A DNA stretch of 64,000 bases from the UHGV virus genome UHGV-1364187; one strand, written 5' to 3'. This document shows, piece by piece, positions 1 through 64,000 of this stretch; positions within the stretch are counted from its first letter, which is position 1, and every line of letters starts with the position of its first letter. The stretch is from a virus. A model generated the notes under the pieces. It did no database searches and was not told where the DNA came from. It was given only the letters and a program-made list of their open reading frames with translations. A program made the position numbers and the translations under genes.

Positions 1-2184
1 GGAGAATATGTAAATGCTTTACCAAATCTCCATATACTAAAATCTAAAGATATTCTTATTACAGATACTAATAATAGTTTTGAAGATTTTGATAGTACAT
101 ATTCATCATATGTAATATTAAAAGCTTCTGATTTTACTGGAGGAACATTCTCATTATCTGGAGAATCATTACGTAATTTTTCATATGTAGCATTTCCTAC
201 AATAGATTATGTAAATGGTATATTTGCTATGGTAAGTTTCTTAACACCATATGCAAATGCACAAACACCATTAGTTAAAGATAGTGATGATATCTATAAA
301 CTAATACCATTTACTAGTAGAATATTTGATACTAGTAATGTATTTGATTCTGCTAAAACAAATTCTATCAAAAATCGTGATAGTAGATATGCTTTAGGTA
401 ATAATGGATTCTTTGGATGGATTAAAGAAGCTAATAGTGGAACAGAAATAGATGATATGTATAATGTAAACTGTAGGGTTACTAATCTAAGACATATGAA
501 CAATAATATCGTAAATAATACTGTAACTGTAAAGACTAATGAACTTGTGAATAGTACATCTGACAGATTACCATTAACAGATCAAAAGAAACTTACAATT
601 ATGAATGAACAGTATGATAGTATATCTACATTATTAGAAGACGAAGCTGAACTCAAATATATTATCAATCCATCTAGCGGTTCTTATGATATATCGCAAT
701 CACAAAATAAACAATTATTGTCTAATAATGGTAGTGTGTATTATATTAAGTATTGTTCAAATAAGAGTTTAGGTGGTATTATTAAATCTGGAAATGCCCT
801 ACTGTACGTAAATGCTATGCAAACAGGATACTTACAAATATTAGAAGCATATGCAGATATAAATCAATGTAGTAATACTGATATTTCAAATACTACACTA
901 TATTCTTCATTATCTAATCCTAGTGAATTATTAGGATCTTCATATAAGAAATCTGCAATTGAATTAAGAACTTCATTAGAATTCGGAAATCCTTCATGTT
1001 TCAATTCTATTGTAGAAAAAAATGTGACTTATATTGGTCATGATAATGGATTAATATTAGTACTTGATAATACTACACTAGATGTAATTTATTCAATTAA
1101 TATTAAAAAGATAATTATTGATAATACAGATCAATTCTATAATAACTATAAGATCAATACTATAGATTGGTTTGATGATAATTGTTTTGCTTTTACGTGT
1201 GAATATAATCCATATGTATATTGTATTAATAAAACTGATGGATCATTAGTATGGGCACATAATAGCGGTATATCAGAAGGATTACAAGTAGTAAGTAGTT
1301 TAAACCAATCAGTTTATTTCTGTTATAGAAATAAAGATGATCAAATAAGATTAGCCGAATGGAAGAAGTTTGCTAATAATAACAATAGTGGAAACACAAA
1401 TACATCTAGTGGAGAAGATCCTTGGAGAAAAGTTTTAGATCTACCAACTAATGTAATGTTTAGTAGATCATGTGTATTGGGAGATAAAATTTACATTATA
1501 GGTGGATTACAACCAAGAGATATGTATATTTTTGATGGTAATAATTTAATAAAATCAAATATAGAATTGCCATATCCATTCATGGACGGTTGTGTTATTG
1601 GGTATGATGGTAAAATTCATATGCTAGGTGGATCAGTGACAGATAGTAAAAATCTACATTATACATTCGACGGTACTAAATGGGAAAAGATGAATGATTT
1701 ACCATACGATTTTACTAATGGTAGTGTAGTTAGTACATATAATACTTATTATAATACACCAATGATGTATCTTGTTGGAGGAACAGAATATAATACAAAT
1801 AATAAACTTACAACATATTATAATAATAGTGGAAAATACGAAGTGCGTACACATCCAGTTAGTTTTAAAAGAACATGCTCTGTATATTATAATGATGATC
1901 TTCATATTCTTGGAGGTCAAGACACATCAAAGAGTCATTATTATAATGGGTCATTATATAAATTAGAAGATATACCATATCAATTATATGGTGGTGATGC
2001 TGTAGTTTATAATGATAAGATTCATATCTTCGGTGGTGGAGGTGGAAAACGTCGTCATTATAGTTATGATGGAAATTCGTGGACTAGAGAGAAAGATTTA
2101 AATTTTGATTTTGATTGGAATTGTATGGTTATATATGATAACAAACTTTATGCAATAACAGATAATGCTATTTATACTTTATAA
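1..2184 (+). CDS. Kelch-repeat beta-propeller protein, 5'-partial (reading frame is open from nt 1)
   Basis: Frame 1 has no stop from nt 1 to the TAA at 2182-2184. The C-terminal half has repeated ~47-aa units with the Kelch-like pattern GG...Y.(F/Y)DG..W (IYIIGGLQPRDMYIFDGNN; IHMLGGSVTD..HYTFDGTKWEKMNDLPYD; LHILGGQD..HYYNGSLY; IHIFGGGGGKRRHYSYDGNSWT). Confidence 0.6.
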   Translation, partial: GEYVNALPNLHILKSKDILITDTNNSFEDFDSTYSSYVILKASDFTGGTFSLSGESLRNFSYVAFPTIDYVNGIFAMVSFLTPYANAQTPLVKDSDDIYKLIPFTSRIFDTSNVFDSAKTNSIKNRDSRYALGNNGFFGWIKEANSGTEIDDMYNVNCRVTNLRHMNNNIVNNTVTVKTNELVNSTSDRLPLTDQKKLTIMNEQYDSISTLLEDEAELKYIINPSSGSYDISQSQNKQLLSNNGSVYYIKYCSNKSLGGIIKSGNALLYVNAMQTGYLQILEAYADINQCSNTDISNTTLYSSLSNPSELLGSSYKKSAIELRTSLEFGNPSCFNSIVEKNVTYIGHDNGLILVLDNTTLDVIYSINIKKIIIDNTDQFYNNYKINTIDWFDDNCFAFTCEYNPYVYCINKTDGSLVWAHNSGISEGLQVVSSLNQSVYFCYRNKDDQIRLAEWKKFANNNNSGNTNTSSGEDPWRKVLDLPTNVMFSRSCVLGDKIYIIGGLQPRDMYIFDGNNLIKSNIELPYPFMDGCVIGYDGKIHMLGGSVTDSKNLHYTFDGTKWEKMNDLPYDFTNGSVVSTYNTYYNTPMMYLVGGTEYNTNNKLTTYYNNSGKYEVRTHPVSFKRTCSVYYNDDLHILGGQDTSKSHYYNGSLYKLEDIPYQLYGGDAVVYNDKIHIFGGGGGKRRHYSYDGNSWTREKDLNFDFDWNCMVIYDNKLYAITDNAIYTL

Positions 2185-2195
2185 AAAATAAATGC

Positions 2196-2228
2196 ACATG
2201 TGGGATTTGATTCTCACATGTACATTTT
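2196..2228 (+). terminator. Imperfect hairpin (cacatgtg..cacatgtac) followed by ATTTT, downstream of the Kelch gene
   Basis: Inverted repeat acatgtg/cacatgt read directly; the T-run is weak. Confidence 0.3.
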
Positions 2229-2257
2229 AATAATATCTTAAAAGGAGGTAAAAATAA

Positions 2258-3985
2258 ATGATAGGAAGACAGATGAATATATATACTAGAAAGCCTGTTA
2301 TGCTTACAGTAACATGGAAAGCTAATGGTGTTGTATTAAAAGAAGAACAAGTAGAAATAGGAGATCCTGCAACACCTCCAACTAATGTAAGTATAGAAGG
2401 ATATGATTTTTTAGGATGGGATAAAGATTATTATAGAATTATGAACAATATGGTTATAAATGCTAAATTAAAGATTAAAACTTACACTGTAAGATTCTTT
2501 ATGAGTGGTATATTATTATCAACACAATATGTAGAATATGATAAATCTGCAAATCCACCAACAAATCTAACAATACCAGAGGGATATATTCATAAAGGAT
2601 GGGATAAAGATTATACACACATCAAGAGTGATACAGATATTAATGCTATTATAGATATTAAAAGATTCATGGTATACTTTTATGATAATTCTTATGATGC
2701 AAAATATAAGAGAAATGTATTAAAAACAGAAGAAGTCGAATATGGTAAAGATGCAACCCCTCCTACATCTATAAATACTCCAATAGAACAATATAAAGTT
2801 CTTTCTGGATGGATTATGAGTTCTATATCACAATATACATATAGAGAAGATCATAAAAACATTAAAGATGAAATGCACTTATATCCATTTATTACAAATG
2901 ATTGGTATTTTGCAGATGGTGTATATAATGAAGTAAGTTCATATAGCTTTACATCTCCTGTCACTGGAGCTGTAACACAAAGTTCATACTCTTGCTTCTT
3001 TGGAGATTTATATAAGAAAAATGTCCAAGGTGCTACAGGTTATGATCTAGAATATAAATATTTTAATACAGAATTGTCTAAATTATCATATGATACTTCA
3101 TATATTAATGCAGAAATTCAAAACTTGATGTATATATGTACTGTAGAAGTATTAAAGAGTGGTGCTATAACACTGACAGCAACAATTGATGGTATAACGC
3201 ATAGTACTACTATAAATGGAACAAGATTATATACTAAAGATGAATTGATATATAATGTAGGATTAAATTATAATATATTTACAGATAATCCTACAGGTGA
3301 TGATTTCTATAAACTAGAACAATGGTATGGTAATCCACTTATTCATATAATTCCATTATATGATGAATCTGGAAACTTTGTAAAGAACTTTGCTGGATAT
3401 GGAGAATCATCTACTCCTTATAATAGTAACAATCTTGTACAAATAGAGAGTGCTGAAAATATGATAGTGCGTACAGAGGATTATTATCTACATGCTGATG
3501 ATTTCGCTGATAGAACTCATCCTATTCTATTAGATGCTATTATGAAACCTGGAACATTCTCTATTACATTTAAAGGAACACCATATTTTGGTTCTCCTAT
3601 AACATGTAAGAAAGTTATAAATATTGCAGATAAAGGTATTTCTTCTATAGAATATAATGGAAATGCTATAACTGAATTAGAAATTCCAGTTAGTCAAACT
3701 ACAACTTTAAATTACAAAGTTAAGAGATCTGTTAATGGATCTTCAGAACAATGGTTTGATACAACACAAAGTACATGGAATGGTAAGAGTGTAAAAGATA
3801 TTGTAACTGTAGGAGTATTTGCTGGATATAGTTATGATCCATATACACAAGTTCCTAGAATGGATATAGAAATTACATCAGGTGGAATAGCTATAACACC
3901 TAAACTTACTGGATATGCGTTATTAGAAATAAAATGTAATGATAATAGTGAATATACAAGACATGTATTATTAATAATCAAATAA
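2258..3985 (+). CDS. Listeria-Bacteroides repeat (Flg_new-type) domain protein; likely surface/structural or host-binding
   Basis: AGGAGG RBS 8 nt upstream of the ATG. Repeated motif P(P/T)TN(V/L)..EGY.F.GWDKDY (EGYDFLGWDKDYYRI, EGYIHKGWDKDYTHI, YKVLSGW), characteristic of the PF09479 repeat. Confidence 0.6.
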   Translation: MIGRQMNIYTRKPVMLTVTWKANGVVLKEEQVEIGDPATPPTNVSIEGYDFLGWDKDYYRIMNNMVINAKLKIKTYTVRFFMSGILLSTQYVEYDKSANPPTNLTIPEGYIHKGWDKDYTHIKSDTDINAIIDIKRFMVYFYDNSYDAKYKRNVLKTEEVEYGKDATPPTSINTPIEQYKVLSGWIMSSISQYTYREDHKNIKDEMHLYPFITNDWYFADGVYNEVSSYSFTSPVTGAVTQSSYSCFFGDLYKKNVQGATGYDLEYKYFNTELSKLSYDTSYINAEIQNLMYICTVEVLKSGAITLTATIDGITHSTTINGTRLYTKDELIYNVGLNYNIFTDNPTGDDFYKLEQWYGNPLIHIIPLYDESGNFVKNFAGYGESSTPYNSNNLVQIESAENMIVRTEDYYLHADDFADRTHPILLDAIMKPGTFSITFKGTPYFGSPITCKKVINIADKGISSIEYNGNAITELEIPVSQTTTLNYKVKRSVNGSSEQWFDTTQSTWNGKSVKDIVTVGVFAGYSYDPYTQVPRMDIEITSGGIAITPKLTGYALLEIKCNDNSEYTRHVLLIIK

Positions 3986-3991
3986 AAAATA

Positions 3992-4034
3992 AAATACATA
4001 GAGAAGATTAAATTTCTTCTCTATGTATTTTTTA
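3992..4034. terminator. Bidirectional rho-independent terminator
   Basis: aatacatagagaaga-ttaaattt-cttctctatgtatt perfect 15-bp stem flanked by an A-run and a T-run, lying between convergent genes. Confidence 0.65.
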
Positions 4035-5222
4035 TTATTCTTCATTTTTTAATATATCTAACCCTACATAATTAGAAAATGTATCAGAAAGTCTATCACT
4101 AACATTATCAAGAATACTAATACATTGTTCTAAATAATTTCTTATATATAATGAATTATATACATAAACGTTTCCGTTATATAACAATAATACCGTCGTA
4201 GCACCATATTTTTCTAGAACTTTTTCTTCTTCTATTTCGTTAAATTGTTTAATGATTTCTGATATATTATCTTTAGCCTGTTTTAATAAATCTTCTCTAT
4301 AAAAATCATTTTTATTTACTATATCCATAATAGTATTAATACTATTCATAGATGTATACATAAATATTATTCCAGATTTAATTTGGAAATCTGAATCATT
4401 TAATGGATAAACTATTGGAGCTAAATCTAATTGGGATACATTACCAACTACTTCTCCATCTTTATATATATAATCATTATTTATAAACAACATTTCGTCT
4501 GTAAGTAAGATGGCTTTAGACATCATTAAATCTTCGTATGGTATAATCATATTAGTTGGAACATAGCCATCTACATTGTACATATTTGTTGTAGATACTG
4601 ATGCTACATTAGTTCTTAGATCATTAATAAGATATATTGATCCGTTATGATAAATATAAAATCTAGTATCTTGACCATTATAATAATCACTATAAACAGT
4701 CTTGATAATATCATACATAAAAGATTGTATCTGTTGATTTTTAACAATACTTTCCATACAACATTTTGTTTCTAATAATAACATTTCTTTCATATACATT
4801 CCTGGAATACAGAATGTTCTAATCATACCATCTTTGATTTCACATCTATATTGTGGGTATGAATCAAAGATATTAAGTTTTCTAGTTTCAAATCTAATAC
4901 CTTCTAATTCTCCATTATCATTTGTATATTCAGATACATATAAGAATGAATCTTTTAGTTGTAAATCTAATGATGTAATAGTTCCTTCTCCATTATCATA
5001 ATATACATGATATGTTTCGTTATCTTGATCAAATATCACTTCGTCGATATCATAAATTTCTATGATATTATTATCTATAATAATTCTATCTACTGTATCT
5101 ATTGTATCTAGTTCTAATTTAATATTTCCATCTTCCATTCTTTCTAATTTAGCCTTTTCAGTTTCACACATAAATGCAATTCTTTTATCACTCATATTAT
5201 TTATCCTCCTCAGATAATTCAT
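4035..5222 (-). CDS. Hypothetical protein (395 aa)
   Basis: Long ORF in an AT-rich genome; AGGAGGAT RBS upstream of the ATG at 5222. Confidence 0.6.
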   Translation of the reverse strand: MNYLRRINNMSDKRIAFMCETEKAKLERMEDGNIKLELDTIDTVDRIIIDNNIIEIYDIDEVIFDQDNETYHVYYDNGEGTITSLDLQLKDSFLYVSEYTNDNGELEGIRFETRKLNIFDSYPQYRCEIKDGMIRTFCIPGMYMKEMLLLETKCCMESIVKNQQIQSFMYDIIKTVYSDYYNGQDTRFYIYHNGSIYLINDLRTNVASVSTTNMYNVDGYVPTNMIIPYEDLMMSKAILLTDEMLFINNDYIYKDGEVVGNVSQLDLAPIVYPLNDSDFQIKSGIIFMYTSMNSINTIMDIVNKNDFYREDLLKQAKDNISEIIKQFNEIEEEKVLEKYGATTVLLLYNGNVYVYNSLYIRNYLEQCISILDNVSDRLSDTFSNYVGLDILKNEE

Positions 5223-5418
5223 TAATAAATTTTACTATAATATACTTGCTATCTCCCATTAAATCTAATGTCATCTGTCTTGTAGTATGAATTATAATAT
5301 CATAACCATATTCTGTAACAATATCATATCTGATAAGTTTGTCACTATCATCAACTATAATAAGTGAAATATTAAAAAGTGATTGTGCACCAAATTCTGT
5401 ATTAACAGTAAGTACCAT
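5197..5418 (-). CDS. Hypothetical small protein (73 aa); its start lies inside the upstream 33-aa ORF
   Basis: ORF only; no good RBS; may be translationally coupled to 5402..5503. Confidence 0.3.
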   Translation of the reverse strand: MVLTVNTEFGAQSLFNISLIIVDDSDKLIRYDIVTEYGYDIIIHTTRQMTLDLMGDSKYIIVKFINELSEEDK

Positions 5419-5503
5419 TGATTCGTTGAATACTTAATATTTTACCATTAATAGTTATATACTTCTTGATATAATCATCTCTTATATCAAAATATTCTTT
5501 CAT
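5402..5503 (-). CDS. Small ORF, 33 aa (MKEYFDIRDDYIKKYITINGKILSIQRINGTYC)
   Basis: AAGGAG RBS 10 nt upstream of the ATG; preceded by a copy of the early-promoter-like motif. Shorter than the 60-aa cutoff of the ORF track. Confidence 0.35.
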   Translation of the reverse strand: MKEYFDIRDDYIKKYITINGKILSIQRINGTYC

Positions 5504-5533
5504 AATAAAATCACTCCTTATATATGTATTCAA

Positions 5534-5556
5534 TTATATAATATATAATTGAAATT
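5534..5556 (-). promoter_or_regulatory. Early-promoter-like motif copy (minus-strand reading TTTCAATTATATATTATATAATTG)
   Basis: One of at least 6 copies of a ~24-bp AT-rich motif, each upstream of a gene start. Confidence 0.4.
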
Positions 5557-5590
5557 AGTATTACTCCATTGTTGGAGTAATACTAATTTT

Positions 5591-6331
5591 TTATAACTCA
5601 TGGTAATGATAATACTTACCATTAAGTTCCCCATTTAATTTAGACAATACATGCAAACTATCCATTTTCATATCAAATAGATAATCATCCATACATTCAA
5701 GAATTCTGGCTCCTTTAATTTCACATGTTTTATATGTGTCATTAATAAGTGCTATATCACTTATTTTTCTAGCCAACCTCTCTAATCTATCTCGATTCCA
5801 ATCAATGAACTTGTCTCTAAATATAACGACCGCTTCATAATCTTGAGAATCGATATTCCAACCAGAAAGCTGTTCACATGCCATTCTTCCTTCAGAGAAC
5901 ATATTCATTGCCAATGTATATAGCCTATTGCATTCATTACAATTTGATGCACAATTATCTATACATTCCTGTGCTTCTTGTGCAAATTTAATACATGGTT
6001 CTTTCCAACAAGATATTGAAAAGGACAAAAAATCTGACGCTAACTTTAATCTCCCCACATTACTAACACCATCCATTGTAATTATCTGTGCGTTTCTCAT
6101 ATGATGATCAATATTTACATGAACAGGATGTGTAGTTAATGATGGATAAGATTCCTCAACTCCATTTTGTTTAATAGTCTTCATTTTCTTATTGCAAATA
6201 AATGTCACTACAATTGCAATTACAGAAAACATTCCTGCAACAAGTTGGGAAGCAATATCTGTAAAATCTATCATGTTTACGGGTATTAGAATAATAAAAT
6301 TTTGGATTATGAACGGATCTAATACCTCCAC
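5591..6331 (-). CDS. Membrane-anchored, Cys-rich hypothetical protein (246 aa)
   Basis: One N-terminal hydrophobic segment (FTDIASQLVAGMFSVIAIVVTFIC); cysteine-rich soluble part (CIDNCASNCNECN). Confidence 0.55.
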   Translation of the reverse strand: MEVLDPFIIQNFIILIPVNMIDFTDIASQLVAGMFSVIAIVVTFICNKKMKTIKQNGVEESYPSLTTHPVHVNIDHHMRNAQIITMDGVSNVGRLKLASDFLSFSISCWKEPCIKFAQEAQECIDNCASNCNECNRLYTLAMNMFSEGRMACEQLSGWNIDSQDYEAVVIFRDKFIDWNRDRLERLARKISDIALINDTYKTCEIKGARILECMDDYLFDMKMDSLHVLSKLNGELNGKYYHYHEL

Positions 6332-6418
6332 ACCCCCTTTAATTACTTGTTACCCATAAAGTTTCAATTTTATATCAATAACTTTATATTAAAATATAAC
6401 ATTTGGAGGTATGCTTAA

Positions 6419-6757
6419 ATGATTGAAATTGTTATATCTACAATAATAGTATTAGTATTACTAAATGAATTTAGAAAGATATTAGAATATTTATATACAG
6501 AAGAAAAATACATAATCGCTAGCACATTAGATTTCCTTAGAGATAATCCAACTGAAATCAGATACACTAAAGGAATACATTATATGATTGATTATATAGT
6601 AAATAATATAATGATATCTTATTTACCTAATGATATATATAAAACTTCCATACATAAAATTATATTCTCTTGTGTAGTACGTAAATACTTAAAAGATCTT
6701 ATAAATGATAATATTGCTGAAGTTGTAAAAATTATCGTGGATGAAAAATACAGATAA
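6419..6757 (+). CDS. Hypothetical protein (112 aa)
   Basis: GGAGG RBS upstream of the ATG. Confidence 0.5.
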   Translation: MIEIVISTIIVLVLLNEFRKILEYLYTEEKYIIASTLDFLRDNPTEIRYTKGIHYMIDYIVNNIMISYLPNDIYKTSIHKIIFSCVVRKYLKDLINDNIAEVVKIIVDEKYR

Positions 6758-6760
6758 ACC

Positions 6761-8074
6761 CTAATATGGTTTATCTGTAGTTATTCTGTTTTTATTTAAT
6801 TCTTCCATTATAATAGTTTGTTCATGTACAAATTCAGTATCTAAATATAAAGCTATATATGTAGTTATACCTTTAAAAGGTTCAGAATAAGTTCCAATGC
6901 ATGTTTCCCAGTCCATAGATACTTGTAGTTCTTTATCTGAATTAAATGTTTTTATATCTATAAACTCTCTAGGACTTATACCAAGTTTTAATGCTTGTCT
7001 TATAAGAGGAGTTACATGAATACTATCAAATAATTCTATAAACGGAATTTTTGGTATCTCATCTTGATCAAATTCTGCATAATCTACGTTAAGATAATTA
7101 TTCCATCCTTTTTCATTTACTGTAGGTATATGTAGTGTAGTTATTTCTCCCACAATAACAGTTTCTTCACTACCTTGAGATAATTTATGAATAATCTCAT
7201 GTTCTGTTCTAGAATAATATGCATACCATCTAGGTGCTGGAATCTTGACTCCTATATTAAAATCTATCATATATGAATCAGATACATGATTTTTTGTTTG
7301 TCCATCATCAAGACTCATTCTCTCTGTTAGGTCTATATCTATTGAAAAATTTCTCATTCTAACAAAGAATTCATTAATACCATTCGTGCGTCTAAATTTA
7401 TATAATATCGGTAATTCTGATTTGGAATTAAGGTATCTTACAAATTTAGCACATTCTGATACATCACCACTTTGTATATTAAATCCTACATCTTTAGCAA
7501 ATTGAATCATTACATGTAATGGAATATGGAAATCTAAATCTATCTTGAATCTCCTCTTTGTTCCAATAGGTAATACAACACCAAGTCTTTCAAATAAATC
7601 TACTTGTTTTGATCTAGTATCAACTTTAATTTTTACATTATAATTCAATTCTACTAATTTAAGTCCTAGTGCTAAGAATAAATGTCTATCATAATCTTTT
7701 ATGAATGATGTATCTAATCTTCCCATTTGCATTGCTAAATTTACACCAAATCTTACATCATTATGATCATTATTATTGAAATCATAATTTATTCTTGGTG
7801 TAATAGCAATAGCTGGAGTTGGTTTACTTATAAAATTATAAGATTTATCCATTTTTCTATACTCATCCAATATATGTTTTTCATTAATATATACTGTCTT
7901 AAAGTAATCTTTTGGTAATCCACTTAATATGAAATCTTTAATATATTCAGTTGCTATTGATTCTGTGTGGATTAATGATGGTGAAGCCATACTCATATTT
8001 AAATTTACTTCTTGTTTCTTTTTTAATATATCTGCAGGATTACATTTCTTTAGATTAGGATTTCTATTAATCAT
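6761..8074 (-). CDS. Hypothetical protein (437 aa)
   Basis: Long ORF; GGAGTGAT RBS-like sequence upstream. Confidence 0.6.
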   Translation of the reverse strand: MINRNPNLKKCNPADILKKKQEVNLNMSMASPSLIHTESIATEYIKDFILSGLPKDYFKTVYINEKHILDEYRKMDKSYNFISKPTPAIAITPRINYDFNNNDHNDVRFGVNLAMQMGRLDTSFIKDYDRHLFLALGLKLVELNYNVKIKVDTRSKQVDLFERLGVVLPIGTKRRFKIDLDFHIPLHVMIQFAKDVGFNIQSGDVSECAKFVRYLNSKSELPILYKFRRTNGINEFFVRMRNFSIDIDLTERMSLDDGQTKNHVSDSYMIDFNIGVKIPAPRWYAYYSRTEHEIIHKLSQGSEETVIVGEITTLHIPTVNEKGWNNYLNVDYAEFDQDEIPKIPFIELFDSIHVTPLIRQALKLGISPREFIDIKTFNSDKELQVSMDWETCIGTYSEPFKGITTYIALYLDTEFVHEQTIIMEELNKNRITTDKPY

Positions 8075-8095
8075 TATATCACTCCTTTATCATAA

Positions 8096-8136
8096 AAAAT
8101 AAAAGCATTTACGTTAATGTTCCACGTAAATGCTTT
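8096..8136. terminator. Bidirectional rho-independent terminator after the beta' N-fragment
   Basis: aagcatttacg-ttaatgttcca-cgtaaatgctt stem flanked by an A-run and a T-run. Confidence 0.65.
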
Positions 8137-8144
8137 TTATTATA

Positions 8145-8495
8145 TTAGAAGTGTTTCTGTTCTTTTATTCTCTTAATCTTCTCTAATTGTTCTTGAGAAT
8201 AGTTCTTTCTAGATAATCCAATAAGTGTATTAATATTAATAATAGTATCTCTTGAGTGGTTCATTGCTTTATTAAACATACCATTATTTCTAGAGATATA
8301 TAATGCATTTCTTGGATTAAGAACTTTAAATGCTTCTTCATAGAATGCTTTGTTATTAATTAGGAATATAGATAACGTATCACCATCAAAATCTGCAGCC
8401 ATAGTCTTTAAGATCTGTAATGGTAATGCCATTGTATATGTGTCTAATATTCCTACTACATGCATTTGTAAAATACTTCCATATGAAATTGTAGG
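8145..8495 (-). CDS. RNAP beta' subunit, N-terminal fragment, exon 2 (contains the AADFDGD catalytic motif)
   Basis: TMAADFDGDTLSIFL matches the universal NADFDGD Mg-binding motif of multisubunit RNAP beta'. The preceding PTISYGSILQMHVV region corresponds to E. coli NRAPTLHRLGIQAF. The exon boundary is approximate (+/- ~10 nt). Confidence 0.75.
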   Translation of the reverse strand, partial: PTISYGSILQMHVVGILDTYTMALPLQILKTMAADFDGDTLSIFLINNKAFYEEAFKVLNPRNALYISRNNGMFNKAMNHSRDTIININTLIGLSRKNYSQEQLEKIKRIKEQKHF

Positions 8496-8986
8496 CTCCG
8501 TCTTCACATAGAGTCGTGACTTCTATGCAGTTCTCTTATGAACTTCTATGAGTATTACTCATAAGGAGAGACTATATCTTCATCTTTTACTATTCTTATA
8601 TTATTTCAAATATAAGATACTACTAGCAGTCAGATGCCTTGCACTTCGGATATACTATATCCTACTCTACTCACTTCGTCTATATCTAATTTATTAGATA
8701 TACCTTATTTTTAACTAGATTACTAGTATATTAGCTTTCGATAGTCGTTGAACCTTCTCCTATATAATTTATATAAGAGCTTGGCTGCTGATTGGACATT
8801 GTTTGTTACTTGGCACGATACTTAGGCTCTCACCATATATCATCTTAATGATTATTTCTGTCTTTCGACTGCCATTCACGCTTACCTGTTACAGTTACGT
8901 TGTAGCTCATTAAGCATTAGCCCTTCCCAGACAAGTTCACAAGGTTTTTCTCCGTACATTTCTGTAGGGAGGACCCATCCACAAAT
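8496..8986 (-). mobile_element. Group I self-splicing intron (ORF-less, ~491 nt) inside the beta' gene
   Basis: A GC-richer island separates two ORFs that together give a colinear beta'. On the minus strand it contains GTTCAACGACTATCGAAAG (an R/P6-like core shared with the nrdD introns) and GAAGATATAGTCTC (11/12 match to the S element AAGATATAGTCC), followed by a P9-like hairpin (tatgagtaatactcata). The 5' exon ends in U and the intron ends in G. Confidence 0.65.
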
Positions 8987-10147
8987 AGGTCGATTTATTA
9001 AAATAGGTATACCTTGACCGTCATCTATTAAAGATTGAATAATATTTCTAACTCTTTGGTCTTCTTGAATAGTGGCATAATACCAAATATTATGTGCTTC
9101 ATCATAAGACATATTATAAGATTTTACTAAAACATTTATAATTCTCTGTTCTAATAATCCTACTAATGCAAAGTATGATAATTTTACTTGGTCTACTTTT
9201 AATGTATCATCTGGAATGATTACACATCTAGAAGAGAAGTTAAATCTTCCTCCGAATACTCCTCTAAATATACCTTTCTTTCCAGATAATATATTTTCAA
9301 CTTCAGCATAAACTTTATTAAGTTTATATTGTAAATCGTATAATAATTGTAATTTAGGTTTCTTCTTTCTATGAATACGTAATGTATTCATATTGATATC
9401 ATGAACTAATTTTACAATCATATTATACAATCCATTAATATCGTTGAATACAAAGTTTCCACCATCAAGTTTGAATGGTCTTAATAGTGTCGTAAATATT
9501 GGTATAGAATGAGTAAATATCTTATCTTTATTCTCTAACAAATCAAGATAAGTATCAGTCTTAGCTTTCTTATTAGAAGAATTATTGTAATAATAATCTA
9601 AAACTGTTTCAAAGTTATCTCTTAACCATAATATACCTTTTCCTTTATATGGTTCATCTTTAACTTGTTTATTTTCTTCTATTGTAAATCCATCTTCATT
9701 CTTATTGTCTATTGGTTTTATGATATTATAAAGTTTCTCTGTTCCAATAATAGTCTCTAATTCTTTATATAGATTAGGATGGATTATACAATATTCATCT
9801 TTCAATACTGTCCAACCAAATAAGTCATAATTATCATCAACAAACTTTACTTTAGTATTACATATAGGACATGTCATGCCATTATTAATTTTACCCATAG
9901 TGTAACCACATGAACATTTATATTTGTTAATGAACGGGTTAGAGTCATTTAATGTAGAACCAAATCTAGTACTAAAAATACCATTTGGTTCTTTTAAATC
10001 CTTCTTAATGTTTTGATGTTGAAAGATAATGAACCCGTTACCAGTACGAAGATCATTATCTTTCTCTTTATCCAAGTCAATTCTTTCTAGTAATGTTTCA
10101 ACTTTAAATAAATTTCCAAGTTCATCTACAAGATGTGGATAATTCAT
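8987..10147 (-). CDS. RNAP beta' subunit, N-terminal fragment, exon 1 (zinc finger to NRP)
   Basis: CxC..(13)..CxxC zinc finger (YKCSCGYTMGKINNGMTCPICNTKV); FRGVFGGRFNFSSRCVIIPD matches beta' [27 protein letters not shown] matches LLNRAP. GAAGGAG RBS upstream. In the unspliced genome the ORF runs on to a stop at 8882. Confidence 0.75.
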
Positions 10148-10164
10148 ATTTATATCATCTCCTT

Positions 10165-10205
10165 CAATAATATAATATATAAGTTAATAATAAGTTACAT
10201 ATACA
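10165..10205. terminator. Strong hairpin (18-bp stem, aagttacatatacattaa/ttaatgtatatgtaactt)
   Basis: Perfect inverted repeat between the 10214..10687 gene and the beta' N-fragment. Confidence 0.5.
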
Positions 10206-10213
10206 TTAATTTT

Positions 10214-10687
10214 CTAATGTATATGTAACTTATTATATTTATATTTATATTCTATAGACTTAGAATCTCTTTCTTGCTTCTTTTCTATCCACTCTTGAAC
10301 TTTATCTTTTATTTTATACTTGTTCACTAAACAACAGATTACATTATATGTGTCATTCATTGAATAGAAAAACCTAGATTTATAATTATTATACAAATAA
10401 GATTTACTAACAAGTTGTTGAAATCTTGATAAATTATAAATACACTGTTTAAGACTATATTCACGTCTTGATATTCTTATTCTCGCTTTCTTTTCGATTT
10501 TATGTCTAAGTCTATATAAACATGTGTAAACATCACATATTTCTTCAGAAAGATGATATATATCAATTTCTTGTTCAGATAAGCAATTTATCAATTCTGA
10601 TAACTCTTCTTGCATCTTCATAAAAATAAAATCATCACCACTCATATCAGTGATACTATGTTGTAATTTTGTATCTATTAAAAACAT
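10214..10687 (-). CDS. Hypothetical protein (157 aa)
   Basis: ORF abutting the upstream gene (4-nt gap). Confidence 0.5.
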   Translation of the reverse strand: MFLIDTKLQHSITDMSGDDFIFMKMQEELSELINCLSEQEIDIYHLSEEICDVYTCLYRLRHKIEKKARIRISRREYSLKQCIYNLSRFQQLVSKSYLYNNYKSRFFYSMNDTYNVICCLVNKYKIKDKVQEWIEKKQERDSKSIEYKYKYNKLHIH

Positions 10688-10689
10688 TT

Positions 10690-11622
10690 CTATTCACATC
10701 CTTTATCAAAATACTTTCCTTTATAATAATTGCCAATTTTTATTGTATCTAAATTATATTCTGTGCATTTTTTACCGACAGTCAATCTAATATTTTTCTT
10801 ATGTAAAAGTTCTTCTGTTATTCCGATAGAATTCATATCTTCTTCAAAGTTAGTAAATGTTAACCATCTTTCACATATAGTATGTTCACTACACCATTCA
10901 GTATTATATACCATATATATTAATCTTGACCATTTTATATATAGTCTATTTTTGTTTTTATCACTAATAACTCTTCCTGTAGATGCTATACCACCACATA
11001 TGTTTTTATAAGTATGATCTATAACTTTTCCATTGTCCACACATCCAATATTATATTCTGTTTCATATCCAGATATTAAGAATTTTATTTTACACATTGT
11101 TATTTTTGTTCCATTTTTATTACGTGTACTATATGTTGAAGTTACAATGAATTCTAATCCATCTTTACTTGTATGAATTGTGGATTCAACAGTATTTAAT
11201 CTTTGTTTTGAATCTGAAATAGAACCATTTGTTATATTGCTTCTTGTGACATAATATATATTCTTAGATTCAATAAATTGTATTTTGTAATTACTACTTT
11301 GCGTATTATGTATCATCTTATATTTCTCATCCATATCCAATACTTTAAATTCTAATCCGTCATTATTTTTAAATATTTTACCTATAATATTTGATTTGTT
11401 ACATGGTCTATTGTATGTCTTATCTACTGCTAAATTATGCATTATTATATATCTTGATGCTTCGGTTTCATAATCAGTTTCTATAAATCTTATATTATAA
11501 TAATGATTATTATTTCCATCATATATACATCCAAGATGTTTTAATACAATAAATCTTCTTCCATATTTTCCTTCAAATTCTTTTCCAATGATATCGTTAT
11601 ACTCTACTACACTTCTTCCCAT
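10690..11622 (-). CDS. Hypothetical protein with three internal ~55-aa repeats and a Cys-rich C-terminus; possibly endonuclease-associated
   Basis: Likely start at MGRSVVEY (AAAGGAGAG RBS). Three units follow the pattern G(K).F...G..F.V......Y.I.F....YE. The gene is preceded by an early-motif copy. Confidence 0.5.
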   Translation of the reverse strand: MGRSVVEYNDIIGKEFEGKYGRRFIVLKHLGCIYDGNNNHYYNIRFIETDYETEASRYIIMHNLAVDKTYNRPCNKSNIIGKIFKNNDGLEFKVLDMDEKYKMIHNTQSSNYKIQFIESKNIYYVTRSNITNGSISDSKQRLNTVESTIHTSKDGLEFIVTSTYSTRNKNGTKITMCKIKFLISGYETEYNIGCVDNGKVIDHTYKNICGGIASTGRVISDKNKNRLYIKWSRLIYMVYNTEWCSEHTICERWLTFTNFEEDMNSIGITEELLHKKNIRLTVGKKCTEYNLDTIKIGNYYKGKYFDKGCE

Positions 11623-11651
11623 TATAATACACTCTCCTTTAGTATTATTAA

Positions 11652-11677
11652 ATATATACTCACATATATAATATATA
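11652..11677 (-). promoter_or_regulatory. Early-promoter-like motif copy (TTTTGATTATATATTATATATGTGAG)
   Basis: Motif recurrence, read directly. Confidence 0.4.
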
Positions 11678-11864
11678 ATCAAAATGAATATTAGAATACC
11701 TTTTTTGGTATTCTAATATTCATTCTTTTCGTTCAAACAGCATATATATTTAGGAGATGATTTTTAATGGACTTAACTAACCCATTACAAATATGTTGTA
11801 TATATTATAAACTATTACTTTTTATATTTAGACAAATTAATAGATAGTATAGAATATATATATT

Positions 11865-13052
11865 CTATACTACATTTTTATGTGTTCTATATTTTACAAT
11901 ATCACTTATAGTACTAATATTATATCCAGTACTATATTTTATTTCAGTTAGTGTCATACCCTCTTGTTCATACATTCTTCTTATATCTCTTACAATATCA
12001 TCTGTTATACTTCTTCCAGGAGCATTGGATAAATCATATTGTTCATATATATCTCTATGTGCTCTACCGCTAGTAATATTCACAATAGTTTTTCTATTTA
12101 TATCAAGATGATGTGATATCATTGTTGGAGTATATCCATTGGAAAACAATATCATTATATTATGCACATCTTCATCTGTAATCTTAGTTGGAACATAAGC
12201 ATTAGATAAATCGTATTGATTTCTAATATCTAAATGTTTCTTTCCACCATATACAATATTAGTTACAGTTTTTCTATTTAAATTTAATTCATCTGCAATC
12301 TGATATGCTTGATACCCTTGAGAATATAATCTAAATATATCATGTAAAGTATCTTCTGGAAGTAATCTTGTAACTTGATCTAATTCTAATTCTTCATATA
12401 CATCTTTATGGCTAGAACCACATGATATATTTCTTACATTAACATATGAAACTCCAGTTTTTTCTGCAATTTCTTTAAGAGATAATGTTGTATCCTTAAT
12501 AAGATTACCAACTTCATAAGCTTTCTCTTTAGATATACATATAGCTTCTACTTCTGGTCTTAATTCTTCATATGAATGATGAACATTTTCTAATGGAGTA
12601 GCCCATTCAAGATTACATAACCAATTACACCATGTACAACCATTTATATGATTGACTTGATATTGTTCTGGATTTTCTATTGGAAGAAATGTCATCATTA
12701 CTAATCTATGAACAAAGTATATATGTTTCTTTCCATCAAGACATGATAATCCAACTCGTAGATATCCTTTATCTGTAGATTGTTGTTGCATGAATACATT
12801 ATTAAGTAATGAGAATATTCTTCCGTAATTACTTACCATATATCTTCCAGGAACAATTTCTTCTGAATTTATAAATACAAATATTTCATCTGGAGCCATA
12901 AGTGGGATATATGTATATTCTTGTTGATAATTTGAAAATTGTTCTGGTATATAATTTGGTGGTAGTTCTTTTCCAGTCTTAGAAATATATGCTGGAATTA
13001 TTAAATTTTTGATTTCTTGTCCTTCTTTATACTCTTTGTTTTTGTAATACAT
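11865..13052 (-). CDS. HNH homing endonuclease (NUMOD4-like N-terminus, HNH_3 core, four NUMOD/IENR-type helix-turn-helix repeats)
   Basis: HRLVMMTFLPIENPEQYQVNHINGCTWCNWLCNLEWATPLEN is a textbook phage HNH motif. The C-terminus has four ~35-aa repeats (..LNLNRKTVTNIVYGGKKHLDIRNQYDLSN..). Confidence 0.8.
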   Translation of the reverse strand: MYYKNKEYKEGQEIKNLIIPAYISKTGKELPPNYIPEQFSNYQQEYTYIPLMAPDEIFVFINSEEIVPGRYMVSNYGRIFSLLNNVFMQQQSTDKGYLRVGLSCLDGKKHIYFVHRLVMMTFLPIENPEQYQVNHINGCTWCNWLCNLEWATPLENVHHSYEELRPEVEAICISKEKAYEVGNLIKDTTLSLKEIAEKTGVSYVNVRNISCGSSHKDVYEELELDQVTRLLPEDTLHDIFRLYSQGYQAYQIADELNLNRKTVTNIVYGGKKHLDIRNQYDLSNAYVPTKITDEDVHNIMILFSNGYTPTMISHHLDINRKTIVNITSGRAHRDIYEQYDLSNAPGRSITDDIVRDIRRMYEQEGMTLTEIKYSTGYNISTISDIVKYRTHKNVV

Positions 13053-13128
13053 TTAAATCATCCTTTCTATTTTTAGATTATTTTTTTGTTAGTGTAATAT
13101 TAAAAAATAAATATAAACTAGGAACACC

Positions 13129-14364
13129 CTAGTTTATATTTAATATTCCAAATGCATCATTTAACATATCAGTAATGTCAGTAGTTTTAACAACACTATT
13201 ATGAAACGCTTTTAAGCTTCTTTGTTTGGTTGTTGAAGCGATTTTGCTCATAGCCATACCTATATGGGCTATACCTATTCTTCTAAATAGACTACTACCA
13301 CATACCTCACATATATCTTCACCTTCACATAATGCAGCGAATCTAAGATTAACAGTTTTATCTATAAATTGATTCTTTGTATCTGAAGTAATTTCAATTA
13401 CTTTATCTCCTTGTTGGACAAAACAATACATATATTGTTTAATATTCTTCTTTGTTAATTTAACTCTAATTGTACGTTTCGTTTTACAATCACTTCCCTT
13501 AGGAGAAATAGAAATATGTTGAAATCCACTGAATAATAATTTCTCCCAATATCCACCAATTTGAGTTTTGATAGCTCTCGCTGTTGCTCCAGGTGCAATA
13601 GAGTTAGCAAATATATGATAATCCTCTTTAGATATACCATCCATATAACATGATGTAGCTATATCATATTTACCTGTTACGTTATTATATACAGCACCTT
13701 TCATCATACACATATTCTTTAAGTTATTTTCAATATTACCTCTGGCTTTACAATCAAAGATTTCCATCGCATCATCATCTTTTAATATTTCTTTTGTTTG
13801 TGCTATTAATTGATTAGAAATATCTTCTGCTACAACTTCATCACCATCTTCAAGAGCTTTCTTATTCTCTTTAATAAGTTTAGTCTTTAATGGCTTAAGT
13901 TTATCTGATAAAGATAATATAGCATCATCATAATGAGCTGCTAATACTGTAGTTAATCTCATTAGTATTTGTGACTTTAATAAGAAATGTTTTAATGCAT
14001 CTAATGGTACTTTATCTTCCAATCTAGCATATGTAATATCAGATACAATATCATTAAATACATCATCATCTACAGAATAATTTATATACTTTTCTAATTC
14101 AAATAGTTCTTTCTCTATACATAGTCTATTAAATATCCATAACCCTACAGTAGTTGTAAATTCATTCTTATTTCTCTTTCCTTCAGGACCATAAGAATTT
14201 GGTGGAATTTTAATATAATTAAATGGTTCAAATCTTCTTTTATTGTTAAACTTTCCAAGTAATTCTATAATAAGACTTATAGTTAAATCTTTTTCTTCTA
14301 AAGATAATAGATAATCTATATCTTCTTGTTTTGTTATAAACACACCATCTTTTACTTTAGGCAT
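13129..14364 (-). CDS. RNAP beta' subunit, C-terminal fragment (bridge-helix/trigger-loop region)
   Basis: TTTVGLWIFNRL matches beta' TTVGRAILWMIVPK. AKARGNIENNLKNMCMMKGA...ATARAIKTQIGGYWEKLL matches SGARGS..QLAGMRGLMA...ADTALKTANSGYLTRRLV. EDICEVCGS matches DFGVCAHCYG. Start chosen at MPKVKDG (AAAGGAG RBS) rather than the upstream ATG that lies inside the RBS. Confidence 0.75.
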   Translation of the reverse strand: MPKVKDGVFITKQEDIDYLLSLEEKDLTISLIIELLGKFNNKRRFEPFNYIKIPPNSYGPEGKRNKNEFTTTVGLWIFNRLCIEKELFELEKYINYSVDDDVFNDIVSDITYARLEDKVPLDALKHFLLKSQILMRLTTVLAAHYDDAILSLSDKLKPLKTKLIKENKKALEDGDEVVAEDISNQLIAQTKEILKDDDAMEIFDCKARGNIENNLKNMCMMKGAVYNNVTGKYDIATSCYMDGISKEDYHIFANSIAPGATARAIKTQIGGYWEKLLFSGFQHISISPKGSDCKTKRTIRVKLTKKNIKQYMYCFVQQGDKVIEITSDTKNQFIDKTVNLRFAALCEGEDICEVCGSSLFRRIGIAHIGMAMSKIASTTKQRSLKAFHNSVVKTTDITDMLNDAFGILNIN

Positions 14365-14454
14365 ATTATAATCTCCTTTCATCTAATTTATATTAATTAG
14401 ATGTAAACAGACAAAAAATAAAAGAGCAGAAACTAATCTACTCTTTTATATGTA

Positions 14455-14910
14455 TTATTCGATTACTAATTTAGATTTAACAATAGTAATTGCTAATTCT
14501 TTATCTTTAAAAATCATCGGTAAGATATCTTTACCATCATATACTCTAAAGTCAGGTCCACATAATTCTGTAACGATTCCTTTGATTGCTGGAAGTATAT
14601 ACTTTTCTCTAGCAATATATCCATCATCGTAAGATTCAATCATCTTTACAATCTTTTGTCTTTGAATTGTATTTTCAACTTTACCATTTGTTGGTAATTG
14701 TTTTACCAATTTCTTAATATCGATAAGTGTTTTAAGAGGATTAGTTCTAAATAATTCCTCTGTAATCTTTTCTGCTTCTGTTTCTTTAAATCCTTCTGGA
14801 TTGAATAATGATACCTTTTTATTTGTTCTTTCTGTTTCCATAATTCTAATACCCTCCATAATTGCACCTAATAATTCTACTTCTTCTTGTGTGAATGCTT
14901 TTACTATCAT
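14455..14910 (-). CDS. Hypothetical protein (151 aa)
   Basis: ORF with AAGGAG RBS. Confidence 0.5.
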   Translation of the reverse strand: MIVKAFTQEEVELLGAIMEGIRIMETERTNKKVSLFNPEGFKETEAEKITEELFRTNPLKTLIDIKKLVKQLPTNGKVENTIQRQKIVKMIESYDDGYIAREKYILPAIKGIVTELCGPDFRVYDGKDILPMIFKDKELAITIVKSKLVIE

Positions 14911-15191
14911 TTTTAAACAACTCCTTTAATATTATTATTGTATTATTTACACTATTATAATATATAAGTGAAATATTAGACTTTTACATAATATAATAAC
15001 ACACTAAGTCACATAGGGGATGAGCTTAGTGTGTTATTAATTTGGTAGATTGATGGTTAAGCAAGCAAAGTGGATTGTTTGCTAAAAAAATAGTGTTTTT
15101 TTGGAGTAAGACAATATTTGATATTACTTTGTATTTTGGGATTTGACTTAAGACAAATACTTGTCTCAAATATATGTTATTATATTTTAAA

Positions 15192-15228
15192 AGTTTAATA
15201 TCCACCATAGATTTTACTCTATGGTGGA
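15192..15228. terminator. Hairpin (tatccaccatag-attttact-ctatggtggata)
   Basis: Perfect 12-bp inverted repeat; first of four tandem hairpins in a 450-bp non-coding stretch. Confidence 0.4.
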
Positions 15229-15309
15229 TATACACACAAAAAAGGAAAGAAGAAAAAGAAAAAAAGTTTTAATATGGTTTACTAATATGTTATATTGTAT
15301 AAAAAGATA

Positions 15310-15348
15310 AAAACCTATACTATTATAGTATAGGTTTTTACAAATAAA
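15310..15348. terminator. Bidirectional terminator (aaaaacctatactat/atagtataggttttt)
   Basis: Stem flanked by an A-run and a T-run. Confidence 0.6.
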
Positions 15349-15414
15349 TTTAAAAGGAGATTGCTTAATACAAAAAGACTTATATCCCGATGGATTATAT
15401 ATATATGTTTATAA

Positions 15415-15455
15415 TAAAAAAATAAGATAAGCCATAATAGCTTATCTTATTTTTC
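15415..15455. terminator. Bidirectional terminator (aagataagc-cataata-gcttatctt)
   Basis: Stem flanked by an A7 run and a T5 run. Confidence 0.6.
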
Positions 15456-15584
15456 AAAAGAATTGTAGAGTTAAAAAAACAGCTAATTTAATATATAAAG
15501 GATTATTTATATGTTTATTAAAATTTAAACCTTAATAATCTCAGCTTGTATTATCATATTTTTATCTTCAGAATAATATATAAT

Positions 15585-15625
15585 TAAAAAATTAGACCAT
15601 ACTATAAAAAGTATGGTCTAATTTA
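15585..15625. terminator. Bidirectional terminator (ttagaccatact-ataaaa-agtatggtctaa)
   Basis: 12-bp stem flanked by A6 and T3. Confidence 0.55.
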
Positions 15626-15686
15626 ATATGTTTAGAACATTAATATAATAAAATAACGAAAAAATAAACTATAACCAGTAGAGTTC

Positions 15687-16523
15687 CTAATAGAAGCAGA
15701 GATAAGTTATATCAAGGCTCTTTGTATATTCGTTAAGTGGTTCGCTTGGAAAATGAAGAACCGTTAATGGTCTGATGGATTCATAATATATATACCCATT
15801 AATTTCGTGTTTATACCCAGTTAATAATGAAATAGCATTAATTTTTGCAGTATCTAATCCAGTTGTAGATGCAAACCATTCTCTACAATCATCTACTGTA
15901 ATTTTCAATTTCAATTGAACAAATGATTCAATCTCTAAAGTATTAGTTGAATCAAATACATTAGCATCAATAGGAGTACCGTCAACATATCTTTGAATAA
16001 GTTCTGGTTCTGTATCAAATGCTTTAAAATAATAAGCAATTTTTCCATTAGTAAGTGCTCTACCAAAATATCTAGTTCTATCTAAATCTGATAGATCATT
16101 AGGTGGAGTAATATATCTAAATGGAACTAAATCACTAGGTTTAATCCATTTTGAATAATCAACATCATATACTTGATGTTGTTCTTGTCCACATCCACCG
16201 ACACCAACAGCAAATAGACAAACTACTTCATCTCTTCTAACTCCAGGTTCTGGGTTAGGAGTATTTAAAGTGTTTTCTAATCCCAATACCGTATTATACG
16301 ATGGTGTTCTTGTTGGCACATCAATATTATAATGTTTCATCATAGTAAATGCTGAACCTGATACAATGACTTTATTATGTAAGCCTTGATGTAATACATT
16401 TCCTAAACCATCTTTAATAGTGATTAATGATCCAGGACGTTGTATATTAGCTTTATCTGCATTACGAACAGCATCTGATAAAATTCGCATTTGTTCTTGT
16501 TGTTCATCTGTAGGAATAGCCAT
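15687..16523 (-). CDS. Hypothetical protein (278 aa), probably abundant/late (CGT arginine codons, AACA-N6-TA motif upstream)
   Basis: GGAGG RBS; codon usage skewed toward 'highly expressed' synonymous codons; late-promoter-like motif 33 nt upstream. Confidence 0.6.
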   Translation of the reverse strand: MAIPTDEQQEQMRILSDAVRNADKANIQRPGSLITIKDGLGNVLHQGLHNKVIVSGSAFTMMKHYNIDVPTRTPSYNTVLGLENTLNTPNPEPGVRRDEVVCLFAVGVGGCGQEQHQVYDVDYSKWIKPSDLVPFRYITPPNDLSDLDRTRYFGRALTNGKIAYYFKAFDTEPELIQRYVDGTPIDANVFDSTNTLEIESFVQLKLKITVDDCREWFASTTGLDTAKINAISLLTGYKHEINGYIYYESIRPLTVLHFPSEPLNEYTKSLDITYLCFY

Positions 16524-16555
16524 TATAATTCCTCCTTTATAAGTAATATAATATT

Positions 16556-16567
16556 ATATAGATGTTT
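16556..16567 (-). promoter_or_regulatory. Late-promoter-like motif AACAtctataTA (minus strand)
   Basis: Matches the pattern AACA-N6-TA that recurs upstream of six other genes. Confidence 0.4.
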
Positions 16568-16573
16568 AGACGT

Positions 16574-19030
16574 TTAAATACGAGTTATCTCTATCATGTC
16601 TTCTGGAATACAACTATCATTATAAGTATTGATAACTTTTATATCTAATTCATGTTGGAACATAAAATGGTTTATATCATCAAACTCATAGAATATTTTA
16701 AACCATATTTCTTCTCTGTTAATTCCAATAAATTCTGGATCATCTGGTTTATCTCCAAGATCTAATCCCCAACCAATACTAATTTCATCTCTAATTGGAA
16801 TTTTATCATCTAATGTATTATATACTTCAAACATTGGAGTTTCATCAAACTCAGTGTATGTTTTTACATCAAAAGCACTAATCCATCTCATGGTATCAAT
16901 AACTTTTATTTTATTACCAATAACATCATCAAATCTATACACTGTATTGATCTTGTCTAATTGAATTTTATAAGATTTATAAAAGTTTATTACAGTATAG
17001 ATATATTGTTTTACTACATTACCTATCATTGGCATATTCATGAATAGATAATCAAATTCACTACAATTAATATAATCTTCTAATGAAGATAATATCTCAA
17101 TCATAGTATCAGAAATAGCATTCTCTTTTTCTTTTCCGTCTAATAATCTTATATTACTAATATGATTATAAATATCTATATTATTATATAAGAAGTATTC
17201 TGTATATGTTTTAGCCATACTACCATCTGGTAATTGATATACTTTATTTGATACGTCTGTTACCATTAATGCATTATATATATCTTCATATATTCTGTAT
17301 ATATCAGCATCGTTAGCATTTTTCATTTGATATATAATATGATCATAAATCTTCTTATTAGTAAGGAATATATTAGTTAATTGATTGAATGTAAGAATTT
17401 GTTCTGTTGGTATAATAAATTCATCTATTCCTAGTTGTTCTAAAGTTACATGATTATTCATTAGATATTCTGATAATTTGGTAAAATCTAATTGAAAATT
17501 AAATCCCATAACAGATAATACTTTAGACGGTGCATCAGACACAATATCATCTTGTAAACCTGATTGTTCATAATTAAGTAGATATAAATACATTATAGCA
17601 TGTTTAATATTGATAGATGCTTCTGATATCTTATACACTTTAATATTTAGATTGTCTTCTAAGAATACATCATCCATAATCATATTAAAGAAATAACATG
17701 TTTCAAATGTAAGTTTATCCATTTCATATATAGTATCTATAGATAAGTATTTACTTCTTTCTATATTAAATTCTCTAGATATGATTTGTTTATATATAGT
17801 ATCTTTATCATTACCTCCACACCAGAATGGATCATCCTTTGTCATATCCTCATATGATACATAACATTTATCATCTCTGATATAGTTATCAAGTATACCA
17901 TCTATTGGAACTTTGATAAATTTAAGTTCAAAATTATTTACATAATCATCAACAGTTTCATATTGACCAGTTTCTTGATTGATTTCTGTAACCGTATCAA
18001 ATAAATATTCACCGTTTTCATCAACTTTTCTAGCTCTAAGAATATAATATTTAAACAATTCTACATTCTTAAATCCGAATAATGAACATATATCAACCAT
18101 GTTCTTTGTAGTAGATTTAAATGTAAGAAGAGTATTCATATTCTTTAACATCGCTAATTGATATTTCATAGGTATTTCCTCAAAATATGTTATACCACTT
18201 GATTCAAATATATATTTTACAGTTCTAAGATCAAATACATCTTTACGAATAATCATATCTGGTATATCCATTAATAAATCACACATAGCTTGAATCTTTA
18301 TGAAGATTATTATAAATTTATTATAATAATCATTTTTATAAAGCATAGCATCTTTATATAAACATGTAAGAGCATAAGTTCTTGCATTCTCTATTTTTTC
18401 CCTATATCTATTCTTTATTTCTGTTATAGATACTTGTGGCATATAAATAATACCAAATCTAGGTAATGTTCTTAATAGATATGGATCTATACTTAATGAT
18501 CCTAAATAATTAAGATATTCAGCATCAGGATATAATTCTCTATATTTATCTAATATACCCAATCCTTCTAATACATTTAATTCACTAGTAGTCATTTTAT
18601 GTAATGGTATTTTATTATTAACACCAGCTATTTGTTCCGTTATTTTTATACCATCATCATCCAACGGTGGTAATCCACAAAATGTTCTATAATAATCATT
18701 CTGTTCTTCATAATTATTTATAAAATCTCTAACAGCAATTTTTAATAATTTATCATGGTATTCTTTTGGAATATTAGCATGGAATACATATGGATCATCT
18801 GCTGTTAGTCCAACCTCATTAAGCTGAGCTACAGTATAATTAAACATATCAAATGATGCTAAACCTCTTCTACATTGTATATATGTATTTGCAATTCTTG
18901 ATATGTCTAATGTTTCGTATTTTCCGACTTCATCTTCATCTTTTAATATAGTATCCATCATTAATGTTTTCCCTACATGTATTAACGTGTCTACCATAGG
19001 ATAATCTGTTTCTATTTTATTATATGACAT
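16574..19030 (-). CDS. Large hypothetical protein (~818 aa)
   Basis: Start chosen at MSYNKIE (GGAGG RBS) rather than the upstream in-frame ATG at 19087. Confidence 0.6.
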   Translation of the reverse strand: MSYNKIETDYPMVDTLIHVGKTLMMDTILKDEDEVGKYETLDISRIANTYIQCRRGLASFDMFNYTVAQLNEVGLTADDPYVFHANIPKEYHDKLLKIAVRDFINNYEEQNDYYRTFCGLPPLDDDGIKITEQIAGVNNKIPLHKMTTSELNVLEGLGILDKYRELYPDAEYLNYLGSLSIDPYLLRTLPRFGIIYMPQVSITEIKNRYREKIENARTYALTCLYKDAMLYKNDYYNKFIIIFIKIQAMCDLLMDIPDMIIRKDVFDLRTVKYIFESSGITYFEEIPMKYQLAMLKNMNTLLTFKSTTKNMVDICSLFGFKNVELFKYYILRARKVDENGEYLFDTVTEINQETGQYETVDDYVNNFELKFIKVPIDGILDNYIRDDKCYVSYEDMTKDDPFWCGGNDKDTIYKQIISREFNIERSKYLSIDTIYEMDKLTFETCYFFNMIMDDVFLEDNLNIKVYKISEASINIKHAIMYLYLLNYEQSGLQDDIVSDAPSKVLSVMGFNFQLDFTKLSEYLMNNHVTLEQLGIDEFIIPTEQILTFNQLTNIFLTNKKIYDHIIYQMKNANDADIYRIYEDIYNALMVTDVSNKVYQLPDGSMAKTYTEYFLYNNIDIYNHISNIRLLDGKEKENAISDTMIEILSSLEDYINCSEFDYLFMNMPMIGNVVKQYIYTVINFYKSYKIQLDKINTVYRFDDVIGNKIKVIDTMRWISAFDVKTYTEFDETPMFEVYNTLDDKIPIRDEISIGWGLDLGDKPDDPEFIGINREEIWFKIFYEFDDINHFMFQHELDIKVINTYNDSCIPEDMIEITRI

Positions 19031-19139
19031 TATATTTACCTCCATTTCATTTATCAATTTACTTATATGTAAAAATGTTCTAAACATATGATATTACAAC
19101 ATAATAGTAAATTGATATAGAAAGAGGTGTAAAAAAAAT

Positions 19140-19802
19140 ATGAATGAATTTCCAGGAATAAAAATATTCGAAGGTATAAATCCAACATTAACTTCGCCTT
19201 ATTCCCCATTTTCATTGTCTTTTTATCAAACAAGAAAAACATTGATTGATATAGATCTATATCAGCGATTTTTATCTAATGCTATAAAACAATTCAGGGG
19301 AACAGAAGTTTATAAACATTATAAAGCGTTCTTGATGGGATTAGGATTAGATAAGTCACAAATGCATTCTAATATAAATTCAGAAATGGCTAATTTAGAA
19401 ATGCATCATAATGTTCTTACAATATTTGATATAGCTATTATTCTTACTGAGCATACATTAAATCAATATGGATATATATCATCATTTGATTTAGTAAACA
19501 TGCTTAGAAAAGAACATACCGAACATAGAGTACAACTTATCATGATTGATTTAACGACTCACCAATTATTTCATAATACTGGAGAAATATATTTTCATCC
19601 AAATATGTGTGTTGGAAATTGGTGGGAATTCTTAGAATTATACAAAGATGGTGTAACACCAGATATAGCTAAAAAAGTTATAAAATATATAGATAGAGCT
19701 GAAGAGTTAGAAGGTTCTATTGATGGTAAGTATTCTGAACTTAGAAAAAATGTAAAAGATTGGAGTGTTTATAATGAGTCCTTCAAGCATAATGAATTTT
19801 AG
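19140..19802 (+). CDS. Hypothetical protein (220 aa)
   Basis: ORF; AGAGGTG RBS. Confidence 0.5.
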   Translation: MNEFPGIKIFEGINPTLTSPYSPFSLSFYQTRKTLIDIDLYQRFLSNAIKQFRGTEVYKHYKAFLMGLGLDKSQMHSNINSEMANLEMHHNVLTIFDIAIILTEHTLNQYGYISSFDLVNMLRKEHTEHRVQLIMIDLTTHQLFHNTGEIYFHPNMCVGNWWEFLELYKDGVTPDIAKKVIKYIDRAEELEGSIDGKYSELRKNVKDWSVYNESFKHNEF

Positions 19803-20235
19803 TAATATTCTTAATATTGTAACTATAATAATGTCACTATATATGATACATTTTTTAAATTGCATGCTAAAATATGTAAACGATAAAAACAAAATTAGAA
19901 AATATGAGATTGATATAAACTGTAAAGTTACACAACAAGAAGTTGAAGAGGAATTGGATGGATTTATTAGAGCTAGATGGGAAGAATATTTTATTTGTAA
20001 ATTAGGATGGAAAGAAACATATGCTCCTAATTCTAAAGAACAAGAAAAAGTGTTATCAGATATGGCAACTATTATAAGTTGTACAATATCACCATTATTA
20101 ATGACAAGATTATCACGTTTTTATAATCCTGAAAAAGATAAAGATGGAGTATCTGGTATTGATAAAGTAATAGCCGAAAAAATCCATATTATTGTTCTAA
20201 ATTATAGCTTAGAAAACAGTAAACCTACAAAATAG
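19774..20235 (+). CDS. Hypothetical protein (~153 aa)
   Basis: Start chosen at MSPSS with a GGAGTG RBS; overlaps the upstream gene by 29 nt. Confidence 0.45.
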   Translation: MSPSSIMNFSNILNIVTIIMSLYMIHFLNCMLKYVNDKNKIRKYEIDINCKVTQQEVEEELDGFIRARWEEYFICKLGWKETYAPNSKEQEKVLSDMATIISCTISPLLMTRLSRFYNPEKDKDGVSGIDKVIAEKIHIIVLNYSLENSKPTK

Positions 20236-20266
20236 ATAAAAAATAAAGGTATATAGTCTAAAATGA

Positions 20267-21064
20267 CTATATACCTTTATTTGTTAGTATTCTCATATAA
20301 TATGAAAGAATCATTTCCATAATTCTTCTATTATATGATATATCCATTATATTTGGATCAAATGAATATAACTCTTGTAATCCATAATTCATATAAAACG
20401 GACTATTTATTCTAAATAAACTAGAGTCATTGAATTCTCTATAGAAACCAGGTTCTACTCTAAAATTCATATATTCATTAAGAAAATTAGATAGAATTTG
20501 CACTGCGTCCAATATATTCAGTTCAGCAGCTTCAAATACACACTTGAGTAATTCGATAAAGTAATTTTCATGTACTGGTAATATTTGATCAGATATACCT
20601 TTCACATCAAAATTCTCTAACATTCTTACTCTATCACAAAAATAATAGTATTCATATCTGAATATTCTGTAAAATGATGTGTATATATTCTTACATACAA
20701 ATTCCACTTTATCAAAAGTAGTATATCTTGGTTCTTTTGATATTACAAATATAGCATCTTTTCTTATAGCTAATACTTCTTCATCTTGAATACCATTAGC
20801 TTCAAAAAACATTTGTCTATATTCCTTAAATCCATTATTAAGTTCTTTCTTTATAACTTCATTATCTCTTTGTAGCTTTCCAATCACAATACTTCTATCT
20901 TTGAGAGAAGCATAATAATCGTACTCACTTTGAGATATAAGTCCTTTTGATAAGAGAATACTGATATTAGCTTTCCTCATATCATATTCTCTTATATAAG
21001 TAGATATAAGGAAATCTATATCTTTATTAATATAGACGTCCTTCAGGTAGCTCCGTGACACCAT
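20267..21064 (-). CDS. Hypothetical protein (265 aa)
   Basis: ORF. Confidence 0.5.
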   Translation of the reverse strand: MVSRSYLKDVYINKDIDFLISTYIREYDMRKANISILLSKGLISQSEYDYYASLKDRSIVIGKLQRDNEVIKKELNNGFKEYRQMFFEANGIQDEEVLAIRKDAIFVISKEPRYTTFDKVEFVCKNIYTSFYRIFRYEYYYFCDRVRMLENFDVKGISDQILPVHENYFIELLKCVFEAAELNILDAVQILSNFLNEYMNFRVEPGFYREFNDSSLFRINSPFYMNYGLQELYSFDPNIMDISYNRRIMEMILSYYMRILTNKGI

Positions 21065-21551
21065 TATGCAATGCCTCCTTAGCTATATACTTTACGTAAT
21101 TTTCTTTATCAATATCAAAGTTATACAACCCATTAACAGACATTGACATATTATATTGTGTAGGTGTAAAGTTATAATCTTCAACATCATTGATCATAAT
21201 GGGAATAACTCCATATCTATGTTGTATAAATTTATATACAGATTCTATAATAGCATCAAAATATCCACCATTATCCCTATAGACAAGAAGATATATATTT
21301 TTACCTTCATAAAATGGCATCATCGCTTTCATTAACTCATTTATACCATTTGATTGTAAAATATAGTTTGCATAATTTATATCAAATTCTCTTTCTTTTC
21401 CTTCTTCTAATATAAAAGAACCAGTAGGTATTATATTCAATCTCTCAAATCCTTCTAAAGGACTTAAGAGATTGAATACTAAAAGGTTCTTTACATATGG
21501 TTCTCCAGTTTGAAAATCAACTAATGTAGTATGATCTCCTATGAAAATCAT
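21027..21551 (-). CDS. Hypothetical protein (174 aa)
   Basis: ORF. Confidence 0.5.
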   Translation of the reverse strand: MIFIGDHTTLVDFQTGEPYVKNLLVFNLLSPLEGFERLNIIPTGSFILEEGKEREFDINYANYILQSNGINELMKAMMPFYEGKNIYLLVYRDNGGYFDAIIESVYKFIQHRYGVIPIMINDVEDYNFTPTQYNMSMSVNGLYNFDIDKENYVKYIAKEALHNGVTELPEGRLY

Positions 21552-21599
21552 AAATAATCACCTCTAAAAGAATCAATAATGTTCATGATTAATCTCTCC

Positions 21600-22265
21600 T
21601 TATCGTTGAATTATAGCTGGAATTTGTAATTGTTGATTATTATAACCAACAGCCATTCTTAAGAAGTATTGATTATACTCTTGTAATGTATAATTTGATG
21701 GTACTGGAGGATTTAATTCTCTAATAAGTTTAAGAATTAGCCCATCATTAAATTCTACAGTAGGAACCATCTTCCAAGCTTCAAATAAATCATGACTTGT
21801 ATATAAATCAAACATATATAATGTCATTGCTATATTAATGAAGTAATTTTGCATCCAACTAAATTGAATATATTGATCTCCACATACGATACCAAATGTC
21901 TGTGCTAAATATGCTTTAAATACATTTACATAATTCGTCTGTGCTTCATCTGGTGTTGCGTATAATATAATATTCTTTCCTATAGTTAATGCTTTAAGAA
22001 TACTAGCTATATAGTCCATGCACTCTTTTCTATTTAAATGCTCATAATACATTGTACAAAAACCGTCCATATCATTATTAACTTCGTGCATAAAACATTC
22101 GTAAGTTGGTGTTAATATACTAGCTACCAATGCTCCACATTGATTTACAAATTGTGGATCTACATTTTGACTAATTGCCACAACCACATTATTCTGTGGA
22201 TCTTGTCTAACGAAATCAAATACTACATTAGTATCTGATGTAAAATAAAGTGTTCCTGTAATCAT
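21600..22265 (-). CDS. Hypothetical protein (221 aa)
   Basis: ORF. Confidence 0.5.
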   Translation of the reverse strand: MITGTLYFTSDTNVVFDFVRQDPQNNVVVAISQNVDPQFVNQCGALVASILTPTYECFMHEVNNDMDGFCTMYYEHLNRKECMDYIASILKALTIGKNIILYATPDEAQTNYVNVFKAYLAQTFGIVCGDQYIQFSWMQNYFINIAMTLYMFDLYTSHDLFEAWKMVPTVEFNDGLILKLIRELNPPVPSNYTLQEYNQYFLRMAVGYNNQQLQIPAIIQR

Positions 22266-22266
22266 A

Positions 22267-22572
22267 TTAATTCTCCTCTCCTAAATCACAAGTTCCAATA
22301 CATTGTGGACATCCATACATTTTAATATAATCATCTTTACCTAATCTTTTAATACACACATAATGGTCGTTTTTCCAACCAATTCTATCGTCACTAAAAC
22401 TGTCTTCTTTAATCACAATATCATCTATATCAAATAATAAATCACCATTATTAGGTCTCCAGTATGTGTCTACAATATATTGTTTCATTTCTTCTATTGT
22501 ATTAAAGTATTTAACACATTTCATTGACTCTTCTAACATATGCCTAACTGGACGATATTTAATCATATACAA
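22267..22572 (-). CDS. Hypothetical small protein with a CPQC..C motif (101 aa)
   Basis: ORF; 1-nt gap to the next gene. Confidence 0.45.
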   Translation of the reverse strand: MYMIKYRPVRHMLEESMKCVKYFNTIEEMKQYIVDTYWRPNNGDLLFDIDDIVIKEDSFSDDRIGWKNDHYVCIKRLGKDDYIKMYGCPQCIGTCDLGEEN

Positions 22573-22608
22573 TTCCCCCCTTATTTTTTATATAAAATAG
22601 AGAACTTT

Positions 22609-24036
22609 TTATAAGTTCTCTAATCTTCTTTGATTAACTTTCTTTTTGTTTGGTACAAAGTTTTTAAGACTATCCTCTTTATCAGATTTTGTATCATCTT
22701 CATCTTGTTCGTCTTCATCTTGTTCTATCTCTTCTGTAGGTTCTAATCCATAAGAAGAATAATCTGGTTCTTCATCATCAGAACCCATCATTGCATCTTG
22801 AATAGATTTTGGATCTAAAGAAACATTATCATCTTCATCATCTTTTGTTACACTATATGTTTCTCTATCGTCTTGATAGAAATAATCATTCTTCTCTCTA
22901 GCAGAATAATCAGTTCGTGTTTCATGGTATTCATATGTGGTTGGTTCTGTATAATATGGCATTGTTGTTTGAATATTTTCTTGTTTTATAAAGTCTTTAA
23001 GAGCATCTCCAACAACATCACCAATAGTTTGTTGTGTATTATCTTCAATAACTCCAATAGGACCACGTTCTTCTTGTTTCTTTCTTTGTTCCTCTTTTTG
23101 TTTTCTTCGTTGTTCTTGTTCATATTTCTTAATTTCTTTAGGTGTCATCTTAACTTTTCTTGTTTTAATTACACCTGCAACTTCTTTCTCTTGAATAGTT
23201 TCTGTAGAACCATCAGATTCTGACATAACTTTTCCTCCAATAACTAATTGTGATACTAAACTCATATCATTCTCCTCCTTCATAATTTTTATTTCTTGCT
23301 TATGAATTGCACTAGCTAATTTTCTAGCTTGATAATGCATTCCACATTTTGTGCAATATAAATGATTAAATCCTTCATCGTAGTCTATTTCACCACCACA
23401 AGGAAATCCATTTATCATATTATTACAATATAATTTAGAGCCATCTAATTCAAATAGCATTGCATAATCTATTAAGACAACTCCAAAACCAGGTCTTACT
23501 CCATAGTTAAACATATAATTAGTTCCTATATCTTCCATAACATACTTACCCAATATCTTAGTAGTTATAAGATCATATATGTCTGGTGCTATAGATATAT
23601 ACTCTTCTCTTGATTGAACAGCTTTTACTCGTTCATAATTACCAACTACACCAGTATTTGCCTCTACCTCAAATGATTTACATACGTAAGGTTTAATAAA
23701 ATTCTGATTATAGTTTTCAGCATAGTTAGCCTTAATACCAACTTTATCTAAAGCTATTTTAAAACAATTTACATTACATTCATATGGTGCATATACTACT
23801 CTATTAGTACCACCACCTATTTTATGACATCCTCTTTTTATAAGTAATTGATTAATCATATCCTTCTTTTGATCAATCTTAGATGCATATTTTACAGAAT
23901 TGACTATCCATTGTAATGAATCTATATCATTATAATCTAACCAATTATATAGACTCGGTGCAGCCAATGTTTCAAAATTAAATTCTAATGGGGACATTTC
24001 TTTAGAATATAATATTGATCTAGGATTAAGTTTCAT
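22609..24036 (-). CDS. Hypothetical protein with a zinc-ribbon (CGGEIDY..CTKCG) and a long acidic/charged C-terminal tail (475 aa)
   Basis: ORF. KEEQRKKQEE and DDEEPD low-complexity tail. Weak, unconvincing kinase-like glycine loop (IGGGTNRVVY). Confidence 0.55.
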   Translation of the reverse strand: MKLNPRSILYSKEMSPLEFNFETLAAPSLYNWLDYNDIDSLQWIVNSVKYASKIDQKKDMINQLLIKRGCHKIGGGTNRVVYAPYECNVNCFKIALDKVGIKANYAENYNQNFIKPYVCKSFEVEANTGVVGNYERVKAVQSREEYISIAPDIYDLITTKILGKYVMEDIGTNYMFNYGVRPGFGVVLIDYAMLFELDGSKLYCNNMINGFPCGGEIDYDEGFNHLYCTKCGMHYQARKLASAIHKQEIKIMKEENDMSLVSQLVIGGKVMSESDGSTETIQEKEVAGVIKTRKVKMTPKEIKKYEQEQRRKQKEEQRKKQEERGPIGVIEDNTQQTIGDVVGDALKDFIKQENIQTTMPYYTEPTTYEYHETRTDYSAREKNDYFYQDDRETYSVTKDDEDDNVSLDPKSIQDAMMGSDDEEPDYSSYGLEPTEEIEQDEDEQDEDDTKSDKEDSLKNFVPNKKKVNQRRLENL

Positions 24037-24042
24037 TATTCA

Positions 24043-24846
24043 TCATCCCCTTGGTATAGAATTTAAGAAAGCCATTTTCTTTCTTTGTAATTGTTCTTGT
24101 ATTGACGCTGGTGGAGCTATTTCCATATCATCAATACTAGTATTTTGCATAGTATTATTCTTATTGTAAATACTACCGAAATAATTTGATTGATTATGCA
24201 TATTAAGTAATTTATTATATGCTTCTCTATTATATAGATTATTAAGTTGTCTTTGCTGCATACGAAGTTGTTGTTCGTTTAGTCTTATAGCTTCTTCTCC
24301 GTATGATTCAAAGAAATCTGATAATCCACAATCCCCTAATTGATTATCCATACGTTCTCTTTCTCTACACATATTCGTATATTGATTTTGTTGTTGTATA
24401 GGGTATTGTTCATTCATAGTTCTAATACTCATTAGTCTCATAGTATTTTGATCTTCTCTTTGATCATCTGTCATTCTTTGTTCTTGAATAAATTGAGGAT
24501 CATACTGTTTTAGATGTTCTTCCATATCATCTTTATGAAGCCCCAATGCCTTATTAACTCTTTTACTGACTTCTTTAAACTGATTTGCATTTTGGATTTG
24601 TGCTTGCCTCATTTGTGCTTCCATTTGTCTCTGTCTTTGTTGAGCCAAATAAGGATTATACAATCCAGTATGCATACCACCATAATACTGACCCATTCCC
24701 ATCATTTGATTTGGTGGTTGATTGTAACCCGTTCCCATATTAACCATATTGCCTATAGATTGAGGCATCATGGGGTGTTGATATGGTATATTCATTTGAT
24801 TTTGTTGATGAAATGCACTCATTATAGGTGAATTATAATTAATCAT
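24043..24846 (-). CDS. Q/N/M/P/Y-rich low-complexity (prion-like) protein (267 aa)
   Basis: N-terminal ~80 aa are almost entirely Q, N, M, P, G, Y. Central region QRQRQMEAQMRQAQIQNANQ. Ends with a TGA stop. AAGGAGG RBS, and an early-motif copy plus a TATAAT hexamer upstream. Confidence 0.55.
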   Translation of the reverse strand: MINYNSPIMSAFHQQNQMNIPYQHPMMPQSIGNMVNMGTGYNQPPNQMMGMGQYYGGMHTGLYNPYLAQQRQRQMEAQMRQAQIQNANQFKEVSKRVNKALGLHKDDMEEHLKQYDPQFIQEQRMTDDQREDQNTMRLMSIRTMNEQYPIQQQNQYTNMCRERERMDNQLGDCGLSDFFESYGEEAIRLNEQQLRMQQRQLNNLYNREAYNKLLNMHNQSNYFGSIYNKNNTMQNTSIDDMEIAPPASIQEQLQRKKMAFLNSIPRG

Positions 24847-24877
24847 TATATCTAAACCTCCTTTAGATTATATCTCT

Positions 24878-24900
24878 CATATATATAATATATAATTAAA
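24878..24900 (-). promoter_or_regulatory. Early-promoter-like motif copy (TTTAATTATATATTATATATATGAGAG) followed by ATATAAT
   Basis: Motif recurrence, read directly. Confidence 0.4.
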
Positions 24901-25012
24901 ATAATTAATGCTCAATGAAAAATAGAGCATTAATATTTCCTATAAGTATAAGTTATGAGGGGTTTAAAAAATAAAACTAGAGAGATTTTACACTCTCTAG
25001 TTTTTTATTAAT

Positions 25013-25708
25013 TTATTCTGGCATTTCTTCAAATTCTATTTGTTGAAACTTACTGCTAAAAATGATACGGTCTTTATACAATTCACTATATTCTTTTACC
25101 ATAGCTACAAGTGATTTTGGTAATGTATATGATAGACTATTCATAAATCTATTAAAATTAACAATATCCTTTTCACAGTCTATTCTATTAAGGCACATAT
25201 CATATATACATGATAATACATATACACTATATTCATACATATACGTTTCATCAATTTGTTCTATACAACATTGTCTATAAATATATTGATCTAGATTATT
25301 AAGAATCATATCTAAAGTTTCTCTTGTAGTAAATAACTCTTGTGGATTTCTTGATGGTTCTCTATTATATAGTGGATTATCATCACAATCATACACACTA
25401 TGACCATTGATATTGTATAAAGTTCTATCACAATCACCTACAGGGTTATTAACTAAATTGAATGCTGTAATACATAGCATTTTTATAGTACTAAATAATT
25501 TATGTGAAAATATATTATTTGGTAAGGATTTCAAAGAATAGTTTTCAGTAATAATAGGATCATTATTTGATATATTATCTTCGTATTCACTAAATGGACT
25601 CATTATAGCAAACAATTTATTGTCTGGTGTTCCTATTTGTGGAGCAATAATTACTGCTGGTGTTACCATTTCTTTTTTATTTACTTTTACTTCGTTCTTT
25701 TTACTCAT
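25013..25708 (-). CDS. Hypothetical protein (231 aa)
   Basis: ORF. Confidence 0.5.
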   Translation of the reverse strand: MSKKNEVKVNKKEMVTPAVIIAPQIGTPDNKLFAIMSPFSEYEDNISNNDPIITENYSLKSLPNNIFSHKLFSTIKMLCITAFNLVNNPVGDCDRTLYNINGHSVYDCDDNPLYNREPSRNPQELFTTRETLDMILNNLDQYIYRQCCIEQIDETYMYEYSVYVLSCIYDMCLNRIDCEKDIVNFNRFMNSLSYTLPKSLVAMVKEYSELYKDRIIFSSKFQQIEFEEMPE

Positions 25709-25720
25709 ATTACATTCCTC

Positions 25721-26176
25721 CTATAAATTAGATTTAATAAATAATAGATCATTCTTAATACTATTAAGAATGATTGATAGTTTGGTTAAACTACTAATTT
25801 GATTGTCGTTAAATTTAAATACATGTTTCAGTATCTTTTTAATCTCATTTTCTAGCATAACCATAATCAGATCAATACCAATTTCATCAATCTGAACTGA
25901 TTTGATTGATAGATTATCTAGAATATTATTAACAACGTTGAATTTATCTACAGTAGATTCTAACGGATTAAATAATCTATAGAGATGGTTACTAACAACA
26001 TTATTAGCAACTATTGATTTGTATACAGCATTAATAGTAATACCATTAGGATATTTACCATTAAGTGTATAGATTTTATTAAGATAATCGGAGATATCAG
26101 TTTTCATAACTAATACCCCACAACTATCACCACTACAATCTGAACTATTACCATAACCATAAATACTATTATACAT
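25721..26176 (-). CDS. Hypothetical protein (~151 aa)
   Basis: Start chosen at MYNSIYGYG with a strong AAGAGGAGGAG RBS. Confidence 0.5.
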   Translation of the reverse strand: MYNSIYGYGNSSDCSGDSCGVLVMKTDISDYLNKIYTLNGKYPNGITINAVYKSIVANNVVSNHLYRLFNPLESTVDKFNVVNNILDNLSIKSVQIDEIGIDLIMVMLENEIKKILKHVFKFNDNQISSLTKLSIILNSIKNDLLFIKSNL

Positions 26177-26906
26177 ATCTTCTCCTCCTCTTAATTTGTG
26201 TTTTATAATTATCCATATTGACTGTTGTATTATCAATATAGAAATTAGCTGGAATTTGATAATCTTCTCTACAAAATCTTTGATGATAAGAATCTTGTAG
26301 AATAAAATTATCTAGATCTTGTTTTGTTTGTACATCTACCATATCATTATATTCTGATATGACTTGAATTAGTAATGGATCTACTATACGTATCCCATTG
26401 CTTTTTGTAAAACATTCACTAGCTTTCTTTTGTGAAGCTGGTGAATGATTAACATGTCCTTTTTGATGGTAAAAATTAGCATATAAATTATTATAGTATA
26501 TAGCACAGAATAACTCAATAATGAATTGTTCATTCTTTACTTCTTGTCCACTAGAATTATACATATGACCATTATACATACAATTTATCCAACTAAATAT
26601 CCATTTAGTAATTCCATATATACAATATTGACTATCACCAAAGATATTAATCTTATATCCAATTCTATAATAATCAATAGCTCTATATACAGCAAGTAAT
26701 AATGCTCTATTTTCTGTCATATTATTAGTACAATCCCTAAGTATATAAGACTTATAATCGACTACATTTCGATTTCCATATTCATCTGTTAAAACACATA
26801 CAGCTCCTGGACATCCTATAGTCTCTCCTGTTGATTCTACCTTATGAATAGAACCATCACAAAATATATTACATGTTTCTGGATTGAAAATGTCTCTATA
26901 ATCCAT
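26169..26906 (-). CDS. rnh: Ribonuclease H (RNase HI family)
   Basis: IFCDGS (catalytic Asp), TNNMTENRALLLAVYRAI (the TNN..AEL motif), IFGDSQYCIYGITKWIFSW (the TDSQY..GIT.W motif) and HQKGHVNH are all colinear with E. coli RnhA. GGAGG RBS. Confidence 0.75.
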   Translation of the reverse strand: MDYRDIFNPETCNIFCDGSIHKVESTGETIGCPGAVCVLTDEYGNRNVVDYKSYILRDCTNNMTENRALLLAVYRAIDYYRIGYKINIFGDSQYCIYGITKWIFSWINCMYNGHMYNSSGQEVKNEQFIIELFCAIYYNNLYANFYHQKGHVNHSPASQKKASECFTKSNGIRIVDPLLIQVISEYNDMVDVQTKQDLDNFILQDSYHQRFCREDYQIPANFYIDNTTVNMDNYKTQIKRRRRYV

Positions 26907-26921
26907 ATTATATTTACCTCC

Positions 26922-26945
26922 TTTTCATATATATAATATATAATT
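26922..26945 (-). promoter_or_regulatory. Early-promoter-like motif copy (TTTTCAATTATATATTATATATATGAAAAGGAGG)
   Basis: Immediately upstream of the RNase H RBS. Confidence 0.4.
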
Positions 26946-26953
26946 GAAAAATA

Positions 26954-26982
26954 GCTTAGATAACCAAAAAGGTTATCTAAGT
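26954..26982 (-). terminator. Terminator hairpin (cttagataacc-aaaaa-ggttatctaag)
   Basis: 11-bp stem; T-run on the minus strand; downstream of 27039..27503. Confidence 0.5.
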
Positions 26983-27038
26983 TTAATGAGATTATTACGA
27001 GTGGAAAAAGTTAATTATAATCACCTATTACAAAAATG

Positions 27039-27503
27039 TTATTTACATTTTTTAAGTTTAACTTTTTTACCTAAGTTCTTAATCTTTTTCTTCACGTTTT
27101 TGATTTTATTTTTAGCTTTGCATTTTCCTGCTTCAGATTGACATCCACTAGCTTCTTTTGCACAAGCTTCAATAAAAGCTTCAAATTGTGCTTTTGATGG
27201 GATAACAACAGCTACAGTATTAATATCCATATCGATTCCATTAGCTTCACAAATTTTACATAAAGCTTTATATTCATCACATTCTGAGTAACTTTCTGAT
27301 AAATATTTTGTCACTTCAACTAATTCATCTAACCCAATACAATATTCATTCTGTGCTGTTCTAATAACTCTTGCTGTTTCTGGTGTTACTTCTAATGATA
27401 CCTCTTCTTCAACAGTTGCATATACATCATCAGTATTATATAATTCTTGATCTTCATCTGAAACTGTTGTACTTTCTAAAATACTTCTAAGATAAGAATT
27501 CAT
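27039..27503 (-). CDS. Hypothetical protein with an acidic N-terminal half and a poly-Lys C-terminus (154 aa)
   Basis: The C-terminus KAKNKIKNVKKKIKNLGKKVKLKKCK is strongly basic. Confidence 0.5.
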   Translation of the reverse strand: MNSYLRSILESTTVSDEDQELYNTDDVYATVEEEVSLEVTPETARVIRTAQNEYCIGLDELVEVTKYLSESYSECDEYKALCKICEANGIDMDINTVAVVIPSKAQFEAFIEACAKEASGCQSEAGKCKAKNKIKNVKKKIKNLGKKVKLKKCK

Positions 27504-28277
27504 TTACTTTTCCTCCTTTTTAACTATTACAGCTGGTATAACTAAACCTTGTTCAGTATACTCATTTCCAGCTATATTATTTGTATGTTGATTTTGGTCA
27601 ACATTTAAAATATTTCGTATAGTGTCCATTGTCGGTAATTTGTTTCCACCACCAAATTCTACATACAATTCACTCTTCTCTAAGATATCATAATTAATCT
27701 TAGTTTTATAAGTCATTTCTTCTATACGCTGTAAAATATCAAGTTGTTCTGGTGGGAAAAATGGTCTATATAAATCAACAAACTTCTTATAATTACCCAA
27801 TACTTTGTCTGTCGGTACAAATAGATATCCATTATGAATTAATTGATGTGGTGTTTCTGATACAGATATTAATCCTATAATTCCATAATAGTGTACATAC
27901 ATAACTTCTTTAGCTACCAATTCTATTTCCAATGGTTCATTATATGCAACTCTTTTATTAAATACTATTAGACATATATCATATAATGATAATGGATCAT
28001 GATGTAAATGGATTTTAATCTTAGAAGTCTCTTCATTGGTCACATTCTCATAAAAACAACATTTATTCATGTCCATATTCTCTCTAAGATACTGAATAAG
28101 CATTTGATACTCTATAGAATGTCTTACCATTCTTTCTAAATCTTTCATAAATTTTTTGAATGATTTATCATCAAATAAGTCATAATCTTGAATATCAAAT
28201 GGTGGTAATTCTCTGATATGCAATATTGTACTTTTATCGTTTAATTGAATAGGTATTAAATTATTCGGATCTCGCAT
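27504..28277 (-). CDS. Hypothetical protein (257 aa)
   Basis: ORF directly abutting the downstream gene. Confidence 0.55.
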   Translation of the reverse strand: MRDPNNLIPIQLNDKSTILHIRELPPFDIQDYDLFDDKSFKKFMKDLERMVRHSIEYQMLIQYLRENMDMNKCCFYENVTNEETSKIKIHLHHDPLSLYDICLIVFNKRVAYNEPLEIELVAKEVMYVHYYGIIGLISVSETPHQLIHNGYLFVPTDKVLGNYKKFVDLYRPFFPPEQLDILQRIEEMTYKTKINYDILEKSELYVEFGGGNKLPTMDTIRNILNVDQNQHTNNIAGNEYTEQGLVIPAVIVKKEEK

Positions 28278-28353
28278 TATATCAGCTCCTTTCTTACGTA
28301 TATGTTGAAATATACTGTTTACCGAACATATAGATAAAAAGGGAGATGATAAT

Positions 28354-28536
28354 ATGCCAGGAACATATAAATTTTACATAGGAAGATGTGTGGAATGTGA
28401 TAAAGAAGATTTCTTTCCAATATACTTATATAAAAACTCCAATACATCAACATGTGAATATTGTGGAGGTACGGTATATATAGATAAATCGGAAACATTT
28501 AAAGGAAAAATATACATAAACAGAGAAAAAAGATAA
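28354..28536 (+). CDS. Small zinc-ribbon protein (60 aa, CVEC..(17)..CEYC)
   Basis: GGGAG RBS; a lone plus-strand gene inside a minus-strand block, followed by two hairpin terminators. Confidence 0.45.
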   Translation: MPGTYKFYIGRCVECDKEDFFPIYLYKNSNTSTCEYCGGTVYIDKSETFKGKIYINREKR

Positions 28537-28540
28537 AAAA

Positions 28541-28585
28541 TAAGTATAGTGGGCATTTGCCCACTATACTTTTCATATGTTAGAA
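28541..28585 (+). terminator. Terminator hairpin (aagtatagtgggca-tttg-cccactatactt + T-run)
   Basis: 13-bp stem followed by TTTT. Confidence 0.6.
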
Positions 28586-28591
28586 ACCCAC

Positions 28592-28625
28592 AAATGGTTG
28601 TGGTTATATATTTTTTAATATATGA
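28592..28625 (+). terminator. Second hairpin (aacccacaa-atgg-ttgtggtt) followed by a T-run
   Basis: Read directly. Confidence 0.45.
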
Positions 28626-28686
28626 GCTAACACCTAATAGGAAACAATTTAACAGCAAGATAAAGGTCATTACGATCATTAACTTC

Positions 28687-28711
28687 ATATATATAATATA
28701 TAATTGAAATT
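28687..28711 (-). promoter_or_regulatory. Early-promoter-like motif copy (TTTCAATTATATATTATATATATGAAG)
   Basis: The motif's ATG is the start of the doubtful ORF 28374..28688. Confidence 0.35.
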
Positions 28712-28827
28712 TTAAAGATATACATTATGGACATCCATAATGTATATCTTTATATTGTTAAACAATAAAACAGTAATAAGAGGATTTTATAGAATGTTAA
28801 ATCAGATATATCTGATTTATATTTATG

Positions 28828-29946
28828 TTATTCGTCTTGTAAATCTTTATCTTCTTGTTGTTCTAAATATAGCTCTAAATATTCTTCATTTGTCATAATA
28901 TGTTCATCTACAACTTCGTCTATGAATTCCTTTTCATCATTACATACAATCTTTTGTTTATACTCAGGTAATAATAGATTGTCAATATCAAAATCTTCAC
29001 CAAAATTATCAGTAATATATTTAAATATAGATTCTTTGATACTTGAATATGAGTCTATATTTAATAATATCTCTTCTAATGTGTATGTTATATAACAATC
29101 AACTGTATTACCCAAAGGTCTATATAAATCACTTATAGTATTATCTGATATAGATTCTTGTACAGACATAACAGCTTTAGCTAATGAATTTAAATCCCAT
29201 TCATTTCCAGCCCATTCAACTTTTTTCTTTATCATTGGAATAAAGCTATTATCAAAACTATAAGTACATTTGTTAATATTACATATATCTATATACGGTA
29301 TATTCTTTAAATGTAATGTGACATTGATAAATTTTGGTAATCTTCTCATTGGAATAATTCCATCTACAGATGACCATAGATCTAATATATTATCAATATG
29401 AAATATACTAATATCATCATTAATCTTATTAAGATATTCATCTTCACATTCATAAACAAATCTATCTTTTATCATAATCTCATCGTTAATTAAATCTTTA
29501 AAGAATCTATAATCTAATTGATATAGACTATCAATTACTAGCTGTAGTATATTATTATTTGTATCTTGGATAGATTTTATCATATCTTTATAATCAAATA
29601 TAGATCCACCTATTATAATAGTATACTCATTATCTTTCAGAACGACTTCAGTTTTAAGTTCATTCTTATTAGACAAAAACTCTATTAATGAATCTTTTAT
29701 ATTTTCAAAAGCTTTTATTACAATAACGACATTACTATGAACAAGTAAATCTTCATTATTCTCTATTGTAGATATCATATTTGGTTTATTTGATTGATCA
29801 TTAAAAGAACAATAAGAACACAAAAGATATGTGTTCTTAATTGTTATTAATGATCTATTATCATGAATTTTACCAAGTTCTATTTCTTCACTTTTTTTAG
29901 TTGAAGATTTGATATTGCTTAGTACTTTCTTAATAGATCTCTTCAT
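28828..29946 (-). CDS. Hypothetical protein (372 aa)
   Basis: ORF. Confidence 0.55.
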   Translation of the reverse strand: MKRSIKKVLSNIKSSTKKSEEIELGKIHDNRSLITIKNTYLLCSYCSFNDQSNKPNMISTIENNEDLLVHSNVVIVIKAFENIKDSLIEFLSNKNELKTEVVLKDNEYTIIIGGSIFDYKDMIKSIQDTNNNILQLVIDSLYQLDYRFFKDLINDEIMIKDRFVYECEDEYLNKINDDISIFHIDNILDLWSSVDGIIPMRRLPKFINVTLHLKNIPYIDICNINKCTYSFDNSFIPMIKKKVEWAGNEWDLNSLAKAVMSVQESISDNTISDLYRPLGNTVDCYITYTLEEILLNIDSYSSIKESIFKYITDNFGEDFDIDNLLLPEYKQKIVCNDEKEFIDEVVDEHIMTNEEYLELYLEQQEDKDLQDE

Positions 29947-30346
29947 TATATTTCCCCCTATATAAGTCTACCATTTTTTGATAGACTTCTGATACTTCAT
30001 CTCCCCACTCTGGTTCTAATGGTCTAATGAGTTTTTGTATATCTTTAGTCGTAATGATTTCGTTTCTTTGAACAATTTGATTCATTGTTCTTACATAAAG
30101 TTCAATAGATGTTTCTACACTATCATATTCAATAGGCATAACAAATTGTGTTTCTTCAGATTTAATATTTCCTGGATTTCTATAATCAGAAATTAATTTT
30201 GGATGTTTTCTATTCTCAAATTCAAATATAGCCATAATAAGATATGGATCTACGTTATAGTAATCACAATATTTCTTTACTATTGGTAATAACCAATGGA
30301 TCTTCTTATTTGTTGATAAGAAGATTATCTCTTCTTTAAACTCCAT
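29930..30346 (-). CDS. Hypothetical protein (138 aa)
   Basis: ORF overlapping the next gene by 17 nt. Confidence 0.5.
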   Translation of the reverse strand: MEFKEEIIFLSTNKKIHWLLPIVKKYCDYYNVDPYLIMAIFEFENRKHPKLISDYRNPGNIKSEETQFVMPIEYDSVETSIELYVRTMNQIVQRNEIITTKDIQKLIRPLEPEWGDEVSEVYQKMVDLYRGKYNEEIY

Positions 30347-30364
30347 TTTACATCACTTCCATTT

Positions 30365-30997
30365 TTAATATTTTAAACTATTCCATTCTGGGAATGGTTT
30401 TTGTTCTACTACTGGTTTATCAATAGTATCTTTGATTGTATGTGCTAATTGAATATTATCTTTTACAATTCTTAGAATAGTTTTTTTAGAATTAAAATCG
30501 ATATTCTTAATAGCTTCATAACAAGGTTCGATATATTTGATAAATCTATCAATATATTCAACCAATTCTTTATTAGAACTAAATACACCACCAGCTTCAA
30601 AACTTACTGCTAACTTGGTATTGATAAGTGTATTAAGATCTTCTAGTACTTTAAATTGATCCTTGATTGATTTTGTTTTATTGAAATAAAAGTTTTCATT
30701 AATATACTTTTGAATTTCGTCCGTACATGTAAAATCAGATTCAATATGTACACCTTTTAAAATTTCTCCTGTTCTGTCTGTAATAAAAGACAAGTTGTAT
30801 AACGGATTACTATTATATATAATAGCAGTAATGAATTTAGAATCTGTTTGTGCAATCCCTTTTAAATTCTCTGTTCTATATCTTTGTTTACCAATAAATG
30901 TAAACTCTGGACGTTTATTGATTTTATCTGCTAGAACATAAAGTTCTTTAAGCATTTTCATCTTGTCTACTAATACTGATTGTGACATGATAATCAT
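30365..30997 (-). CDS. Hypothetical protein (210 aa)
   Basis: ORF; AAGGAGGAATG RBS. Confidence 0.55.
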   Translation of the reverse strand: MIIMSQSVLVDKMKMLKELYVLADKINKRPEFTFIGKQRYRTENLKGIAQTDSKFITAIIYNSNPLYNLSFITDRTGEILKGVHIESDFTCTDEIQKYINENFYFNKTKSIKDQFKVLEDLNTLINTKLAVSFEAGGVFSSNKELVEYIDRFIKYIEPCYEAIKNIDFNSKKTILRIVKDNIQLAHTIKDTIDKPVVEQKPFPEWNSLKY

Positions 30998-31046
30998 TCC
31001 TCCTTATATTAATATTAGTTATTATAGTGTTTTTTATATAATTAAA

Positions 31047-31072
31047 TATTATTTCGATTATATATTATAAAT
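31047..31072 (+). promoter_or_regulatory. Early-promoter-like motif copy on the plus strand (TTTCGATTATATATTATAAATATGATAG)
   Basis: 50 nt upstream of the Bro-N gene's RBS. Confidence 0.4.
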
Positions 31073-31124
31073 ATGATAGATAAATGAGATATCTATACTA
31101 TTATATTATGAGGAGGTACTTATT

Positions 31125-31811
31125 ATGAATAAAGTACAAGAGTTTATTTTCAACAATCTAGGAAGCGTTAGAATTATACCATCCGAGAATGGTAACCAAA
31201 TTGACACACTATTCTGTGCCAAAGATGTAGCATCTATTTTAGGGTACAGTAACACAAAAGATGCAATTTTAAGACATTGTAAGGGGGTCGTGAAACACGA
31301 CCTCCCTTCAAATGGAGGAAATCAATTAACAAACTTTATTAAACTTCCAGATGTATTCAATCTTATTTATGGATCTAAAATGCCTTTCGCTGAAGAGTTT
31401 AAAGATTGGATCTCTTATGAATTATTACCATCTATTTATATGAATGGTAGCTATACAGATCAAAATCATGATCCAAATTTCAAATTACCAAATACAATAT
31501 ACAATAGTGCAACAGATACATATGATCTAGCACAAAATGTAGATAGTGAATTTGAAATTCCGTGGAATGAAGAAACTTTAAACCAATTCCCAGAATGTAT
31601 GAGAAGATATCAACAAAATCCAAATATTCAATTAAATAAACATGATTCTATGATGTTATATGGTGTAAATCTTATGATGAATGAATATCAACAAAGACAT
31701 TTTGAGTATACAATAAATATAATTAACCAATTACAAAATCAAATCAATCAAATGCAACAAGATGTAAATAAAGTCAAACAATTAATCGTTCCAGTAACAA
31801 TTGAAAAATAA
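31125..31811 (+). CDS. Bro-N domain protein (antirepressor-like DNA-binding N-terminus)
   Basis: FNNLGSVRIIPSENGNQIDTLFCAKDVASILGY..NTKDAI matches the Bro-N (PF02498) signature. GAGGAGG RBS. Confidence 0.65.
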   Translation: MNKVQEFIFNNLGSVRIIPSENGNQIDTLFCAKDVASILGYSNTKDAILRHCKGVVKHDLPSNGGNQLTNFIKLPDVFNLIYGSKMPFAEEFKDWISYELLPSIYMNGSYTDQNHDPNFKLPNTIYNSATDTYDLAQNVDSEFEIPWNEETLNQFPECMRRYQQNPNIQLNKHDSMMLYGVNLMMNEYQQRHFEYTINIINQLQNQINQMQQDVNKVKQLIVPVTIEK

Positions 31812-31834
31812 TATAGTTCATAGGAGATGATTTT

Positions 31835-32257
31835 ATGTTAGTATTAGGAAAATTCGATTATGTATATTCAGATCAACAAAAAGATGCATTAAGAAACGCA
31901 ATTACTAATAATATTGAAGTTGGTGATATTAAAAATCCAGGCATTCCATTGAATCTTATGGAAACATATATTGAACTTAGGTCTTATGGGTATGATATTG
32001 AATTTTTAGAAGATCACGGTATTGGACTTTTAAGTATAACTTATCTGGATTGCCTTAAGGAATTAGCCAGAAATGATATTGATATTTATCAATTCATCTA
32101 TTGTGATAAATTTATACCATATGACAATAGACAAATACTTACTATTACTGATGGTCTATTAGAAGGATTTGATATTAGATACTTTGGAAATATTAATCTA
32201 TCTAATACAGAAATGAGAGAAATTATTGAAACTTTAAAGAAGGAGAGAATAGCATAA
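31835..32257 (+). CDS. Hypothetical protein (140 aa)
   Basis: ORF with GGAGATG RBS. Confidence 0.5.
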   Translation: MLVLGKFDYVYSDQQKDALRNAITNNIEVGDIKNPGIPLNLMETYIELRSYGYDIEFLEDHGIGLLSITYLDCLKELARNDIDIYQFIYCDKFIPYDNRQILTITDGLLEGFDIRYFGNINLSNTEMREIIETLKKERIA

Positions 32258-32586
32258 TGAATTATAGAACAATATATTATCAACCATCATTAGCAAATAA
32301 AGTCTTACATAAATCTATCAATCTACGTAAGATTAAATATTCAGGTTATAAAAGTAAACATGAAGCAATTAATCATGTTATATATAGAAATATACTGAGA
32401 TTAATAAGTAGTATTGGCAGTTATATAGAATTCGAAGTATCTACAAAATTTGTAGATGATTTTACTATAGAAATAGATTTAAACTACTATAAAGTACTTA
32501 ATAGAATGAGATTTTATGAACTTATTATAGCTTTATGCACTACCGATTATGTACAAGAAGATCAAATAAAAGAATTTGATATATAG
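32257..32586 (+). CDS. Hypothetical protein, paralog A of a tandem pair (109 aa)
   Basis: Shares an N-terminal YYQPSLANKVLH(K/R)S(I/V)(N/D)L block with the next gene. Confidence 0.5.
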   Translation: MNYRTIYYQPSLANKVLHKSINLRKIKYSGYKSKHEAINHVIYRNILRLISSIGSYIEFEVSTKFVDDFTIEIDLNYYKVLNRMRFYELIIALCTTDYVQEDQIKEFDI

Positions 32587-32598
32587 GGAGATAATTTT

Positions 32599-32961
32599 AT
32601 GGTATATAGAACAAGATATTATCAACCATCATTAGCAAATAAAGTCTTACATAGATCTGTTGATCTATGTAAGATTAATTATTATAGTAATACTAATAAG
32701 AAAATTGCACTTAAGTCTGGTATAAATAGTACTATAATGAGCATGTTATCTCAAATTACGAAAGATTATATGTATAATGTAGAATTTGAAATATCAACAG
32801 TATTGAATGGGGAAATATTGGATATTTATATAAAGTATTATAAAGTTATCAATAATATGGATTTATTAAATATTACTATAGATCTAAAATGTATCTCTCT
32901 AAAAGTATATATATCTGATAAAGATTTTAATAATATATTAAGAAAGCTTAAATTGATATAG
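32599..32961 (+). CDS. Hypothetical protein, paralog B of the tandem pair (120 aa)
   Basis: See paralog A; GGGAGAT RBS. Confidence 0.5.
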   Translation: MVYRTRYYQPSLANKVLHRSVDLCKINYYSNTNKKIALKSGINSTIMSMLSQITKDYMYNVEFEISTVLNGEILDIYIKYYKVINNMDLLNITIDLKCISLKVYISDKDFNNILRKLKLI

Positions 32962-33174
32962 ATATCTTTTGTGATATCTATATCTTTATTTTTTGTAAAA
33001 TTGTATTGGTATATAAAAATTATTATCTCAAATATCTCTATAATATTATTGTATAGATTATAAATATACATATATACTTTATTAAAGTATATATGTATTA
33101 TATCAATATTTTCATCTATTGTTTTGTTGTATATTATGGAGATTTTTATAGATCTCCCTGATTTCCTTCTGTAA

Positions 33175-33216
33175 TTTTTCAGGGTTCCTAGTCAACGCCT
33201 TTAAAAGCCCCCCTAC
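33175..33216. repeat. GC-rich direct repeat, copy 1 (ttttcaGGGTTCCTAGTCAACGCCTTTAAAAGCCCC)
   Basis: 35 of 36 nt identical to copy 2, which lies 347 bp downstream; GC-rich island in a >80% AT region. Confidence 0.6.
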
Positions 33217-33521
33217 CCCCCATTACTTTTTTGTTATATATTTTATAAATTATTATATCAAAATATCTATATTTATATATAAAAATTGAGAAATCTGTAT
33301 TACAATATTGATATCTATCTTATATTGATAAATATGTATTGTAATATAGATTGTTATGATATGTAAATAAAGTTATGTGTATATTGTATATCTATGTTTT
33401 TATATAGATGATTTTATTATAGAGATATAGATATCTCAGATTTGTATCTAAAGTATATCTATATCTCTATAATATTTATATATGTATATTATCTATGTAT
33501 TTATCATTGTTTTCCTCTTAT

Positions 33522-33560
33522 CTATCTTTTAAGGGTTCCTAGTCAACGCCTTTAAAAGCC
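33522..33560. repeat. GC-rich direct repeat, copy 2 (ttttaaGGGTTCCTAGTCAACGCCTTTAAAAGCCCC)
   Basis: See copy 1. Both copies are followed by a ttttgtta tract. Confidence 0.6.
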
Positions 33561-33668
33561 CCTTAGTATTTTGTTAGAACTTTAATAAAATTTAAATATG
33601 GACAGTATATGAATAGTATAAAATATACTAAATATAAGGAGGAATTGAATATGAATATTATTTAATCA

Positions 33669-34040
33669 ATGATTAATGAAAAATTAGGAGAAGTAAGAGT
33701 AATTAGAAGTGAAGATGGTAATGTAATGAATACATTATTTTGTGCATTAGATGTTGCAAGAGCATTAATGTATACTGAAAATAGTATAAGAAATGCAATT
33801 AATAGTCATTGTAGATATGTGTCAAAAATACACGTACATCATCCACAAAATCCAGATAAAACAATTAGTATCAATTTTATTCCATTATGTGATGTATTTT
33901 CATTAATATATGGATCATGTAAAGAAGAAGCTGAAGAATTTAGAAGATGGATTAATGAAGATGTACTACCACAGTTATATCAATTTGGTACGTATACAGT
34001 TAAAGATTATATTCCAGATTTACCATTAGGTAATCCATAA
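33669..34040 (+). CDS. Bro-N domain protein, second paralog (123 aa)
   Basis: LGEVRVIRSEDGNVMNTLFCALDVARALMY aligns with the 31125 gene's N-terminus; C-terminal FRRWINEDVLPQLYQFGTYT matches FKDWISYELLPSIYMNGSYT. Confidence 0.6.
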   Translation: MINEKLGEVRVIRSEDGNVMNTLFCALDVARALMYTENSIRNAINSHCRYVSKIHVHHPQNPDKTISINFIPLCDVFSLIYGSCKEEAEEFRRWINEDVLPQLYQFGTYTVKDYIPDLPLGNP

Positions 34041-34070
34041 TTTAATCAAAATAATATAGATGATATCTTT

Positions 34071-34343
34071 ATGAATTCATCAGAAACATGTATGAGTAAT
34101 GGTGAATCATTCAATAATTATTCTTTAGTAGTAGATATAGTAAAACGATTAGTTAATTATATTCAACCATTATATAGAAATCAACAACAGATTGCAAATT
34201 ACATACAACAAACAAATTTACAAAATCAAAAAGCATTAGAAGCAATAAACAATAGATTAGATAATATGGCTTCTAATTATTTAACTGAAGACGGAATGAT
34301 AATACCAGCAAGAATTATTCCAAAAGAACAAAGAATGAATTAA
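34071..34343 (+). CDS. Hypothetical protein (90 aa)
   Basis: ORF. Confidence 0.4.
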   Translation: MNSSETCMSNGESFNNYSLVVDIVKRLVNYIQPLYRNQQQIANYIQQTNLQNQKALEAINNRLDNMASNYLTEDGMIIPARIIPKEQRMN

Positions 34344-34479
34344 TATAAAAGAGTACATTGTACTCTTTTATTTTTTGTCTATATACGTTAGTATTGAACT
34401 TATATTTTTCTGTAAACAAAATCTTAATCAATTATATATTATATATATGAATATAATAATATTGAAAGGAGATTGTATT

Positions 34480-34776
34480 ATGAGATTAAAACGAGTAGGA
34501 ATGATAGAGAGAGATAAAAATGTATATCCTATTATAAATGAGGATGAATTAGAACCTGGAAGATATGCAATAAAGGTTGATGAATTTACACATGGGATAT
34601 CAGTATTAGAACGTGGAAACATCAATGATGGTACATCTTTGTATTATTGTAAACAAATTAAGACTTATAATGATAATAGCGTTTACCTTTATACTAATAA
34701 TATGTATGAAAGTACAAGAAAGAAATTTAGTGTTAATAAATTACTTAGAAATGCAGTAGTATGTAATATGATATGA
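34480..34776 (+). CDS. Hypothetical protein (~98 aa)
   Basis: Start chosen at MRLKRVGM with an AAAGGAG RBS; the upstream part of the tracked ORF lacks an RBS. Confidence 0.45.
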   Translation: MRLKRVGMIERDKNVYPIINEDELEPGRYAIKVDEFTHGISVLERGNINDGTSLYYCKQIKTYNDNSVYLYTNNMYESTRKKFSVNKLLRNAVVCNMI

Positions 34777-35111
34777 GTAATTTTAAAAGAATACCAGCAA
34801 CAATAGTTCCAAAAGGATATATACCAATAATAGCATATGGTATTGAAGGTAAATACATTTATAATGATAATGATAATCCATATGATAGTGTAATATATCC
34901 AAGGAGAGGTATTCATTATAATATGGATTATGGTATACAATCTAGTGAAGATAGTGGAACAGTTCCACTATATATAGATAACAAAAAACAACGTATAGAT
35001 CTATATTCTCTTATAGAAGAAAATGATAGAGAAATTTCTAAACTAGAACATGAAATAGAAAAAGAAAGAGATAGAATCATGATAGAAAGGATGATGAATA
35101 ATAATGAGTAA
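34773..35111 (+). CDS. Hypothetical protein (112 aa)
   Basis: ATGA overlap with the upstream gene (translational coupling). Confidence 0.45.
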   Translation: MSNFKRIPATIVPKGYIPIIAYGIEGKYIYNDNDNPYDSVIYPRRGIHYNMDYGIQSSEDSGTVPLYIDNKKQRIDLYSLIEENDREISKLEHEIEKERDRIMIERMMNNNE

Positions 35112-35427
35112 AAGATGCAAAGAAAGAGGATTTAGTGGTAAATGTAAAATAAGTAAAGATAGAATTATATACTTTGAAGGTAAATTACCAGCTGTAAGTG
35201 AATTACAGCTTAAATATTTCATAATATGTAGTATCAAAAAGATTTTTAATGTAAGTAATATTATTCATCCAGAAATGCATTCTGCAACATATGATTCATC
35301 ATCATTTGTTGCTAGAAAAGTAGCAAAAGATGGTATATTCTATTATGAAGATGAAGAATATACTAAATTTATAAAATCTGATACAATTTTAGAGGAGGAT
35401 GATGAAAATGGTGAGATGCCTTTCTAA
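35104..35427 (+). CDS. Hypothetical protein (107 aa)
   Basis: Overlaps its neighbours by 8 and 29 nt. Confidence 0.45.
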   Translation: MSKRCKERGFSGKCKISKDRIIYFEGKLPAVSELQLKYFIICSIKKIFNVSNIIHPEMHSATYDSSSFVARKVAKDGIFYYEDEEYTKFIKSDTILEEDDENGEMPF

Positions 35428-35935
35428 TGATGTAATAGGATTAACTAGAGAAAATCCTATATGGAAATATTTAGATAGAGAAGATTTAGAAGAAAAAAGA
35501 TATAAGATATCATCTAATGGTGATATCTTTGATAATATTTTAAATAAAGTTGTAGTTCCATTTAAACAAGCTAAATGTAAACATAAATTAGTTAAACTTT
35601 GCAGGAAAGATGGAACATTAACTATCGGAAATGTAACATCTTTAGTTGTGTATACATTTATATCTAAAGATATAAAATCAAGTACAGAGTTTTATTTTGT
35701 TAATAATGATCATAATGATACTTATGTACACAACATAGGGTTTTCTAGTAGATCATTAACAAAATTAACAGATAGAGATATACATCATATATGTAATATG
35801 ATAGAAAGTCATTGTGATGATGAAGAAATATGTAGATTATACAATTTCATGCAAAGAGCGACATTCTTAAATTTCTTAAGGAATATAAGAAATGGAAAAG
35901 TAAGAAAAGATATTAGTAAATTTTATCAAATATAA
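35399..35935 (+). CDS. HNH homing endonuclease-like protein (NUMOD4-like N-terminus plus HNH-like core)
   Basis: W.YL...YKISSNGDIFDN...KLVKLCRKDG matches the NUMOD4 pattern (W..i..Y.VSn.G.v.s....GY..v.L). FVNNDHNDTYVHNIGF fits the HNH_3 signature H.DgNk.NN...NL. Confidence 0.5.
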   Translation: MMKMVRCLSNDVIGLTRENPIWKYLDREDLEEKRYKISSNGDIFDNILNKVVVPFKQAKCKHKLVKLCRKDGTLTIGNVTSLVVYTFISKDIKSSTEFYFVNNDHNDTYVHNIGFSSRSLTKLTDRDIHHICNMIESHCDDEEICRLYNFMQRATFLNFLRNIRNGKVRKDISKFYQI

Positions 35936-35954
35936 AGAAAAACTATTATAATAA

Positions 35955-36000
35955 ACAACAAAAAGGCTATAAGAGATTAAATTCTCTTATAGCCTTTTTT
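35955..36000. terminator. Bidirectional terminator (aaaaaggctataagaga-ttaaatt-ctcttatagccttttttttt)
   Basis: 15-bp stem flanked by A5 and T9; lies between convergent genes. Confidence 0.7.
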
Positions 36001-36072
36001 TTAACAAACAACGATTAATTTACTTGGGACCAATGCATAATAGCATTACAATATAGTTATATCTTTTATTTT

Positions 36073-39000
36073 TTACATTTGGTCTAAATATTTCCATTTA
36101 ATTCCCGCTAAATCTTTTGCATGTCTGTCTAATTCTATCATAGCTTTATTAATAGCACCAACAATAATAGGTGCTCCTGTCATACGTGCTAATGTAGATG
36201 CAACACATAATATAGTATGGATTTTTTCATCTGGTCTATATGATGATGTTGGTTCTTTTCCTTTTTCTAATACAGTTCTACATACACCCTTTACAGCAGA
36301 ATAATCTACAATTTTATCACCAACTGCTAATTTGTCTTCATATTCTAGATATATCTCTATAAGAATTCCGCTTTCAATATTTTTAAGTTTTCCAACAACA
36401 GGCAATGCTTCTGTAGATTCTAATCCATAAATATAATCTATTCCATATTTCTTTTGAGCAGACTTTATTTTTTTAATAGGTTTTTCAATTTCAGTTACAA
36501 ACTTCTTAAGAGAATCTGATAGTTCATCTATTTCACATGTTCTATATACTTTGATATCACTTATGATACCATTAGCTTTAGCTTTAATTGTAAATCTTCC
36601 AAGATCAGATACAAGTTCGACATCTCCAGATAAAGATTTCATTAAAGCATTAACATCTTCTTCATCATATGCGTCTTGAAATACTAATAATGTATCTCCT
36701 TCTTGCACATAATCCCCTTTCTTTACAATATCTAATAATATAGCATTTTTATCCATAGATACATCTTTCTTAACGTCTATATATGACGTTAATGCATCTG
36801 ATAAATATTCTGAAACGATTGTACTATCTTCAAATCCTTCTTCTGTAGACATAATAGCTACTTTAGTTAATAATCCCATTGAGTATGTAAGATTATCATT
36901 AGCACCATAAGCATGGTCAAAACTAAATTTATCATAGGCTATAATATCATTAGCTTTGAATTTATCTCCAACTTTTAGTTCTGTACTAAGTTGTAATGTG
37001 ATATAGAATCCACCATCTGAATTTTTTCTAATATTGTTTCTTAAATCTATAAAATCATGAGTTCCATCAGAATAAGTTACAATCATATAGTCATCTGTAA
37101 TAGTCTCAACTGTACCATTCTTTTTAGCTTTAAATGCAAAGTTATTTGTTACCATATATGGTAAAGCTTGATCTGCACCGTTTGTAATTAAAGATGGGAA
37201 TGATATTTTTGTTGGTAATTGATGTTTTGATGTTTGGATAAAGTCCATTGCTGAACGCATAGCATCATTACGTGTTACACCATATGGAGTTAATGCTTCT
37301 TGGATAGAAAATGAACTAGTAATATTCATATCATCTCTATTTTTAGTGGTTTTAATATACCCCCTAATAGTATCAACATTCATATTTATTGTAGCCTGCC
37401 TTACAATACCAGAGTTACCAGCGAAGTTTGTAGCACATGCTAATATATTAATCATAGAAGGATCATATGAACGTTTATCAGCTTTATATGCTCTATCTGC
37501 ATTCATACCAGAATGACCTTTAGTTGATAATGCATTAATAGCTTCTAACTCTCCAATAGGAGTAGTATATGAGTAATCACCAGCAGTATTAGCCATTAAT
37601 ACTTCATCTATTACTGCAGATTGTTTCATTGATATAGTGGCATTCTTAAATCCTTTTTTAATTTTATTTTTATAATCATTATAAGCATATGCCAATTCCT
37701 TATAAGCATAAGCTGCCACTATTTCATTACTACGATATCTATATGCATCCATGTTAGTATGATTACTATACTGTGTTGATGCTAGTAAATCATTTGCATA
37801 TAACAATATGTCTGTAAATTCTGTAGGTAATCCGTAATGAATCAATGATTGCAATGTGATATAATCAATCATACAATCATAGAAGTTTTCTATACCATCA
37901 GATAATTTAGCTCTAGGACCATAATTATCTAAGATTTCTATCCACATAGATTTTGAATCTATATCTCCAATAGAATATATTTCTGTAGTGACATCTTTAA
38001 TTCCATTTAGTAATAGATTTGAACTGTTAGTACATTCAAAAACTATATATCCATCTGAAAATCTTATAAAATCTGCATTATCTGCTTTTTTGTCACTTTG
38101 ATCAAGTTTTTCTTTTATAGTATATTTAATATTAGCTTTTTTAAGCATTTCAGTTAAACCAATTTGATAGCATATGATGATAGCTAGTGGAATTTGAGTA
38201 TTAAGAATACTAGCTCTAGAATAAATATACTTCTTACCTTTAGTTGTATTATTGTATAATTCTCTAAGTTCATTATCGTCTCCAATTAATAAGTCCAATA
38301 TTTTATTAGGGACATCTGGAAATGAACTATAGATAACTTCTTTAGACGTTTTGTGATATGCAATAGGAATTTTTCCTTGTGGAACTTTCTCTATATTATA
38401 TTTAGTTCTAATCTCTTTTTGATTAAGATATACTATAACATCTTTAGTTTCTAACTTATTGTACTGAGAAGCTAAATATTCATATGTATATGGTACATCA
38501 TAAATATTATTAGCTAATGTACAATCTCCTATAGTAGATTTTATCTTATCTGTTTTGTTTATAGTTTTTATCAATCTGTCAGTAACAGAATCTGATTTTT
38601 GTCCATATCTTTTAATGAAGATTTTATTGTAGTTTGATACAATTTGAACAGTATCTGGGTCTGTTTTTGATATTGGTAACAATAATAATTGACCATTAAT
38701 AGTCTTATCATTACCTTTAATAATAAGAAACTTATTATCTTTAAACTTAGGTACGTCGAATTTAAATTGAAATCTTTTACCGAACGAATCTTCGCAAAAT
38801 ACAGTATATGTATCTTTATAATCTTCTGACGTTGATGAATCTTCAATTTTTATATCTCTTACTGCAACAGGATAAGATGATTTTGTAAGAAGTTCTGTAA
38901 TACAGTTAATTATATCTTTATTTACATCATAATCGTTTTCGATATTCATATATTTTAGATTAGACCATTCCTCTTCATTTACAGTGTCAATTCTTGTTGA

Positions 39001-40410
39001 TAAATTAGTTGATGTGAGTTCTTTATCAGTATCAGGACCAAGAATATCATCTAGTTTAATATTGTTTATTTCTTTTTGTCTTAGTTCTTTATTAAGATTT
39101 TCTAAACGGTCTAATCGTTGTTTGCTTATTTTACCACTATTATCTTGCTCAGCTGCCATTTTCAATATTAATTCTTTAAACTCTGGATCGTTCTCTAATT
39201 CTTCCATAGTAGCTTCTATATCTGAAGATTTTTCTGCAGCATTTTCAATTCTATTTAATAATTCTTTTTCATCTATAGAACCATCTTCTCCAGTAAGAGA
39301 ATTGATCTTGATTTTAGCCTTACCAGTTTCTAGTTTAGATAGAATAGCCATTACAATAGATTTTGTTGATGAATTATTATTAGCCATGCTATCTTGTTCT
39401 TCTGGTGGAATTGGCAAATTGTTTTCAATGATATTAATAAACTTATTAAATTTGATATAAGTTTCATTGTTGATATCATCTACTACTAATTTGAATTGAG
39501 TATTACCATTAGTAAATACAAATTCTTCACCAGATAGAAGTTCTTTAATCTTATCTGGATTTCTTCTTAATAATCTTGAGAATAATGATATAGGATTGAT
39601 ATTTTTCATATCTAATGTAGAATTCACACCTTCTGGAAGATTCCTATACCAACCATCAACAGGTATATATGACACTTTATTATATGAATCAAATCTTTCA
39701 TCTTTAATAAATCTATGAAGTAGTTCTAAGTATAGATATATACCTTTCATATTACTCATATAATTATTTTTAAAGAAATTTTCATTATAATAAAAGAAGT
39801 CTACATACATATTACGTCTTCTATATTTGTCCATATAAAGATATGCGTATTTGATAGATTTACATTCTTTCTTAATCTTATCATATACCAATACTACATC
39901 TTTTGGTGTTTTAAATCTTTCTCTATATAGTAATTGTTTTAAGATTTTATTGTATTTTGAAGATGATAGAATATTACTATTATCTTCTGCTTCTAGTAAA
40001 GAATTTAGTTTATCATTGTTAATGATTGTAATGCTAGATTCATCCATAATATAATCAATTCCAAATTCATTCATAGCTTCTAGTAAACCTTCTTTAGTTT
40101 GAGTATATAGATATCTATGTTTCTCTACATCTAATACCGTTTCGTTGATTATACTATCTTCTTCTAATATAATATCATCACTGTTTGATAAGAATGATTC
40201 TTGAGATATAATAAACGAAATATCTTTCTCAATATAATATGAGTCATATTGTTTATTACAATCTTTTGTATTGATAATCTTTATAGATTCATCAATATTT
40301 GGTGTTATTAAAAACATAATACTATCTTTGAGTTTATTTTTCGTATTGAACGGAAAATAAACAGGTTTATTGTATAATTTCATATTCTTTAAATCTTTAT
40401 ATAAAATCAT
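36073..40410 (-). CDS. Multisubunit RNA polymerase beta-like subunit (1445 aa, highly divergent)
   Basis: C-terminal KLAVGDKIVDYSAVKGVCRTVL matches beta GDKMAGRHGNKGVVSKI. HTILCVASTLARMTGAPI matches VLNPLGVPSRMNIGQI. The mid-region KRSYDPSMINILACATNFAGNSG matches [23 protein letters not shown]. GGAGG RBS. Confidence 0.8.
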   Translation of the reverse strand: MILYKDLKNMKLYNKPVYFPFNTKNKLKDSIMFLITPNIDESIKIINTKDCNKQYDSYYIEKDISFIISQESFLSNSDDIILEEDSIINETVLDVEKHRYLYTQTKEGLLEAMNEFGIDYIMDESSITIINNDKLNSLLEAEDNSNILSSSKYNKILKQLLYRERFKTPKDVVLVYDKIKKECKSIKYAYLYMDKYRRRNMYVDFFYYNENFFKNNYMSNMKGIYLYLELLHRFIKDERFDSYNKVSYIPVDGWYRNLPEGVNSTLDMKNINPISLFSRLLRRNPDKIKELLSGEEFVFTNGNTQFKLVVDDINNETYIKFNKFINIIENNLPIPPEEQDSMANNNSSTKSIVMAILSKLETGKAKIKINSLTGEDGSIDEKELLNRIENAAEKSSDIEATMEELENDPEFKELILKMAAEQDNSGKISKQRLDRLENLNKELRQKEINNIKLDDILGPDTDKELTSTNLSTRIDTVNEEEWSNLKYMNIENDYDVNKDIINCITELLTKSSYPVAVRDIKIEDSSTSEDYKDTYTVFCEDSFGKRFQFKFDVPKFKDNKFLIIKGNDKTINGQLLLLPISKTDPDTVQIVSNYNKIFIKRYGQKSDSVTDRLIKTINKTDKIKSTIGDCTLANNIYDVPYTYEYLASQYNKLETKDVIVYLNQKEIRTKYNIEKVPQGKIPIAYHKTSKEVIYSSFPDVPNKILDLLIGDDNELRELYNNTTKGKKYIYSRASILNTQIPLAIIICYQIGLTEMLKKANIKYTIKEKLDQSDKKADNADFIRFSDGYIVFECTNSSNLLLNGIKDVTTEIYSIGDIDSKSMWIEILDNYGPRAKLSDGIENFYDCMIDYITLQSLIHYGLPTEFTDILLYANDLLASTQYSNHTNMDAYRYRSNEIVAAYAYKELAYAYNDYKNKIKKGFKNATISMKQSAVIDEVLMANTAGDYSYTTPIGELEAINALSTKGHSGMNADRAYKADKRSYDPSMINILACATNFAGNSGIVRQATINMNVDTIRGYIKTTKNRDDMNITSSFSIQEALTPYGVTRNDAMRSAMDFIQTSKHQLPTKISFPSLITNGADQALPYMVTNNFAFKAKKNGTVETITDDYMIVTYSDGTHDFIDLRNNIRKNSDGGFYITLQLSTELKVGDKFKANDIIAYDKFSFDHAYGANDNLTYSMGLLTKVAIMSTEEGFEDSTIVSEYLSDALTSYIDVKKDVSMDKNAILLDIVKKGDYVQEGDTLLVFQDAYDEEDVNALMKSLSGDVELVSDLGRFTIKAKANGIISDIKVYRTCEIDELSDSLKKFVTEIEKPIKKIKSAQKKYGIDYIYGLESTEALPVVGKLKNIESGILIEIYLEYEDKLAVGDKIVDYSAVKGVCRTVLEKGKEPTSSYRPDEKIHTILCVASTLARMTGAPIIVGAINKAMIELDRHAKDLAGIKWKYLDQM

Positions 40411-40442
40411 ATATAATACCTCCTAATCTTATTAATATGGAT

Positions 40443-40454
40443 TATTTAAGTGTT
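40443..40454 (-). promoter_or_regulatory. Late-promoter-like motif AACActtaaaTA (minus strand), 31 nt upstream of the beta gene ATG
   Basis: Pattern AACA-N6-TA, read directly. Confidence 0.45.
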
Positions 40455-40510
40455 ACATAACTTAATAATAAAGGAAAATACATATATTTTTTACAAAGGA
40501 GGAGTTCAAT

Positions 40511-40867
40511 ATGAGACGAGAATGTAAACTCAGTTTGCACTTTAGTCAATTAGTTGATGGGGAGGTGGCTATAAGACATATAAGAAAGAATGTTCTATAT
40601 GATGAAATTATACGATCATTTGTATACTCTTGTAAATTAAATAATAATGATCCTAATTATATTAGCTTTATTAATAAAGAGTATCTATTGTTTATGATTA
40701 AGAAATATAACGGTTGTATTATAAGATATAAGAGAAAATCTATTCTTATGAATGAAAATTGTTATAATGAATTCATGCAATTACAAAATGATTTTAAGAA
40801 TAATCATAAATTATTAGAGCTTGCATGTTTTTATTATTTTAACATTATGCCACCCGAATTAAGATAA
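40511..40867 (+). CDS. Hypothetical protein (118 aa)
   Basis: AAAGGAGGAG RBS. Confidence 0.5.
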   Translation: MRRECKLSLHFSQLVDGEVAIRHIRKNVLYDEIIRSFVYSCKLNNNDPNYISFINKEYLLFMIKKYNGCIIRYKRKSILMNENCYNEFMQLQNDFKNNHKLLELACFYYFNIMPPELR

Positions 40868-40903
40868 ACATATATATAAACCAAAAAGAAAGGTGTGATA
40901 CTA

Positions 40904-41401
40904 ATGGCTTTTAATAATAATCTTATTACAAGCTCAAGACAAGTTGAAGTTGATATTTTCAGACTTGAACTTCTTATCGATTCAGAAACGAAACAAGTTA
41001 CATATAACCAAGATTTAATTCCTGGCAAAGTAACTCAAAGTGCTAGTGGAATTGTTAGTGTATATGATCCACATAGAGAATGTAATGTTCAGATTGTATG
41101 CAATAACAGAGATATTATTGAAAGAAAAGTTATTGACAATGGTGAGTATATTAAATATTCTATCAATTGTTCAAAAGCTAGAATTGCAGAATTCAAAGAA
41201 GCTTTAGTAAGATATGCAAGAGCTAAAGAGGCAGAATTGCTTACAGCTTATCAAAAAGCTGTAGAAACAAAAACCGAACTCATTGCACAAATTGATGCAT
41301 ATTTAGGTGCTAAAGATGAAGATAATACAACTCATTCTGGTGGAACTTCTACAGATCAAGAACAACTTCCAGAAGGTTCAGGCACAACTACAACATCTTA
41401 A
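40904..41401 (+). CDS. Hypothetical protein (~165 aa) with a Thr/Ser/Gly-rich C-terminus
   Basis: Start chosen at MAFNNN with an AAAGGTG RBS. Confidence 0.5.
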   Translation: MAFNNNLITSSRQVEVDIFRLELLIDSETKQVTYNQDLIPGKVTQSASGIVSVYDPHRECNVQIVCNNRDIIERKVIDNGEYIKYSINCSKARIAEFKEALVRYARAKEAELLTAYQKAVETKTELIAQIDAYLGAKDEDNTTHSGGTSTDQEQLPEGSGTTTTS

Positions 41402-41475
41402 TTATTAAGAATATAAAGTACTGATTACATTTGAGTAATCAGTACTTTATATTTTATTTAAGGAGGCTAAATTAT

Positions 41476-42219
41476 ATGAGTAAGAAAAAATTATTACTAT
41501 TCACTATGTATAATAAGAATATTTATAGTGAGTTATTCTTTGAAGATTCATTTGAAAAAGAAAACGTAACCCCTCAAATGTTAGATAACTTAAGAGGAGA
41601 GATTTTAACAGCACTTGGTGAATCACACTATCAATATGATATAGATGATATTAGAAGTAAGTGTGATAGAATTATAGATGACATTTTCAATAGAAGTAAT
41701 AAACTAAATAAGACACATAATAAAGAAACAGATAATGTATGTGTTAGTGTTACAGAAGATTACATCGAACTTGTTGTTGGAATTTTACCAAACGGTAAAT
41801 GTACAACTCATAAATTTACGATAGATCAATTCAATAATCTTAAATCTACATATGCATCTAAAGATATAATTAATATTATATCAAAATATATATCTCCAGA
41901 ACAAAATTTTGATGCTGAATTTATATATGAAAAAGCAAAAACAAAAATAGAAGATTTTATATTAAACAGTGAAAGATATATGCATATAATCACAAATCAA
42001 AACAGCGATACTATATCTATTCCTCGTATTATTATAGGAAAAACATCTAAAGGTGTAGATGTAATTTCTGATACTACTATAGATGAAGCTATAAGTAATA
42101 CAAAAACGGAATTTGTGTCAAAAATTGAAAGATATACAAACAATGTTCTTATAGAAGAAGGAACAGTATTATATAACCCATATCTTATTTGGGAATCTTT
42201 AAACACTATTGATAAATAA
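41476..42219 (+). CDS. Hypothetical protein (~247 aa)
   Basis: Start chosen at MSKKKLL with an AAGGAGG RBS. Confidence 0.55.
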   Translation: MSKKKLLLFTMYNKNIYSELFFEDSFEKENVTPQMLDNLRGEILTALGESHYQYDIDDIRSKCDRIIDDIFNRSNKLNKTHNKETDNVCVSVTEDYIELVVGILPNGKCTTHKFTIDQFNNLKSTYASKDIINIISKYISPEQNFDAEFIYEKAKTKIEDFILNSERYMHIITNQNSDTISIPRIIIGKTSKGVDVISDTTIDEAISNTKTEFVSKIERYTNNVLIEEGTVLYNPYLIWESLNTIDK

Positions 42220-42233
42220 GGAGAGATGTAATT

Positions 42234-42899
42234 GTGAAATGGTATGAAGTTTATGAAAAAATAGAACAATTTTTAGAAAGAAATCAAGCATTTGTTGGTG
42301 AAGTTGATGTTGCTATGTTAACATCTTTACTCAGTGTAAATATGCGTTATGGTGAAAATATTAGTGTTGATGATAATTATATTTGCAAAATGGCTATTGA
42401 TCTTATTAAAGATCAAAATACTATTACAAATAGAATTATTAATAAGTATTTTAGATGTTGTATAGATAGATTTAAAAAAGAGGTATTAGAAACATACAAT
42501 TATATTAAAATAAAAGTAAAAGAAACAAAAATTCAAATTTCATTTGCTGGAGACTCAGATTTATCTGTTATCAAAGATCAATTACAAGAACTTGTTAAAG
42601 CTTATGAAAATGAACCATATATTAAATTCTGTCATTGTTTCTTACCAAGAGAAGTTGTTATTTCTAAAGGATTTGATACTGGTATTGTAGATCTTTTAGA
42701 TGAAGTTCTTGGAGATAAGCAATTGAATTATATTGGAAAATGTAAAACATTTGAAGAATGTATGGAAGCTTTACCAGAAGCAAGAGAAAGAGTTGCTAAA
42801 GATGTATATAGAATTCATGTACTTGGGACTTTTGATATTGCTAAAGGTGTTAAAGAAGAAATTAGGCTTTCTAGTAATGATAAAGTAATTTTAGTATAG
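42234..42899 (+). CDS. Hypothetical protein (221 aa), GTG start
   Basis: AAGGAGAG RBS followed by a GTG start codon. Confidence 0.5.
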   Translation: MKWYEVYEKIEQFLERNQAFVGEVDVAMLTSLLSVNMRYGENISVDDNYICKMAIDLIKDQNTITNRIINKYFRCCIDRFKKEVLETYNYIKIKVKETKIQISFAGDSDLSVIKDQLQELVKAYENEPYIKFCHCFLPREVVISKGFDTGIVDLLDEVLGDKQLNYIGKCKTFEECMEALPEARERVAKDVYRIHVLGTFDIAKGVKEEIRLSSNDKVILV

Positions 42900-42916
42900 G
42901 AAGGATGTTTATTAAT

Positions 42917-43309
42917 ATGAAGAAAGTATTTTTAGGCGGTACATGTAACGAAAGTACATGGAGAGACGAGTTAATTAAATTACTTAAGATTGATTATTTT
43001 AATCCAGTAGTAAAAGATTGAACAGAAGAATGTATGAAAGAAGAAATTAAACAAAGACAAATTTGTGATTATTGTCTTTATGTAATTACACCTAAGATGA
43101 CTGGTGTTTATTCTATCGCTGAAGTTATAGATGATAGTAATAAAAAACCAGATAAGACTATCTTTTGCTTTCTAAAAACTGATGGTAAATTAGTATTTGA
43201 TTTAGGTCAAATTAAATCACTTAATCAGGTAGGAAGTATGGTTGTTAGAAACGGTGGCAAATTCTTCAAATCTTTAGAAGAAGTGGCTAATTTTTTAAAC
43301 AATAATTAG
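42917..43309 (+). pseudogene. Nucleoside 2-deoxyribosyltransferase-like (Rossmann-like) gene interrupted by an in-frame TGA at 43019-43021; either a pseudogene or a readthrough gene
   Basis: GGAAGGA RBS then ATG. MKKVFLGGTCNESTW...YFNPVVKD-TGA-TEECMKEEIKQRQ.. continues in the same frame into ORF 43034..43309. KVFLGG..W resembles the KIY(F/L)AG..W N-terminus of N-deoxyribosyltransferase-fold proteins. Confidence 0.4.
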
Positions 43310-43441
43310 TGCAATAAACATCTAAAATACATATAGAAATATACGTATACTCATTATATTTGATGAGTATACGTATATTTAATGTCTAATAAACACTATA
43401 ACATCATAGTAATTCTAGATATTTTAAGGAGGAATTTATTT

Positions 43442-44305
43442 ATGGAAGAATTTAAAAGTGTAATTAAAAGAAATGGTAAAATTGTAGATTACGATAGAAA
43501 TAAGATTAAAACTGTTGTTAGAAATAGTGGTCTTACAGATGAAGATAAATTAGAAGAATTTACATTGGAAGTTGAAAAACGACTACTAATAGAAAATGAA
43601 TCAGTTGATCATCAAGGTATATTTGATGTTGAACTAATTCAAGATATTATCATCCATCTGTTAGGACTATTAGGATATAAAAACGAACAAAATGAGTATA
43701 AGAGATATAAGAAAGAACGAGAAAAGATTAGACAGTCTAAATCTGATTTATTAAAAGTGGTTCATTCATTAGGTGTTGAAACTGATAGAGACAATGGGAA
43801 TGTTGGTAATAACTTCAGTGCCAAGTTATTACGTATTGCTAGCGAAACAAATAAATGTACGAATCTAGCATTAAATATTCCTAAGCATTTAGCGAAACCT
43901 CATGAAAATCATGATTACCATACTCATGATCTAGATAGTTATAATCTTACTACAAATTGTTTACATAATGACACTGGTGCTATATTAAAGAGAGGATTTA
44001 ATACTGGATATGGGTGGATTAAACCACCTAAAAGAATCGAATCAGCTGCCAACCTTACATGTATTATTATTCAATCACTTCAGAATGATTTTTATGGTGG
44101 GCAATCTTGTGTTGATATTGATAATGACCTTGGTGAATATGTAGAACCAACAAGACAAGAAATTATTGAAAGATTAGAACCTACAAGAAAATATGTACCA
44201 GAAGATGTATTCAATGATACAGTTGAAAGAATGTTAGATGAACAAATTCATCAAGCAGCACAGAATATTTGTTATAATCTTAATACTATGCATAGTAGAG
44301 CAGGT
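43442..44305 (+). CDS. nrdD: Anaerobic ribonucleoside-triphosphate reductase NrdD, exon 1 (ATP-cone and N-terminal region)
   Basis: AAGGAGG RBS. MEEFKSVIKRNGKIVDYDRNKIKTVV is an ATP-cone. HDLDSYNLTTNC...NLNTMHSRAG is colinear with class III RNR. The 3' exon boundary is approximate. Confidence 0.75.
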
Positions 44306-45463
44306 CAAGATGACTTAGCCGTGTTAGATAGAAATATCTAATATGATTATCGGGGAAATTCGGTAGAGGTCTAAGTAAGATTATCAATTAAAAAGAAATG
44401 ATGATATTTATGAATTATAATAAAACTGAAATTGAAAGATTATATTTTGAAGAAAATATGACATATGATCAAATATCTGAAATTGTAGGATGTTGTAAAT
44501 CTACTATAGGAAATATTATTAGATCAAATCCAAACTATAAAAAGAAATCACAAACACTATATAGTAATCCATTATTAGATGAAAATTATTTTGAAATAAT
44601 AGATACAGAAGCAAAAGCTTATATATTGGGACTTATGATAACAGACGGGAATGTTTGTTATTATGGTGATGGATATCGTATTAGATTACAATTAAAATAT
44701 GAAGATTCTTATATTTTAGAATTCTTTAAAAATCAGATTCACTGTTCCAATAAACTTATTGTTGATAAGCGAGATGGTTCTATTGCATTTAGTATAAAAT
44801 CAGAAAAGATGTTTTATGATTTATCTAAATATGGAGTAGTTCCTAATAAAACTTTAAATAATTATGTTCCACCAAATATACATCCAATGCTAATGCCTCA
44901 TTTAATAAGAGGAATATTTGATGGTGATGGTTGGATATCAAAATCGTTTGATAAAAATGGAAAGAAACATATAGCTATTGGTATTTGTGGAAATGAAAAT
45001 TTTCTTCAACAATTCAGGATATATTAGTAATAAATGCTCGAGTAAATATGAATATTATAAATTCTTATAGCTCAATTAATGAAGCTCCATTATACCAAAC
45101 AATGTGGTGTTCTATTGGAGATATTATTAGATTATATAGTTATTTATACATAGGTGCTAATATATATCTATTTAGAAAATATCATACTATAATTGATATA
45201 ATTTTATATGAAAATACCGAGAGGGCTTTAATCGAAAGTCTTTGTAACGCATAGGAGTTGAACGTTATGATAGTAAAAATACTCCCAAGAGTCTCCGACA
45301 CAATATACTATAGGTATATTTGAGGTGGAAATTGCTCACCACCAAACCTAACGTTAAACGAGGGTGAATATATATGCTAGGCTGGATTGGAAATGACCAA
45401 TCGATGAAAATGAGGGAAACCTCCAGAGGTCTAGATAAAAAGCTAGACGTTAATAACAGTCCG
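44306..45463 (+). mobile_element. Group I intron 1 in nrdD (~1158 nt) carrying a LAGLIDADG homing endonuclease ORF
   Basis: Separates ..MHSRAG from SQVPFSSLN, which are contiguous in NrdD homologs. The 3' portion has CCGAGAGGGCTTTAATCGAAAGTCT and GAGTCTCCGACAC core elements similar to intron 2, plus a terminal hairpin gtctag..ctagac and a final G. Confidence 0.65.
44398..45027 (+). CDS. LAGLIDADG homing endonuclease (two motifs) with an N-terminal helix-turn-helix, encoded inside nrdD intron 1
   Basis: AYILGLMITDGNV is motif 1 and HLIRGIFDGDGWIS is motif 2. Confidence 0.8.
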   Translation: MMIFMNYNKTEIERLYFEENMTYDQISEIVGCCKSTIGNIIRSNPNYKKKSQTLYSNPLLDENYFEIIDTEAKAYILGLMITDGNVCYYGDGYRIRLQLKYEDSYILEFFKNQIHCSNKLIVDKRDGSIAFSIKSEKMFYDLSKYGVVPNKTLNNYVPPNIHPMLMPHLIRGIFDGDGWISKSFDKNGKKHIAIGICGNENFLQQFRIY

Positions 45464-45766
45464 AGTCAAGTTCCATTTAGTAGTTTAAATATTGGACTTC
45501 CTAAAAATAAAAATGGTGCTAGAGTATGTATGGCATTATTAGAAGAATACGATAAAGGTATGGGAAAAGGAGAACAAATGATTTTTCCTAATATTATCTT
45601 TAGATGTAAAAAAGGTATTAACAAAAATCCTAATGATCCATATTATTATTTATATGATAAAGCTTGTGATGTAGCAAGTAGACATATGAATCCAACATTT
45701 ATGAATATTGATAGTAAAATTAATATGGAGTTATGGAAAAAAGGTATTACACCTGCAATCATGGGT
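45464..45766 (+). CDS. nrdD: NrdD, exon 2
   Basis: SQVPFSSLNIGLP...FPNIIF...PAIMG continues NrdD; the exon ends with ...ATG GGT immediately before the in-frame TAA. Confidence 0.65.
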
Positions 45767-46075
45767 TAACAGAAAATGTTACACGGTTTCTACAGCTCAT
45801 GTAAAACCTATCTAAACAGGGAAAGCTCATAAGAGTCAATCCTGTGCTAAATTCTAATATTATATAGAATATATAATTATTTATACATTGTATATAGTAC
45901 TAGATAAATGCCGAGAGACTATCGAAAGACTATTTTATATAGAATCAAGTAGAGTAGGATACAAGTGTATTCGAAAAGATAGGCTTAGATATTTATATTA
46001 TCTATGAAGATATAGTCCGACACCTATAGTGATATAGGAAAGATTATGGAAACGATAATCTTATAACAAGAAATG
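45767..46075 (+). mobile_element. Group I intron 2 in nrdD (ORF-less, ~309 nt)
   Basis: Contains an exact S element AAGATATAGTCC (gaAGATATAGTCCgacac), GCCGAGAGACTATCGAAAGACT (shared with intron 1 and the beta' intron) and an IGS-like ACCTAT complementary to the exon end ATGGGT. The intron ends in G, and the junction restores the conserved MG-CR motif (PAIMG|CRTYVG). Confidence 0.7.
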
Positions 46076-47035
46076 TGTAGAACATATGTAGGTACAAATA
46101 TCAATGGTCAAGAAGGACCATCTAGAAGAGGAAATAATGCACCTGTTACTATTAATTTACCTAGATTAGGTATTAAAGCTAAAGGTGATTTAAATAAATT
46201 CTGGAGTTTATTAGATGATATGCTTAATTTATGTAAAGAATCTTTATTACATAGACATAGTATATTATGTAAACTTAGAGTAAAAGATTTACCATTTGCT
46301 GCAGGAGAAGGTATTATGATGGGTTCAGAAAATCTTGGACCTGATGATACTATCGAACCAATTCTTAAGAACGGAACATATGGAATTGGATTTGTAGGTT
46401 TAGCTGAAACATTAGTAGCATTAATTGGTAAACATCATGGTGAATCTAAAGAAGCTGACGAATTAGGATATAAAATTGTAAGTCACATTAGAGAATATTG
46501 TGATAAAACTAAAGAAGAGACACATCTTAATTTCTCATGTTACTATTCACCTGCTGAAAGTACAGCTGGAACATTTGCAAATGCAGATAGAGAAAAATAT
46601 GGTATTATTAAAGGAGTTACTGACCATGATTTCTATACAAATTCTGTTCATATTCCAGTGTATTATAATATCTCTATTAAAGATAAGATTGATATTGAAT
46701 CTAAATATCATTATTTAGGAAATGGTGGTCATATCTTTTATGTGGAAGTTGATGGATATCCATCTAAAGAACAAATTAAGAAAATTGTAGATTATGCGTT
46801 TGATCAAAGTGATATTAGTTATATGGGAATTAATTTCCATATTAGATATTGTAAAAAATGTGGTAAACGTGTAACGAATAATGTTATGGTATGTGATTGT
46901 GGAAGTACAGCTTTCCAAGGTATTAGTCGTATTACTGGATATTTAGCCCTAGATGGAAGATGGGGTCAAGGAAAAGTTGCAGAAAGAAAAATGAGAGTAT
47001 CGCATACTACAGGTAAAAATGTATATACAGAATAA
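46076..47035 (+). CDS. nrdD: NrdD, exon 3 (C-terminal glycyl-radical domain and zinc ribbon)
   Basis: CRTYVG..INLPR; CKKCGK..CDCGS zinc ribbon; glycyl-radical motif SRITGYLAL. Confidence 0.75.
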   Translation, partial: CRTYVGTNINGQEGPSRRGNNAPVTINLPRLGIKAKGDLNKFWSLLDDMLNLCKESLLHRHSILCKLRVKDLPFAAGEGIMMGSENLGPDDTIEPILKNGTYGIGFVGLAETLVALIGKHHGESKEADELGYKIVSHIREYCDKTKEETHLNFSCYYSPAESTAGTFANADREKYGIIKGVTDHDFYTNSVHIPVYYNISIKDKIDIESKYHYLGNGGHIFYVEVDGYPSKEQIKKIVDYAFDQSDISYMGINFHIRYCKKCGKRVTNNVMVCDCGSTAFQGISRITGYLALDGRWGQGKVAERKMRVSHTTGKNVYTE

Positions 47036-47039
47036 CAAA

Positions 47040-47076
47040 TAAGAAAGAGATCATTAAGATCTCTTTCTTTAATTTT
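47040..47076 (+). terminator. Terminator hairpin (aagaaagagatc-attaa-gatctctttctt + T-run)
   Basis: 12-bp stem followed by TAATTTTTAT. Confidence 0.65.
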
Positions 47077-47095
47077 TATAAGGGGGTAAAATATA

Positions 47096-47386
47096 ATGCC
47101 TAATGTGTTTGTTGTATATAGTTATAATACATATAGAATGTATACATTATTAATATTACCAATAAAACATACTAGCAAATATAGAATTGTAAATCTTACA
47201 AATTTATATGTATCATCTTGTACATTTGATAGTATAGAAGATGCTATATGTGATATATTTAGATATCAGTATAATAAGAAGAATAAAGTTATAACTAGTG
47301 GATTATATTATAATATAGTAAAATTAATATGTTCACTTAGTAAAGGAAAGTTTATATTGAATAATGAAAAAGAGATATGGTACTAA
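47096..47386 (+). CDS. Hypothetical protein (96 aa)
   Basis: GGGGGT RBS-like sequence. Confidence 0.4.
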   Translation: MPNVFVVYSYNTYRMYTLLILPIKHTSKYRIVNLTNLYVSSCTFDSIEDAICDIFRYQYNKKNKVITSGLYYNIVKLICSLSKGKFILNNEKEIWY

Positions 47387-47449
47387 TCATATCTCTAAAC
47401 ATTTTTTCAATCATATATTATATATATGAATAAAAACTTATAAAGGAGA

Positions 47450-47791
47450 GTGTTTTATATGATTAAAGAGATTAAGATTGGTGGAATTAGAAGAACAAGA
47501 TGTGGGTATTATATCTTAAATATTAATGGTGATAATATTTGTTATATCTTTGATGATTCAGAACGTTATAATAAGATTATTATGTATAGAAATATTGAAG
47601 ATATTCCTTCATTATTATCTATTAAAAGTTCTGGAACTAATATTATTTCTATTAAAGGTATAGCTATAAATACAAAGAATAAAACAATTATAATACAAAC
47701 AAAAACTAAAACATATTGTATTAAACCAAAAGAACATAATAAATTAACATTTGAAGACATGTATGAAAGATTAGAAAGGATGTGTAAATAA
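47450..47791 (+). CDS. Standalone paralog of the NrdG N-terminal extension domain (113 aa)
   Basis: AAAGGAGAG RBS. MIKEI.., EDIPS, GIAINTK..II.QT and YE.L.R blocks are shared with residues 1-105 of the next gene. The stop overlaps the next start (TAATG). Confidence 0.5.
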   Translation: MFYMIKEIKIGGIRRTRCGYYILNINGDNICYIFDDSERYNKIIMYRNIEDIPSLLSIKSSGTNIISIKGIAINTKNKTIIIQTKTKTYCIKPKEHNKLTFEDMYERLERMCK

Positions 47792-48621
47792 TGATTAAAG
47801 AGATATCACAATTCACAATTAAACTTGTAGAAAAAGACACATATGGAGAGACATATAATGTTCTTAATAGAAAGGATATTACAATATGTACTCTATATAA
47901 ATCTAAATTAGGAACAGTTAGAGTATATTTATCAGAAGATAAATATGTTAGTGTATATGTATTTGATGAAGATATACCATCTATAGATAAACTCATTACT
48001 GGTATTGCGATCAATACAAAAAGAAATAATATTATACTTCAAACTAATGAAAGAATAATTTCATTTAGACAAACTGATAGTGTATACGAACAACTTATGA
48101 GATATGTTTCTAATTCATATAAATTACAAGTTGCAGGATTTTATGATAATAGTTCAGTTAATGGACCTGGATTAAGATCTGTTTTATTTGTATCTGGATG
48201 CAAGTTTAATTGCCCAGATTGTCAAAATAAAGAAGCTCAATCTATGACCTATGGAGATAAAGTGAGTGTAGGTGAAGTTGTAAAAAGAATTAAATCAAAT
48301 ATCCCAATTATAGATGGCGTTACATTAAGTGGTGGAGAACCAACGTTACAATCAGAAGCATTATTAGATTTAGTAAAAGATTGTAAGAAGTTAGGTTTAA
48401 ATGTTTGGATGTACACTGGAGATAAATATGAAAATCTTATGAAAGATCCAGTAAAATCTAAATTAGTTAAATCAGTTGATGTATTAGTAGATGGAAGATA
48501 TGTAAAAGAATTAAATGATCCTAATCTATTGTATAGGGGAAGTTCTAATCAAAGAATTATTGATGTATCTAAATCTACTGTAGATGATATTGTATTATGG
48601 GATGAAAGTGAGGACTTTTAA
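47791..48621 (+). CDS. nrdG: Anaerobic RNR activating protein NrdG (radical SAM) with a ~105-aa N-terminal extension
   Basis: GPGLRSVLFVSGCKFNCPDCQN is the CxxxCxxC radical-SAM/NrdG motif; SGGEPTLQ follows. Confidence 0.75.
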   Translation: MIKEISQFTIKLVEKDTYGETYNVLNRKDITICTLYKSKLGTVRVYLSEDKYVSVYVFDEDIPSIDKLITGIAINTKRNNIILQTNERIISFRQTDSVYEQLMRYVSNSYKLQVAGFYDNSSVNGPGLRSVLFVSGCKFNCPDCQNKEAQSMTYGDKVSVGEVVKRIKSNIPIIDGVTLSGGEPTLQSEALLDLVKDCKKLGLNVWMYTGDKYENLMKDPVKSKLVKSVDVLVDGRYVKELNDPNLLYRGSSNQRIIDVSKSTVDDIVLWDESEDF

Positions 48622-48701
48622 TGAGAACTTATACTATTCATTATTTGATTAAAAGTGAATATATTTTATAATTCTGAATTGTAATAGTTTATTACATGTA
48701 G

Positions 48702-48713
48702 AACATAAGTGTA
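48702..48713 (+). promoter_or_regulatory. Late-promoter-like motif AACAtaagtgTA inside the repeated element TAATAGTTTATTACA..
   Basis: 3 nt upstream of the AGGAGG of the 48729 gene; the ~30-bp element is repeated at 48880. Confidence 0.45.
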
Positions 48714-48728
48714 AAGGAGGAGTTATTT

Positions 48729-48869
48729 ATGAATACCAAAAATAACGATTCTAAGACAAAATTTATAGACGAGTTAATGAAAATGTCTAAAGATGATATA
48801 GAAGAATTAATATCATCTAAAGGTAAACCAAGAAAACTTATTAAACCAGCATTTATTGTTCGAAAATAG
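48729..48869 (+). CDS. Small protein, 46 aa (MNTKNNDSKTKFIDELMKMSKDDIEELISSKGKPRKLIKPAFIVRK)
   Basis: AAGGAGGAG RBS; shorter than the ORF-track cutoff. Confidence 0.45.
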   Translation: MNTKNNDSKTKFIDELMKMSKDDIEELISSKGKPRKLIKPAFIVRK

Positions 48870-48903
48870 GTTAAATTATGTAGTAATAGTTTATTACACA
48901 TAT

Positions 48904-48915
48904 AACTTAAATGTA
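48904..48915 (+). promoter_or_regulatory. Late-promoter-like motif AACTtaaatgTA (second copy of the repeated element)
   Basis: Read directly. Confidence 0.4.
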
Positions 48916-48948
48916 ATCAAATTATTGAAAATCAAGGAGGAATTAATT

Positions 48949-49455
48949 ATGTCAGAAGTATTAAAATTAACACAAGAAATTAAAGAAGGATTAACACAAA
49001 CAAGCTCAAGTGTAAAAGATGAACAACGTTTTATGAGAACTATGCTAAATGACCGAGAATTTGTTGTTGACCAATACAGTAAAGGTGAAGTTGTAGGACA
49101 AATTTGCCCAGCTCAAGAAGCAAGAGACATGTTAACAAGTGTTATCGCATCAGCTACAAAAATTCCACAAGCAGAAGCTGCACAATTAGCAGAAGCTCAT
49201 GAATTCAAAAATGCTGAAGCTACAAATATGATCAATGTATCAAAATCATTTATTAACTTATATCTTAATACAGGTCGTAAATTACCATTAGGTGGAACAA
49301 TGGATGTAGCACTTTCTCAAAAACATATTGAAGAAACACAACGTCCATATCCAAAACGTGTTGGTGTTGATGATCAAGGTAATTCAATTTACACAACAGG
49401 TCTTGCACCAGTTCCAGCACATGATACAATCAAAGTGCACAATCCAAAATTCTAA
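48949..49455 (+). CDS. Probably abundant (virion?) protein, 168 aa
   Basis: Start chosen at MSEVLKL (AAGGAGG RBS). Strong 'high-expression' codon bias (CGT for Arg, CAA, GAA, CCA, GCT); followed by a strong terminator. Confidence 0.6.
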   Translation: MSEVLKLTQEIKEGLTQTSSSVKDEQRFMRTMLNDREFVVDQYSKGEVVGQICPAQEARDMLTSVIASATKIPQAEAAQLAEAHEFKNAEATNMINVSKSFINLYLNTGRKLPLGGTMDVALSQKHIEETQRPYPKRVGVDDQGNSIYTTGLAPVPAHDTIKVHNPKF

Positions 49456-49458
49456 CAA

Positions 49459-49498
49459 ATAAGTAGGTACTTAAATGTACCTACTTATTTTATTTTTT
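49459..49498 (+). terminator. Rho-independent terminator (aagtaggtac-ttaaat-gtacctactt + TTTATTTTTT)
   Basis: Read directly. Confidence 0.7.
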
Positions 49499-49506
49499 GA
49501 GAGGAT

Positions 49507-49938
49507 GTGTTTATTATGATTAATGGAGTTGTTGAAATTAGAGATTATAGGATAGAACAATCAGAATTATTATATAAGACTCTAAAAGTCTATAATATAA
49601 TAGACAATGTATCTAATCGATCTATATTCTCAGTACATATTAATCATAATAGAGTTATTATGCATACTTTATTTTCTAAAGAGTCTATAACACTAGATAT
49701 TAATATAGACAATATTAACGATATAAGAAAACATATTAAACATATAAAACTAGAATATAAAGATGACAAATTCTTTGTATATATTAACGATATAAAAGTA
49801 AGTGTACTGAATGTAAGTCTGTATAGAAATATGTATAAAATGAATAGTAAAAGAGTAGGGTATTACCCTACTCTTTTACTATTTGTCCAAAACTCCACAT
49901 TTACTAGGAATAACACTATAGTAATCGAAAGGAGGTAA
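49507..49938 (+). CDS. Hypothetical protein (143 aa)
   Basis: GAGAGGATG RBS. Confidence 0.5.
   Translation: MFIMINGVVEIRDYRIEQSELLYKTLKVYNIIDNVSNRSIFSVHINHNRVIMHTLFSKESITLDINIDNINDIRKHIKHIKLEYKDDKFFVYINDIKVSVLNVSLYRNMYKMNSKRVGYYPTLLLFVQNSTFTRNNTIVIERR
49912..49923 (+). promoter_or_regulatory. Late-promoter-like motif AACActatagTA, 20 nt upstream of the giant gene ATG
   Basis: Read directly. Confidence 0.45.
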
Positions 49939-49943
49939 TCTAT

Positions 49944-52900
49944 ATGGCACAAAGAACAAGTTTAACAAAATATGCAAAGAATTTAGTAAAATCAACTAAA
50001 TATGCTACTGTTGATGTTGTAAAGGAATTAATGCCAAGTGCAACAGATTTTATGGAAACAAATAATGAATTATTTAAAGATATTACGTCTAATATACGTA
50101 ATAGACGTGTTATTTTTAAAAGAGTAAACGATAAAGTTACTCAATCAAAAATCTATGAAACTGTAGATGAAGCTAGAAAAAATATCATAGAAGATATAAA
50201 ATCTGGTAATTTATATAACAAAGATCCAATCAGAGAAAGACGTATTAATAAAAAATCTGGTATGGAGAGTATGTTAGGTGGATTTGATGATTTTAGTGAT
50301 TTTGAGTTTGAAATGGATGATTCATTCGAATTTGAAGATAGTGATAATGCCGAATTAGCTGATGCTTTTGATGATTCTAATAGAACAACATCAGAAATGA
50401 TCGCTAATACAATTGCAAAAACATCATCTAATCAGATCCAATCACAAAGAATATCAAGCCAGATGACAATGATGCAATTACAAGAAGGATTTACATTAGT
50501 AAATTCAAATCTTGGTGGAATAGGTAATGCTATTTCTGAATTAGGGAATACTATGTCATCTATTCAACAAACTAATGCTGAAAATGCAAAAACTTATTAC
50601 GAAAAATCTACTGACTTGCAAGCTAATATGGTATCATATCTTAAAGAGTTAGTAGATATGAAAAAATCTGAAATGGGATTAGATGCTAAGAAAGATACAT
50701 CTCGTGGACCTAAATCATATAATGACATAACTACATATGAAGGTATGCCTGATCTTAGAGCATATGGTAATATATTAGCTAGTAAATTAAATGATAATTT
50801 ATCAATGATTACAGGTCTTAATGAAATGGGTATCGAAGGTGGAAACATGTCAATGCAATTTGCTATGTCACCACTTGCATTTCTTCCTAAGATGGTTGTA
50901 AAGAAGGTTATGGGAGTAGCTGTTCAAAATTCAGCAAAAGCTTTAGATAATACATTATCAAATATATTTGGTACATTCATATCTGCTATGAATGATATGG
51001 CTGATAATTCTGGATATATGTCAATAAAAGGAATGATAGGACGATTCTTTGGTTTAAATGACACTGTAAAAGATGAACGTAGTATAAGAACAGACTATGA
51101 TAAAGGAAATAAATCATGGAATGGTAAAGCCGAAAAAGCATTAACTGAAGTAATTCCTACATTAATTTCTAAAATTTTAGCTGTAGTATCTGGAGCAAAT
51201 GAGATGACATATAACTACGATAATGGTAAATTTACTACAGTAAAACAATTAAGACAAGATGTAAAAAATAGAACTACTAATGAAATGAATAGTGCATTTT
51301 ATGATATAAGAAATAAAATGGACGAAATGATGAGATCTATTAATTTTGATTTTTCTGATGAAGACACTAAAGCATCATTTGAAAAAGATTATAATAGATT
51401 CTTTGAATATTTCTTTAAATCTAATAATAGATTTAATCCAAATAAGAAAAACTATGAAGATTATGATGGTCTTGGTATTGATAGAGGTAATTTTGAAATT
51501 ATATCTACATTGTTTGAAAGACTAGATCCATCATTAAAAATGTCTATGGATAGTAAAAAAATAAGAGCTAGAGGTGCTATTAATGATTATATTGATAAAT
51601 TAGGACAGAATAGTCCAGTATATACTATCCTTAATAATGATTCAAAATTAACAGATGTCGATAAATCTGTAGATGGAAAATCTGGAGGGTTATTAACAGC
51701 ATCTAAAGATTCATTAGGACATGACATATTCTGGTTTTTGGATAATATTCTTAAATCTATTAGAGATTTAAATCCAGATTCTGAATATAATGTAAATGGA
51801 AAGAAACGTAAAAAGAAAAGAACTAAAAATATAACTTCAACTCCTATTGTTCCATCTTCAGATAAAACATCTTCTGCTGGAAATAGGAAGAGATATGTTA
51901 GTCCAGATGCTCTTACTGCAGAATCTATATTATATAATAGAGCAGAGGGTACTACTATATCTGGTATTATTAATAATAGATTGGATATTGCTGACGAACA
52001 GAGAAAATTGGAGGAAGAAGAAAAAACATCTATTATTGATGATTTATTAGACTCACCATCTTTACCAGCGAAAGCTAAAGCTTTCATGAAAAGAATGAAA
52101 TCTACTAAAGAAGGTGCTAGAAATGGTATATCTGGACTTTTAGATACTGTAAATCTTAAGATATATCAAGCTATGTATGGTAATAAAAAATATAAAGGTA
52201 AGGATGTAAATGGTATTATAGGAGTAATGATGGAAAATATCGAAGAATCATTCACCAAGTTCAATACATTCTTAGATGAAAAGATCTTATCTCCATTGAA
52301 AGAAAAGTTAGATGAACAAGGTGGAATTAAAGGTATTCTTAAAAACACATTAGGAATAGATGTTGATTCTATTAAAGAAAGATTCTTTGGTAAAGATACT
52401 CTTTTTGGTAGAACTGTTCAATCTATTAAAGATAATTTTAAATCTGCTTATGAGTATTCTAAAGGAGCTGTAAAAAACACATACAATGAAATCTATGATA
52501 AATTAGGTGGAAATAGATACAATAGTAGATTCAATCGTGTAATGAACACTATTAAATATGGTAAGAAAAATACACAAGGTATGTTTATTGTAGATTCAGA
52601 TGGACAACTTAATATACTTAATCAAGTAAAAAAAGTTAAACCTTCAAATGTTACAGAAGATGGAAGATTAAACACTCAAGAAGAAGCTTCATCTGTTATG
52701 GAAGGACAAATGAGTTTCTTACCAAAAGACGAACAACAAGCTATAAAAGAAGCTGCAAATAATATGAATGTTCCAGTAGAAAATATTGCAGATGCAATCA
52801 ATAAAGGTAATATCGAAAAATATGCTAAAGGTGGAAATATTCATAAAACTAAAATTGTTATGGTTCATGATGGAGAAGAAATCATTACCAAAGAAGAAAA

Positions 52901-55900
52901 ACGTAAGAGAGATAGAGAAAGAGCTTATGATCTAAGAGTTAAAAATAACATAAATAAACTAAATACTGAAATGAGCGAAGATTTTGTTGGGCCTTTACCT
53001 TTAAAAGATCAAAAAATAAAAGATTTCTTATCTGGAATTAATGAAGAAAACCTTGGAACTATTAAAGATTCTTTAGGAAAAGATTTTAAAGCTACTACTG
53101 TAGAAACTTTAAGACAGGAAATTATAGAAGCTGTTGGTCATAAAAAAGGTGATCCTACATTAATGGAAACCATGAAAGACACTGCATCTGATGGAATAAA
53201 TAAAGTAATGTCAGTGTTATTTGGTACAGATGAAAATGGTGATGAAAAAGCTGATGATCTTAAAGAACGTGGAAAAGCTGCAATGAAAGATATTATGGGT
53301 AAATTTAAAGAATATCTCCCATCTGGAATATCTGGTGCATTAATTGGTACTCTAGCTGGTGGTGTTGTTGGTATGCCTATGATTGGTGCAGCATTGGGTT
53401 CATCTATTAATCTTATTAGAAAATCAGATAAACTTCAATCATATTTATTTGGAGATTTAGATGAAGAAGGTAAGAGAATAGGTAATGGTAAACTTCCAAC
53501 CAAATTTGTAGATGCTATGAATAAATATGGTCCAGATATGAAAAAGTACGGTATTACAGGTGCAATTACATCTATTTTACCTTTTGTTCCTGGTGGTCCT
53601 GTTGCTGGATTATTATTAGGAGCAGGTGTTGGGTTTGCTAAAAATAACGCTAAAGTACAAGACTTCTTATTTGGAGATATGGGCATATTAAAAGGTCTTA
53701 AAGGTAGTGGTGAGAAATTAAAGAAAGCTTTACCTAAAATGGGTCTAGGTGCGGCTGCTTTAGCATTAACTGGTCCATTCGGTTTACTTGGTAATGCTAT
53801 GCTTGGTGCTGGTGCAGGATTTGTTACTCAAACAAATAAATTCCAAGAATTTATGTTTGGTAAAGATGGTAAAGATAAAGATGGTAACCCTATTAAAGTT
53901 GGTGGATTTTTACCAATGATTAGGGATAGAGTAATCAACCCTATTAAAGAATTTGGTTCTACATTAGGTGATAAAGTTAAAACTTTTGTAGATGAAGAAA
54001 TAAGAAAACCATTTCATAAAGCAATGAGTCCATTTATAGAAGAATTTAAATACCAAGGTAAGAGATTGTTTGATGGTATAAAAGATTCTATCAGTGGAGC
54101 TATTAATAATGTATTTGAAAAGTCAGTTGGTAAACCATTAAATGAACTTATCGAAGATAAGATTGTAAAACCAATTACAGGATTATTTAAGAAAGTATTT
54201 AACTTTTTAGGAGGTATTGTTGGTGGTATTCTTAAATTCCCTACTAAAATCATGTCAGGAGCTGCAGACTCTTTAAGAATTAAACATTTAAAACAAGGTC
54301 GTGCTGATTATATGTCTGATGAAGAATTAGGTGAATTAAAAGAAAAGAAACCATTTGATTATTTAATGGCTACATCAGGACAACGTTTCATAAATGCACT
54401 TAATGAACGTGGTTTATTTGGTTCTATGAAAGATTTATTTACTAGAGATAAAGATGAAGTTGTTACTGACGAGGAATCTGTTAAAGAAAAGAAACCTACA
54501 TTCAGAGAAAAAGTATCAGGAATAGTAGCTAAAGGTTTAGATTCTTATAATGCTAAAAGATTAGCTATTACAGAAAGAGTATCATCTGGGTATGCTAATA
54601 CTAAAGAAGAATTAAGAAATGCTAAACAAAATCTTAAAACAAAAGCTTATCAAGCTGCAATGAATGCAACAGATAAATTATCAGCTAGTATTGAAGCTGG
54701 TAATAGGTATTCTAAAGTTTCTTCTTATAGGGAATCAGAAACAGAAAGCGAGGGAGACTCGACTGGTTCTTCAGAGAAGCGTGTTGATCTTAGAACTAGA
54801 ACACCTAAAATTAAATCTGTAAAAACACAAAATGTAAGTTTAGTAAATCCAGAAGTTGATGCTTTGAAACAACAAGTAAAACAATTAACCACCGAGCTTG
54901 CAGTAATGCAAAAAGAAAAAGAAGAAAATAAAGATACATCTTCAGACAAATCATCAGAATATATCAAAGATATAAGAGATGAGGTTAGAGGGCAATTAGA
55001 TGGAGTTGGATACAATATCCATACGATTGCTAATATACTAGTAGAACAATTCGGTATGCCTAAGATTAAAGCTACAGGTGCTAAAGTATCTCGTGGAAAT
55101 CTTAAACGAAAATTATGGTTTGAGAGAATGTTTGGATTTATTCTTAATCCTGTTAGAAAAGTTAAAGATAGTATTCATAATCTATTCTGGGGTAAAGATG
55201 GTAATGGTGGTTTATTAGGCACTCCAATGAGATGGGTTAAGAAAGGATTTGAAAAAATAGGTAATATTGGAACATTAATTGGAAAAGGATTAGCTGGTAT
55301 ACTAAATATTGGTTCAGGTATTGTTCATGGACTTGGTATATTAGGTGGTATCTTTAAAGAAAGTTTAGCTGCAATAGCTCCAGCTATTGGAAGTTTATTA
55401 AAAGGTGCAGTTAAAGTATTAACGTTACCTATCGATTTATTATCAGGTGCAATATCAGGTCTTGGTAATATGCTTGGTGGATTAGCTAATGGTATTGGTA
55501 TTCTTGCTGGAAAAACTATTGAACTTGTTTCTTTAGTTCCATCATTAATTACTAATATTGGTAAACTGACTATTGAAGTTGGTAAATTTGCATTCAAATT
55601 AGTTAAGAAAGGTGCAGAACTTATAACAGCTCCAATAAGATGGATGGCTAATGGTATTATTGATATATTTAGAGGAAAAAATAAGAAAAATAAAAAGAAA
55701 GAAATCAAGCATATTATAGAAGGTGGTTTCTTAGATAAAATCAAAGAACCTATCGATATTAGTGGTGAACAAGATAGACATGATAAATTATTATCTTTCT
55801 TTGATGATAAATTTAATAAATTATTTGATTTATTAAGTGGAACTGATAATAAAAAGAAATCTATTACAAATAATATTACTAATAAAGAAGAAATAGAAGA

Positions 55901-58900
55901 AGATAAACCAAAATTATCTACTGAAGAATTACAAAAGATGTCATTTAGTGATTATATTAGATCTGGTCAAAGTATGTCTCTTGATGATTTAGAAAGATAT
56001 GCAGACGCAAGAAAGAATCTAATGACTACTGTTAAAAAACCAGAACAACCTGCTAATAATGGAGATGTATTGAAAAAATCTTTATATGATATTATCAATG
56101 ATAATAGAGCAGGAATGAAACCATCATATGATAAACCACTAAATGTTCAAACTGAAGAACAAATTAATATGCCTACTGAATTTGGTGTTATTAGATATGA
56201 TAAAGATACTTCTGGTGAATTAAGACCAGTACAAGACTCAGTGTATACTCAGTATAAAGAAAATCAAGATAATCTTGCTGAACACAATTCAAAAATGTTC
56301 AATCTTCTTAATACTGGAGATGCAGAGGATGACGGTAAATCTACTAAGAAAGAATCTTGGATTTCTAAGATTGCTAAAAATATTGGTAGTGTATTAATGG
56401 GTGGTACTCTTCTTAAAGTTGTTGGTGCAGGTTTAATGGCTGGTGCTGTATATGATCTAGCTAAGAATGGAGAAAATTCATTTGTTGGTAAATTTGTTTC
56501 TTTCTTTAGTGATAAAGTTTTACCAAAAATAGTAGATTTTACAATAAATACAGCAATTCCAGTATTAACAGATGCATTACTTTCTCTGTCAGAAATGATA
56601 TTAGATAGAGTTACAAATCCACAAAAATATTCAAATCCAGATCATGAATTATCAAAAGCTAATGCGAAAGCTAAACTCAGTGATGGATCTTATATTACTG
56701 ATGATGGAGTTTATGATAAAAATGGTAATTGGATAATGCAATCATATACACCTACCACAACTGGTTCATTAATAGAAAAAGGTTGGAATAAAATAGCTGG
56801 AAATAAAATAGAATCATGGGCAAAAGATACATTCGGTGAGAATTCAATAGGAGCTAGATTATTTTCAACAAATGTATTATCAACAACTATAGATGATAAA
56901 GAGATAGAAAATGTTTCTCATAAAAATTCAGAAACAACAAAAACTAATAAAAACAAAGAAGAAACAATGTCAGATAGTGAGTTCTTTTCTAAAGCTATAT
57001 TTGGCAAAGGTAAAAAGAAATATGGTCTAGGTGAATCATTCTTCTCACAAAATGATCCTAGATGGAGTAATTTACCATTTAATACTGAAAATGATACAGA
57101 AGCTCAAACTATTGCAGATTCTGGTTGTGGTCCAACAGCCGCAGCTATGGTAGCTGATCAATACGGAAGAGCTAATCCAGTAGAAGCTTCAGCTTTCGCT
57201 TTAAATAATGGATATAAAGAACAAAATGGTGGTACTGATCCTAGATTCTTTAAAGATTATTTCAATAAAAAAGGTATTGATAGTGATATTGATACAGATA
57301 TTGATACTAATTCTGATAAGAAATTATCTATTATTAATAATCTTAGAAAGAATAAACCTGTTGTATTAATGGGTAAATCTAAAGGTGGTAATACACCATA
57401 TGGTAAAGAATATCCACATTATGTTGTAGCTACTGGAATGAGAGGCGACAAGATTCAAATTAATGATCCCAACTCTAATCATGGTGGAGAATTATACGAT
57501 GCTAATGATACACTTAGATCTTCAACTATAAGCGTAAAAACTGGCAGAGGTAAGAAATCTAAATATGGTAGAGTAAATATGCAAGCTATGCTTGACACAA
57601 CAATGAATGTTGCTGGAGCTGTATCAGGTGCAGTTATGCCTACATCTAGTACATCATCAGTAGCTAGAACGGTAACAAATAACTTCAGTAGTGCTAGTGG
57701 ATTTGCAACATCATCAGATGGATCTTTAACAGAAGGTAAAAGTGCACTTAATTTCGTAACAGATTTAGGTACCACATTTACTAAAGCTATCGGTGAATTC
57801 TTTGGTGTTGATATGTTTTCTAGTAATACTGCTAGTAGAGATGTTGGTTCCTATGGTTCTATGGGAGGTTCTGTACAAGTAGGTACGGCAGGTCAATGTT
57901 TTGATGCTAACGTTGCAGCTCAAGTTATCAATGATTTCTTTAAAAATAGTCCTAAACTTAGTGGAAAAGGTGCTACTATTGTATCTATTGCTCAACAAGC
58001 TTGTCATAAAAGTGCTAATGGACAAAATCCTGGTATTGATCCATTCATTCTTGCAGCTATTATGATGCAAGAAACAGGAGGAAATTCTAATGCATTAAAT
58101 AACAAGAATAACCCTGGTGGTGTTAAGGGAAGTAATGGATTACAAGTATTTAGTACAATTGAAGATGGTATTATGGCTGTTGCTAAGATTATCCATAGAG
58201 AATGGGTAGTTAATGGTAATAGCAGTATTGCTGGATTAGGTAGTATTTATTGCCCAGTAGATGCTGCAGATGATCCTAATGGATTAAATAAAAACTGGGT
58301 TGGAGGAGTAACCAAATTCTATAACCAGTTAGTACAAGCAGCTATAGCTGCAGGAGGTTTATTAGGTACTTCTGATAATATGGCTATTAGTAATATGGGA
58401 ACAGCTAATAATGTTGCAATACAAATTGTACGAATAGCTAAATCATATATAGGCAAAGTTAAATATGTATTTGGTGCAGAAACTCCAGATAAAGGTGTAT
58501 CTGACTGTTCTGGATTTACTCAAGCTGTATATAGAAAAGTAGGTCTTGCTATTGGTAGAAATACTGAAGCACAAATTACTAATAAAAATATTGTAAAAGT
58601 TAGTGATTCATACAACTTTAAAGCTCAACCTGGTGATTTAATATTCTTCAAAAACACTTACAATTCTGGATATATTTATGGTGTATCTCATGTTGGTATT
58701 TGTACTGGAGAAGGAACAAAATTTATTGAATGTAATAGTAGTAAGGGTGTTTGTGTAAGTGATTATACTAGTAACTATTGTAAGAAATATTTCTTAATGA
58801 TTAAACGTCATACTGCATGTGTCGACAAGAATGCTATGTATAAGACATCTCAAGCACAACAAACTGCTAAAAAAGCAAATACTACAACTGCAACAACTAC

Positions 58901-60011
58901 TACTAAATCAAATGATCCACTTAAAAATGCTAATAACGCTATTAATTCAAAAAATGCAACTTACAATGCATATAATACCCTTTCAGGAAAAGGTAAATCA
59001 AAAGATATTAGATATAACTCTGATATTAAGAAACCATCTAAGAGAATTAATAGAACTGTGTCTAGTAATAATGATTATTTAGAAGAAATAAATTATGGTA
59101 AAGGAATTGGAAAAGTAAACTTAGAAAAACTTAAGAAATTACCAAAAGTTCAAAAATTAATTTCAGAAGAGTTATCTAAAGCTGTTAAGAACAAGTCAAA
59201 AACTCCAGTATCTACAGCTGCAGCAAAAGTATATGCTAAGCTTAAAGCTTCTAAATTTACTGATGTAACAGATTCTGAAGGAAATTACATTGATTTCGTT
59301 GAACTTGAAAGAAACAATAATGCTACTCCTATTGTTGATGGTAAATTAAACTTAAGAGAATTTGATGCTGATGGGAAATTAATCGATTGGGATGCTGTAA
59401 ATGAGAAGAATGGTGTTGTTACAAAACAGGATGATACTCCAGTTATTGGAGAAGCTAATCCTATCTCTACAGTATTAAATACAATCTATAATAAACTTAC
59501 AGGGAATAATCAAGATACTGCTAAGAAAGAAGATCTTGATTCTGAAGGTAATAAAATAGATTGGAATGAAGTTGAGAAGAATAACAACATCGAGGTTAAG
59601 ATTCCTACTAATGCTTCTCAATTAACAGATCAACAATTGAAGAAGAAAGAAGCTGAGAATAATACTACTCAAACTAATACGACATCTACAAACAATAATA
59701 CAAAAGAACAACAGCAAATTGAGGCTCAACAAAAAGCTGTAGAAGCTAAACAAACTCAAGTTGATAATCAATTGACTGCATTAACTAATATAGCTAAATC
59801 TGTAGAGAGTATTTATAACTTAATATTATTATTAGTAAATAATGGTATAGATATTAAGAACTTAGCTGAAATTCTTAAAGCTATTGGTGTATCATCATGT
59901 GATGGAGGAAGCAATAATGCGTTCTTTATTCCACAAAATAATACACAATCATCAGATGCCCATAATGCCGATATGGAACTTCTAAGTAAACTTAAAGAAA
60001 TAGCTAAATAA
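49944..60011 (+). CDS. Giant virion-associated, tape-measure-like protein (3355 aa) with three C-terminal peptidoglycan-hydrolase-type domains
   Basis: AAAGGAGG RBS. Three Gly-rich hydrophobic repeats each ending ..Q(D/E)F(L/M)FG; a glycine-zipper segment (GLAGILNIGSGIVHGLGILGG). C39-like peptidase signature ADSGCGPTAAAMV (~aa 2393). Lytic transglycosylase motif ILAAIMMQETGG (~aa 2700). NlpC/P60 motif VKYVFGAE..DCSGFTQAVY..HVGICTG (~aa 2850). C-terminal coiled coil. Confidence 0.75.
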   Translation: MAQRTSLTKYAKNLVKSTKYATVDVVKELMPSATDFMETNNELFKDITSNIRNRRVIFKRVNDKVTQSKIYETVDEARKNIIEDIKSGNLYNKDPIRERRINKKSGMESMLGGFDDFSDFEFEMDDSFEFEDSDNAELADAFDDSNRTTSEMIANTIAKTSSNQIQSQRISSQMTMMQLQEGFTLVNSNLGGIGNAISELGNTMSSIQQTNAENAKTYYEKSTDLQANMVSYLKELVDMKKSEMGLDAKKDTSRGPKSYNDITTYEGMPDLRAYGNILASKLNDNLSMITGLNEMGIEGGNMSMQFAMSPLAFLPKMVVKKVMGVAVQNSAKALDNTLSNIFGTFISAMNDMADNSGYMSIKGMIGRFFGLNDTVKDERSIRTDYDKGNKSWNGKAEKALTEVIPTLISKILAVVSGANEMTYNYDNGKFTTVKQLRQDVKNRTTNEMNSAFYDIRNKMDEMMRSINFDFSDEDTKASFEKDYNRFFEYFFKSNNRFNPNKKNYEDYDGLGIDRGNFEIISTLFERLDPSLKMSMDSKKIRARGAINDYIDKLGQNSPVYTILNNDSKLTDVDKSVDGKSGGLLTASKDSLGHDIFWFLDNILKSIRDLNPDSEYNVNGKKRKKKRTKNITSTPIVPSSDKTSSAGNRKRYVSPDALTAESILYNRAEGTTISGIINNRLDIADEQRKLEEEEKTSIIDDLLDSPSLPAKAKAFMKRMKSTKEGARNGISGLLDTVNLKIYQAMYGNKKYKGKDVNGIIGVMMENIEESFTKFNTFLDEKILSPLKEKLDEQGGIKGILKNTLGIDVDSIKERFFGKDTLFGRTVQSIKDNFKSAYEYSKGAVKNTYNEIYDKLGGNRYNSRFNRVMNTIKYGKKNTQGMFIVDSDGQLNILNQVKKVKPSNVTEDGRLNTQEEASSVMEGQMSFLPKDEQQAIKEAANNMNVPVENIADAINKGNIEKYAKGGNIHKTKIVMVHDGEEIITKEEKRKRDRERAYDLRVKNNINKLNTEMSEDFVGPLPLKDQKIKDFLSGINEENLGTIKDSLGKDFKATTVETLRQEIIEAVGHKKGDPTLMETMKDTASDGINKVMSVLFGTDENGDEKADDLKERGKAAMKDIMGKFKEYLPSGISGALIGTLAGGVVGMPMIGAALGSSINLIRKSDKLQSYLFGDLDEEGKRIGNGKLPTKFVDAMNKYGPDMKKYGITGAITSILPFVPGGPVAGLLLGAGVGFAKNNAKVQDFLFGDMGILKGLKGSGEKLKKALPKMGLGAAALALTGPFGLLGNAMLGAGAGFVTQTNKFQEFMFGKDGKDKDGNPIKVGGFLPMIRDRVINPIKEFGSTLGDKVKTFVDEEIRKPFHKAMSPFIEEFKYQGKRLFDGIKDSISGAINNVFEKSVGKPLNELIEDKIVKPITGLFKKVFNFLGGIVGGILKFPTKIMSGAADSLRIKHLKQGRADYMSDEELGELKEKKPFDYLMATSGQRFINALNERGLFGSMKDLFTRDKDEVVTDEESVKEKKPTFREKVSGIVAKGLDSYNAKRLAITERVSSGYANTKEELRNAKQNLKTKAYQAAMNATDKLSASIEAGNRYSKVSSYRESETESEGDSTGSSEKRVDLRTRTPKIKSVKTQNVSLVNPEVDALKQQVKQLTTELAVMQKEKEENKDTSSDKSSEYIKDIRDEVRGQLDGVGYNIHTIANILVEQFGMPKIKATGAKVSRGNLKRKLWFERMFGFILNPVRKVKDSIHNLFWGKDGNGGLLGTPMRWVKKGFEKIGNIGTLIGKGLAGILNIGSGIVHGLGILGGIFKESLAAIAPAIGSLLKGAVKVLTLPIDLLSGAISGLGNMLGGLANGIGILAGKTIELVSLVPSLITNIGKLTIEVGKFAFKLVKKGAELITAPIRWMANGIIDIFRGKNKKNKKKEIKHIIEGGFLDKIKEPIDISGEQDRHDKLLSFFDDKFNKLFDLLSGTDNKKKSITNNITNKEEIEEDKPKLSTEELQKMSFSDYIRSGQSMSLDDLERYADARKNLMTTVKKPEQPANNGDVLKKSLYDIINDNRAGMKPSYDKPLNVQTEEQINMPTEFGVIRYDKDTSGELRPVQDSVYTQYKENQDNLAEHNSKMFNLLNTGDAEDDGKSTKKESWISKIAKNIGSVLMGGTLLKVVGAGLMAGAVYDLAKNGENSFVGKFVSFFSDKVLPKIVDFTINTAIPVLTDALLSLSEMILDRVTNPQKYSNPDHELSKANAKAKLSDGSYITDDGVYDKNGNWIMQSYTPTTTGSLIEKGWNKIAGNKIESWAKDTFGENSIGARLFSTNVLSTTIDDKEIENVSHKNSETTKTNKNKEETMSDSEFFSKAIFGKGKKKYGLGESFFSQNDPRWSNLPFNTENDTEAQTIADSGCGPTAAAMVADQYGRANPVEASAFALNNGYKEQNGGTDPRFFKDYFNKKGIDSDIDTDIDTNSDKKLSIINNLRKNKPVVLMGKSKGGNTPYGKEYPHYVVATGMRGDKIQINDPNSNHGGELYDANDTLRSSTISVKTGRGKKSKYGRVNMQAMLDTTMNVAGAVSGAVMPTSSTSSVARTVTNNFSSASGFATSSDGSLTEGKSALNFVTDLGTTFTKAIGEFFGVDMFSSNTASRDVGSYGSMGGSVQVGTAGQCFDANVAAQVINDFFKNSPKLSGKGATIVSIAQQACHKSANGQNPGIDPFILAAIMMQETGGNSNALNNKNNPGGVKGSNGLQVFSTIEDGIMAVAKIIHREWVVNGNSSIAGLGSIYCPVDAADDPNGLNKNWVGGVTKFYNQLVQAAIAAGGLLGTSDNMAISNMGTANNVAIQIVRIAKSYIGKVKYVFGAETPDKGVSDCSGFTQAVYRKVGLAIGRNTEAQITNKNIVKVSDSYNFKAQPGDLIFFKNTYNSGYIYGVSHVGICTGEGTKFIECNSSKGVCVSDYTSNYCKKYFLMIKRHTACVDKNAMYKTSQAQQTAKKANTTTATTTTKSNDPLKNANNAINSKNATYNAYNTLSGKGKSKDIRYNSDIKKPSKRINRTVSSNNDYLEEINYGKGIGKVNLEKLKKLPKVQKLISEELSKAVKNKSKTPVSTAAAKVYAKLKASKFTDVTDSEGNYIDFVELERNNNATPIVDGKLNLREFDADGKLIDWDAVNEKNGVVTKQDDTPVIGEANPISTVLNTIYNKLTGNNQDTAKKEDLDSEGNKIDWNEVEKNNNIEVKIPTNASQLTDQQLKKKEAENNTTQTNTTSTNNNTKEQQQIEAQQKAVEAKQTQVDNQLTALTNIAKSVESIYNLILLLVNNGIDIKNLAEILKAIGVSSCDGGSNNAFFIPQNNTQSSDAHNADMELLSKLKEIAK

Positions 60012-60017
60012 AAAAAT

Positions 60018-60056
60018 AATAATGTTGTGGAATAACCCAATTCCACAACATTATTA
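60018..60056 (+). terminator. Hairpin terminator (aatgttgtggaat-aaccca-attccacaacatt)
   Basis: 13-bp perfect stem immediately after the giant gene. Confidence 0.6.
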
Positions 60057-60058
60057 TA
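60047..60058 (+). promoter_or_regulatory. Late-promoter-like motif AACAttattaTA overlapping the terminator stem
   Basis: Pattern match only. Confidence 0.3.
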
Positions 60059-60083
60059 ATTAATATGAAAGTAGGTGATATAA

Positions 60084-61903
60084 TGGCTAAAGAACAAGTA
60101 AGTTATAGAGTAAGATTAAAAAATACAACTTGTGACTTATATGAAAATTTATCTAAAAAATCTAAAGTTGTAGCTACTATTAAAAACACCAAAGATTACA
60201 TTTGTTCTGTAACTGATGATACTAATGGAATGTGGTTCTATTTAGCTAATCCTGCAGGATGGATATATGGCGGAGATGTAACTATAGTTGCAAAAGGATC
60301 AACTCAAGAATTAATGAATCTAAAACCAGAAAATCAAAATAAACAAACTACAACAAATCAACCAGCCACTAAGACAAACCAATATACAAATAATACCGTA
60401 AAGAATATAAATGACGGTTCTACTAGTAGTACTAAAGGTGGTGGCGGAGTAAGTATGGACACTGGTCAATATACAGGAGATATGGATACTTCTGTAACAG
60501 GGACTGGTGTAAATGATATATCAACATTAGATCAATCTCAGTTTACATATGAAGCTGATCTTGATAAATATGATATTGGTGGCGATTTAGAATCTCAGTT
60601 AGATTTTAAAACAATTAAAGGTATATTTGGTATGCCATATCAATATTCTACAAGTGTAGATAGAAGACTAAGTGGAAAAAATGATGAAATGGAATATGGT
60701 AGAAAATTCTCAGAAAAAATTGTAATGAATGCTCCATTATTATTTATGACTCCTGGACGACCAGCTTTTATGGCTGGATATTCTGATGAATATAAAAGAA
60801 AGATAGCACAAAAGCTATACGGTATGGGATTAAATGATGATGAAGCATTATCTGATGTAAGTGATGGTAGATATTATACATTTGAATTTGCATATGATGA
60901 TTACTATACATATGTAAATCAAATGGTACAGAAAGCATCAGTTATGGCTGGAATAGGTGATGAGAAATTTGATGGTGTTCCATTAAAACGATATAATTGG
61001 GCTAATTATAAAAATGATAATTTAAAGACATTTATTAGTGGTAGTGAGTATGTGTGTTTTTATACAGAATTTGAGCCGCAAGTAAATGAATCATTTGGTA
61101 ATACTACTGGAGATAGTTCTATAGCAAGTACTATTAACCAGTTATCTGATTTAGGTAAAGAAGCTGCATTTTTAATGGGAGCTGGTGCTGGTATTGATTT
61201 GGATGCTGCTATTAAATCTGGATTAAATGAAAACTTAGAATCATTTACAAATTTCTTTAATAAATGGGGTGGAAGTGGAGTAGCATCTGTTGCTAATAAA
61301 TTGTTTAAAGGTGTTAGTACTTTAGCATTAGGTGGACATATAGCTTTCCCTGAAATTTGGAAAGACTCAGATTTCACACAATCATATAATATAACAGTAA
61401 AATTTGCATCTCCAGATGGAGATCCATATAGTCAATTCTTAAATGTATTAGTTCCATATTATCACTTATTAGGATTTATGCTTCCACAAGCATTAGGAGT
61501 AAATGATTATACATCTCCATTCTTAGTAAGAGCATCAATGGGTGGTGCATTTAATTGTGAAATGGGAATGATTACAAGTCTTGATGTAACAAAAGGTCCT
61601 ACATGGAATCAATATAATCTACCAATGGAAATGACTGTAAGTTTTACAATAAAAGATATGTACAAAACGATGTATATGACTAACACTGATAATGTATCAA
61701 AATTCTTAAAACATTCACAATTTGTAGATTTCTTATCTAATTCTGTAGGAGTAAATGTAAATATGCCAGAGATAGGTCGTACTTTAAATTATTATAAGAA
61801 TTTCTCTATTGATAGTAAAATTAATAACGCTGTAAATAATATTGGAAATAGTATGAATAATTTCTTATCAAATCAAGTATCCAAATTAAAGATATTATGG
61901 TAA
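60084..61903 (+). CDS. Structural (tail/baseplate?) protein with an N-terminal SH3b-like domain and a Thr/Asn-rich linker (~606 aa)
   Basis: Start chosen at MAKEQ (AGGTGA RBS). The N-terminus KVVATIKNTKDYICSVTDDTNGMWFYLANPAGWIYGGDV resembles a bacterial SH3 domain. Confidence 0.55.
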
Positions 61904-61943
61904 ATAATGAATATACCGATAACAATAGAATAATGTATCTCGA

Positions 61944-62735
61944 ATGATACATTATTCTAATTCTGTTTATGGAGGTGATATTACGAAAGCCAAAAATAGA
62001 AAACAAAAACAATTTGAATATGCTCAAAAATTTGGGCACATCCCTGTAAATTATAGAGATAGATTAGAGTGGATGTATGATGAATATAATATAAATGAGA
62101 TTAAAGCGAATAGGATATTACAAAAAAGAGATGCAATGCTCTGTAGTTTATTCTATCATGATATAGATTTAGTTTTATACCAATTACCAGAAGGTACACC
62201 TAGACCTAGATTTAGACTAGTTAATAGAACTAATATGATAGACTCTGCATTAACAAATGGTCAATTTGTTCATGTGTATAATTTATATGCTAAAGATGAT
62301 AGTATATATATGAATAAAATGGTAGAGACTGAAATTAGAAGTTTGGAACAGCTTATTTGTACACCTATTAATGTTGTATTTAATATATTTTTAAAGACAC
62401 CATCAGCTTTTAATATAGATGATATGTTTTTAGCAGAGATGGGGTTAATACGACCGATAGTCAAACCAGACTATGATAATCTAGCAAAAAAATATTCAGA
62501 TATGTCTAACCACAATATATGGTTAGATGATCAGATGGTTATGAGCGGAACAGTTAATAGATATTATTCCGTTCTACCAAGAATAGAAATAAATATAAGA
62601 TTCCTTAATATGCTTTATAATAATTATCAATATAAAGCTGTTAGTGGAAGAAAAGATTTCTCGGATTATAATTGTAATGTGGACTATTTTAAATACGGAG
62701 GGATAAATGATGCTAGCCAAATTATATACAAATAA
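61944..62735 (+). CDS. Hypothetical protein (263 aa)
   Basis: ORF. Confidence 0.5.
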   Translation: MIHYSNSVYGGDITKAKNRKQKQFEYAQKFGHIPVNYRDRLEWMYDEYNINEIKANRILQKRDAMLCSLFYHDIDLVLYQLPEGTPRPRFRLVNRTNMIDSALTNGQFVHVYNLYAKDDSIYMNKMVETEIRSLEQLICTPINVVFNIFLKTPSAFNIDDMFLAEMGLIRPIVKPDYDNLAKKYSDMSNHNIWLDDQMVMSGTVNRYYSVLPRIEINIRFLNMLYNNYQYKAVSGRKDFSDYNCNVDYFKYGGINDASQIIYK

Positions 62736-63135
62736 TAAAGTAGATACAATTTATAACTTAAAGATTATTATGATTAATTTTATATATTCAAAAGAAAACA
62801 TTACATTACTTATGCAATGTATTCAAGAAAGATTAGAATCTTCTTCTATCAATTTCTATCAGAATGATATGTCGATAAATGTAAGAATAAAGAAGATTAA
62901 TACTAAAAAGATTGTAGATTTTGTACATAACCCATTATTTTATTATAATTACTTATCAGATATTTTCATTGGATTTCTTAGTGCTAATATAGAAAATATC
63001 AAGAATAAGTATATTGAAATTTTTGGATATAATAAAGATGACATAGATTTCATAGAAGAACTATGTACAACACAAAACTATTGTCATCTTATCAATATTC
63101 TCACATTTAATAATAATATTATTATTAAATTATAA
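62707..63135 (+). CDS. Hypothetical protein (142 aa)
   Basis: ORF overlapping the upstream gene by 29 nt. Confidence 0.45.
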   Translation: MMLAKLYTNNKVDTIYNLKIIMINFIYSKENITLLMQCIQERLESSSINFYQNDMSINVRIKKINTKKIVDFVHNPLFYYNYLSDIFIGFLSANIENIKNKYIEIFGYNKDDIDFIEELCTTQNYCHLINILTFNNNIIIKL

Positions 63136-63145
63136 AAAATATCCC

Positions 63146-63178
63146 TATAGACTAAAATGTCTATAGGGATATTTTTTT
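63146..63178. terminator. Bidirectional terminator (atccctatagac-taaaat-gtctatagggat)
   Basis: 12-bp stem flanked by A6 and T8; lies between convergent genes. Confidence 0.7.
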
Positions 63179-63181
63179 TGT

Positions 63182-64000
63182 TTAGTGTGTTAATTCATTA
63201 TATACTGTTTCTATATATGATTTATCTACATTATCAAACTTTGCAGTATTAGTCATTTCTAGAAATGTGTACATAATAGTTGCTGTTTCGATAATTGATG
63301 GTAAATCTAATTTACTATCTTCTGTTAAGAATTGCTCCTTAATAAGATCATTCTTATAAGTAGATTCACAAATTTTATTTACCATAACTTCATAGATTGA
63401 TTTATCTCTTTTCTTAACTTTATTGATAGCATATTTACAATCGTTTTCATATAAATTGATTAAAGATTCTTTCACTGTTCCATCAATCTTTTCTTGTGTT
63501 GCTGCAATAATAGCTTCAATATGCTGACTATCTTTTTCATTTAGATCAATGAATTCTGCTTGTGCCTGTTGTACTCTATCAGCAATTTTATCTGCAATTT
63601 GATCAATAGTACCAAAGTCTACACTATCTAAGAATTTATTCTTATTCTCTTCATCAACTTTGATATTAATAATCTCATTACATTCACCTTTATCACATGC
63701 TTCTAAAATACTAGATACAGTTTTGTTAATTTGAAAAGCAACTTCTGATAAATATTCGCTATTTTTAGAGAAATTTTTAACGATATTATTAGCTCCATTC
63801 TCTTGAATATAGTTGTTAATCATACTGTATCGAATACCATTTTCATCATTAATATTTAAGTGTTCTAATGTAACTGTATACAGTTTATCCATAAATGCTG
63901 ATAGTAATGCTTCTCTAAGAACTGATGGTGCTTTGATTCTTAAATCCTGTCTCTTTTCTCGTGCGTATAATTTTTCTCTAAAATCTGCACTAGCTTGTTC
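63182..64000 (-). CDS. Hypothetical protein, 5'-partial (the ORF continues beyond the window end)
   Basis: The minus-strand frame stays open upstream of MDKLYT through nt 64000. Confidence 0.5.
   Translation of the reverse strand, partial: EQASADFREKLYAREKRQDLRIKAPSVLREALLSAFMDKLYTVTLEHLNINDENGIRYSMINNYIQENGANNIVKNFSKNSEYLSEVAFQINKTVSSILEACDKGECNEIINIKVDEENKNKFLDSVDFGTIDQIADKIADRVQQAQAEFIDLNEKDSQHIEAIIAATQEKIDGTVKESLINLYENDCKYAINKVKKRDKSIYEVMVNKICESTYKNDLIKEQFLTEDSKLDLPSIIETATIMYTFLEMTNTAKFDNVDKSYIETVYNELTH

What the first reader, a model, noticed from the sequence alone, without database searches (positions are those of the whole stretch)
8145..10147. Group I intron inside the catalytic region of a phage multisubunit RNAP beta' gene
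Two minus-strand ORFs (8987..10147 and 8145..8495) translate into a colinear beta' N-terminal half: zinc finger, the [8 protein letters not shown]-like block, LLNRAP, then NADFDGD. They are separated by 491 nt of GC-richer, non-coding sequence. On the coding strand that segment carries GTTCAACGACTATCGAAAG, an S-box-like GAAGATATAGTCTC, a P9-like hairpin and a terminal G. These core elements are shared with the two nrdD introns in the same window. An intron placed ~20 codons upstream of the Mg-binding DFDGD loop of an RNA polymerase is a striking location. The genomic ORF would otherwise terminate just after NRP.
Basis: partly seen in the sequence, partly recalled or inferred. Interest (0 to 1): 0.75.

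Follow-up and report, generated by a model that had tools for sequence, protein, structure and literature searches.

The report
Group I intron in phage RNA-polymerase gene
A 491-base self-splicing-type (group I) intron without a gene of its own interrupts the catalytic-subunit gene of a gut jumbo phage's own RNA polymerase; the call is correct, but such introns are already known in related jumbo phages, so it is a new example rather than a new phenomenon.

Summary
On the minus strand, exon 1 is 8987..10147, the intron is 8496..8986 (491 nt, no ORF) and exon 2 is 8145..8495.

- **Protein evidence.** Joining the exons gives a 503-aa beta' N-terminal subunit that reads ...ILINRP|PTISYGS...AADFDGD. 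Intron-less homologues up to 79% identical read NRPPTISYGSILQM. The AR9 non-virion RNAP beta'N structure (7S00) aligns without a break across the junction.
- **RNA evidence.** The insert matches Rfam group I (RF00028) over the full model at E 1e-8. It scores 40.4 bits, below the curated 50, while a same-site orthologue scores 57.1. The splice sites are canonical: a U.G pair in P1 (exon GACCU with guide GGGUC) and a terminal G. All 84 modelled pairs are kept in two copies that are 75% identical, and 15 pairs are doubly compensated.
The site lies 35 codons, not about 20, before DFDGD. Only one of the two nrdD introns shares the core strings.
- **Novelty.** It is a new member of a known kind. AR9's orthologous gene carries an HNH-containing intron inside DYDG|D. 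Related metagenomic phages carry one at DFD|GD. Published work states that jumbo-phage RNAP genes are often intron-disrupted.

Splicing itself has not been tested.

The parts
8987..10147 (-). Exon 1 of the non-virion RNAP beta' N-terminal subunit gene (codons 1-387). It carries the Zn-finger cysteines C78/C80/C93/C96, the SGKKG..GGRFNFSSR block and ...ILINRP.
   Evidence: (invariant columns)
8496..8986 (-). Group I intron, 491 nt, without an ORF
   Evidence: Rfam RF00028 E 1.1e-8. Boundaries come from the intron-less homologues P0001/P0003. Covariation with the L004 copy.
8145..8495 (-). Exon 2 (codons 388-503 plus the stop at 8145..8147): PTISYGSILQM...AADFDGD...
8972..8991 (-). P1. The last exon bases GACCU (8991..8987) plus AU pair with AUGGGUC (8978..8972, the internal guide sequence). 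U8987 pairs with G at the 5' splice site.
   Evidence: Read from the sequence and the Rfam alignment. GACCU is kept in all three intron-bearing alleles although the Arg codon differs (CGA or AGA). The intron-less allele has GCCCU.
8950..8971 (-). P2 hairpin (CUCC-C-UAC / GUA-C-GGAG)
   Evidence: Compensatory changes in L004 and L003.
8939..8944 (-). P3, 5' strand (pairs with 8637..8642)
8788..8930 (-). The P4-P5 domain with a long P5 extension. P4 is 8927..8930 with 8788..8791 and P5 is 8920..8923 with 8794..8797. There is a GAAA tetraloop hairpin at 8860..8869 and a UAUGG/CCUAAG motif at 8821..8837.
   Evidence: Reading UAUGG/CCUAAG as the 11-nt tetraloop receptor is inference from established knowledge.
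8751..8786 (-). P6/P6a
   Evidence: The second P6 pair is C-G, U-A and A-U in the three copies.
8735..8753 (-). Conserved 'R' element GUUCAACGACUAUCGAAAG. The P7 5' strand GACUA is 8742..8746.
   Evidence: The first 18 bases of this string (GTTCAACGACTATCGAAA) occur in 119 or more viral contigs, among them contigs the length of the AR9 and phiR1-37 genomes.
8643..8734 (-). Peripheral hairpins between P7 and P3' (the P7.1/P7.2 region, typical of subgroup IA), including the conserved GUGAGUAGAGUA at 8663..8674
   Evidence: The assignment to P7.1/P7.2 is inference.
8637..8642 (-). P3, 3' strand
8581..8636 (-). P8 with an extended stem
8568..8581 (-). Conserved 'S' element GAAGAUAUAGUCUC. The P7 3' strand UAGUC is 8570..8574.
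8507..8564 (-). P9 (8546..8564), P9.1 (8530..8543) and P9.2 (8507..8527) hairpins
   Evidence: L004 lacks P9.1.
8496..8496 (-). Terminal G of the intron (omega-G); the 3' splice site follows it
8882..8884 (-). In-frame stop codon that would end translation of unspliced RNA, 34 codons into the intron

Best explanation
The insert is a group I intron without an ORF, with subgroup-IA-like architecture. It sits in the gene for the N-terminal half of the beta' subunit of the phage's non-virion multisubunit RNA polymerase, within the codons of the universally conserved NRxPT motif, 35 codons before the catalytic DFDGD.

**Inferred mechanism**
- In the primary transcript, the last exon bases GACCU pair with the intron's guide sequence GGGUC to form P1, with a U.G wobble at the splice site.
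- A free guanosine bound in P7 attacks after U8987.
- The released exon 1 then attacks after the terminal G8496.
- The ligated mRNA encodes a 503-aa subunit reading ...ILINRPPTISYGS...
- Unspliced RNA would yield only a truncated 421-aa product that lacks the active site.

**Origin.** The intron has no endonuclease gene. It appears to be inherited with the gene in a small clade of gut jumbo phages and lost or absent in close relatives.

**Shown:** the sequence, the structural conservation and covariation, and the exact restoration of the reading frame.
**Inferred:** that splicing occurs and is autocatalytic.
For: - **Covariance model.** RF00028 matches over model positions 1-253 at E 1.1e-8. 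The orthologous same-site intron in L004 scores 57.1 bits, above the gathering score of 50.
- **Structure found independently.** RNAalifold on the window and L004 copies recovers P2-P6, P8 and P9.
- **Covariation.** With P7 added, 84 of 84 pairs are standard in both copies although the two are only 74.9% identical. Fifteen pairs changed on both sides, against 0-2 in slid controls.
- **Splice sites.** Canonical U|...G| boundaries. The exon part of P1 (GACCU) is kept in three intron-bearing alleles across different Arg codons.
- **Restored reading frame.** The spliced ORF reads NRPPTISYGSILQM, as in the intron-less P0001 (79% identical), and is one residue shorter than P0003.
- **Protein family.** PF00623 rises from 16.5 and 20.4 bits to 44.8 bits as one stretch across the junction. 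AR9 beta'N (7S00_d) aligns across the junction at E 2e-43.
- **Stability in nature.** The intron is 100% identical in contigs from four metagenome samples.
- **Precedent.** AR9 g270 is annotated as a joined CDS around an HNH gene. The deposited AR9 protein sequence reads DYDGDVLN across that junction.
Against: - No RNA data exist, so splicing is untested.
- The window copy scores below Rfam's curated cut-off (40.4 against 50 bits). It is invisible to whole-window scans.
- The covariation rests on only two full-length copies plus one partial copy. The structure was partly derived from the same alignment, which inflates the 'cells paired' measure.
- The MFE z-score is modest (-2.58).
- The peripheral helices (P5 extension, P7.1/P7.2, P9.x) are only provisionally assigned.
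- P10 is weak: 6 bp with a bulge, judged by eye.
Confidence: 0.88

Rival explanations
1. The insert is a decayed group I intron that no longer splices. The gene would then be a pseudogene, or be expressed as two separate polypeptides. This would amount to one more 'split' of beta', as is common in jumbo-phage RNAPs.
For: - Jumbo-phage beta and beta' genes are naturally split into several genes.
- The window copy is below Rfam's gathering score.
- It has lost, or never had, a homing endonuclease gene.
Against: - Every one of the 84 modelled pairs is intact, and 15 are doubly compensated relative to a copy that is 75% identical. This indicates selection on the RNA fold.
- The core strings match the Rfam consensus.
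- Exon 2 has no ATG or Shine-Dalgarno sequence. Its only start is a GTG at 8507, inside the P9.2 hairpin.
- The break falls inside the conserved NRxPT motif, not at the known split site after the DPBB domain.
- The identical intron persists in four samples on a 256-kb contig.
Confidence: 0.06
2. The intron splices but is not autocatalytic in vivo. It would depend on a phage or host protein cofactor, or be mobilised in trans by the free-standing NUMOD4-HNH endonuclease encoded 1.7 kb upstream (11865..13052).
For: - The upstream ORF carries NUMOD4 and HNH_3 domains plus HTH repeats.
- It is homologous (E 2e-17) to the endonuclease encoded inside the related DFD|GD intron of L131.
- Free-standing endonucleases that target intron insertion sites are known in T4-like phages and cyanophages (own knowledge).
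Against: - An orthologue of this HNH (57% identical) sits at the same place upstream of the intron-less allele in L005.
- No HNH is found in the upstream DNA fetched for the intron-bearing L003 and L004 (3 kb).
- HNH presence therefore does not track the intron.
- Nothing in the sequence speaks to a need for a cofactor.
Confidence: 0.05
3. The insert is another kind of intervening element (an intein, a group II intron or an insertion sequence), or the two ORFs are unrelated neighbours.
For: None found.
Against: - The insert has stops in the exon frame, so it is not an intein.
- The only significant Rfam family is group I.
- There are no transposase genes or terminal repeats.
- The ORFs are colinear halves of PF00623.
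Confidence: 0.01

Closest known systems
Bacillus phage AR9 (and PBS1) g270 intron: a group I intron with HNH gene g271 in the non-virion RNAP beta' N-terminal subunit gene (Lavysh et al. 2016, as cited; GenBank KU878088 annotation)
   Same: - It is in the orthologous gene. AR9 beta'N (7S00_d) is the best solved-structure match, at E 2e-43.
- It belongs to the same phage group I family, sharing GTTCAACGACTATCGAAA, GUGAGUAGAGUA and AAGAUAUAGUCU.
- It also lies in the active-site region and obeys the U|...G| rule.
   Different: - AR9's intron lies 38 codons further downstream, between DYDG and D of the Mg-binding motif.
- It carries an HNH homing endonuclease ORF in the P6 loop and is about 900 nt long.
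- The window's intron is at NRP|PT, has no ORF, and has different P1/P2 helices.
Unpublished metagenomic relatives L131-L134 (for example OGDF01000160.1 and IMGVR_UViG_3300030447_000083): a 1287-nt intron at DFD|GD of the same gene
   Same: - Their 5' part is 79% identical to window intron positions 30-168 (late P2, P3 5' strand, P4/P5 5' strands and the P5 extension).
- They share the same tetraloop hairpin and receptor motif and the same S box.
   Different: - The insertion site is different: exon 1 ends ...GAC TTC GAT.
- The guide sequence (GUCG) and P2 differ.
- They encode a 275-aa NUMOD4/HNH_3 endonuclease.
- The host gene is only 45% identical.
PhiPA3 gp211/209 intron with HNH endonuclease gp210 (Birkholz et al. 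2024, PMC11620839)
   Same: It is a group I intron that interrupts a jumbo-phage multisubunit RNAP subunit gene.
   Different: - It is in the virion RNAP subunit of a Pseudomonas chimallivirus.
- It carries a nicking HNH that acts as a weapon against co-infecting PhiKZ.
- The window's intron has no endonuclease, so that mechanism cannot apply directly.
Classical phage group I introns: T4 td, nrdB and nrdD(sunY), Staphylococcus phage Twort/K/812, SPO1 DNA polymerase
   Same: - Same ribozyme class and same conserved R/S elements.
- Insertion in codons of highly conserved motifs of essential nucleic-acid-metabolism enzymes.
- blastn similarity of 68-70% to Staphylococcus phage 812 and K-like introns.
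- The window's own nrdD intron 2 scores 51.3 bits on RF00028.
   Different: The host gene is different, and the P5 extension with its tetraloop-receptor module is larger. The assignment of the T4 and Twort introns to subgroup IA2 is from memory and was not tested here.

Membership tests
Group I catalytic intron (Rfam RF00028) | Significant match of sequence and structure to the conserved core (P3-P9, P/Q/R/S elements) | tested here: met
   model positions 1-253 of 253, 40.4 bits, E 1.1e-8. The R element is at 8735..8753 and the S element at 8568..8581.
Group I catalytic intron (Rfam RF00028) | Rfam's curated gathering score of 50 bits (an operational cut-off, not a biological feature) | tested here: not met
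   - The window copy scores 40.4 bits, and whole-window scans find nothing.
- Calibration: the same-site orthologue L004 scores 57.1 bits and nrdD intron 2 scores 51.3 bits.
- The accepted AR9 g270 intron reaches only 28.8 and 16.8 bits, in two fragments.
- The shortfall therefore reflects long peripheral insertions.
Group I catalytic intron (Rfam RF00028) | 5' splice site after a U that forms a U.G wobble in P1 with an internal guide sequence | tested here: met
   Exon GACCU (8991..8987) pairs with GGGUC (8976..8972). The same pairing is seen in L003 and L004.
Group I catalytic intron (Rfam RF00028) | Intron ends in G (omega-G) | tested here: met
   G8496. L004 ends ...AAUUG, L131 ends ...AAUUG and AR9 ends ...AAAUG.
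Group I catalytic intron (Rfam RF00028) | P7 helix (the guanosine-binding site) forming a pseudoknot with P3 | tested here: met
   GACUA (8746..8742) pairs with UAGUC (8574..8570), nested across P3 and P8. The helix is invariant in both copies, so covariation is uninformative here.
Group I catalytic intron (Rfam RF00028) | Helices supported by compensatory substitutions | tested here: met
   84 pairs, 100% paired, 15 with changes on both sides against 0-2 when slid. Only two full-length sequences were available. The partial L003 copy adds further compensations in P2, P6 and the receptor stem.
Group I catalytic intron (Rfam RF00028) | Guanosine-dependent self-splicing with exon ligation | not testable with these tools
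   This needs in vitro transcription and GTP labelling, or RT-PCR.
Subgroup IA (IA2-like) group I introns | Extra helices P7.1/P7.2 between P7 and P3' | tested here: inconclusive
   About 92 nt with three or four hairpins lie between P7 and P3' (8643..8734). The conserved GUGAGUAGAGUA is shared with nrdD intron 2 and AR9. No subgroup-specific model was available.
Mobile (homing) group I intron | An intron-encoded homing endonuclease | tested here: not met
   No ORF of 40 aa or more lies in the intron on the coding strand beyond exon read-through. Relatives at other sites do carry HNH ORFs.
Mobile (homing) group I intron | Presence/absence polymorphism among close relatives | tested here: met
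   - Intron-bearing alleles: window/P0002, P0005 and P0006.
- Intron-less alleles: P0001 (79% identical), P0003 (77%) and P0004 (64%).
- Only 3 of the 120 listed homologue clusters are interrupted at this site.
Multisubunit RNAP beta' (N-terminal fragment, jumbo-phage non-virion type) | Rpb1 domain 2 / DPBB with NADFDGD, plus the N-terminal Zn finger | tested here: met
   - PF00623 scores 44.8 bits against a cut-off of 25.3.
- AADFDGD lies at 420-426.
- C78, C80, C93 and C96 are invariant.
- Best solved structures are AR9 nvRNAP beta' (7S00_d, E 2e-43) and phiKZ nvRNAP (7OGP_A).

The most novel reading that the evidence does not exclude
The stretch of about 40 codons that encodes the beta' active site (NRxPT to DFDGD) would be a recurrent landing zone. 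One intron lineage would have been re-targeted to at least three positions in different jumbo phages, by swapping P1/P2 around a shared catalytic core: NRP|PT here, DFD|GD in L131-L134 and DYDG|D in AR9. On this reading the ORF-less copy here is not a dead hitch-hiker. It could be mobilised in trans, or retained because it protects the site from the HNH endonucleases of co-infecting relatives (immunity to 'intron weapons' of the PhiPA3 gp210 type). It could also couple synthesis of the middle/late RNA polymerase to GTP or Mg2+ status.
Probability: 0.12. Interest if true: 0.55.

Novelty: new member of a known kind. Interest (0 to 1): 0.3.

Why it matters
- **Annotation.** Gene callers split this essential gene into a 421-aa product and a 106-120-aa 'hypothetical'. 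In the public protein collection, P0002 is stored as a 421-aa 'beta' subunit' with intron-encoded residues at its end. Default Rfam scanning misses the intron.
- **Biology.**
  - The finding adds a third insertion site to the active-site region of jumbo-phage non-virion RNAP beta'.
  - It shows an ORF-less, apparently vertically inherited copy: intron divergence is 75% and exon divergence is 77%.
  - This fits the established view that phage group I introns settle in the most conserved codons of essential enzymes.
- **Limits.** It does not open a new question. The phenomenon, including in this very gene, has been published for AR9 and noted for Staphylococcus jumbo phages and PhiPA3.

Tried and rejected
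- **Whole-window Rfam scans.**
  - Scans at gathering score and at E up to 0.01 returned nothing.
  - A 6-kb scan over nrdD and a 16.8-kb scan of three loci also returned nothing.
  - Only stretches of 1 kb or less passed the filters.
- **Phage record search.** megablast of the region against 50,697 phage records gave only a 76-nt intron-core match, so the phage is not in INPHARED.
- **Viral contigs.** A single-protein search of IMG/VR for relatives found none.
- **Trans-homing by the free-standing HNH (11865..13052).** I considered this and set it aside. Its orthologue accompanies the intron-less allele, and it is missing near two intron-bearing alleles.
- **ORF 4035..5222.** It is also 395 aa but is unrelated to the HNH.
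- **GGGCU/AGCCU as P5.** I considered this pairing and rejected it in favour of GGGC/GUCC plus a UAUGG/CCUAAG receptor hairpin. The latter is what Rfam and RNAalifold place, and it shows C-to-U wobble-preserving changes.
- **blastn hit at 55855..55902.** This hit to the intron (51 nt, 78%) lies inside the giant ORF and was judged to be AT-rich chance similarity.
- **Papers not held.** Lavysh et al. 2016 and Korn et al. 2021 could not be read in their journal versions. I used the bioRxiv version of Korn instead.
- **Covariance model.** I built no model of my own, because the alignment (502 columns) exceeds the 400-column limit.
Full report
**1. What is in the sequence**

On the minus strand, an ORF of 421 aa (8882..10147) is followed by one of 120 aa (8145..8507).

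Each ORF alone gives a sub-threshold match to a different end of Pfam RNA_pol_Rpb1_2. The first matches profile positions 1-62 at 16.5 bits. The second matches positions 106-163 at 20.4 bits. The cut-off is 25.3.

It has 35.6% G+C, against 26-28% in the exons. It has no coding-strand ORF other than 34 read-through codons that end at the stop 8882..8884.

**2. Is it a group I intron?**

*Rfam.*
- Scans of the whole window found nothing.
- When only 8300..9200 was searched, RF00028 matched 8546..8996 over the whole model (1-253), at 40.4 bits and E 1.1e-8. That is below the curated 50 bits.
- For calibration, the orthologous intron at the same site in another metagenomic phage (L004) scores 57.1 bits.
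- The window's own nrdD intron 2 scores 51.3 bits.
- The accepted AR9 g270 intron scores only 28.8 and 16.8 bits, in two fragments.
- The shortfall is therefore explained by long peripheral insertions.

*Splice sites.*
- The last exon bases GACCU pair with GGGUC of the intron, giving a U.G wobble at the 5' splice site.
- The intron ends in G.
- No other pair of boundaries both satisfies the group I rules and gives the homologues' protein sequence.

*Covariation.*
- RNAalifold on the window and L004 copies (74.9% identical) independently returns P2, P3, P4, P5, a long P5 extension, P6/P6a, P8, P9 and P9.2.
- With the P7 pseudoknot added, 84 of 84 pairs are standard in both copies.
- Fifteen pairs changed on both sides, against 0-2 when the 3' partners are slid by 1-3 columns.
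- The partial third copy (L003) adds further compensations in P2, P6 and the receptor stem.
- Caveats: there are only two full-length sequences, and the structure was partly derived from them.

**3. Do the exons make one protein?**

Joining 8987|8495 gives 503 aa reading ...ILINRP|PTISYGSILQM...AADFDGD(420-426).
- A search of the 5.8-billion-protein collection found hundreds of intact homologues of about 500 aa.
- The closest intron-less ones, P0001 (79% identical, 503 aa) and P0003 (77%), read NRPPTISYGSILQM and NRPPTIAYGSILQM.
- Among the 120 best clusters, only three lack DFDGD, and all three stop shortly after INRP: P0002 (the window's own allele), P0005 and P0006.
- The spliced product scores 44.8 bits on PF00623 as one stretch, residues 299-444.
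- It aligns without a break over residues 104-475 to the AR9 non-virion RNAP beta' N-terminal subunit (PDB 7S00 chain d, E 2e-43). The next best match is phiKZ nvRNAP.
- The gene is therefore the N-terminal half of the non-virion RNAP beta'.
- The intron lies in the NRxPT motif, 35 codons before the first catalytic Asp.

**4. Origin and distribution**

- The window matches a 256.5-kb gut-metagenome contig (ENA ERZ27229639). The intron is 100% identical in contigs from four samples.
- The phage is not among 50,697 GenBank phage records.
- Same-site introns occur in L004 (405 nt) and L003 (cut by the contig end).
- All intron-bearing alleles keep GACCU before the splice site, although they use CGA or AGA for Arg. 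The intron-less L005 has CGC CCT.
- Intron divergence between the window and L004 (74.9%) is about equal to exon DNA divergence (77.0%). This fits co-inheritance with the gene plus loss or absence in sister lineages.
- The intron has no endonuclease gene.
- A free-standing NUMOD4/HNH_3 gene lies 1.7 kb upstream (11865..13052). It is homologous to intron-encoded HNH genes.
- Its orthologue also accompanies the intron-less allele, and it is absent near L003 and L004. I therefore do not tie it to this intron.

**5. Relatives at other sites, and what is already known**

- A pattern taken from the P5 extension found five further contigs.
  - Four of them (L131-L134) hold the break: the orthologous gene (45% identical) is interrupted between DFD and GD by a 1287-nt intron.
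  - The fifth (L130) begins inside the intron.
  - The 5' part of that intron is 79% identical to the window's intron, and it carries a 275-aa NUMOD4/HNH_3 ORF.
- In AR9, g270 is annotated as a joined CDS around HNH gene g271.
  - From the sequence, the intron lies between DYDG and D.
  - The deposited AR9 protein reads DYDGDVLN across it.
- The core string GTTCAACGACTATCGAAA occurs in 119 or more viral contigs.
- The literature held here makes three relevant points.
  - The AR9 non-viral beta' N-terminal subunit gene is intron-disrupted.
  - A PhiPA3 virion-RNAP gene carries an intron whose HNH endonuclease acts in phage-phage competition.
- An intron next to the RNAP active site is therefore precedented, not striking.

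**6.

nrdD is indeed in three pieces: 43382..44341, about 45460..45755 and about 46075..47035. Only intron 2 shares the R and S strings and GAGUAGAGUAGGAUA with the RNAP intron. Intron 1 carries a LAGLIDADG ORF (44398..45027) and none of these strings.

**7. Verdict**

The most likely mechanism is standard guanosine-initiated group I splicing that restores a 503-aa beta'N (confidence 0.88). Splicing itself is inferred.

- **Rivals.** The alternatives are a dead intron or split gene (0.06), cofactor- or trans-dependent behaviour (0.05) and another kind of element (0.01).
- **Novelty.** This is a new member of a known kind, with a new insertion site and an ORF-less form.
- **Interest.** It is low to moderate (0.3). 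It is useful for annotation and as one data point for an intron 'hot zone' around the beta' active site.

Noticed in passing
window 43382..47035 (+): nrdD (anaerobic ribonucleotide reductase) is split into three exons by two introns. Intron 2 (about 45755..46075) matches RF00028 at 51.3 bits, above the gathering score. Intron 1 (about 44330..45460) carries a LAGLIDADG ORF (44398..45027) and lacks the R/S strings of the other two introns, so its class is untested. The radical-SAM activase nrdG follows at 47791..48621.
   Followed up: partly
L131 3514..4800 (also L132, L133, L134; L130 partial): In a different metagenomic jumbo phage, the orthologous beta'N gene is interrupted inside the catalytic motif (DFD|GD) by a 1287-nt group I intron. 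It carries a 275-aa NUMOD4/HNH_3 endonuclease in the P6 loop. Its 5' part (late P2 to the P5 extension) is 79% identical to the window's intron, but P1 and P2 differ. This suggests one intron lineage re-targeted to a new site.
   Followed up: partly
L002 (AR9 KU878088) 3449..4345: The AR9 g270 intron is inserted between DYDG and D. That makes three different insertion sites within about 40 codons of this gene across phages.
   Followed up: partly
window 11865..13052 (-): A free-standing NUMOD4 + HNH_3 + multi-HTH endonuclease gene lies between two RNAP subunit genes. An orthologue (57% identical) occupies the same place in the intron-less relative L005. Its target is unknown.
   Followed up: partly
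window 13129..14382 (-) and 36073..40410 (-): Further RNAP subunit genes match PHROG 'RNA polymerase beta subunit' families (E 8e-56 and 1.5e-147). Both appear uninterrupted. The window also holds a 3355-aa ORF (49944..60011) and virion structural genes (16574..19087, 60065..61903).
   Followed up: no
L003 4162..4240: The same-site intron of L003 has an extra AT-rich hairpin of about 60 nt inserted in the P1 loop, between the 5' splice site and the guide sequence. The window and L004 copies lack it.
   Followed up: no
protein collection entry P0002 (JGI/ENA): The public protein record for this gene is the unspliced 421-aa read-through product, named 'DNA-directed RNA polymerase beta' subunit'. 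Its last 34 residues are intron-encoded, and exon 2 is called separately as a 106-aa protein.
   Followed up: yes
window 8085..8140 and 10190..10232: A hairpin followed by a T-run lies just after the exon 2 stop (aaaaagcatttacgtggaacattaacgtaaatgcttttatttttt) and is a likely terminator. A long AT-rich palindrome (ttacatatacattagaaaattaatgtatatgtaa) lies upstream of exon 1.
   Followed up: no
homologues P0001-P0120: Most beta'N homologues read NRNPT at the insertion site (75 of 81 scored). The intron-bearing alleles and their nearest intron-less relatives read NRPPT (6 intact). The Pro codon CCU supplies the U and the C-G pairs of P1, so the exon sequence may be shaped by the intron, or may pre-adapt the site for it.
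   Followed up: partly

Follow-up and report, generated by a model that had tools for sequence, protein, structure and literature searches.

Genetic organization of the region

The analyzed DNA, referred to below as the window, comprises 64,000 nt of a 256,505-bp contig from a human-gut metagenome, with a genome GC content of 26%. The locus under study is a 707-bp gap between genes (positions 32962–33668), which contains no ORF of at least 40 aa with a plausible composition. No small ORF on either strand of the gap is conserved between copies or relatives, and a search for tRNA and tmRNA genes gave no result. The preliminary description had presented this region as the longest non-coding stretch of the window, with surroundings of more than 85% AT. 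The first statement is not clearly true, given that the segment 14911–15686 extends for 776 bp without an ORF of at least 90 aa; as to the second, the AT content amounts to 79% overall and 84% outside the boxes described below, although the presence of a GC-rich box as such was borne out.

The operon upstream of the gap (31125–32961) begins at an early promoter at position 31059 and is closed by an intrinsic terminator (Table 1) with the same hairpin and TTTATTTTTTG form as other terminators of the window. Its last two genes were correctly described as paralogous (42% identity, E = 2e-19); no domain match was obtained for either. Likewise, Bro-N domains were confirmed in the products of the genes starting at 31125 and 33669. 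The conserved neighbor 31835–32257 has no domain match, and its structural model (mean pLDDT 74.5) gave no PDB fold match. The suggestion that the neighboring genes encode iteron-binding or initiator proteins was not sustained, as no domain or PHROG match besides Bro-N was obtained. Downstream of the gap, the Bro-N gene and the adjacent 90-aa gene are followed by a terminator (34345–34371) and the next early promoter (34433). A homologue search with the downstream gene 34480–34776 returned only the gene itself.

On the plus strand, no early or late promoter of the type known from phage AR9 (see below) was found between 32995 and 33668, and the Bro-N gene has no recognizable promoter of either class. 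Its start lies 3 nt past the stop codon of a mini-ORF and lacks an RBS of its own, which, together with the strong AAGGAGG of the mini-ORF, suggests translational coupling.

Three relatives, designated L008, L094 and L009, were used for comparison; they carry polymerase homologues with 74%, 63% and 51% identity, respectively. The Bro-N and 90-aa genes are missing at this position in L008 and L094.

Table 1. Coordinates of the features of the gap and its surroundings (window numbering unless a relative is named).
Feature	Position	Strand	Remarks
Paralogous small genes 32257–32586 and 32599–32961	32257–32961	+	Accessory; absent from L008 and L094
Intrinsic terminator	32955–32995	+	Terminator scan; hairpin GATATAGATATC/GATATCTATATC followed by TTTATTTTTTG; closes early operon 31125–32961
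Palindrome, 16+1+16	33066–33098	.	A and T only; 100% complementary; 15-bp stem in fold
GC box copy 1 (c1)	33182–33211	-	Exact 30 nt, inside 46-nt repeat 33166–33211; about +14 to +43 of predicted P1 transcript
P1 late-promoter-like site	33224–33247	-	AACA 33235–33232, six-nt spacer, TA 33225–33224; predicted start 33224
Inverted pair ATTACAAT ... ATTGTAAT	33299–33345	.	Hairpin in fold; motif massively repeated in L008
Inverted repeat, 20 nt, perfect, 20-nt spacer	33415–33474	.	Arms 33415–33434 and 33455–33474; ATATCTAT/ATAGATAT units
P2 module	33514–33590	-	AACA 33575–33572, six-nt spacer, TA 33565–33564; predicted start 33564
GC box copy 2 (c2)	33533–33562	-	Exact 30 nt; +3 to +32 of predicted P2 transcript
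RBS and mini-ORF	33636–33671	+	AAGGAGG; MNII, 4 codons, ATG 33651 to TAA 33665; Bro-N start 33669
Bro-N gene 33669–34040 and 90-aa gene 34071–34343	33669–34343	+	Accessory
L008-family inverted repeats and centre	L008 9186–9765; L099 6470–6910; L100 4670–5260		Strains/samples differ in orientation

RNA polymerase genes and promoter classes

Several split multisubunit RNA polymerase (beta-like) genes were identified in the approximately 74 kb of the 256-kb genome that were examined, and their closest isolated relatives are those of the jumbo phages AR9, PBS1, LPJP1 and S6. The 1445-aa product of 36073–40410 is homologous to the beta subunit of the AR9 virion polymerase. No DNA similarity to isolated phages was detected for the gap or for the 20 kb around it, and a scan of IMG/VR with the polymerase as query identified no relatives.

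A 374-bp non-coding stretch (8508–8881) of unusually high GC content (33%) lies upstream of a polymerase beta-like fragment (8882–10147), and a gene for a 395-aa HNH endonuclease (11865–13052) is located between two polymerase subunit genes; together, these features suggest the presence of mobile elements within the cluster of polymerase genes. The gene for the anaerobic ribonucleotide reductase NrdD (span 43382–47035) is also split: its halves (43382–44341 and 46073–47035) are separated by about 1.7 kb with two ORFs (44398–45027 and 45374–45769) and GC-richer non-coding stretches. The arrangement is reminiscent of an insertion by an intron or a homing endonuclease, yet none of the Rfam models for group I and group II introns reached threshold there; NrdD is uninterrupted in the relative L011. 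Another feature of the window is a single 3355-aa ORF (49944–60011), whose L009 homologue (3498 aa) contains Peptidase_C39_2 and NLPC_P60 domains.

AR9, whose DNA contains uracil, encodes a non-virion RNA polymerase with split beta/beta' subunits and a promoter-specificity subunit (gp226). The late promoters recognized by this polymerase have the form 5'-AACA-N6-T-A/G(+1), in which AACA spans -11 to -8, six nucleotides intervene, and the T and the A or G occupy -1 and +1, respectively (PMC5312081, PMC5449584). Using the early and late consensus sequences drawn from these studies (PMC5312081, PMC5449584), 11 early-type sites (TTCAATTATATATTAT-N6-G) were found before operons of the window, and late-type AACA-N6-TA was found 15–40 nt 5' of the start codon in at least 12 window genes. 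The two phages share the late core motif and its spacing, the early promoter consensus, split multisubunit polymerase genes and the placement of late promoters (predicted ones in the present genome) 15–60 nt 5' of late genes. Their protein identity is about 30%, and they have no DNA similarity. Thirteen gene-proximal AACA-N6-TA sites served as the training set for an extended late-promoter matrix.

The duplicated GC-rich box and two predicted minus-strand late promoters

The most conspicuous feature of the gap is a GC-rich box, whose exact 30-nt form (GGGTTCCTAGTCAACGCCTTTAAAAGCCCC) occurs exactly twice in the window, at positions 33182 and 33533 of the plus strand (no copies are expected, as judged from 100 shuffles). 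No further copy was found in the window when up to 3 mismatches were allowed, and the search for partial copies or complements yielded only one 9-mer, within an unrelated terminator. The duplication reported in the preliminary description was thereby confirmed, including the match at 35 of 36 positions in a 36-nt version and the sequence ttttgtta 3' of both copies, although the start-to-start distance is 351 bp rather than 347 bp. The site of copy 1 holds two of the only three C6 runs in the 64 kb and is the joint most GC-rich 30-mer of the window; on the RNA strand, a G6-TA-G6 tract (33221–33208) starts before the box and extends into it by four nt. The exact box had no match in IMG/VR, GTDB genomes or JGI metagenomes, and this absence from public collections speaks against derivation from a sequenced host, be it as an att site, as part of a tRNA or as a mimic of a CRISPR repeat.

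Inspection of the sequence following the boxes revealed that ttttgtta is the reverse complement of TAACAAAA, that is, of the AR9-type late promoter AACA-N6-TA. The minus-strand readings of the two sites are tatatAACAaaaaagTAatgggggg and ttctAACAaaatacTAaggggc. Each box therefore corresponds to the first 30–45 nt or so of a predicted minus-strand transcript. The site adjacent to copy 1 (P1) is preceded by tataaaatatat, and the module around the second site (P2) has tattaaagttct upstream, with a leader extending through AGATAGATAAGAG. The bare AACA-N6-TA motif occurs 104 times in the window, which is about the chance expectation; the case for P1 and P2 therefore rests on their rank with the extended matrix, their position and their conservation. 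Among the 128,000 positions scored, they rank 4th and 21st, respectively, being first and approximately eighth among the sites outside the training set. Most other late promoters are without such a box.

No ORF was found downstream of either window cassette, and a terminator scan revealed no canonical minus-strand terminator after either of them. Taken together, the boxes probably do not form the core of an origin of replication, but are parts of two orphan minus-strand late promoter-leader cassettes. The earlier notion of a functional element is thus upheld insofar as the box looks functional and is recurrent; it does not appear to be an origin-specific site, but a promoter-leader module read on the opposite strand.

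According to this model, the gap would separate two early operons of a jumbo phage of the AR9 type and act as a control region, opening with the terminator of the upstream operon. Its minus strand would carry late promoters of the AR9 non-virion-polymerase type, each followed by a G-rich initial transcribed leader of about 30–50 nt. The two orphan cassettes would fire late and leftward to give non-coding transcripts, which would cross the AT-rich palindromes and approach the preceding early operon from its 3' end, being antisense to it. Such converging transcripts fit the late antisense transcription of AR9, in which late promoters also drive antisense transcription.

A third copy of the cassette

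The preliminary description had proposed to check whether the box recurs elsewhere in the genome, and this proved to be the case. Contig L107 was found to match the window perfectly from position 33515 rightward and to contain unrelated DNA to the left; two small proteins of L107 are encoded on the same 256.5-kb contig as the window, which led to a locus (L113) about 100 kb away. This locus contains a third exact copy of the box (L113 4813–4842), in the position of a late promoter and 5' UTR before genes, and seven further contigs are colinear with it.

The third copy lies in a 94-bp intergenic gap in the order stop codon, tattaaacttctAACAaaaaacTAa, box, ttaaaagatagataagagaGGAGAgattaatatATG, 40-aa gene, with tattaaacttctAACAaaaaacTA before the box and a ribosome-binding site and the ATG of the 40-aa gene after it. 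The operon consists of the 40-aa gene, a 70-aa gene and a tubulin-like gene. The cassette is situated 62 nt before a gene start equipped with a ribosome-binding site, so that here it is predicted to be an ordinary late promoter with a 62-nt 5' UTR. The orientation, in which the G-rich strand corresponds to the RNA, agrees with that predicted from the window alone. The c2 module of the window is nearly identical to the L113 cassette from about -25 to +51, and the two diverge at the ribosome-binding site. At this second locus, the same cassette is predicted to drive a genuine late operon. The number of cassettes found so far is three, at two loci.

With respect to the products of the L113 genes (5357–6544), the 40-aa peptide is acidic, the 70-aa protein is a DivIC-like coiled-coil/membrane protein, and the third product resembles tubulin/FtsZ, its Pfam Tubulin match (E = 9e-5) being below the family threshold.

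Conservation in related phages

The three relatives each contain an ORF-free gap of 700–1350 bp in the corresponding position, downstream of the homologue of 31835–32257; the accessory genes around it differ. About 160 nt around c2 can be aligned with L008 and with L094, and these alignments retain the promoter, an upstream TTGTAATAATTTATTAAA and a downstream AGATAGGAG... stretch. In L009, P1 and P2 each have an orthologue of their own, with order and orientation preserved: P1 corresponds to unit C of L009 (ATATATAACAAAAAAATAAT), and P2 is orthologous to the promoters of L008, L094 and unit B of L009. All box copies examined (c1, c2, L113, both arms of L008, and L094) have a late promoter 2–13 nt upstream, consensus or near-consensus in sequence (TACA in one L008 arm). 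The window-trained matrix placed the box-adjacent sites 1st to 6th in the loci of the relatives. Both minus-strand sites of the window, as well as those of L113, L008, L094 and L009, fit the core and spacing of AR9 late promoters. What is conserved is the promoter, with its position and orientation, whereas the sequence of the box is lineage-specific.

In L009, three units were identified on the same strand, each comprising a late promoter and, after it, a stretch with strong folding. Unlike the window cassettes, units A and B are closed by a hairpin with a U run; the hairpin at the end of unit C has a short U run only.

Two more general features were considered and rejected. A large gap after the polymerase gene is not a clade-wide trait (11/53 downstream vs 10/47 upstream), and the syntenic place in AR9 has no such gap. 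A purine-rich or R-loop-prone leader is found in the window, L008 and L094, but not in L009.

Several other differences between the relatives were observed. L094 contains three direct repeats of about 144 bp (6520–6960), each with a GTGCAC-GTAA-GTGCAC hairpin, plus one promoter-box cassette. In L012 (43% polymerase identity), a 203-kb contig ends 277 bp past the polymerase gene in a tandem array (L012 14320–14504 and the end of L013) of units of about 51–60 bp with a start-to-start spacing of 51 bp, each with AACA-N6-TA on the polymerase strand. A gene for the thymidylate synthase ThyX (Thy1) is present in L009 (18330–19547) and L094 (3664–4863), and the corresponding position of the window holds a 372-aa gene (28828–29946) with no Pfam match and 24% identity to the L009 gene. 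This difference may have a bearing on thymine versus uracil DNA in these phages.

Palindromes, short repeats and the origin hypothesis

The preliminary description had considered the gap, with its palindromes, iteron-like repeats and duplicated box, a candidate origin of replication. The perfect palindrome was confirmed (arms 33066–33081 and 33083–33098). The second one, agatatagatatct, proved to consist of 6-nt arms with a 2-nt spacer, and thus not to be perfect, and to belong to the larger 20-nt inverted repeat, which was not listed in the preliminary description and is also seen in the fold. The richness of the gap in hairpins exceeds chance (fold z-scores of approximately -6), and in the corresponding gap of L008 the motif ATTGTAA occurs 10 times against an expectation of 0.11.

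Nine copies of TATCTAT/ATAGATA were found within 32958–33525, in agreement with the at least nine reported. TATCTAT is enriched (8 observed vs 1.7 in dinucleotide shuffles, with 0 of 1000 shuffles reaching 8); however, 84% of the shuffles hold some 7-mer that is at least as frequent. Furthermore, four of the nine copies are merely arms of hairpins, two in the terminator 32955–32995 and two in the repeat 33415–33474. For these two reasons, the evidence for iterons is weak. The spacings are irregular (48, 77, 67, 34 and 29 bp), and no regular or phased arrangement beyond chance was detected.

If the gap were an origin, its AT-rich DNA would be the site of unwinding, an initiator would bind the short repeats, and the late promoters might provide activation or priming. 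The 84% AT content outside the boxes and the many perfect hairpins are compatible with this, as are the retention of the gap at this position in four lineages, the lineage-specific short repeats (ATATCTAT in the window, ATTGTAAT in L008) and the longer arrays of relatives (3 x 144 bp in L094, tandem units in L012). The G6-TA-G6 tract, at +4 to +17 of the predicted P1 transcript, could be counted in its favor as well. Promoter-dependent phage origins are known, namely the primary origin of T7 and the R-loop origins oriF and oriG of T4, in which a phage-polymerase promoter stands beside an AT-rich, easily unwound stretch, as it does here. Unlike these, the cassette described here doubles as an ordinary gene promoter. 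Indeed, since at L113 it is a plain promoter with a 5' UTR, the box is not specific to an origin, and the hypothesis loses its main argument.

Close to the gap, at about 31 kb, the genes undergo their main switch in orientation and the cumulative GC skew reaches its minimum, which could be taken in favor of an origin; however, the minimum is 2 kb off and is explained by the flip in gene orientation. Other observations also speak against the hypothesis. The repeats are irregular, in part hairpin arms and matched in frequency by the top 7-mer of most shuffles; no gene for an initiator, helicase loader or primase is adjacent, the product of 31835–32257 giving no match to a DNA-binding fold. A similar ORF-free gap rich in promoters and hairpins exists at 14911–15686, and wider relatives have no special gap at this place. 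A search of the literature on jumbo-phage origins found nothing relevant. With no regular iterons, recognizable initiator gene or independent skew signal, nothing specific supports an origin, and we consider it unlikely that the gap serves as one.

RNA structure and the possibility of sequence debris

The preliminary description had alternatively proposed a structured RNA locus. Of this proposal, the RNA itself is retained, being probably made according to the promoter prediction, whereas a conserved structure is not: RNAalifold analysis of the four window and L008 copies gave 0 consensus pairs, and no Rfam match was obtained in the window or its relatives, even at E ≤10. No conserved hairpin was found in the box or the leader, the leader folds being no better than those of shuffled sequences.

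These results bear on the view that the gap contains genes for structured non-coding RNAs that are functional in themselves, for example in regulation or anti-defence. The units of L009 could be taken as such genes, combining a promoter with a strongly folding stretch (z-scores of -6 for unit A and -10 for unit C), with canonical termination of A and B; ORF-less promoter-to-terminator units are also present at 14911–15686. On the other hand, the window units lack terminators, and no sequence homologues were identified when more than 80 related loci were searched by nhmmer, using the element and the units of L009 as queries. Combined with the lack of Rfam matches and consensus pairs, this makes RNA genes of this kind distinctly unlikely.

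The segment 14911–15686 itself contains, on the minus strand, consensus early promoters at 14966 and 15582, together with late-promoter-like sites at 15291 and 15515, an AACA-N6-TG near 15178 and several terminators composed of a hairpin and a T run. Its short promoter-to-terminator units without ORFs are candidate sources of small non-coding transcripts.

Finally, the gap could be functionless debris, i.e. orphan cassette copies and AT-rich filler left behind after recombinational loss of minus-strand accessory genes. The identity of the c2 leader with the gene-proximal copy up to the ribosome-binding site, beyond which they diverge, would be expected of such a remnant, and the variable flanking accessory genes and the AT-rich interior, which cannot be aligned between relatives, point the same way. 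Against this, both promoters are kept in order and orientation down to 51% polymerase identity, where the surrounding non-coding DNA is beyond alignment, and the size of the gap is similar (about 700–1350 bp) in four lineages. Decay without function is thus very unlikely.

Signs of recombination at the cassettes

The window and its relatives contain several signs of rearrangement at the promoter-leader cassettes. The three copies of the window genome share identical tracts of 30–51 nt despite their differing flanks, and contigs from three lineages end at or in the box (L007, L010, L099, L101 and L102). The variable gene content of the flanks among relatives is a further sign. L107 joins the window and L113 loci inside the identical tract; at a coverage of just 2.7x, this contig could be a chimeric product of the assembly.

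In the L008 family, a 280-bp centre is flanked by inverted repeats of 135–180 bp, which are made up of the box and a downstream arm of about 130 nt. The orientation of the centre in L008 is opposite to that in L099–L102, and its ends carry outward-facing promoters, one consensus (AACA) and the other near-consensus (TACA). In an invertible promoter switch (inverton), a promoter is flanked by inverted repeats, occurs in both orientations and is accompanied by a recombinase; the repeats and both orientations are seen in this family, but no recombinase was found.

The box copies of the window are direct repeats. In L106, positions 1–63 correspond to window 33237–33299 reversed and joined at 33617, forming a 63-nt inversion junction located at a 22-nt imperfect inverted repeat (33226–33247/33617–33638). 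Three further contigs (L003, L005 and L006) stop at window positions 33613–33615. The L106 junction and these contig ends are a weak hint of an inversion of the P2-containing segment within the population, or else result from chimeric reads.

Overall, the cassettes look recombination-prone. The identical tracts may have arisen by gene conversion among the copies. In T4-type phages, PeSLs are promoter-early/stem-loop cassettes consisting of a sigma-70-type early promoter and a terminator, and they act as homologous-recombination substrates that shuffle, delete and insert neighboring genes (PMC2839356, PMC4122927). By analogy, the cassettes described here could be recombination hot spots at which neighboring DNA is gained, lost or inverted.

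A further reading, which is conceivable though doubtful, is that of a self-homogenizing module, in which the lineage-specific leader of about 30 nt would mark late transcripts for a phage factor and the sites would flip or swap DNA. If this were true, the gap would be a recombinational switch of the direction of late transcription, either antisense into the early operon or sense downstream; the idea of both directions derives from the two orientations of the L008 family. In a variant of this reading, late transcripts would act as primers or activators of replication within the AT-rich palindromic DNA.

Relation to known cassettes and significance

The promoter-leader cassettes resemble PeSLs in being short regulatory cassettes, repeated in the genome and placed beside small accessory genes in variable regions: three copies were found at two loci, with variable flanking accessory genes. 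They differ in composition, having a late phage-polymerase promoter and a transcribed leader without a stem-loop in place of the sigma-70-like early promoter and terminator stem-loop, and in that their recombination is deduced from contigs. The resemblance is therefore one of function, not of membership.

In lambdoid phages, the nut, put and qut elements occupy the first transcribed part of two or more transcription units; those of one phage resemble each other, and those of related phages differ. They are RNA hairpins or DNA sites of a defined kind, and their partner proteins are known. The box shares their placement and lineage-specificity, but differs in that no conserved hairpin was found. 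With regard to AR9, no description of a repeated G-rich leader box on a subset of promoters, as seen here, was found in PMC5312081 or PMC5449584. The kinds of element behind the feature are nevertheless known ones, namely the AR9-type late promoter and the repeated regulatory cassette, and the feature is real and non-random.

A region that resembled an origin is thereby recast as a set of testable predictions: two minus-strand late transcription starts, a leader common to three or more transcription units, and cassettes that recombine. Should inversion or exchange indeed be mediated by them, the cassettes would be the equivalent, in jumbo phages, of the T4-type cassettes and would provide a handle on the movement of accessory genes such as the Bro-N genes; if not, they would be ordinary regulatory DNA. 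More broadly, the AR9 transcription logic, with two phage multisubunit polymerases and two promoter classes, extends to uncultured jumbo phages of the human gut, whose operons thus become readable from their sequence.

Follow-up and report, generated by a model that had tools for sequence, protein, structure and literature searches.

Is the short AACA-N6-TA element that recurs ahead of genes in an uncultured gut jumbo phage a promoter, and which RNA polymerase (RNAP) would read it? We analysed a 64,000-nt stretch (the window) of a 256.5-kb metagenome contig. The original prediction gave AACA(N6)TW as the late-promoter consensus of Bacillus phage AR9. This is accurate: AR9 late promoters are described as AACA-(6N)-TA/G, transcription starting from the final base (Lavysh 2017, PMC5312081), and are also cited as AACA(N6)TW (bioRxiv 10.1101/2020.12.14.422802). 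We conclude that AACA-N6-TAA is very probably the late promoter of this phage and is read by its own non-virion multisubunit RNAP. Since the motif is genuinely enriched, far beyond chance, and agrees with that of AR9, it represents a known kind of signal with a new example in an uncultured gut jumbo phage.

Motif abundance, orientation and spacing

Over the whole window, AACA-N6-TA is at chance level (104 copies vs 97.4 +/- 9.9 expected), and its enrichment becomes visible only when location and orientation are considered. Intergenic segments pointing to a downstream start contain 18 copies, whereas 4.7 +/- 2.2 are expected, and none of 1000 first-order Markov simulations reached this number. 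The enrichment raised as a check of the original prediction is thus found in these segments and not in the window as a whole. Adding one base makes the signal sharper, as AACA-N6-TAA occurs 17 times in the same segments vs 1.6 expected, so that the excess over the Markov expectation is 4-fold for TA and 11-fold for TAA. Spacers of other lengths between AACA and TA remain at background level there (N4, 5 copies; N5, 2; N7, 2; N8, 6). Among about 213,000 dyads scanned without bias, each a 4mer and a 3mer separated by a gap, AACA-N6-TAA ranked third (P = 1.5e-12), with only two Shine-Dalgarno dyads above it. Intergenic sequence makes up 10.4% of the window and holds 24 of the 36 copies of AACA-N6-TAA on both strands. 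Within genes the motif is depleted in sense (9 vs 19.6 expected) and antisense orientation (3 vs 9.9). The gene calls were made with a crude ORF-plus-RBS caller and agree with the source's own calls wherever these were compared.

The broader pattern proposed originally, AAC(A/T)-N6-TA, is borne out for AACA, and the consensus in this genome is the tighter AACA-N6-TAA, with A at +2 in 94% of sites. The copy with AACT is to be regarded as a weak variant, and AACT-N6-TAA on its own shows no enrichment (4 vs 1.7 expected). Several late-type genes have the motif solely in TACA or AACT form, and neither of these variants is enriched as a class. A compositional accident, in which upstream scanning merely picks up a sequence common at 27% GC, would fit the whole-window count and the just six specified bases, but it does not survive the controls on spacing, orientation and orthologues (the gene-directed excess in the simulations, background counts at neighbouring spacings, the top dyad rank after Shine-Dalgarno, and conservation at orthologous sites with varying spacers), and we give it almost no weight.

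Predicted late promoters and their AR9 orthologues

The start predicted for each site is the A of TA, and the distance to the start codon ranges from 12 to 66 nt. The original prediction spoke of at least seven genes and listed six sites, all of which carry the motif or its variant where described. On the minus strand, AACActtaaaTA(A) (40443-40454) places a predicted start 33 nt 5' of the virion-RNAP beta gene (36073-40410), and the orthologous AR9 gene g189 has a mapped late start, AACAaatagaTA, and expression values of 0/24/390. A metagenomic relative, L018, carries AACAcctataTAA at the position of this promoter. More generally, metagenomic relatives with 35-54% protein identity retain the motif 5' of orthologues but differ in the N6 spacer. 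Also on the minus strand, AACAtctataTA(A) (16555-16566) lies 32 nt 5' of a 278-aa virion structural gene (15687-16523), and in AR9 the late start of the orthologous g259 has been mapped to AACAtttattTG. The relatives L008, L009 and L010 retain this promoter motif with different spacers, and it is absent in the more distant relatives L012, L015, L018 and L019.

A further gene with a predicted late promoter encodes a tape-measure-like protein of 3355 aa (49944-60011, plus strand). It is preceded at 21 nt by AACActatagTA(A) (49912-49923), and the late start mapped for the orthologous AR9 gene g204 is AACAatattaTA. The window site overlaps the 3'-terminal part of the ORF before it (49516-49938). 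Downstream on the same strand, AACAttattaTA(A) (60047-60058) lies 25 nt 5' of a virion structural gene (60083-61903), and AACAatagaaTA(A) (61921-61932) lies 12 nt 5' of a RusA-like gene (61944-62735) whose AR9 orthologue g208 starts late at the mapped site AACAgattaaTA.

The other two listed sites belong to a 34-nt repeat on the plus strand, with copies at 48681-48714 and 48883-48916 that are 85% identical, as the original prediction of two embedded copies had it. The first contains AACAtaagtgTA(A) (48702-48713), 16 nt 5' of a small gene (48729-48869). The second contains the variant AACTtaaatgTA(A) (48904-48915), 5' of gene 48949-49455; because the AACT class is not enriched, the case for this site is its duplication of the 48702 region.

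Further sites were found across the window. AACAtaatagTA(A) (19098-19109, plus strand) lies 31 nt 5' of gene 19140-19802 and is retained in L008, L009, L012 and L015; AR9 expresses the orthologous g261 late, from an AACA-N6-TA start site. AACAtatacgTA(A) (28295-28306, minus strand) lies 18 nt 5' of gene 27504-28277, and the orthologous g242 has a mapped late start, AACAatataaTA, with expression values of 0/55/752. The plus strand carries AACAtatataTA(A) (40867-40878), 26 nt 5' of gene 40904-41401, and AACAtcatagTA(A) (43400-43411), 31 nt 5' of nrdD exon 1 (43442-44341). The host is probably anaerobic, given that nrdD and nrdG are present and that the contigs derive from gut metagenomes. On the minus strand are AACAagtaatTA(A) (6340-6351), 66 nt 5' of gene 5591-6274, and AACActataaTA(A) (31020-31031), which lies 32 nt 5' of gene 30365-30988 and is divergent from an early promoter at 31057. 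Another late motif, AACAaaatctTA(A) (34415-34426, plus strand), lies directly 5' of an early promoter (34431-34449), so gene 34480-34776 (plus strand) has both late and early signals. AR9 genes that are continuously expressed likewise have both promoter types (PMC5312081).

Two minus-strand virion genes are preceded by variants. TACAtataagTAA (approximately 19054-19066) lies 5' of a virion structural gene (16574-19030), and [T/C]ACA-N6-TAA occurs 5' of its orthologue in all eight genomes compared. TACAtctaatTAA lies 5' of the gene for a virion RNAP beta' fragment (13129-14364). Late start sites are mapped for the AR9 orthologues of both genes, g260 and g264.

In total, eight window genes with the motif or a variant have AR9 orthologues (g189, g204, g208, g242, g259, g260, g261 and g264), and in AR9 each of the eight is expressed late, with a late start mapped to AACA-N6-TA/G. 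By this homology the window genes are likely late genes, in agreement with the original prediction. The same pipeline run on AR9 as a positive control recovered the late promoter known there from experimental mapping and found 75 copies of AACA-N6-TA toward genes and 8 away, with 14 copies for N5 and 13 for N7. The suggestion that the genome is AR9-like also finds support in the orthologues and in blocks of AR9 synteny within the window, but the relationship is only distant, as the 1445-aa virion RNAP beta is about 28-33% identical to its AR9 orthologue.

Motif copies at terminators

Four minus-strand copies span 15167-15515 (15504-15515, 15398-15409, 15280-15291 and 15167-15178). The first three each precede a strong hairpin with a U-run by about 50 nt, with no ORF or RBS. 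AACAaaaaaaTA(A) (13079-13090, minus strand) lies directly after a terminator hairpin and 27 nt 5' of an HNH endonuclease gene (11865-13052). Two other matches, at 5562 and 8110, fall within terminator hairpins and are doubtful. The copies at 13079 and in the 15.2-15.5 kb units bear on whether the motif might act in RNA, as a processing site or 5'-UTR element, and not as a point of initiation. Such a role would fit the only weak enrichment of many of these 5' ends in AR9 by terminator exonuclease treatment (PMC5312081). However, directly after an intrinsic terminator the upstream transcript has already ended, AR9 transcription in vitro begins at motif sites (PMC5449584), and the antisense-strand depletion within genes fits a DNA signal, making an RNA-level function very improbable.

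Two RNA polymerases and a proposed temporal order of transcription

The window encodes subunits of both phage polymerases: beta and the beta' fragment of the virion RNAP, and the N-terminal beta' subunit of the non-virion RNAP (8882-10147, minus strand). The latter is proposed to be part of the enzyme that reads the late motif, and the remaining subunits are located beyond the window. The original prediction correctly recognised an RNAP beta gene behind the motif, but this subunit belongs to the virion enzyme and would be a late product, not the enzyme that reads the promoter. The non-virion beta' gene is preceded by the early-promoter motif ATTATATATTAT-N6-G (10165-10183). The window contains 11 copies of this early motif (8 exact, 3 with one mismatch), all intergenic and directed toward genes, including those before the non-virion RNAP beta' and RNase H genes. 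Early promoters are mapped for g270 and g241, the AR9 orthologues of early-motif window genes, and g270 is the orthologue of the non-virion beta' gene.

A probable order of events can be proposed. The virion RNAP would be injected with the DNA and fire the early promoters, which would drive the non-virion RNAP beta' gene, among others. The non-virion enzyme would then fire AACA-N6-TAA before the genes for virion proteins, the tape-measure protein, virion RNAP subunits, RusA and nrdD, with transcription predicted to begin at the positions given above. The homology with AR9 makes the assignment as a late promoter most likely, and from it we infer which polymerase acts, where and when transcription begins, and a uracil-dependent recognition of the template strand.

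Alternatively, the reader could be the host RNAP, guided by a sigma factor of host or phage origin, with TAAT taken as a -10-like element as in the late promoters served by T4 gp55 or SPO1 gp33/34. Some copies do contain TATAAT-like hexamers (e.g., taTAAt at 16555), and the AR9 annotation includes a small 'sigma factor' gene. Yet 56% of sites have A at -3, where a -10 hexamer would open with T, and either A or G follows at -2. The motif logo shows no -35-like conservation, and sigma-70-type sites (TTGACA, 16-18 nt, TATAAT) are not enriched in the window (173 vs 195 expected; 135 vs 142). The identical AR9 motif is transcribed in vitro by purified, rifampicin-resistant non-virion RNAP (PMC5449584), and subunits of both phage enzymes are encoded in the window. 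We consider a host RNAP promoter very improbable and favor the non-virion RNAP.

Recognition of the promoter and uracil DNA

Purified AR9 non-virion RNAP with gp226 transcribes from the late motif by reading the template strand (Sokolova 2017, PMC5449584; Fraser 2022, PMC9209446). The sigma-like subunit gp226 recognises 3'-UUGU-5' in the template strand (positions -11 to -8), where deoxyuridine must be present at -11 and -10, and AR9 strictly requires the motif base at -11 (PMC5449584). The gp226 family comprises 738 representatives at 50% identity. A profile search of 81 kb of the 256.5-kb source contig revealed no homologue, returning only a weak local match of 18.6 bits that was judged spurious. 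No Ugi or dUMP-pathway gene is among the AR9 matches of the window.

The non-virion RNAP could be the correct enzyme but recognise its promoter unlike AR9, on thymine DNA or by reading the non-template strand, with a diverged specificity subunit. Pattern scans of the contigs of IMG/VR relatives found none with the conserved T-x-YSD-x-V-I-W helix of the gp226 family. The base at -11 varies among T, C and A at one conserved promoter, that of the g260 orthologue, in the relatives compared, and the source contig came out of assemblies of ordinary metagenome libraries from several samples. On the other hand, the cultured phages found or known to carry the motif (AR9, phiR1-37 and LPJP1) all have uracil DNA, known or presumed, and the A at -10 is invariant here, its template partner being a critical U in AR9. 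We regard a different mode of recognition as the most serious alternative, with a minor share of the probability, and continue to favor, by analogy with AR9, AR9-like reading by the non-virion RNAP.

Comparison with known systems

The likeness to AR9 extends to the identical AACA, six-nucleotide spacer and TA, all common to both promoter logos, and to the orthologous genes that carry the motif. The AR9 early promoter AAATATATATTAT-N6-G is near-identical to the early motif here, and in both phages it coexists with the late motif. Motif density per kb of intergenic sequence is 2.3 in AR9 and 2.6 here, and mapped AR9 5' leaders at orthologous genes are mostly 24-61 nt, compared with the 12-66 nt predicted. 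The logos differ slightly at two positions: +2 is mainly A here but T (48%), A (31%) or G (17%) in AR9, and at -2 A or G occurs here, as opposed to A or T in AR9. Identity between the RNAP proteins is only about 30%.

The phage phiKZ shares the enzyme family and temporal logic, with the virion RNAP acting early and the non-virion RNAP (with gp68) acting late. Its late signal is only T(-3)ATG(+1), with -11 to -8 unconserved, and its DNA contains thymine. The sigma-70 -10 element and the T4 gp55 late promoter TATAAATA are also short, AT-rich, about 10 bp 5' of the start and without a -35 element, but they have another sequence and are read in the non-template strand by a sigma factor on host RNAP.

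The same type of scan found AACA-N6-TA 18 times toward genes and 2 times away in Yersinia phage phiR1-37, and 13 and 2 times in Listeria phage LPJP1. DNA of phiR1-37 supports partial activity of the AR9 non-virion RNAP (PMC5449584). A late motif was not reported in the phiR1-37 RNA-seq study (PMC4848604), and MEME found none in Staphylococcus jumbo phages (bioRxiv 10.1101/2020.12.14.422802). We tentatively suggest, as a wider reading that is plausible but rather less probable than its opposite, that AACA-N6-TA is a conserved signature of the whole AR9/phiR1-37/LPJP1 lineage, the present gut-metagenome clade included. If so, the motif would predict uracil DNA and template-strand promoter recognition in these uncultured gut jumbo phages, and the phage would also transcribe short late non-coding RNAs from it, namely the ~90-nt units at 15.2-15.5 kb and transcripts from a repeat at 33.2 and 33.5 kb. 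The +2 base would then be a tunable part of non-virion RNAP specificity in each lineage: A here, T in AR9 and LPJP1, and G in phiR1-37, where AACA-N6-TAG occurs 16 times vs 0.8 expected.

A probable late promoter motif precedes genes of the phage

The original prediction described AACA-N6-TA as a motif recurring upstream of the RNAP beta and virion-type genes, and all six of its listed sites were found at their positions. Enrichment depends on location and orientation. Across the whole window the motif is no more frequent than in shuffled sequence (104 copies vs 97 ± 10), but it is enriched in gene-directed intergenic DNA. The whole-window count had been named as a possible refutation, so location and orientation were tested explicitly. 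Genes were called by an ORF-plus-RBS rule, which agrees with the source's own calls wherever both exist, and intergenic segments (7 kb in total) were excised and each oriented toward the gene start it precedes. The oriented DNA contains 18 copies of AACA-N6-TA, compared with 4.7 ± 2.2 expected from 1000 runs of a first-order Markov simulation, none of which reached 18. Other spacers are all at background (N4, 5; N5, 2; N7, 2; N8, 6 copies). The next base is A in 17 of the 18 sites, giving 17 copies of AACA-N6-TAA vs 1.6 expected. Among all dyads combining a 4mer, a gap of 0-12 and a 3mer (~213,000 tests), AACA-N6-TAA ranks third (P = 1.5e-12), preceded by two dyads that are both Shine-Dalgarno.

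Counted on both strands, 24 of the 36 copies of AACA-N6-TAA lie outside genes, and intergenic DNA makes up 10.4% of the window. In coding regions the motif is rarer than expected, both in sense (9 vs 19.6) and in antisense (3 vs 9.9). The ban on in-frame TAA stops explains part of this depletion; the shortfall in antisense points to selection against spurious late promoters. The 17 kb of flanking contig adds three gene-directed sites, one of them before a 1137-aa tail gene. Single-mismatch variants are not enriched, and the consensus was therefore not widened, despite TACA/CACA copies conserved at one orthologous site.

As a positive control, Bacillus phage AR9, whose late start sites are mapped by dRNA-seq and primer extension, was run through the identical pipeline. 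It yields 75 copies toward genes vs 8 opposite, with 14 for N5 and 13 for N7. Motif density is 2.6 per kb in the window and 2.3 per kb in AR9.

Site anatomy

The window logo reads AACA-t-N4-R-T-A-A-t, and we take the A of TA as the predicted start site. The +2 base is A in 94% of window sites, compared with 31% in AR9, and position -2 is A or G in the window but A or T in AR9. The predicted start site lies 12-66 nt from the start codon, mostly 16-36 nt. Several late motifs directly follow intrinsic terminators, and the window is enriched in terminator-like hairpins (18 vs 2.4, and 13 vs 3.8). Sigma-70-like sites show no enrichment in the window. The matches at 5562 and 8110 are doubtful and lie inside terminator hairpins.

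The prediction had also admitted an AACT copy, whose only support is that it lies in a duplicated 34-nt stretch of promoter DNA at 48702 (48681-48714 and 48883-48916, plus strand, 85% identical). Both duplicates start with a small palindrome, GTAATA-GTT-TATTAC, at about -29 to -15 from the predicted start site, which could be an operator or upstream element common to two adjacent small late genes.

A hairpin with a perfect 19-bp stem (49843-49883) sits close upstream of the late promoter of the tape-measure gene and inside the called ORF 49516-49938; that ORF may be shorter than the call or not a gene at all. At 28325-28536 (plus strand), the late motif AACAtatagaTAA is followed by the RBS aaagggag and the ATG (28354) of a 60-aa ORF. 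This ORF is antisense to a called gene (28374-28688, minus strand) that lacks an RBS. The supposed start codon of the called gene overlaps an early promoter's predicted start site, and the gene call at this locus may be in error.

Predicted early promoters

The motif ATTATATATTAT-N6-G occurs in eleven copies (eight exact, three with one mismatch), all intergenic and gene-directed. Eight are on the minus strand (5531-5549, 10165-10183, 11661-11679, 14950-14968, 15566-15584, 24878-24896, 26926-26944 and 28686-28704) and three on the plus strand (31057-31075, 34431-34449 and 47410-47428). The motif differs little from the early promoter of AR9, AAATATATATTAT-(6N)-G (Lavysh et al. 2017, PMC5312081), which is read there by the virion RNAP. 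The genes at which the copies point include those for non-virion RNAP beta' and RNase H. One gene (34480-34776) has both signals, a late motif directly upstream of an early motif, which is the AR9 arrangement for continuously expressed genes.

The phage and its AR9 orthologues

The window is positions 166,605-230,604 of a 256,505-bp metagenome contig (ENA ERZ27229639 k119_250412) and is AT-rich, with a GC content of 26-31%. Gut metagenome assemblies hold short copies of its sequence; phage records give no DNA-level match except for one 97-nt segment. There are no tRNAs in the window, and Rfam gave no match across it at the gathering threshold. The nearest proteins to the 1445-aa RNAP beta-like gene product (~27-34% identity) are those of LPJP1 (Listeria), AR9/PBS1/BpSp (Bacillus), Staphylococcus jumbo phages and phiR1-37 (Yersinia), and among AR9 proteins the virion RNAP beta subunit matches it best. 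Twelve window genes, arranged in syntenic blocks, have matches in the AR9 genome by local tblastn. They include the non-virion RNAP beta' N-terminus (8882-10147), a virion RNAP beta' fragment (13129-14364), two virion structural proteins, the tape-measure protein and RusA.

The AR9 late promoter is AACA-(6N)-TA/G, in which the last base is the start site, and it precedes 94 of 118 non-early start sites (Lavysh et al. 2017, PMC5312081). The prediction gave it as AACA(N6)TW, the form in which a later paper cites it (bioRxiv 10.1101/2020.12.14.422802). According to the AR9 supplementary tables, all AR9 orthologues of window genes with the motif or its TACA variant have a mapped late start site after AACA-N6-TA/G and are expressed late. 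These are g189 (virion RNAP beta), g204 (tape-measure protein), g208 (RusA), g242, g259 and g260 (virion proteins), g261 and g264 (virion RNAP beta'). Early promoters are mapped for AR9 g270 (non-virion RNAP beta') and g241 (RNase H), and the window orthologues of both carry the early motif.

The motif across relatives

Relatives of the 278-aa virion protein (35-54% identity) are encoded at twelve IMG/VR loci. Upstream of the 278-aa gene, AACA and TAA are kept in the relatives L008, L009 and L010, while the spacers differ (tctata, tatata, tataat, tagaat). The motif is also kept upstream of the 19140 orthologue in L008, L009, L012 and L015. The 818-aa virion gene is preceded by [T/C]ACA-N6-TAA in each of the eight genomes, and AACAcctataTAA is kept before virion RNAP beta in L018.

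Applied to 50-kb samples of two cultured phages, the test again detects the signal, in phiR1-37 (35-85 kb; 18 copies of AACA-N6-TA toward genes, 2 away) and in LPJP1 (55-105 kb; 13 toward, 2 away). A late motif had been described for neither phage. The top dyad overall in phiR1-37 is AACA-N6-TAG (16 vs 0.8 expected). The preferred +2 base is A in the window phage, G in phiR1-37 and T in LPJP1 and AR9. The recovery of the signal suggests a conserved specificity of the non-virion RNAP in phages of hosts as different as Bacillus, Yersinia and gut anaerobes.

Possible non-coding units and the intron-split nrdD

On the minus strand, 15167-15515 holds three or four tandem mini-units of ~90-110 nt each. 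Each comprises AACA-N6-TA(A/G), ~50 nt of unstructured sequence and a strong hairpin with a U-run; the fold z-scores range from -3.9 to -5.3. The units contain no ORF or RBS and are candidate late small RNAs. They are not conserved in relatives; the corresponding gap in L008-L010 is shorter and lacks them.

A second region without an ORF (32962-33668, 707 nt) is very AT-rich, full of short ATAGATAT-type inverted repeats, and has four AACA-N6-TA motifs on the minus strand. From two of the four, predicted transcription runs directly into an exact 29-nt GC-rich repeat, GGCTTTTAAAGGCGTTGACTAGGAACCCT (33181-33209 and 33532-33560, minus strand). The repeat has no copy in IMG/VR and no significant fold, and Rfam gave no match at the E-value threshold for 32.9-33.7 kb.

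The anaerobic ribonucleotide reductase gene nrdD (43442-47035, plus strand) has three exons and two introns and is followed by nrdG (47791-48621). A LAGLIDADG ORF (44398-45027) lies within the first intron. The final ~97 nt before exon 2 (45362-45458) are 88-90% identical to sequences of AR9, PBS1, BpSp and phiR1-37, and the AR9 copy is inside an intron-bearing topoisomerase II gene. This likeness suggests that the phages share a mobile group I intron core, but Rfam gave no match for the nrdD intron at the gathering threshold.

A predicted transcription programme and its AR9 counterpart

The best explanation of AACA-N6-TAA, by analogy with AR9, is a late promoter at which the non-virion RNAP of the phage would initiate. 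The analysis supports the original interpretation, and the signal behind it is real and statistically strong. In the proposed programme, the injected virion RNAP would read the early motif, leading to expression of the non-virion beta' gene. The non-virion RNAP would then read the late promoters, and the early motif before its beta' gene would close the regulatory loop.

The five-subunit AR9 non-virion RNAP reads the template strand 3'-UUGU-5' at -11 to -8 via its sigma-like specificity subunit gp226, and deoxyuridine is required at -11 and -10 (Sokolova 2017, PMC5449584; Fraser 2022, PMC9209446). A tblastn search found no gp226 homologue in the window. A gp226 profile HMM run on every ORF in 81 kb of the 256-kb contig gave only an 18.6-bit local match (25721-26236, minus strand), which we judge spurious because the ORF is 151-171 aa long and the match is confined to a 62-residue stretch. 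Metagenomes contain many members of the gp226 family (738 representatives at 50% identity in an exhaustive profile search), and pattern scans of the relatives' IMG/VR contigs found no member. Uracil DNA is known or presumed in the relevant cultured relatives (AR9, phiR1-37, Staphylococcus jumbo phages and LPJP1) and is therefore plausible in the window phage.

The outcome is a predicted map of early and late promoters in an uncultured gut jumbo phage of 256 kb. For phiR1-37, the transcriptome study gave no late-promoter motif (PMC4848604), MEME found none in Staphylococcus jumbo phages (bioRxiv 10.1101/2020.12.14.422802), and a review holds that late promoters of these phages are not predictable bioinformatically. 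Contrary to such reviews and genome papers, the AR9 late promoter is detectable from sequence alone; detection needs a search limited to oriented intergenic DNA and a spacing control. Should recognition depend on uracil, as it does in AR9, the motif could mark uracil-DNA phages in metagenomes from sequence alone. The promoter class is a known one, newly found in this phage with TAA as a small variant of the consensus, and its late signal appears to span the lineage with a lineage-specific +2 base.

Follow-up and report, generated by a model that had tools for sequence, protein, structure and literature searches.

Phage ribonucleotide reductase (RNR) genes with more than one intron have been published: nrdE holds two introns in Twort and three in Brochothrix A9, and the Jug gut jumbo phages carry nrdD in up to four fragments (PMC3653736; PMC12880540). 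Here we analyzed a 64,000-nt stretch (the window) of virus genome UHGV-1364187, an uncultured, AT-rich gut jumbo phage of ~256 kb with a multisubunit RNA polymerase of its own, for which subunit genes lie within the window. Sequence comparison confirmed that its anaerobic RNR gene, nrdD, is broken up by two genuine group I introns, which are predicted to splice. As in Twort, Brochothrix A9 and Jug, several self-splicing introns lie beside catalytically important conserved residues, with endonuclease genes in some and absent in others; the window phage belongs to a lineage other than these three. T4 nrdD (sunY) has one intron, encoding I-TevII of the GIY-YIG family, whereas the window gene has two, one ORF-less and one carrying a LAGLIDADG gene. 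The locus adds a clear-cut case to a phenomenon already familiar from phages and represents no new kind of system and no new mechanism. Every computational test available supported the sequence-only reading, which proposed a pair of group I introns in nrdD, one of them with a LAGLIDADG gene.

Table 1. Features of the nrdD locus (window positions; ^ marks a splice site)
Feature	Position	Strand	Description
nrdD exon 1	43442..44305	+	ATP-cone, N-terminal barrel part; ends ...MHSRAG, final base T
Intron 1	44306..45463 (1158 nt)	+	Group IA-like, homing-endonuclease gene in P5 loop; last base G (45463)
Intron 1 putative internal guide	44314..44320	+	CUUAGCC with GGU^CAAG, U.G at splice site
Intron 1 P2 hairpin	44324..44341	+	UUAGAUA-GAAA-UAUCUAA
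Intron 1 P3 5' strand	44351-56	+	CGGGGA; partner UCUCCG 45292-97
Intron 1 P4 5' strand	44360-65	+	UCGGUA; partner UACCGA 45215-20
LAGLIDADG ORF, 209 aa	44398..45027	+	N-terminal HTH-like region; truncated past second motif
Endonuclease C-terminal part, -1 frame continuation	44997..45254	+	ATG ORF 45048-45254
Intron 1 3' core	45190..45377	+	P5a' 45190-98, P4' 45215-20, P6 45224-40, P7 5' GCAUA 45249-53, P7.1 45254-85, P3' 45292-97, P8 45302-20, P7' UAUGC 45373-77 (after J8/7)
Intron 1 3' domain, conserved	45366..45463	+	P9 three-way junction with GAAA-loop hairpin; terminal hairpin
nrdD exon 2	45464..45766	+	SQVPFSS...PAIMG; final base T
Intron 2	45767..46075 (309 nt)	+	ORF-less group I, T4-type, IA2-like; last base G (46075)
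Intron 2 guide region	45788..45801	+	UUCUACA (P10) then GCUCAUG (P1)
Intron 2 R element	45913-21	+	GAGAGACUA
Intron 2 S element	46007..46018	+	AAGAUAUAGUCC, equal to S box AAGATATAGTCC; exact; J8/7 plus P7 3' strand
nrdD exon 3	46076..47035 (incl. stop codon)	+	Zn-ribbon cysteines, glycyl-radical motif RITGYL (Gly677)
nrdG activase (radical SAM)	47791..48621	+	Pfam Fer4_12 133 bits, plus Radical_SAM; NrdD functional partner

The three NrdD-like ORFs read from the letters alone were present as described, the segments between them measured exactly 1158 and 309 nt, and each 5' exon finishes in T and each intron in G, as had been claimed. Joined in silico, the three exons yield an in-frame NrdD of 708 aa, with a start that agrees with the gene call on the source contig and with homologue N-termini. 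The spliced protein scored 573 bits against Pfam NRDD, matched ATP-cone, and aligned to PDB 8p23 (E 7e-126) with no gaps at either junction (RAG^SQVPF and MG^CRT); it was also gap-free against PDB 9d3x and T4 1h78. Uninterrupted NrdDs of 700-734 aa, those named being from Clostridia, were 57-60% identical over 98-99% coverage. In an alignment with six clostridial NrdDs (~705 aa), junctions NLNTMHSRAG^SQVPFSS and MG^CRTY lie within invariant blocks, and the MG-CR junction that removal of intron 2 had been said to restore was recovered without gaps. The exons have neither premature stops nor frameshifts and keep all residues invariant in the alignment, including the Zn-ribbon cysteines, Cys390, which is the first codon of exon 3 and the equivalent of T4 Cys290, and Gly677, which corresponds to T4 Gly580. 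All features of a class III NrdD were found, namely NRDD and ATP-cone domains, thiyl-radical Cys loop, Zn-ribbon, glycyl-radical motif and a nearby nrdG. Read unspliced, the gene runs into a stop 12 codons inside intron 1 and a second directly past exon 2.

Intron 2 pairs with both flanking exons. P1 is formed by GCUCAUG (45795-45801) with exon CAUGGGU (45760-66), giving 7 bp with U.G at the splice site (-1), and P10 by UUCUACA (45788-45794) with exon 3 UGUAGAA (46076-82), a perfect 7 bp. The exact S box attributed to this intron is there; a copy with one mismatch occurs on the minus strand at 8569-8580, as part of a third intron in the window. The hexamer ACCTAT (45806-45811), which had been proposed as internal guide sequence (IGS), does occur and shows approximate complementarity to ATGGGT, but was rejected in that role: in the Rfam alignment it is the 5' strand of P3, with partner GATAGG (45978-45983), and the guide is GCUCAUG. 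In a local 1.9-kb scan, intron 2 matched the full RF00028 model (1-253) at 51.3 bits (gathering score 50, E 1.2e-11), and intron 1 gave no match at E<=10. Rfam, to which the sequence-only reading had looked for both segments, recognized intron 2 only. The lack of a match for intron 1 is expected from an ~800-nt insertion in L5. Whole-window scans of 64 kb detected neither intron, intron 2 being missed because of speed filters.

Homology links intron 2 to the nrdD introns of T4 and Felixounavirus. The intron of Salmonella phage Meda (Felixounavirus; MH586731) has the same insertion point, ATGGGT^TGTAGA, between Met-Gly and Cys-Arg and before the thiyl-radical cysteine; both introns begin UAAC, are homologous in P1-P6 and P7-P9, and keep P1 and P10 pairing via compensatory changes. 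The Meda intron carries an HNH endonuclease in 742 nt whereas intron 2 has no ORF in its 309 nt, and only intron 2 has an additional 14-nt hairpin in the P1 loop. The two NrdD proteins share just 25% identity, and the phages are unrelated, one a jumbo phage with a clostridial-like NrdD and the other an Enterobacteria phage. Intron 2 has the IGS GCUCAUG and the P3-P5 core in common with the T4 intron, which interrupts codon Tyr180, ~200 codons upstream of intron 2. The T4 intron and intron 1 fall in one conserved block of nrdD, the T4 insertion point being 32 nt upstream of the site that corresponds to intron 1. The earlier statement that the gene had been invaded twice by an endonuclease family different from that of T4 is imprecise: intron 2 is an ORF-less relative of the T4 intron, at a site where the Felixounavirus intron bears an HNH gene.

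In intron 1, core helices P3-P4-P6-P7-P3'-P8-P7' run in canonical order with a P3/P7 pseudoknot and are supported by covariation. The ORF had been assigned to the 5' half and the core to the 3' half; in fact P1, P2 and the 5' strands of P3-P5 occupy the 92 nt before the ORF, which sits in the P5 loop. An MFE fold of the ORF-deleted intron recovered P2-P6, P7.1, P8 and the P9 domain. In the putative P1, the exon contributes no more than three base pairs, alongside a C-A mismatch, and the MFE fold favours a different pairing that places U-A at the splice site. The tail-gene intron of Staphylococcus phage F1 has a GCAGGU^ / GCC arrangement like that of intron 1. UGACU (44311-44315), overlapping the guide, could form P10 with exon 2 AGUCA (45464-45468). 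The P8 region holds ~45 nt of extra hairpins, up to ~45365, that are absent in relatives.

Intron 1 belongs to a promiscuous, group IA-like family, distinct from that of intron 2, that has dispersed across unrelated phage genes (gyrA, terL, tail and helicase genes of AR9/PBS1, phiR1-37, Clostridium, Staphylococcus and crAss-like phages). The last ~100 nt of intron 1 are ~86-90% identical, varying with search mode, to gyrA introns of jumbo phages AR9, PBS1, vB_BpuM-BpSp and Yersinia phage phiR1-37, whose gyrA loci are split genes. These introns have a near-identical 3' domain and the same core helices as intron 1, but reside in gyrA and not nrdD. Their phages encode multisubunit RNA polymerases, like the window phage; for AR9 this appears in the title of reference 10 of PMC12350094. 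Across seven homologous phage introns, P3, P4, P6, P7, P7.1 and P8 were ordered and paired with many compensatory changes, including double changes in P3 (CGGGGA/UCUCCG versus UGCGAA/UUCGCA) and, in two homologues, a change in P7 (GCAUA/UAUGC versus GCGUA/UACGC). Within the 3' domain, both sides change in 12 of 19 pairs, and 99.1% of cells are paired, versus at most 45% in slid controls. Our own covariance model of this domain scored 115 bits and found one copy only in the window. An ORF-less family member, from Arcanobacterium phage TPWB06, has the same helix assignment as intron 1 and matched the full RF00028 model at 39.9 bits (E 6e-9), short of the gathering score. No intron-less allele of the window nrdD was found.

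These ribozyme assignments bear on whether the three ORFs could instead be separate polypeptides that assemble as a split NrdD without RNA splicing, in the manner of Aeromonas phage Aeh1 NrdA, a functional RNR split by mobE (PMC3653736). ATGs do precede exon 2 (45374) and exon 3 (46073), hence the three proteins predicted by gene callers, but both lie within ribozyme elements, the first in the P7 3' strand and the second in the final three intron bases. Moreover, the inter-ORF segments are complete ribozymes with guides matched to the exon ends, and the annotation of the homologous Felixounavirus locus gives a joined CDS. One of the breaks would also separate Gly389 from catalytic Cys390, which in class III RNR structures sits at the end of the finger loop in the active site. 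We consider a split enzyme extremely improbable.

The 209-aa ORF of intron 1 contains LAGLIDADG motifs AYILGLMITDGNV and LIRGIFDGDGWIS (LGLMITDGN, RGIFDGDGW). It scored just above threshold against Pfam LAGLIDADG_3 (22.6 bits, threshold 22.5; 24.2 bits in a second search), and 149 bits against PHROG 4645 (profile positions 44-245 of 308). It is 30% identical both to the cr6_1 intron ORF and to phiR1-37 g328, a LAGLIDADG ORF likewise of PHROG 4645. The phiR1-37 ORF is intact, 311 aa long and upstream of P3, whereas that of intron 1 is frameshifted and in the P5 loop. The 209-aa ORF stops 40 aa past motif 2, and homologues and the profile run on for ~60 positions in the -1 frame; therefore, it is a truncated product, and the earlier account of a two-motif ORF was right about the motifs and the family but described a broken gene. 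The -1 frame opens at heptamer A_AAT_TTT (44997-45003) and spans P5', P4' and P6, into P7; by tblastn, homologues also place the frame switch in this region. Frame-repaired, the endonuclease extends to PHROG 4645 position 304 and matches PDB 2dch across both motifs (E 5.5e-7). A single-sequence AlphaFold2 model had a mean pLDDT of 40.8.

The -1 frameshift is real. The same frame break occurs in at least six independent assemblies, and the locus is 99.9-100% identical in contigs of more than 10 samples from two assemblers. Decay of the endonuclease gene after intron fixation in the phage lineage is the most likely interpretation, and such decay is a common fate in the homing-cycle model. Alternatively, a full-length endonuclease of ~285 aa could be made by programmed -1 ribosomal frameshifting at A_AAU_UUU, in which case ribosomes would cross P4'-P7 and tie endonuclease synthesis to splicing inhibition. 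A canonical X_XXY_YYZ heptamer stands precisely where the -1 frame opens, the two-frame overlap is only 28 nt, the frameshift fusion matches PHROG 4645 as well as the indel-repaired fusion (167.3 versus 169.3 bits), and the arrangement is unchanged in all assemblies. This would concern the endonuclease gene only and is compatible with our main explanation, but we hold it to be unlikely given the single-frame homologues phiR1-37 g328 and cr6_1, the absence of an obvious downstream stimulatory structure, the weak weight of invariance in nearly clonal samples, and the usual fate of such genes.

A decaying endonuclease gene raises the question of whether nrdD itself is dead or dying, with splicing lost in either intron or both, above all in intron 1, and no full-length NrdD made. 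The short P1 of intron 1 with its competing pairing, the enlarged P8, and an in-frame TGA in a nearby deoxyribosyltransferase-like gene, a sign of some local decay, are in keeping with such a state. Nevertheless, the unbroken exons with their invariant residues, the intact core helices of both ribozymes, an intact nrdG and near identity of the locus across samples make loss of function very unlikely.

A further proposal concerns the origin of intron 2. The intron 2/Felixounavirus site and the T4 site are two different nrdD positions that both end AUG(A/G)GU, and the three introns could form one lineage with a common guide GCUCAUG that moved ectopically by IGS-guided reverse splicing, with the intron 1 endonuclease expressed by splicing-coupled -1 frameshifting. 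We regard this combined scenario as rather unlikely; if true, nrdD would carry the trace of ectopic transposition in which the IGS, and not an endonuclease, directed insertion.

Very probably, nrdD would be transcribed as a single precursor holding both introns, each of which would fold as a ribozyme and be excised by two guanosine-initiated transesterifications, leaving a ligated mRNA for the 708-aa class III NrdD. Intron 2 is the ORF-less T4-intron relative directly 5' of the catalytic thiyl-radical cysteine codon. Intron 1 would have reached its nrdD site, 32 nt downstream of the T4 intron position, likely by double-strand-break homing with its P5-loop LAGLIDADG endonuclease, and the gene for that enzyme, now -1 frameshifted, has most likely been decaying since intron fixation, with presumed loss of activity.

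The analysis corrects the annotation of five called genes to one nrdD and one decaying homing-endonuclease gene. Once an ORF is inserted, an intron family widespread in phages escapes the Rfam group I model, and whole-contig Rfam scans miss even canonical introns, which is relevant to jumbo-phage genome annotation. The locus also adds a data point on the movement of self-splicing introns between unrelated phages. Homologous introns occupy the Met-Gly^Cys-Arg site both in Enterobacteria phages and in a clostridial-type gut jumbo phage, despite NrdD proteins so divergent, which illustrates how homing sites follow those catalytic codons that are best conserved.

The sequence-only reading had described three NrdD-like ORFs separated by segments of 1158 and 309 nt. 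This was borne out by the ORF listing, which gave three such ORFs on the same strand, and by cutting at the proposed boundaries, which left exon lengths all divisible by 3 and introns measuring 1158 nt and 309 nt, exactly as described (see table). Joined in silico, the exons encode a 708-aa protein with a single terminal stop, a Pfam NRDD match of 573 bits and an ATP-cone. Residues 5-703 align to 8p23, a structure of a Prevotella-type NrdD, at E 7e-126 and with neither junction gapped. A search of 5.8 billion proteins returned thousands of uninterrupted NrdDs of about 705 aa (57-60% identity, 98-99% coverage), and the named matches were from Clostridia (Cellulosilyticum, Clostridium, Niameybacter and Epulopiscium). 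The junctions (marked ^), NLNTMHSRAG^SQVPFSS and MG^CRTY, each fall within an invariant block of a seven-sequence alignment. Thus, the spliced NrdD lacks and duplicates no residues, and the segments between the ORFs encode none. As had been proposed, each intron is preceded by T and has G as its last base. Without splicing, the exon 1 frame terminates 12 codons into intron 1 and the exon 2 frame at the first codon of intron 2 (TAA). Because in-frame stops follow both exon ends, an intein reading was ruled out. A group II intron reading was likewise ruled out, as Rfam returned no such match and complete group I cores are present. Genome-wide TGA/TAG recoding as the source of the split ORFs was ruled out by genes of 3355 and 1445 aa that are intact under code 11; stop reassignment mostly yields spurious additional ORFs. 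The reading of nrdD as split by two group I introns, one with a LAGLIDADG gene, is supported with corrections, and we infer splicing of these introns and homing.

Coordinates of nrdD, its introns and other features in the window
Feature	Coordinates	Strand	Basis or remark
nrdD exons 1, 2 and 3	43442-44305, 45464-45766, 46076-47035	+	
NrdD-like ORFs	end 44341; 45374-45769; 46073-47035	+	ORF listing
Intron 1	44306-45463		
Intron 1 guide, CUUAGCC	44314-20		
Intron 1 P3	44351-56 with 45292-97	+	
Intron 1 P4	44360-65 with 45215-20	+	
Intron 1 P5a	44382-90 with 45190-98		MFE fold
Intron 1 P6	45224-40	+	
Intron 1 P7	45249-53 with 45373-77	+	
Intron 1 P7.1	45254-85	+	
Intron 1 P8	45302-20	+	
Intron 1 3' domain	45366-45463		
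LAGLIDADG ORF, 209 aa	44398-45027		
Slippery heptamer, A_AAT_TTT	44997-45003		
68-aa ORF	45048-45254		called separately
Intron 2	45767-46075		
Intron 2 guide, GCUCAUG	45795-45801	+	analogy with T4 nrdD intron
Intron 2 P3, ACCUAUC with GAUAGG	45806-45812 with 45978-45983	+	Rfam alignment
Third group I intron candidate	~8500-8990	-	
RNA polymerase beta'-like ORFs	8882-10147; 8145-8507		
Unannotated ORF, 330 aa	10690-11682	-	
HNH endonuclease, 395 aa	11865-13052	-	
RNA-polymerase subunit gene	13129-14382		
Deoxyribosyltransferase-like gene	42905-43309	+	in-frame TGA at 43019-43021
3355-aa ORF	49944-60011	+	

Whole-window Rfam scans in gathering and E-value modes found neither intron. A 1.9-kb local scan matched intron 2 to the full RF00028 group I model (51.3 bits versus a gathering score of 50, E 1.2e-11), so the whole-window negative is a filter artefact. 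Intron 1 gave no match in whole-window or local scans. ACCTAT, previously taken as IGS-like, was misassigned, as the Rfam alignment makes ACCUAUC the 5' strand of P3. The guide was instead placed by analogy with the 1033-nt T4 nrdD intron, whose junction (...UAUGAGU^UAACGU...) we derived from the T4 record and whose spliced product is a 605-aa NrdD with Cys290 and Gly580. GCUCAUG and the exon end CAUGGGU form a 7-bp P1 whose splice-site pair is the canonical U.G. Directly upstream of the guide, UUCUACA pairs without mismatch to the seven bases that open exon 3 (UGUAGAA), giving P10. The Cys codon immediately after intron 2 is the equivalent of T4 Cys290, the thiyl-radical cysteine of class III RNR.

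A distant BLAST with intron 2 recovered its P3-P5 core from about 200 phage records, most of them Felixounavirus. The match in Salmonella phage Meda falls within an nrdD CDS annotated as two joined pieces with an HNH gene between them. The reconstructed junction, ...CCGATGGGT^TGTAGAGCA..., gives a clean 714-aa protein (...SPMG^CRAF...). The insertion site is exactly that of intron 2, though the NrdDs are only 25% identical, and the two introns can be aligned along P1-P6 and P7-P9. Guide changes between them are compensatory in both P1 (CAUGGGU/GCUCAUG in intron 2 versus GAUGGGU/GCUCAUC in Meda) and P10 (UGUAGAA/UUCUACA versus UGUAGAGC/GCUCUAUA). Felix O1 itself is reported to be intron-free (PMC3185647); the nrdD intron is thus polymorphic within Felixounavirus, as expected of a mobile intron. 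The T4 nrdD intron has the identical guide, GCUCAUG, at a different nrdD site (exon end UAUGAGU^ rather than CAUGGGU^), which may be a trace of ectopic intron transposition.

Intron 1 belongs to a different family. Megablast against phage genomes showed its last ~100 nt to be 88-90% identical to intergenic or intron DNA of Yersinia phage phiR1-37 and Bacillus phages AR9, PBS1, BpSp and Internexus. The AR9 match lies inside gyrA, annotated as three joined pieces, and that of phiR1-37 between two gyrA fragments flanking a 311-aa ORF. A more sensitive search added introns in the helicase gene of crAss-like phage cr6_1, terL of Clostridium phage vB_CpeS-1181 and the major-tail-protein gene of Staphylococcus phage vB-SscS-F1, along with a compact element in Arcanobacterium phage TPWB06. 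Several split genes of this family stand as separate CDSs in GenBank. Viral contigs searched with the 3' domain pattern yielded AR9 and phiR1-37 themselves only.

Compared side by side, the family sequences show a consistent group I architecture. By script, the core strands of intron 1 occur in canonical order in all seven of them and every helix pairs, with numerous compensatory changes. P3, for example, is CGGGGA/UCUCCG in the window, UGCGAA/UUCGCA in the Staphylococcus phage and CGAGCA/UGUUCG in cr6_1, and P7 is GCAUA/UAUGC in five of the seven and GCGUA/UACGC in the other two. The P7.1 hairpin between P7 and P3' makes the intron group IA-like. Across six aligned sequences of the 3' domain, 99.1% of cells pair and 12 of 19 pairs change on both sides, covariation reached by none of 500 shuffles; slid controls pair at 18-45%. 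In the window, the covariance model derived from this alignment matched this one copy only. Once GAAA had been substituted for the ORF loop, MFE folding recovered P2, P3, P4, P5a, P6, P7.1, P8 and the P9 domain, with the 9-bp P5a closing the ORF loop. Rfam gave no match to the relatives that contain endonuclease genes. The ORF-less TPWB06 member matches the whole of RF00028 (39.9 bits, E 6e-9), with P3, P8 and J8/7 assigned alike. This links the family to group I introns on grounds separate from our hand analysis. P1 is the weak point of the assignment: the guide CUUAGCC meets GGU^CAAG with a U.G wobble and only three exon pairs, and the MFE fold favours a different pairing in this region. The Staphylococcus phage intron, with the same GCAGGU^ exon end and a GCC guide, supports the assigned P1. 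The insertion site, after the codon equivalent to T4 Gly190, is close to yet distinct from that of the T4 intron, which interrupts codon 180, 32 nt upstream.

Two LAGLIDADG motifs and an HTH-like N-terminus characterize the 209-aa ORF of intron 1. Its match to Pfam LAGLIDADG_3 is marginal (22.6 versus 22.5 bits) and that to PHROG 4645 strong (149 bits), and it is 30% identical to phiR1-37 g328 and the cr6_1 intron ORF. The C-terminal motif of these homologues (...LY.GA.IYL.RKY) lies here in the -1 frame, in the 68-aa ORF. On the 308-position PHROG 4645 profile the ORF reaches 245 and a repaired fusion 304; the frame-repaired protein also matches the archaeal LAGLIDADG structure 2dch (E 5.5e-7). 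AlphaFold2 modelling of the 209-aa ORF with no alignment supplied gave pLDDT 41, and the model was set aside. A 205 plus 68-aa gene pair is called alike on contigs from at least six samples, and contigs from more than 10 samples and two assembly programs are 99.9-100% identical to the window, which makes the frameshift genuine rather than an artefact of assembly. Read most simply, the endonuclease gene is decaying after intron fixation. Synthesis by programmed -1 frameshifting has a low probability, even though a canonical slippery heptamer sits exactly where the -1 frame opens, the two frames overlap by 28 nt, and the frameshift fusion scores as well against PHROG 4645 as the indel-repaired version (167 versus 169 bits). 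The sequence coding for the C-terminus overlaps the ribozyme elements P5', P4', P6 and P7 (5' strand). The intron-less sequence that would be the endonuclease's target reads ...ATGCATAGTAGAGCAGGTAGTCAAGTTCCATTTAGT.... ORF position varies within the family: the ORF lies in the P5 loop in the window and in vB_CpeS-1181, in the P8 loop in vB-SscS-F1, and before P3 in phiR1-37 and cr6_1. Its type varies too. In phiR1-37 and cr6_1, as in the window, it is a LAGLIDADG ORF, whereas the ORFs in the vB_CpeS-1181 and vB-SscS-F1 introns are rich in cysteine, do not significantly resemble the LAGLIDADG ORF and gave no LAGLIDADG hit in Pfam.

Viral-contig and metagenome scans for intron-less or intron-polymorphic alleles of this nrdD returned distant intron-less relatives only (at most 53% identity), and for a close intron-less allele the 5.8-billion-protein search topped out at 60%. 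Exact-protein look-ups found near-identical intron-plus contigs only, and the phage reference collection held no close NrdD (best ~36% identical over full length). A 256.5-kb ENA contig encodes the exact NrdG protein, as do short contigs labelled gut metagenome. Across more than 10 metagenome assemblies, several so labelled, the locus is 99.9-100% identical, with three single-base differences; a nearly clonal phage shared by the samples, or a single cohort behind them, would account for this. Samples with this phage include those behind ERZ27229639 and the ERZ2661xxx assemblies. The window has a G+C content of 23-32%. Its genes for virion proteins and for several split homologues of RNA-polymerase beta/beta' subunits match the gene content of jumbo phages such as AR9 and phiKZ. 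The 3355-aa ORF, with Peptidase_C39_2 and NLPC_P60 matches, is probably a giant virion-associated cell-wall hydrolase or tail protein.

A third group I intron candidate scores 40.4 bits on RF00028 in a local scan (E 1.6e-8), short of the gathering score; its R element is GUUCAACGACUA and its S element AAGAUAUAGUCU. It interrupts an RNA polymerase beta'-like gene, with ...ILINR(P) on one side and ...PTISYGS...AADFDGD on the other, the latter in an ORF matching Pfam RNA_pol_Rpb1_2. A CCUA repeat at both ends allows several splice-site options. A 395-aa HNH endonuclease gene (NUMOD4, HNH_3 and several HTH domains) and an unannotated 330-aa ORF sit between two RNA-polymerase subunit genes (13129-14382 and 8882-10147); this may represent a free-standing homing endonuclease or belong to a further intervening sequence. 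One in-frame TGA cuts a nucleoside 2-deoxyribosyltransferase-like gene into 38- and 91-aa ORFs. Read as Trp, it gives a fusion matching Pfam Nuc_deoxyri_tr2 at 41 bits in one stretch across the stop, and the gene could represent a pseudogene, readthrough or local recoding. Elsewhere, nrdD of Eggerthella phage EL753P1 is one annotated 952-aa CDS with a two-piece NrdD match and an in-frame insertion of ~1 kb. This insertion is probably an intein, and EL753P1 was set aside as a comparison case.

Phage RNR genes are a classical location of group I introns. Across 128 surveyed phage genomes, nrdD was split more often than any other RNR gene (PMC3653736). Twort nrdE carries two introns adjoining functionally important residues, and nrdE of Brochothrix phage A9 carries three (PMC3653736). 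Of 104 genomes of Jug gut jumbo phages, 95 have a fragmented nrdD, in as many as four pieces, with metatranscriptome reads supporting splicing and LAGLIDADG genes among the endonucleases (PMC12880540); the introns there were identified with the subgroup-specific group I covariance models of Selles Vidal et al. 2025 (PMC11835236). Since multi-intron phage RNR genes are already published, the nrdD introns described here belong to a known kind. Modestly new are the MG^CR insertion site common to very distant nrdD genes, the identical guide of the T4 intron at a different AUGAGU^ site, and the different places that the endonuclease ORF takes among members of a single intron family.
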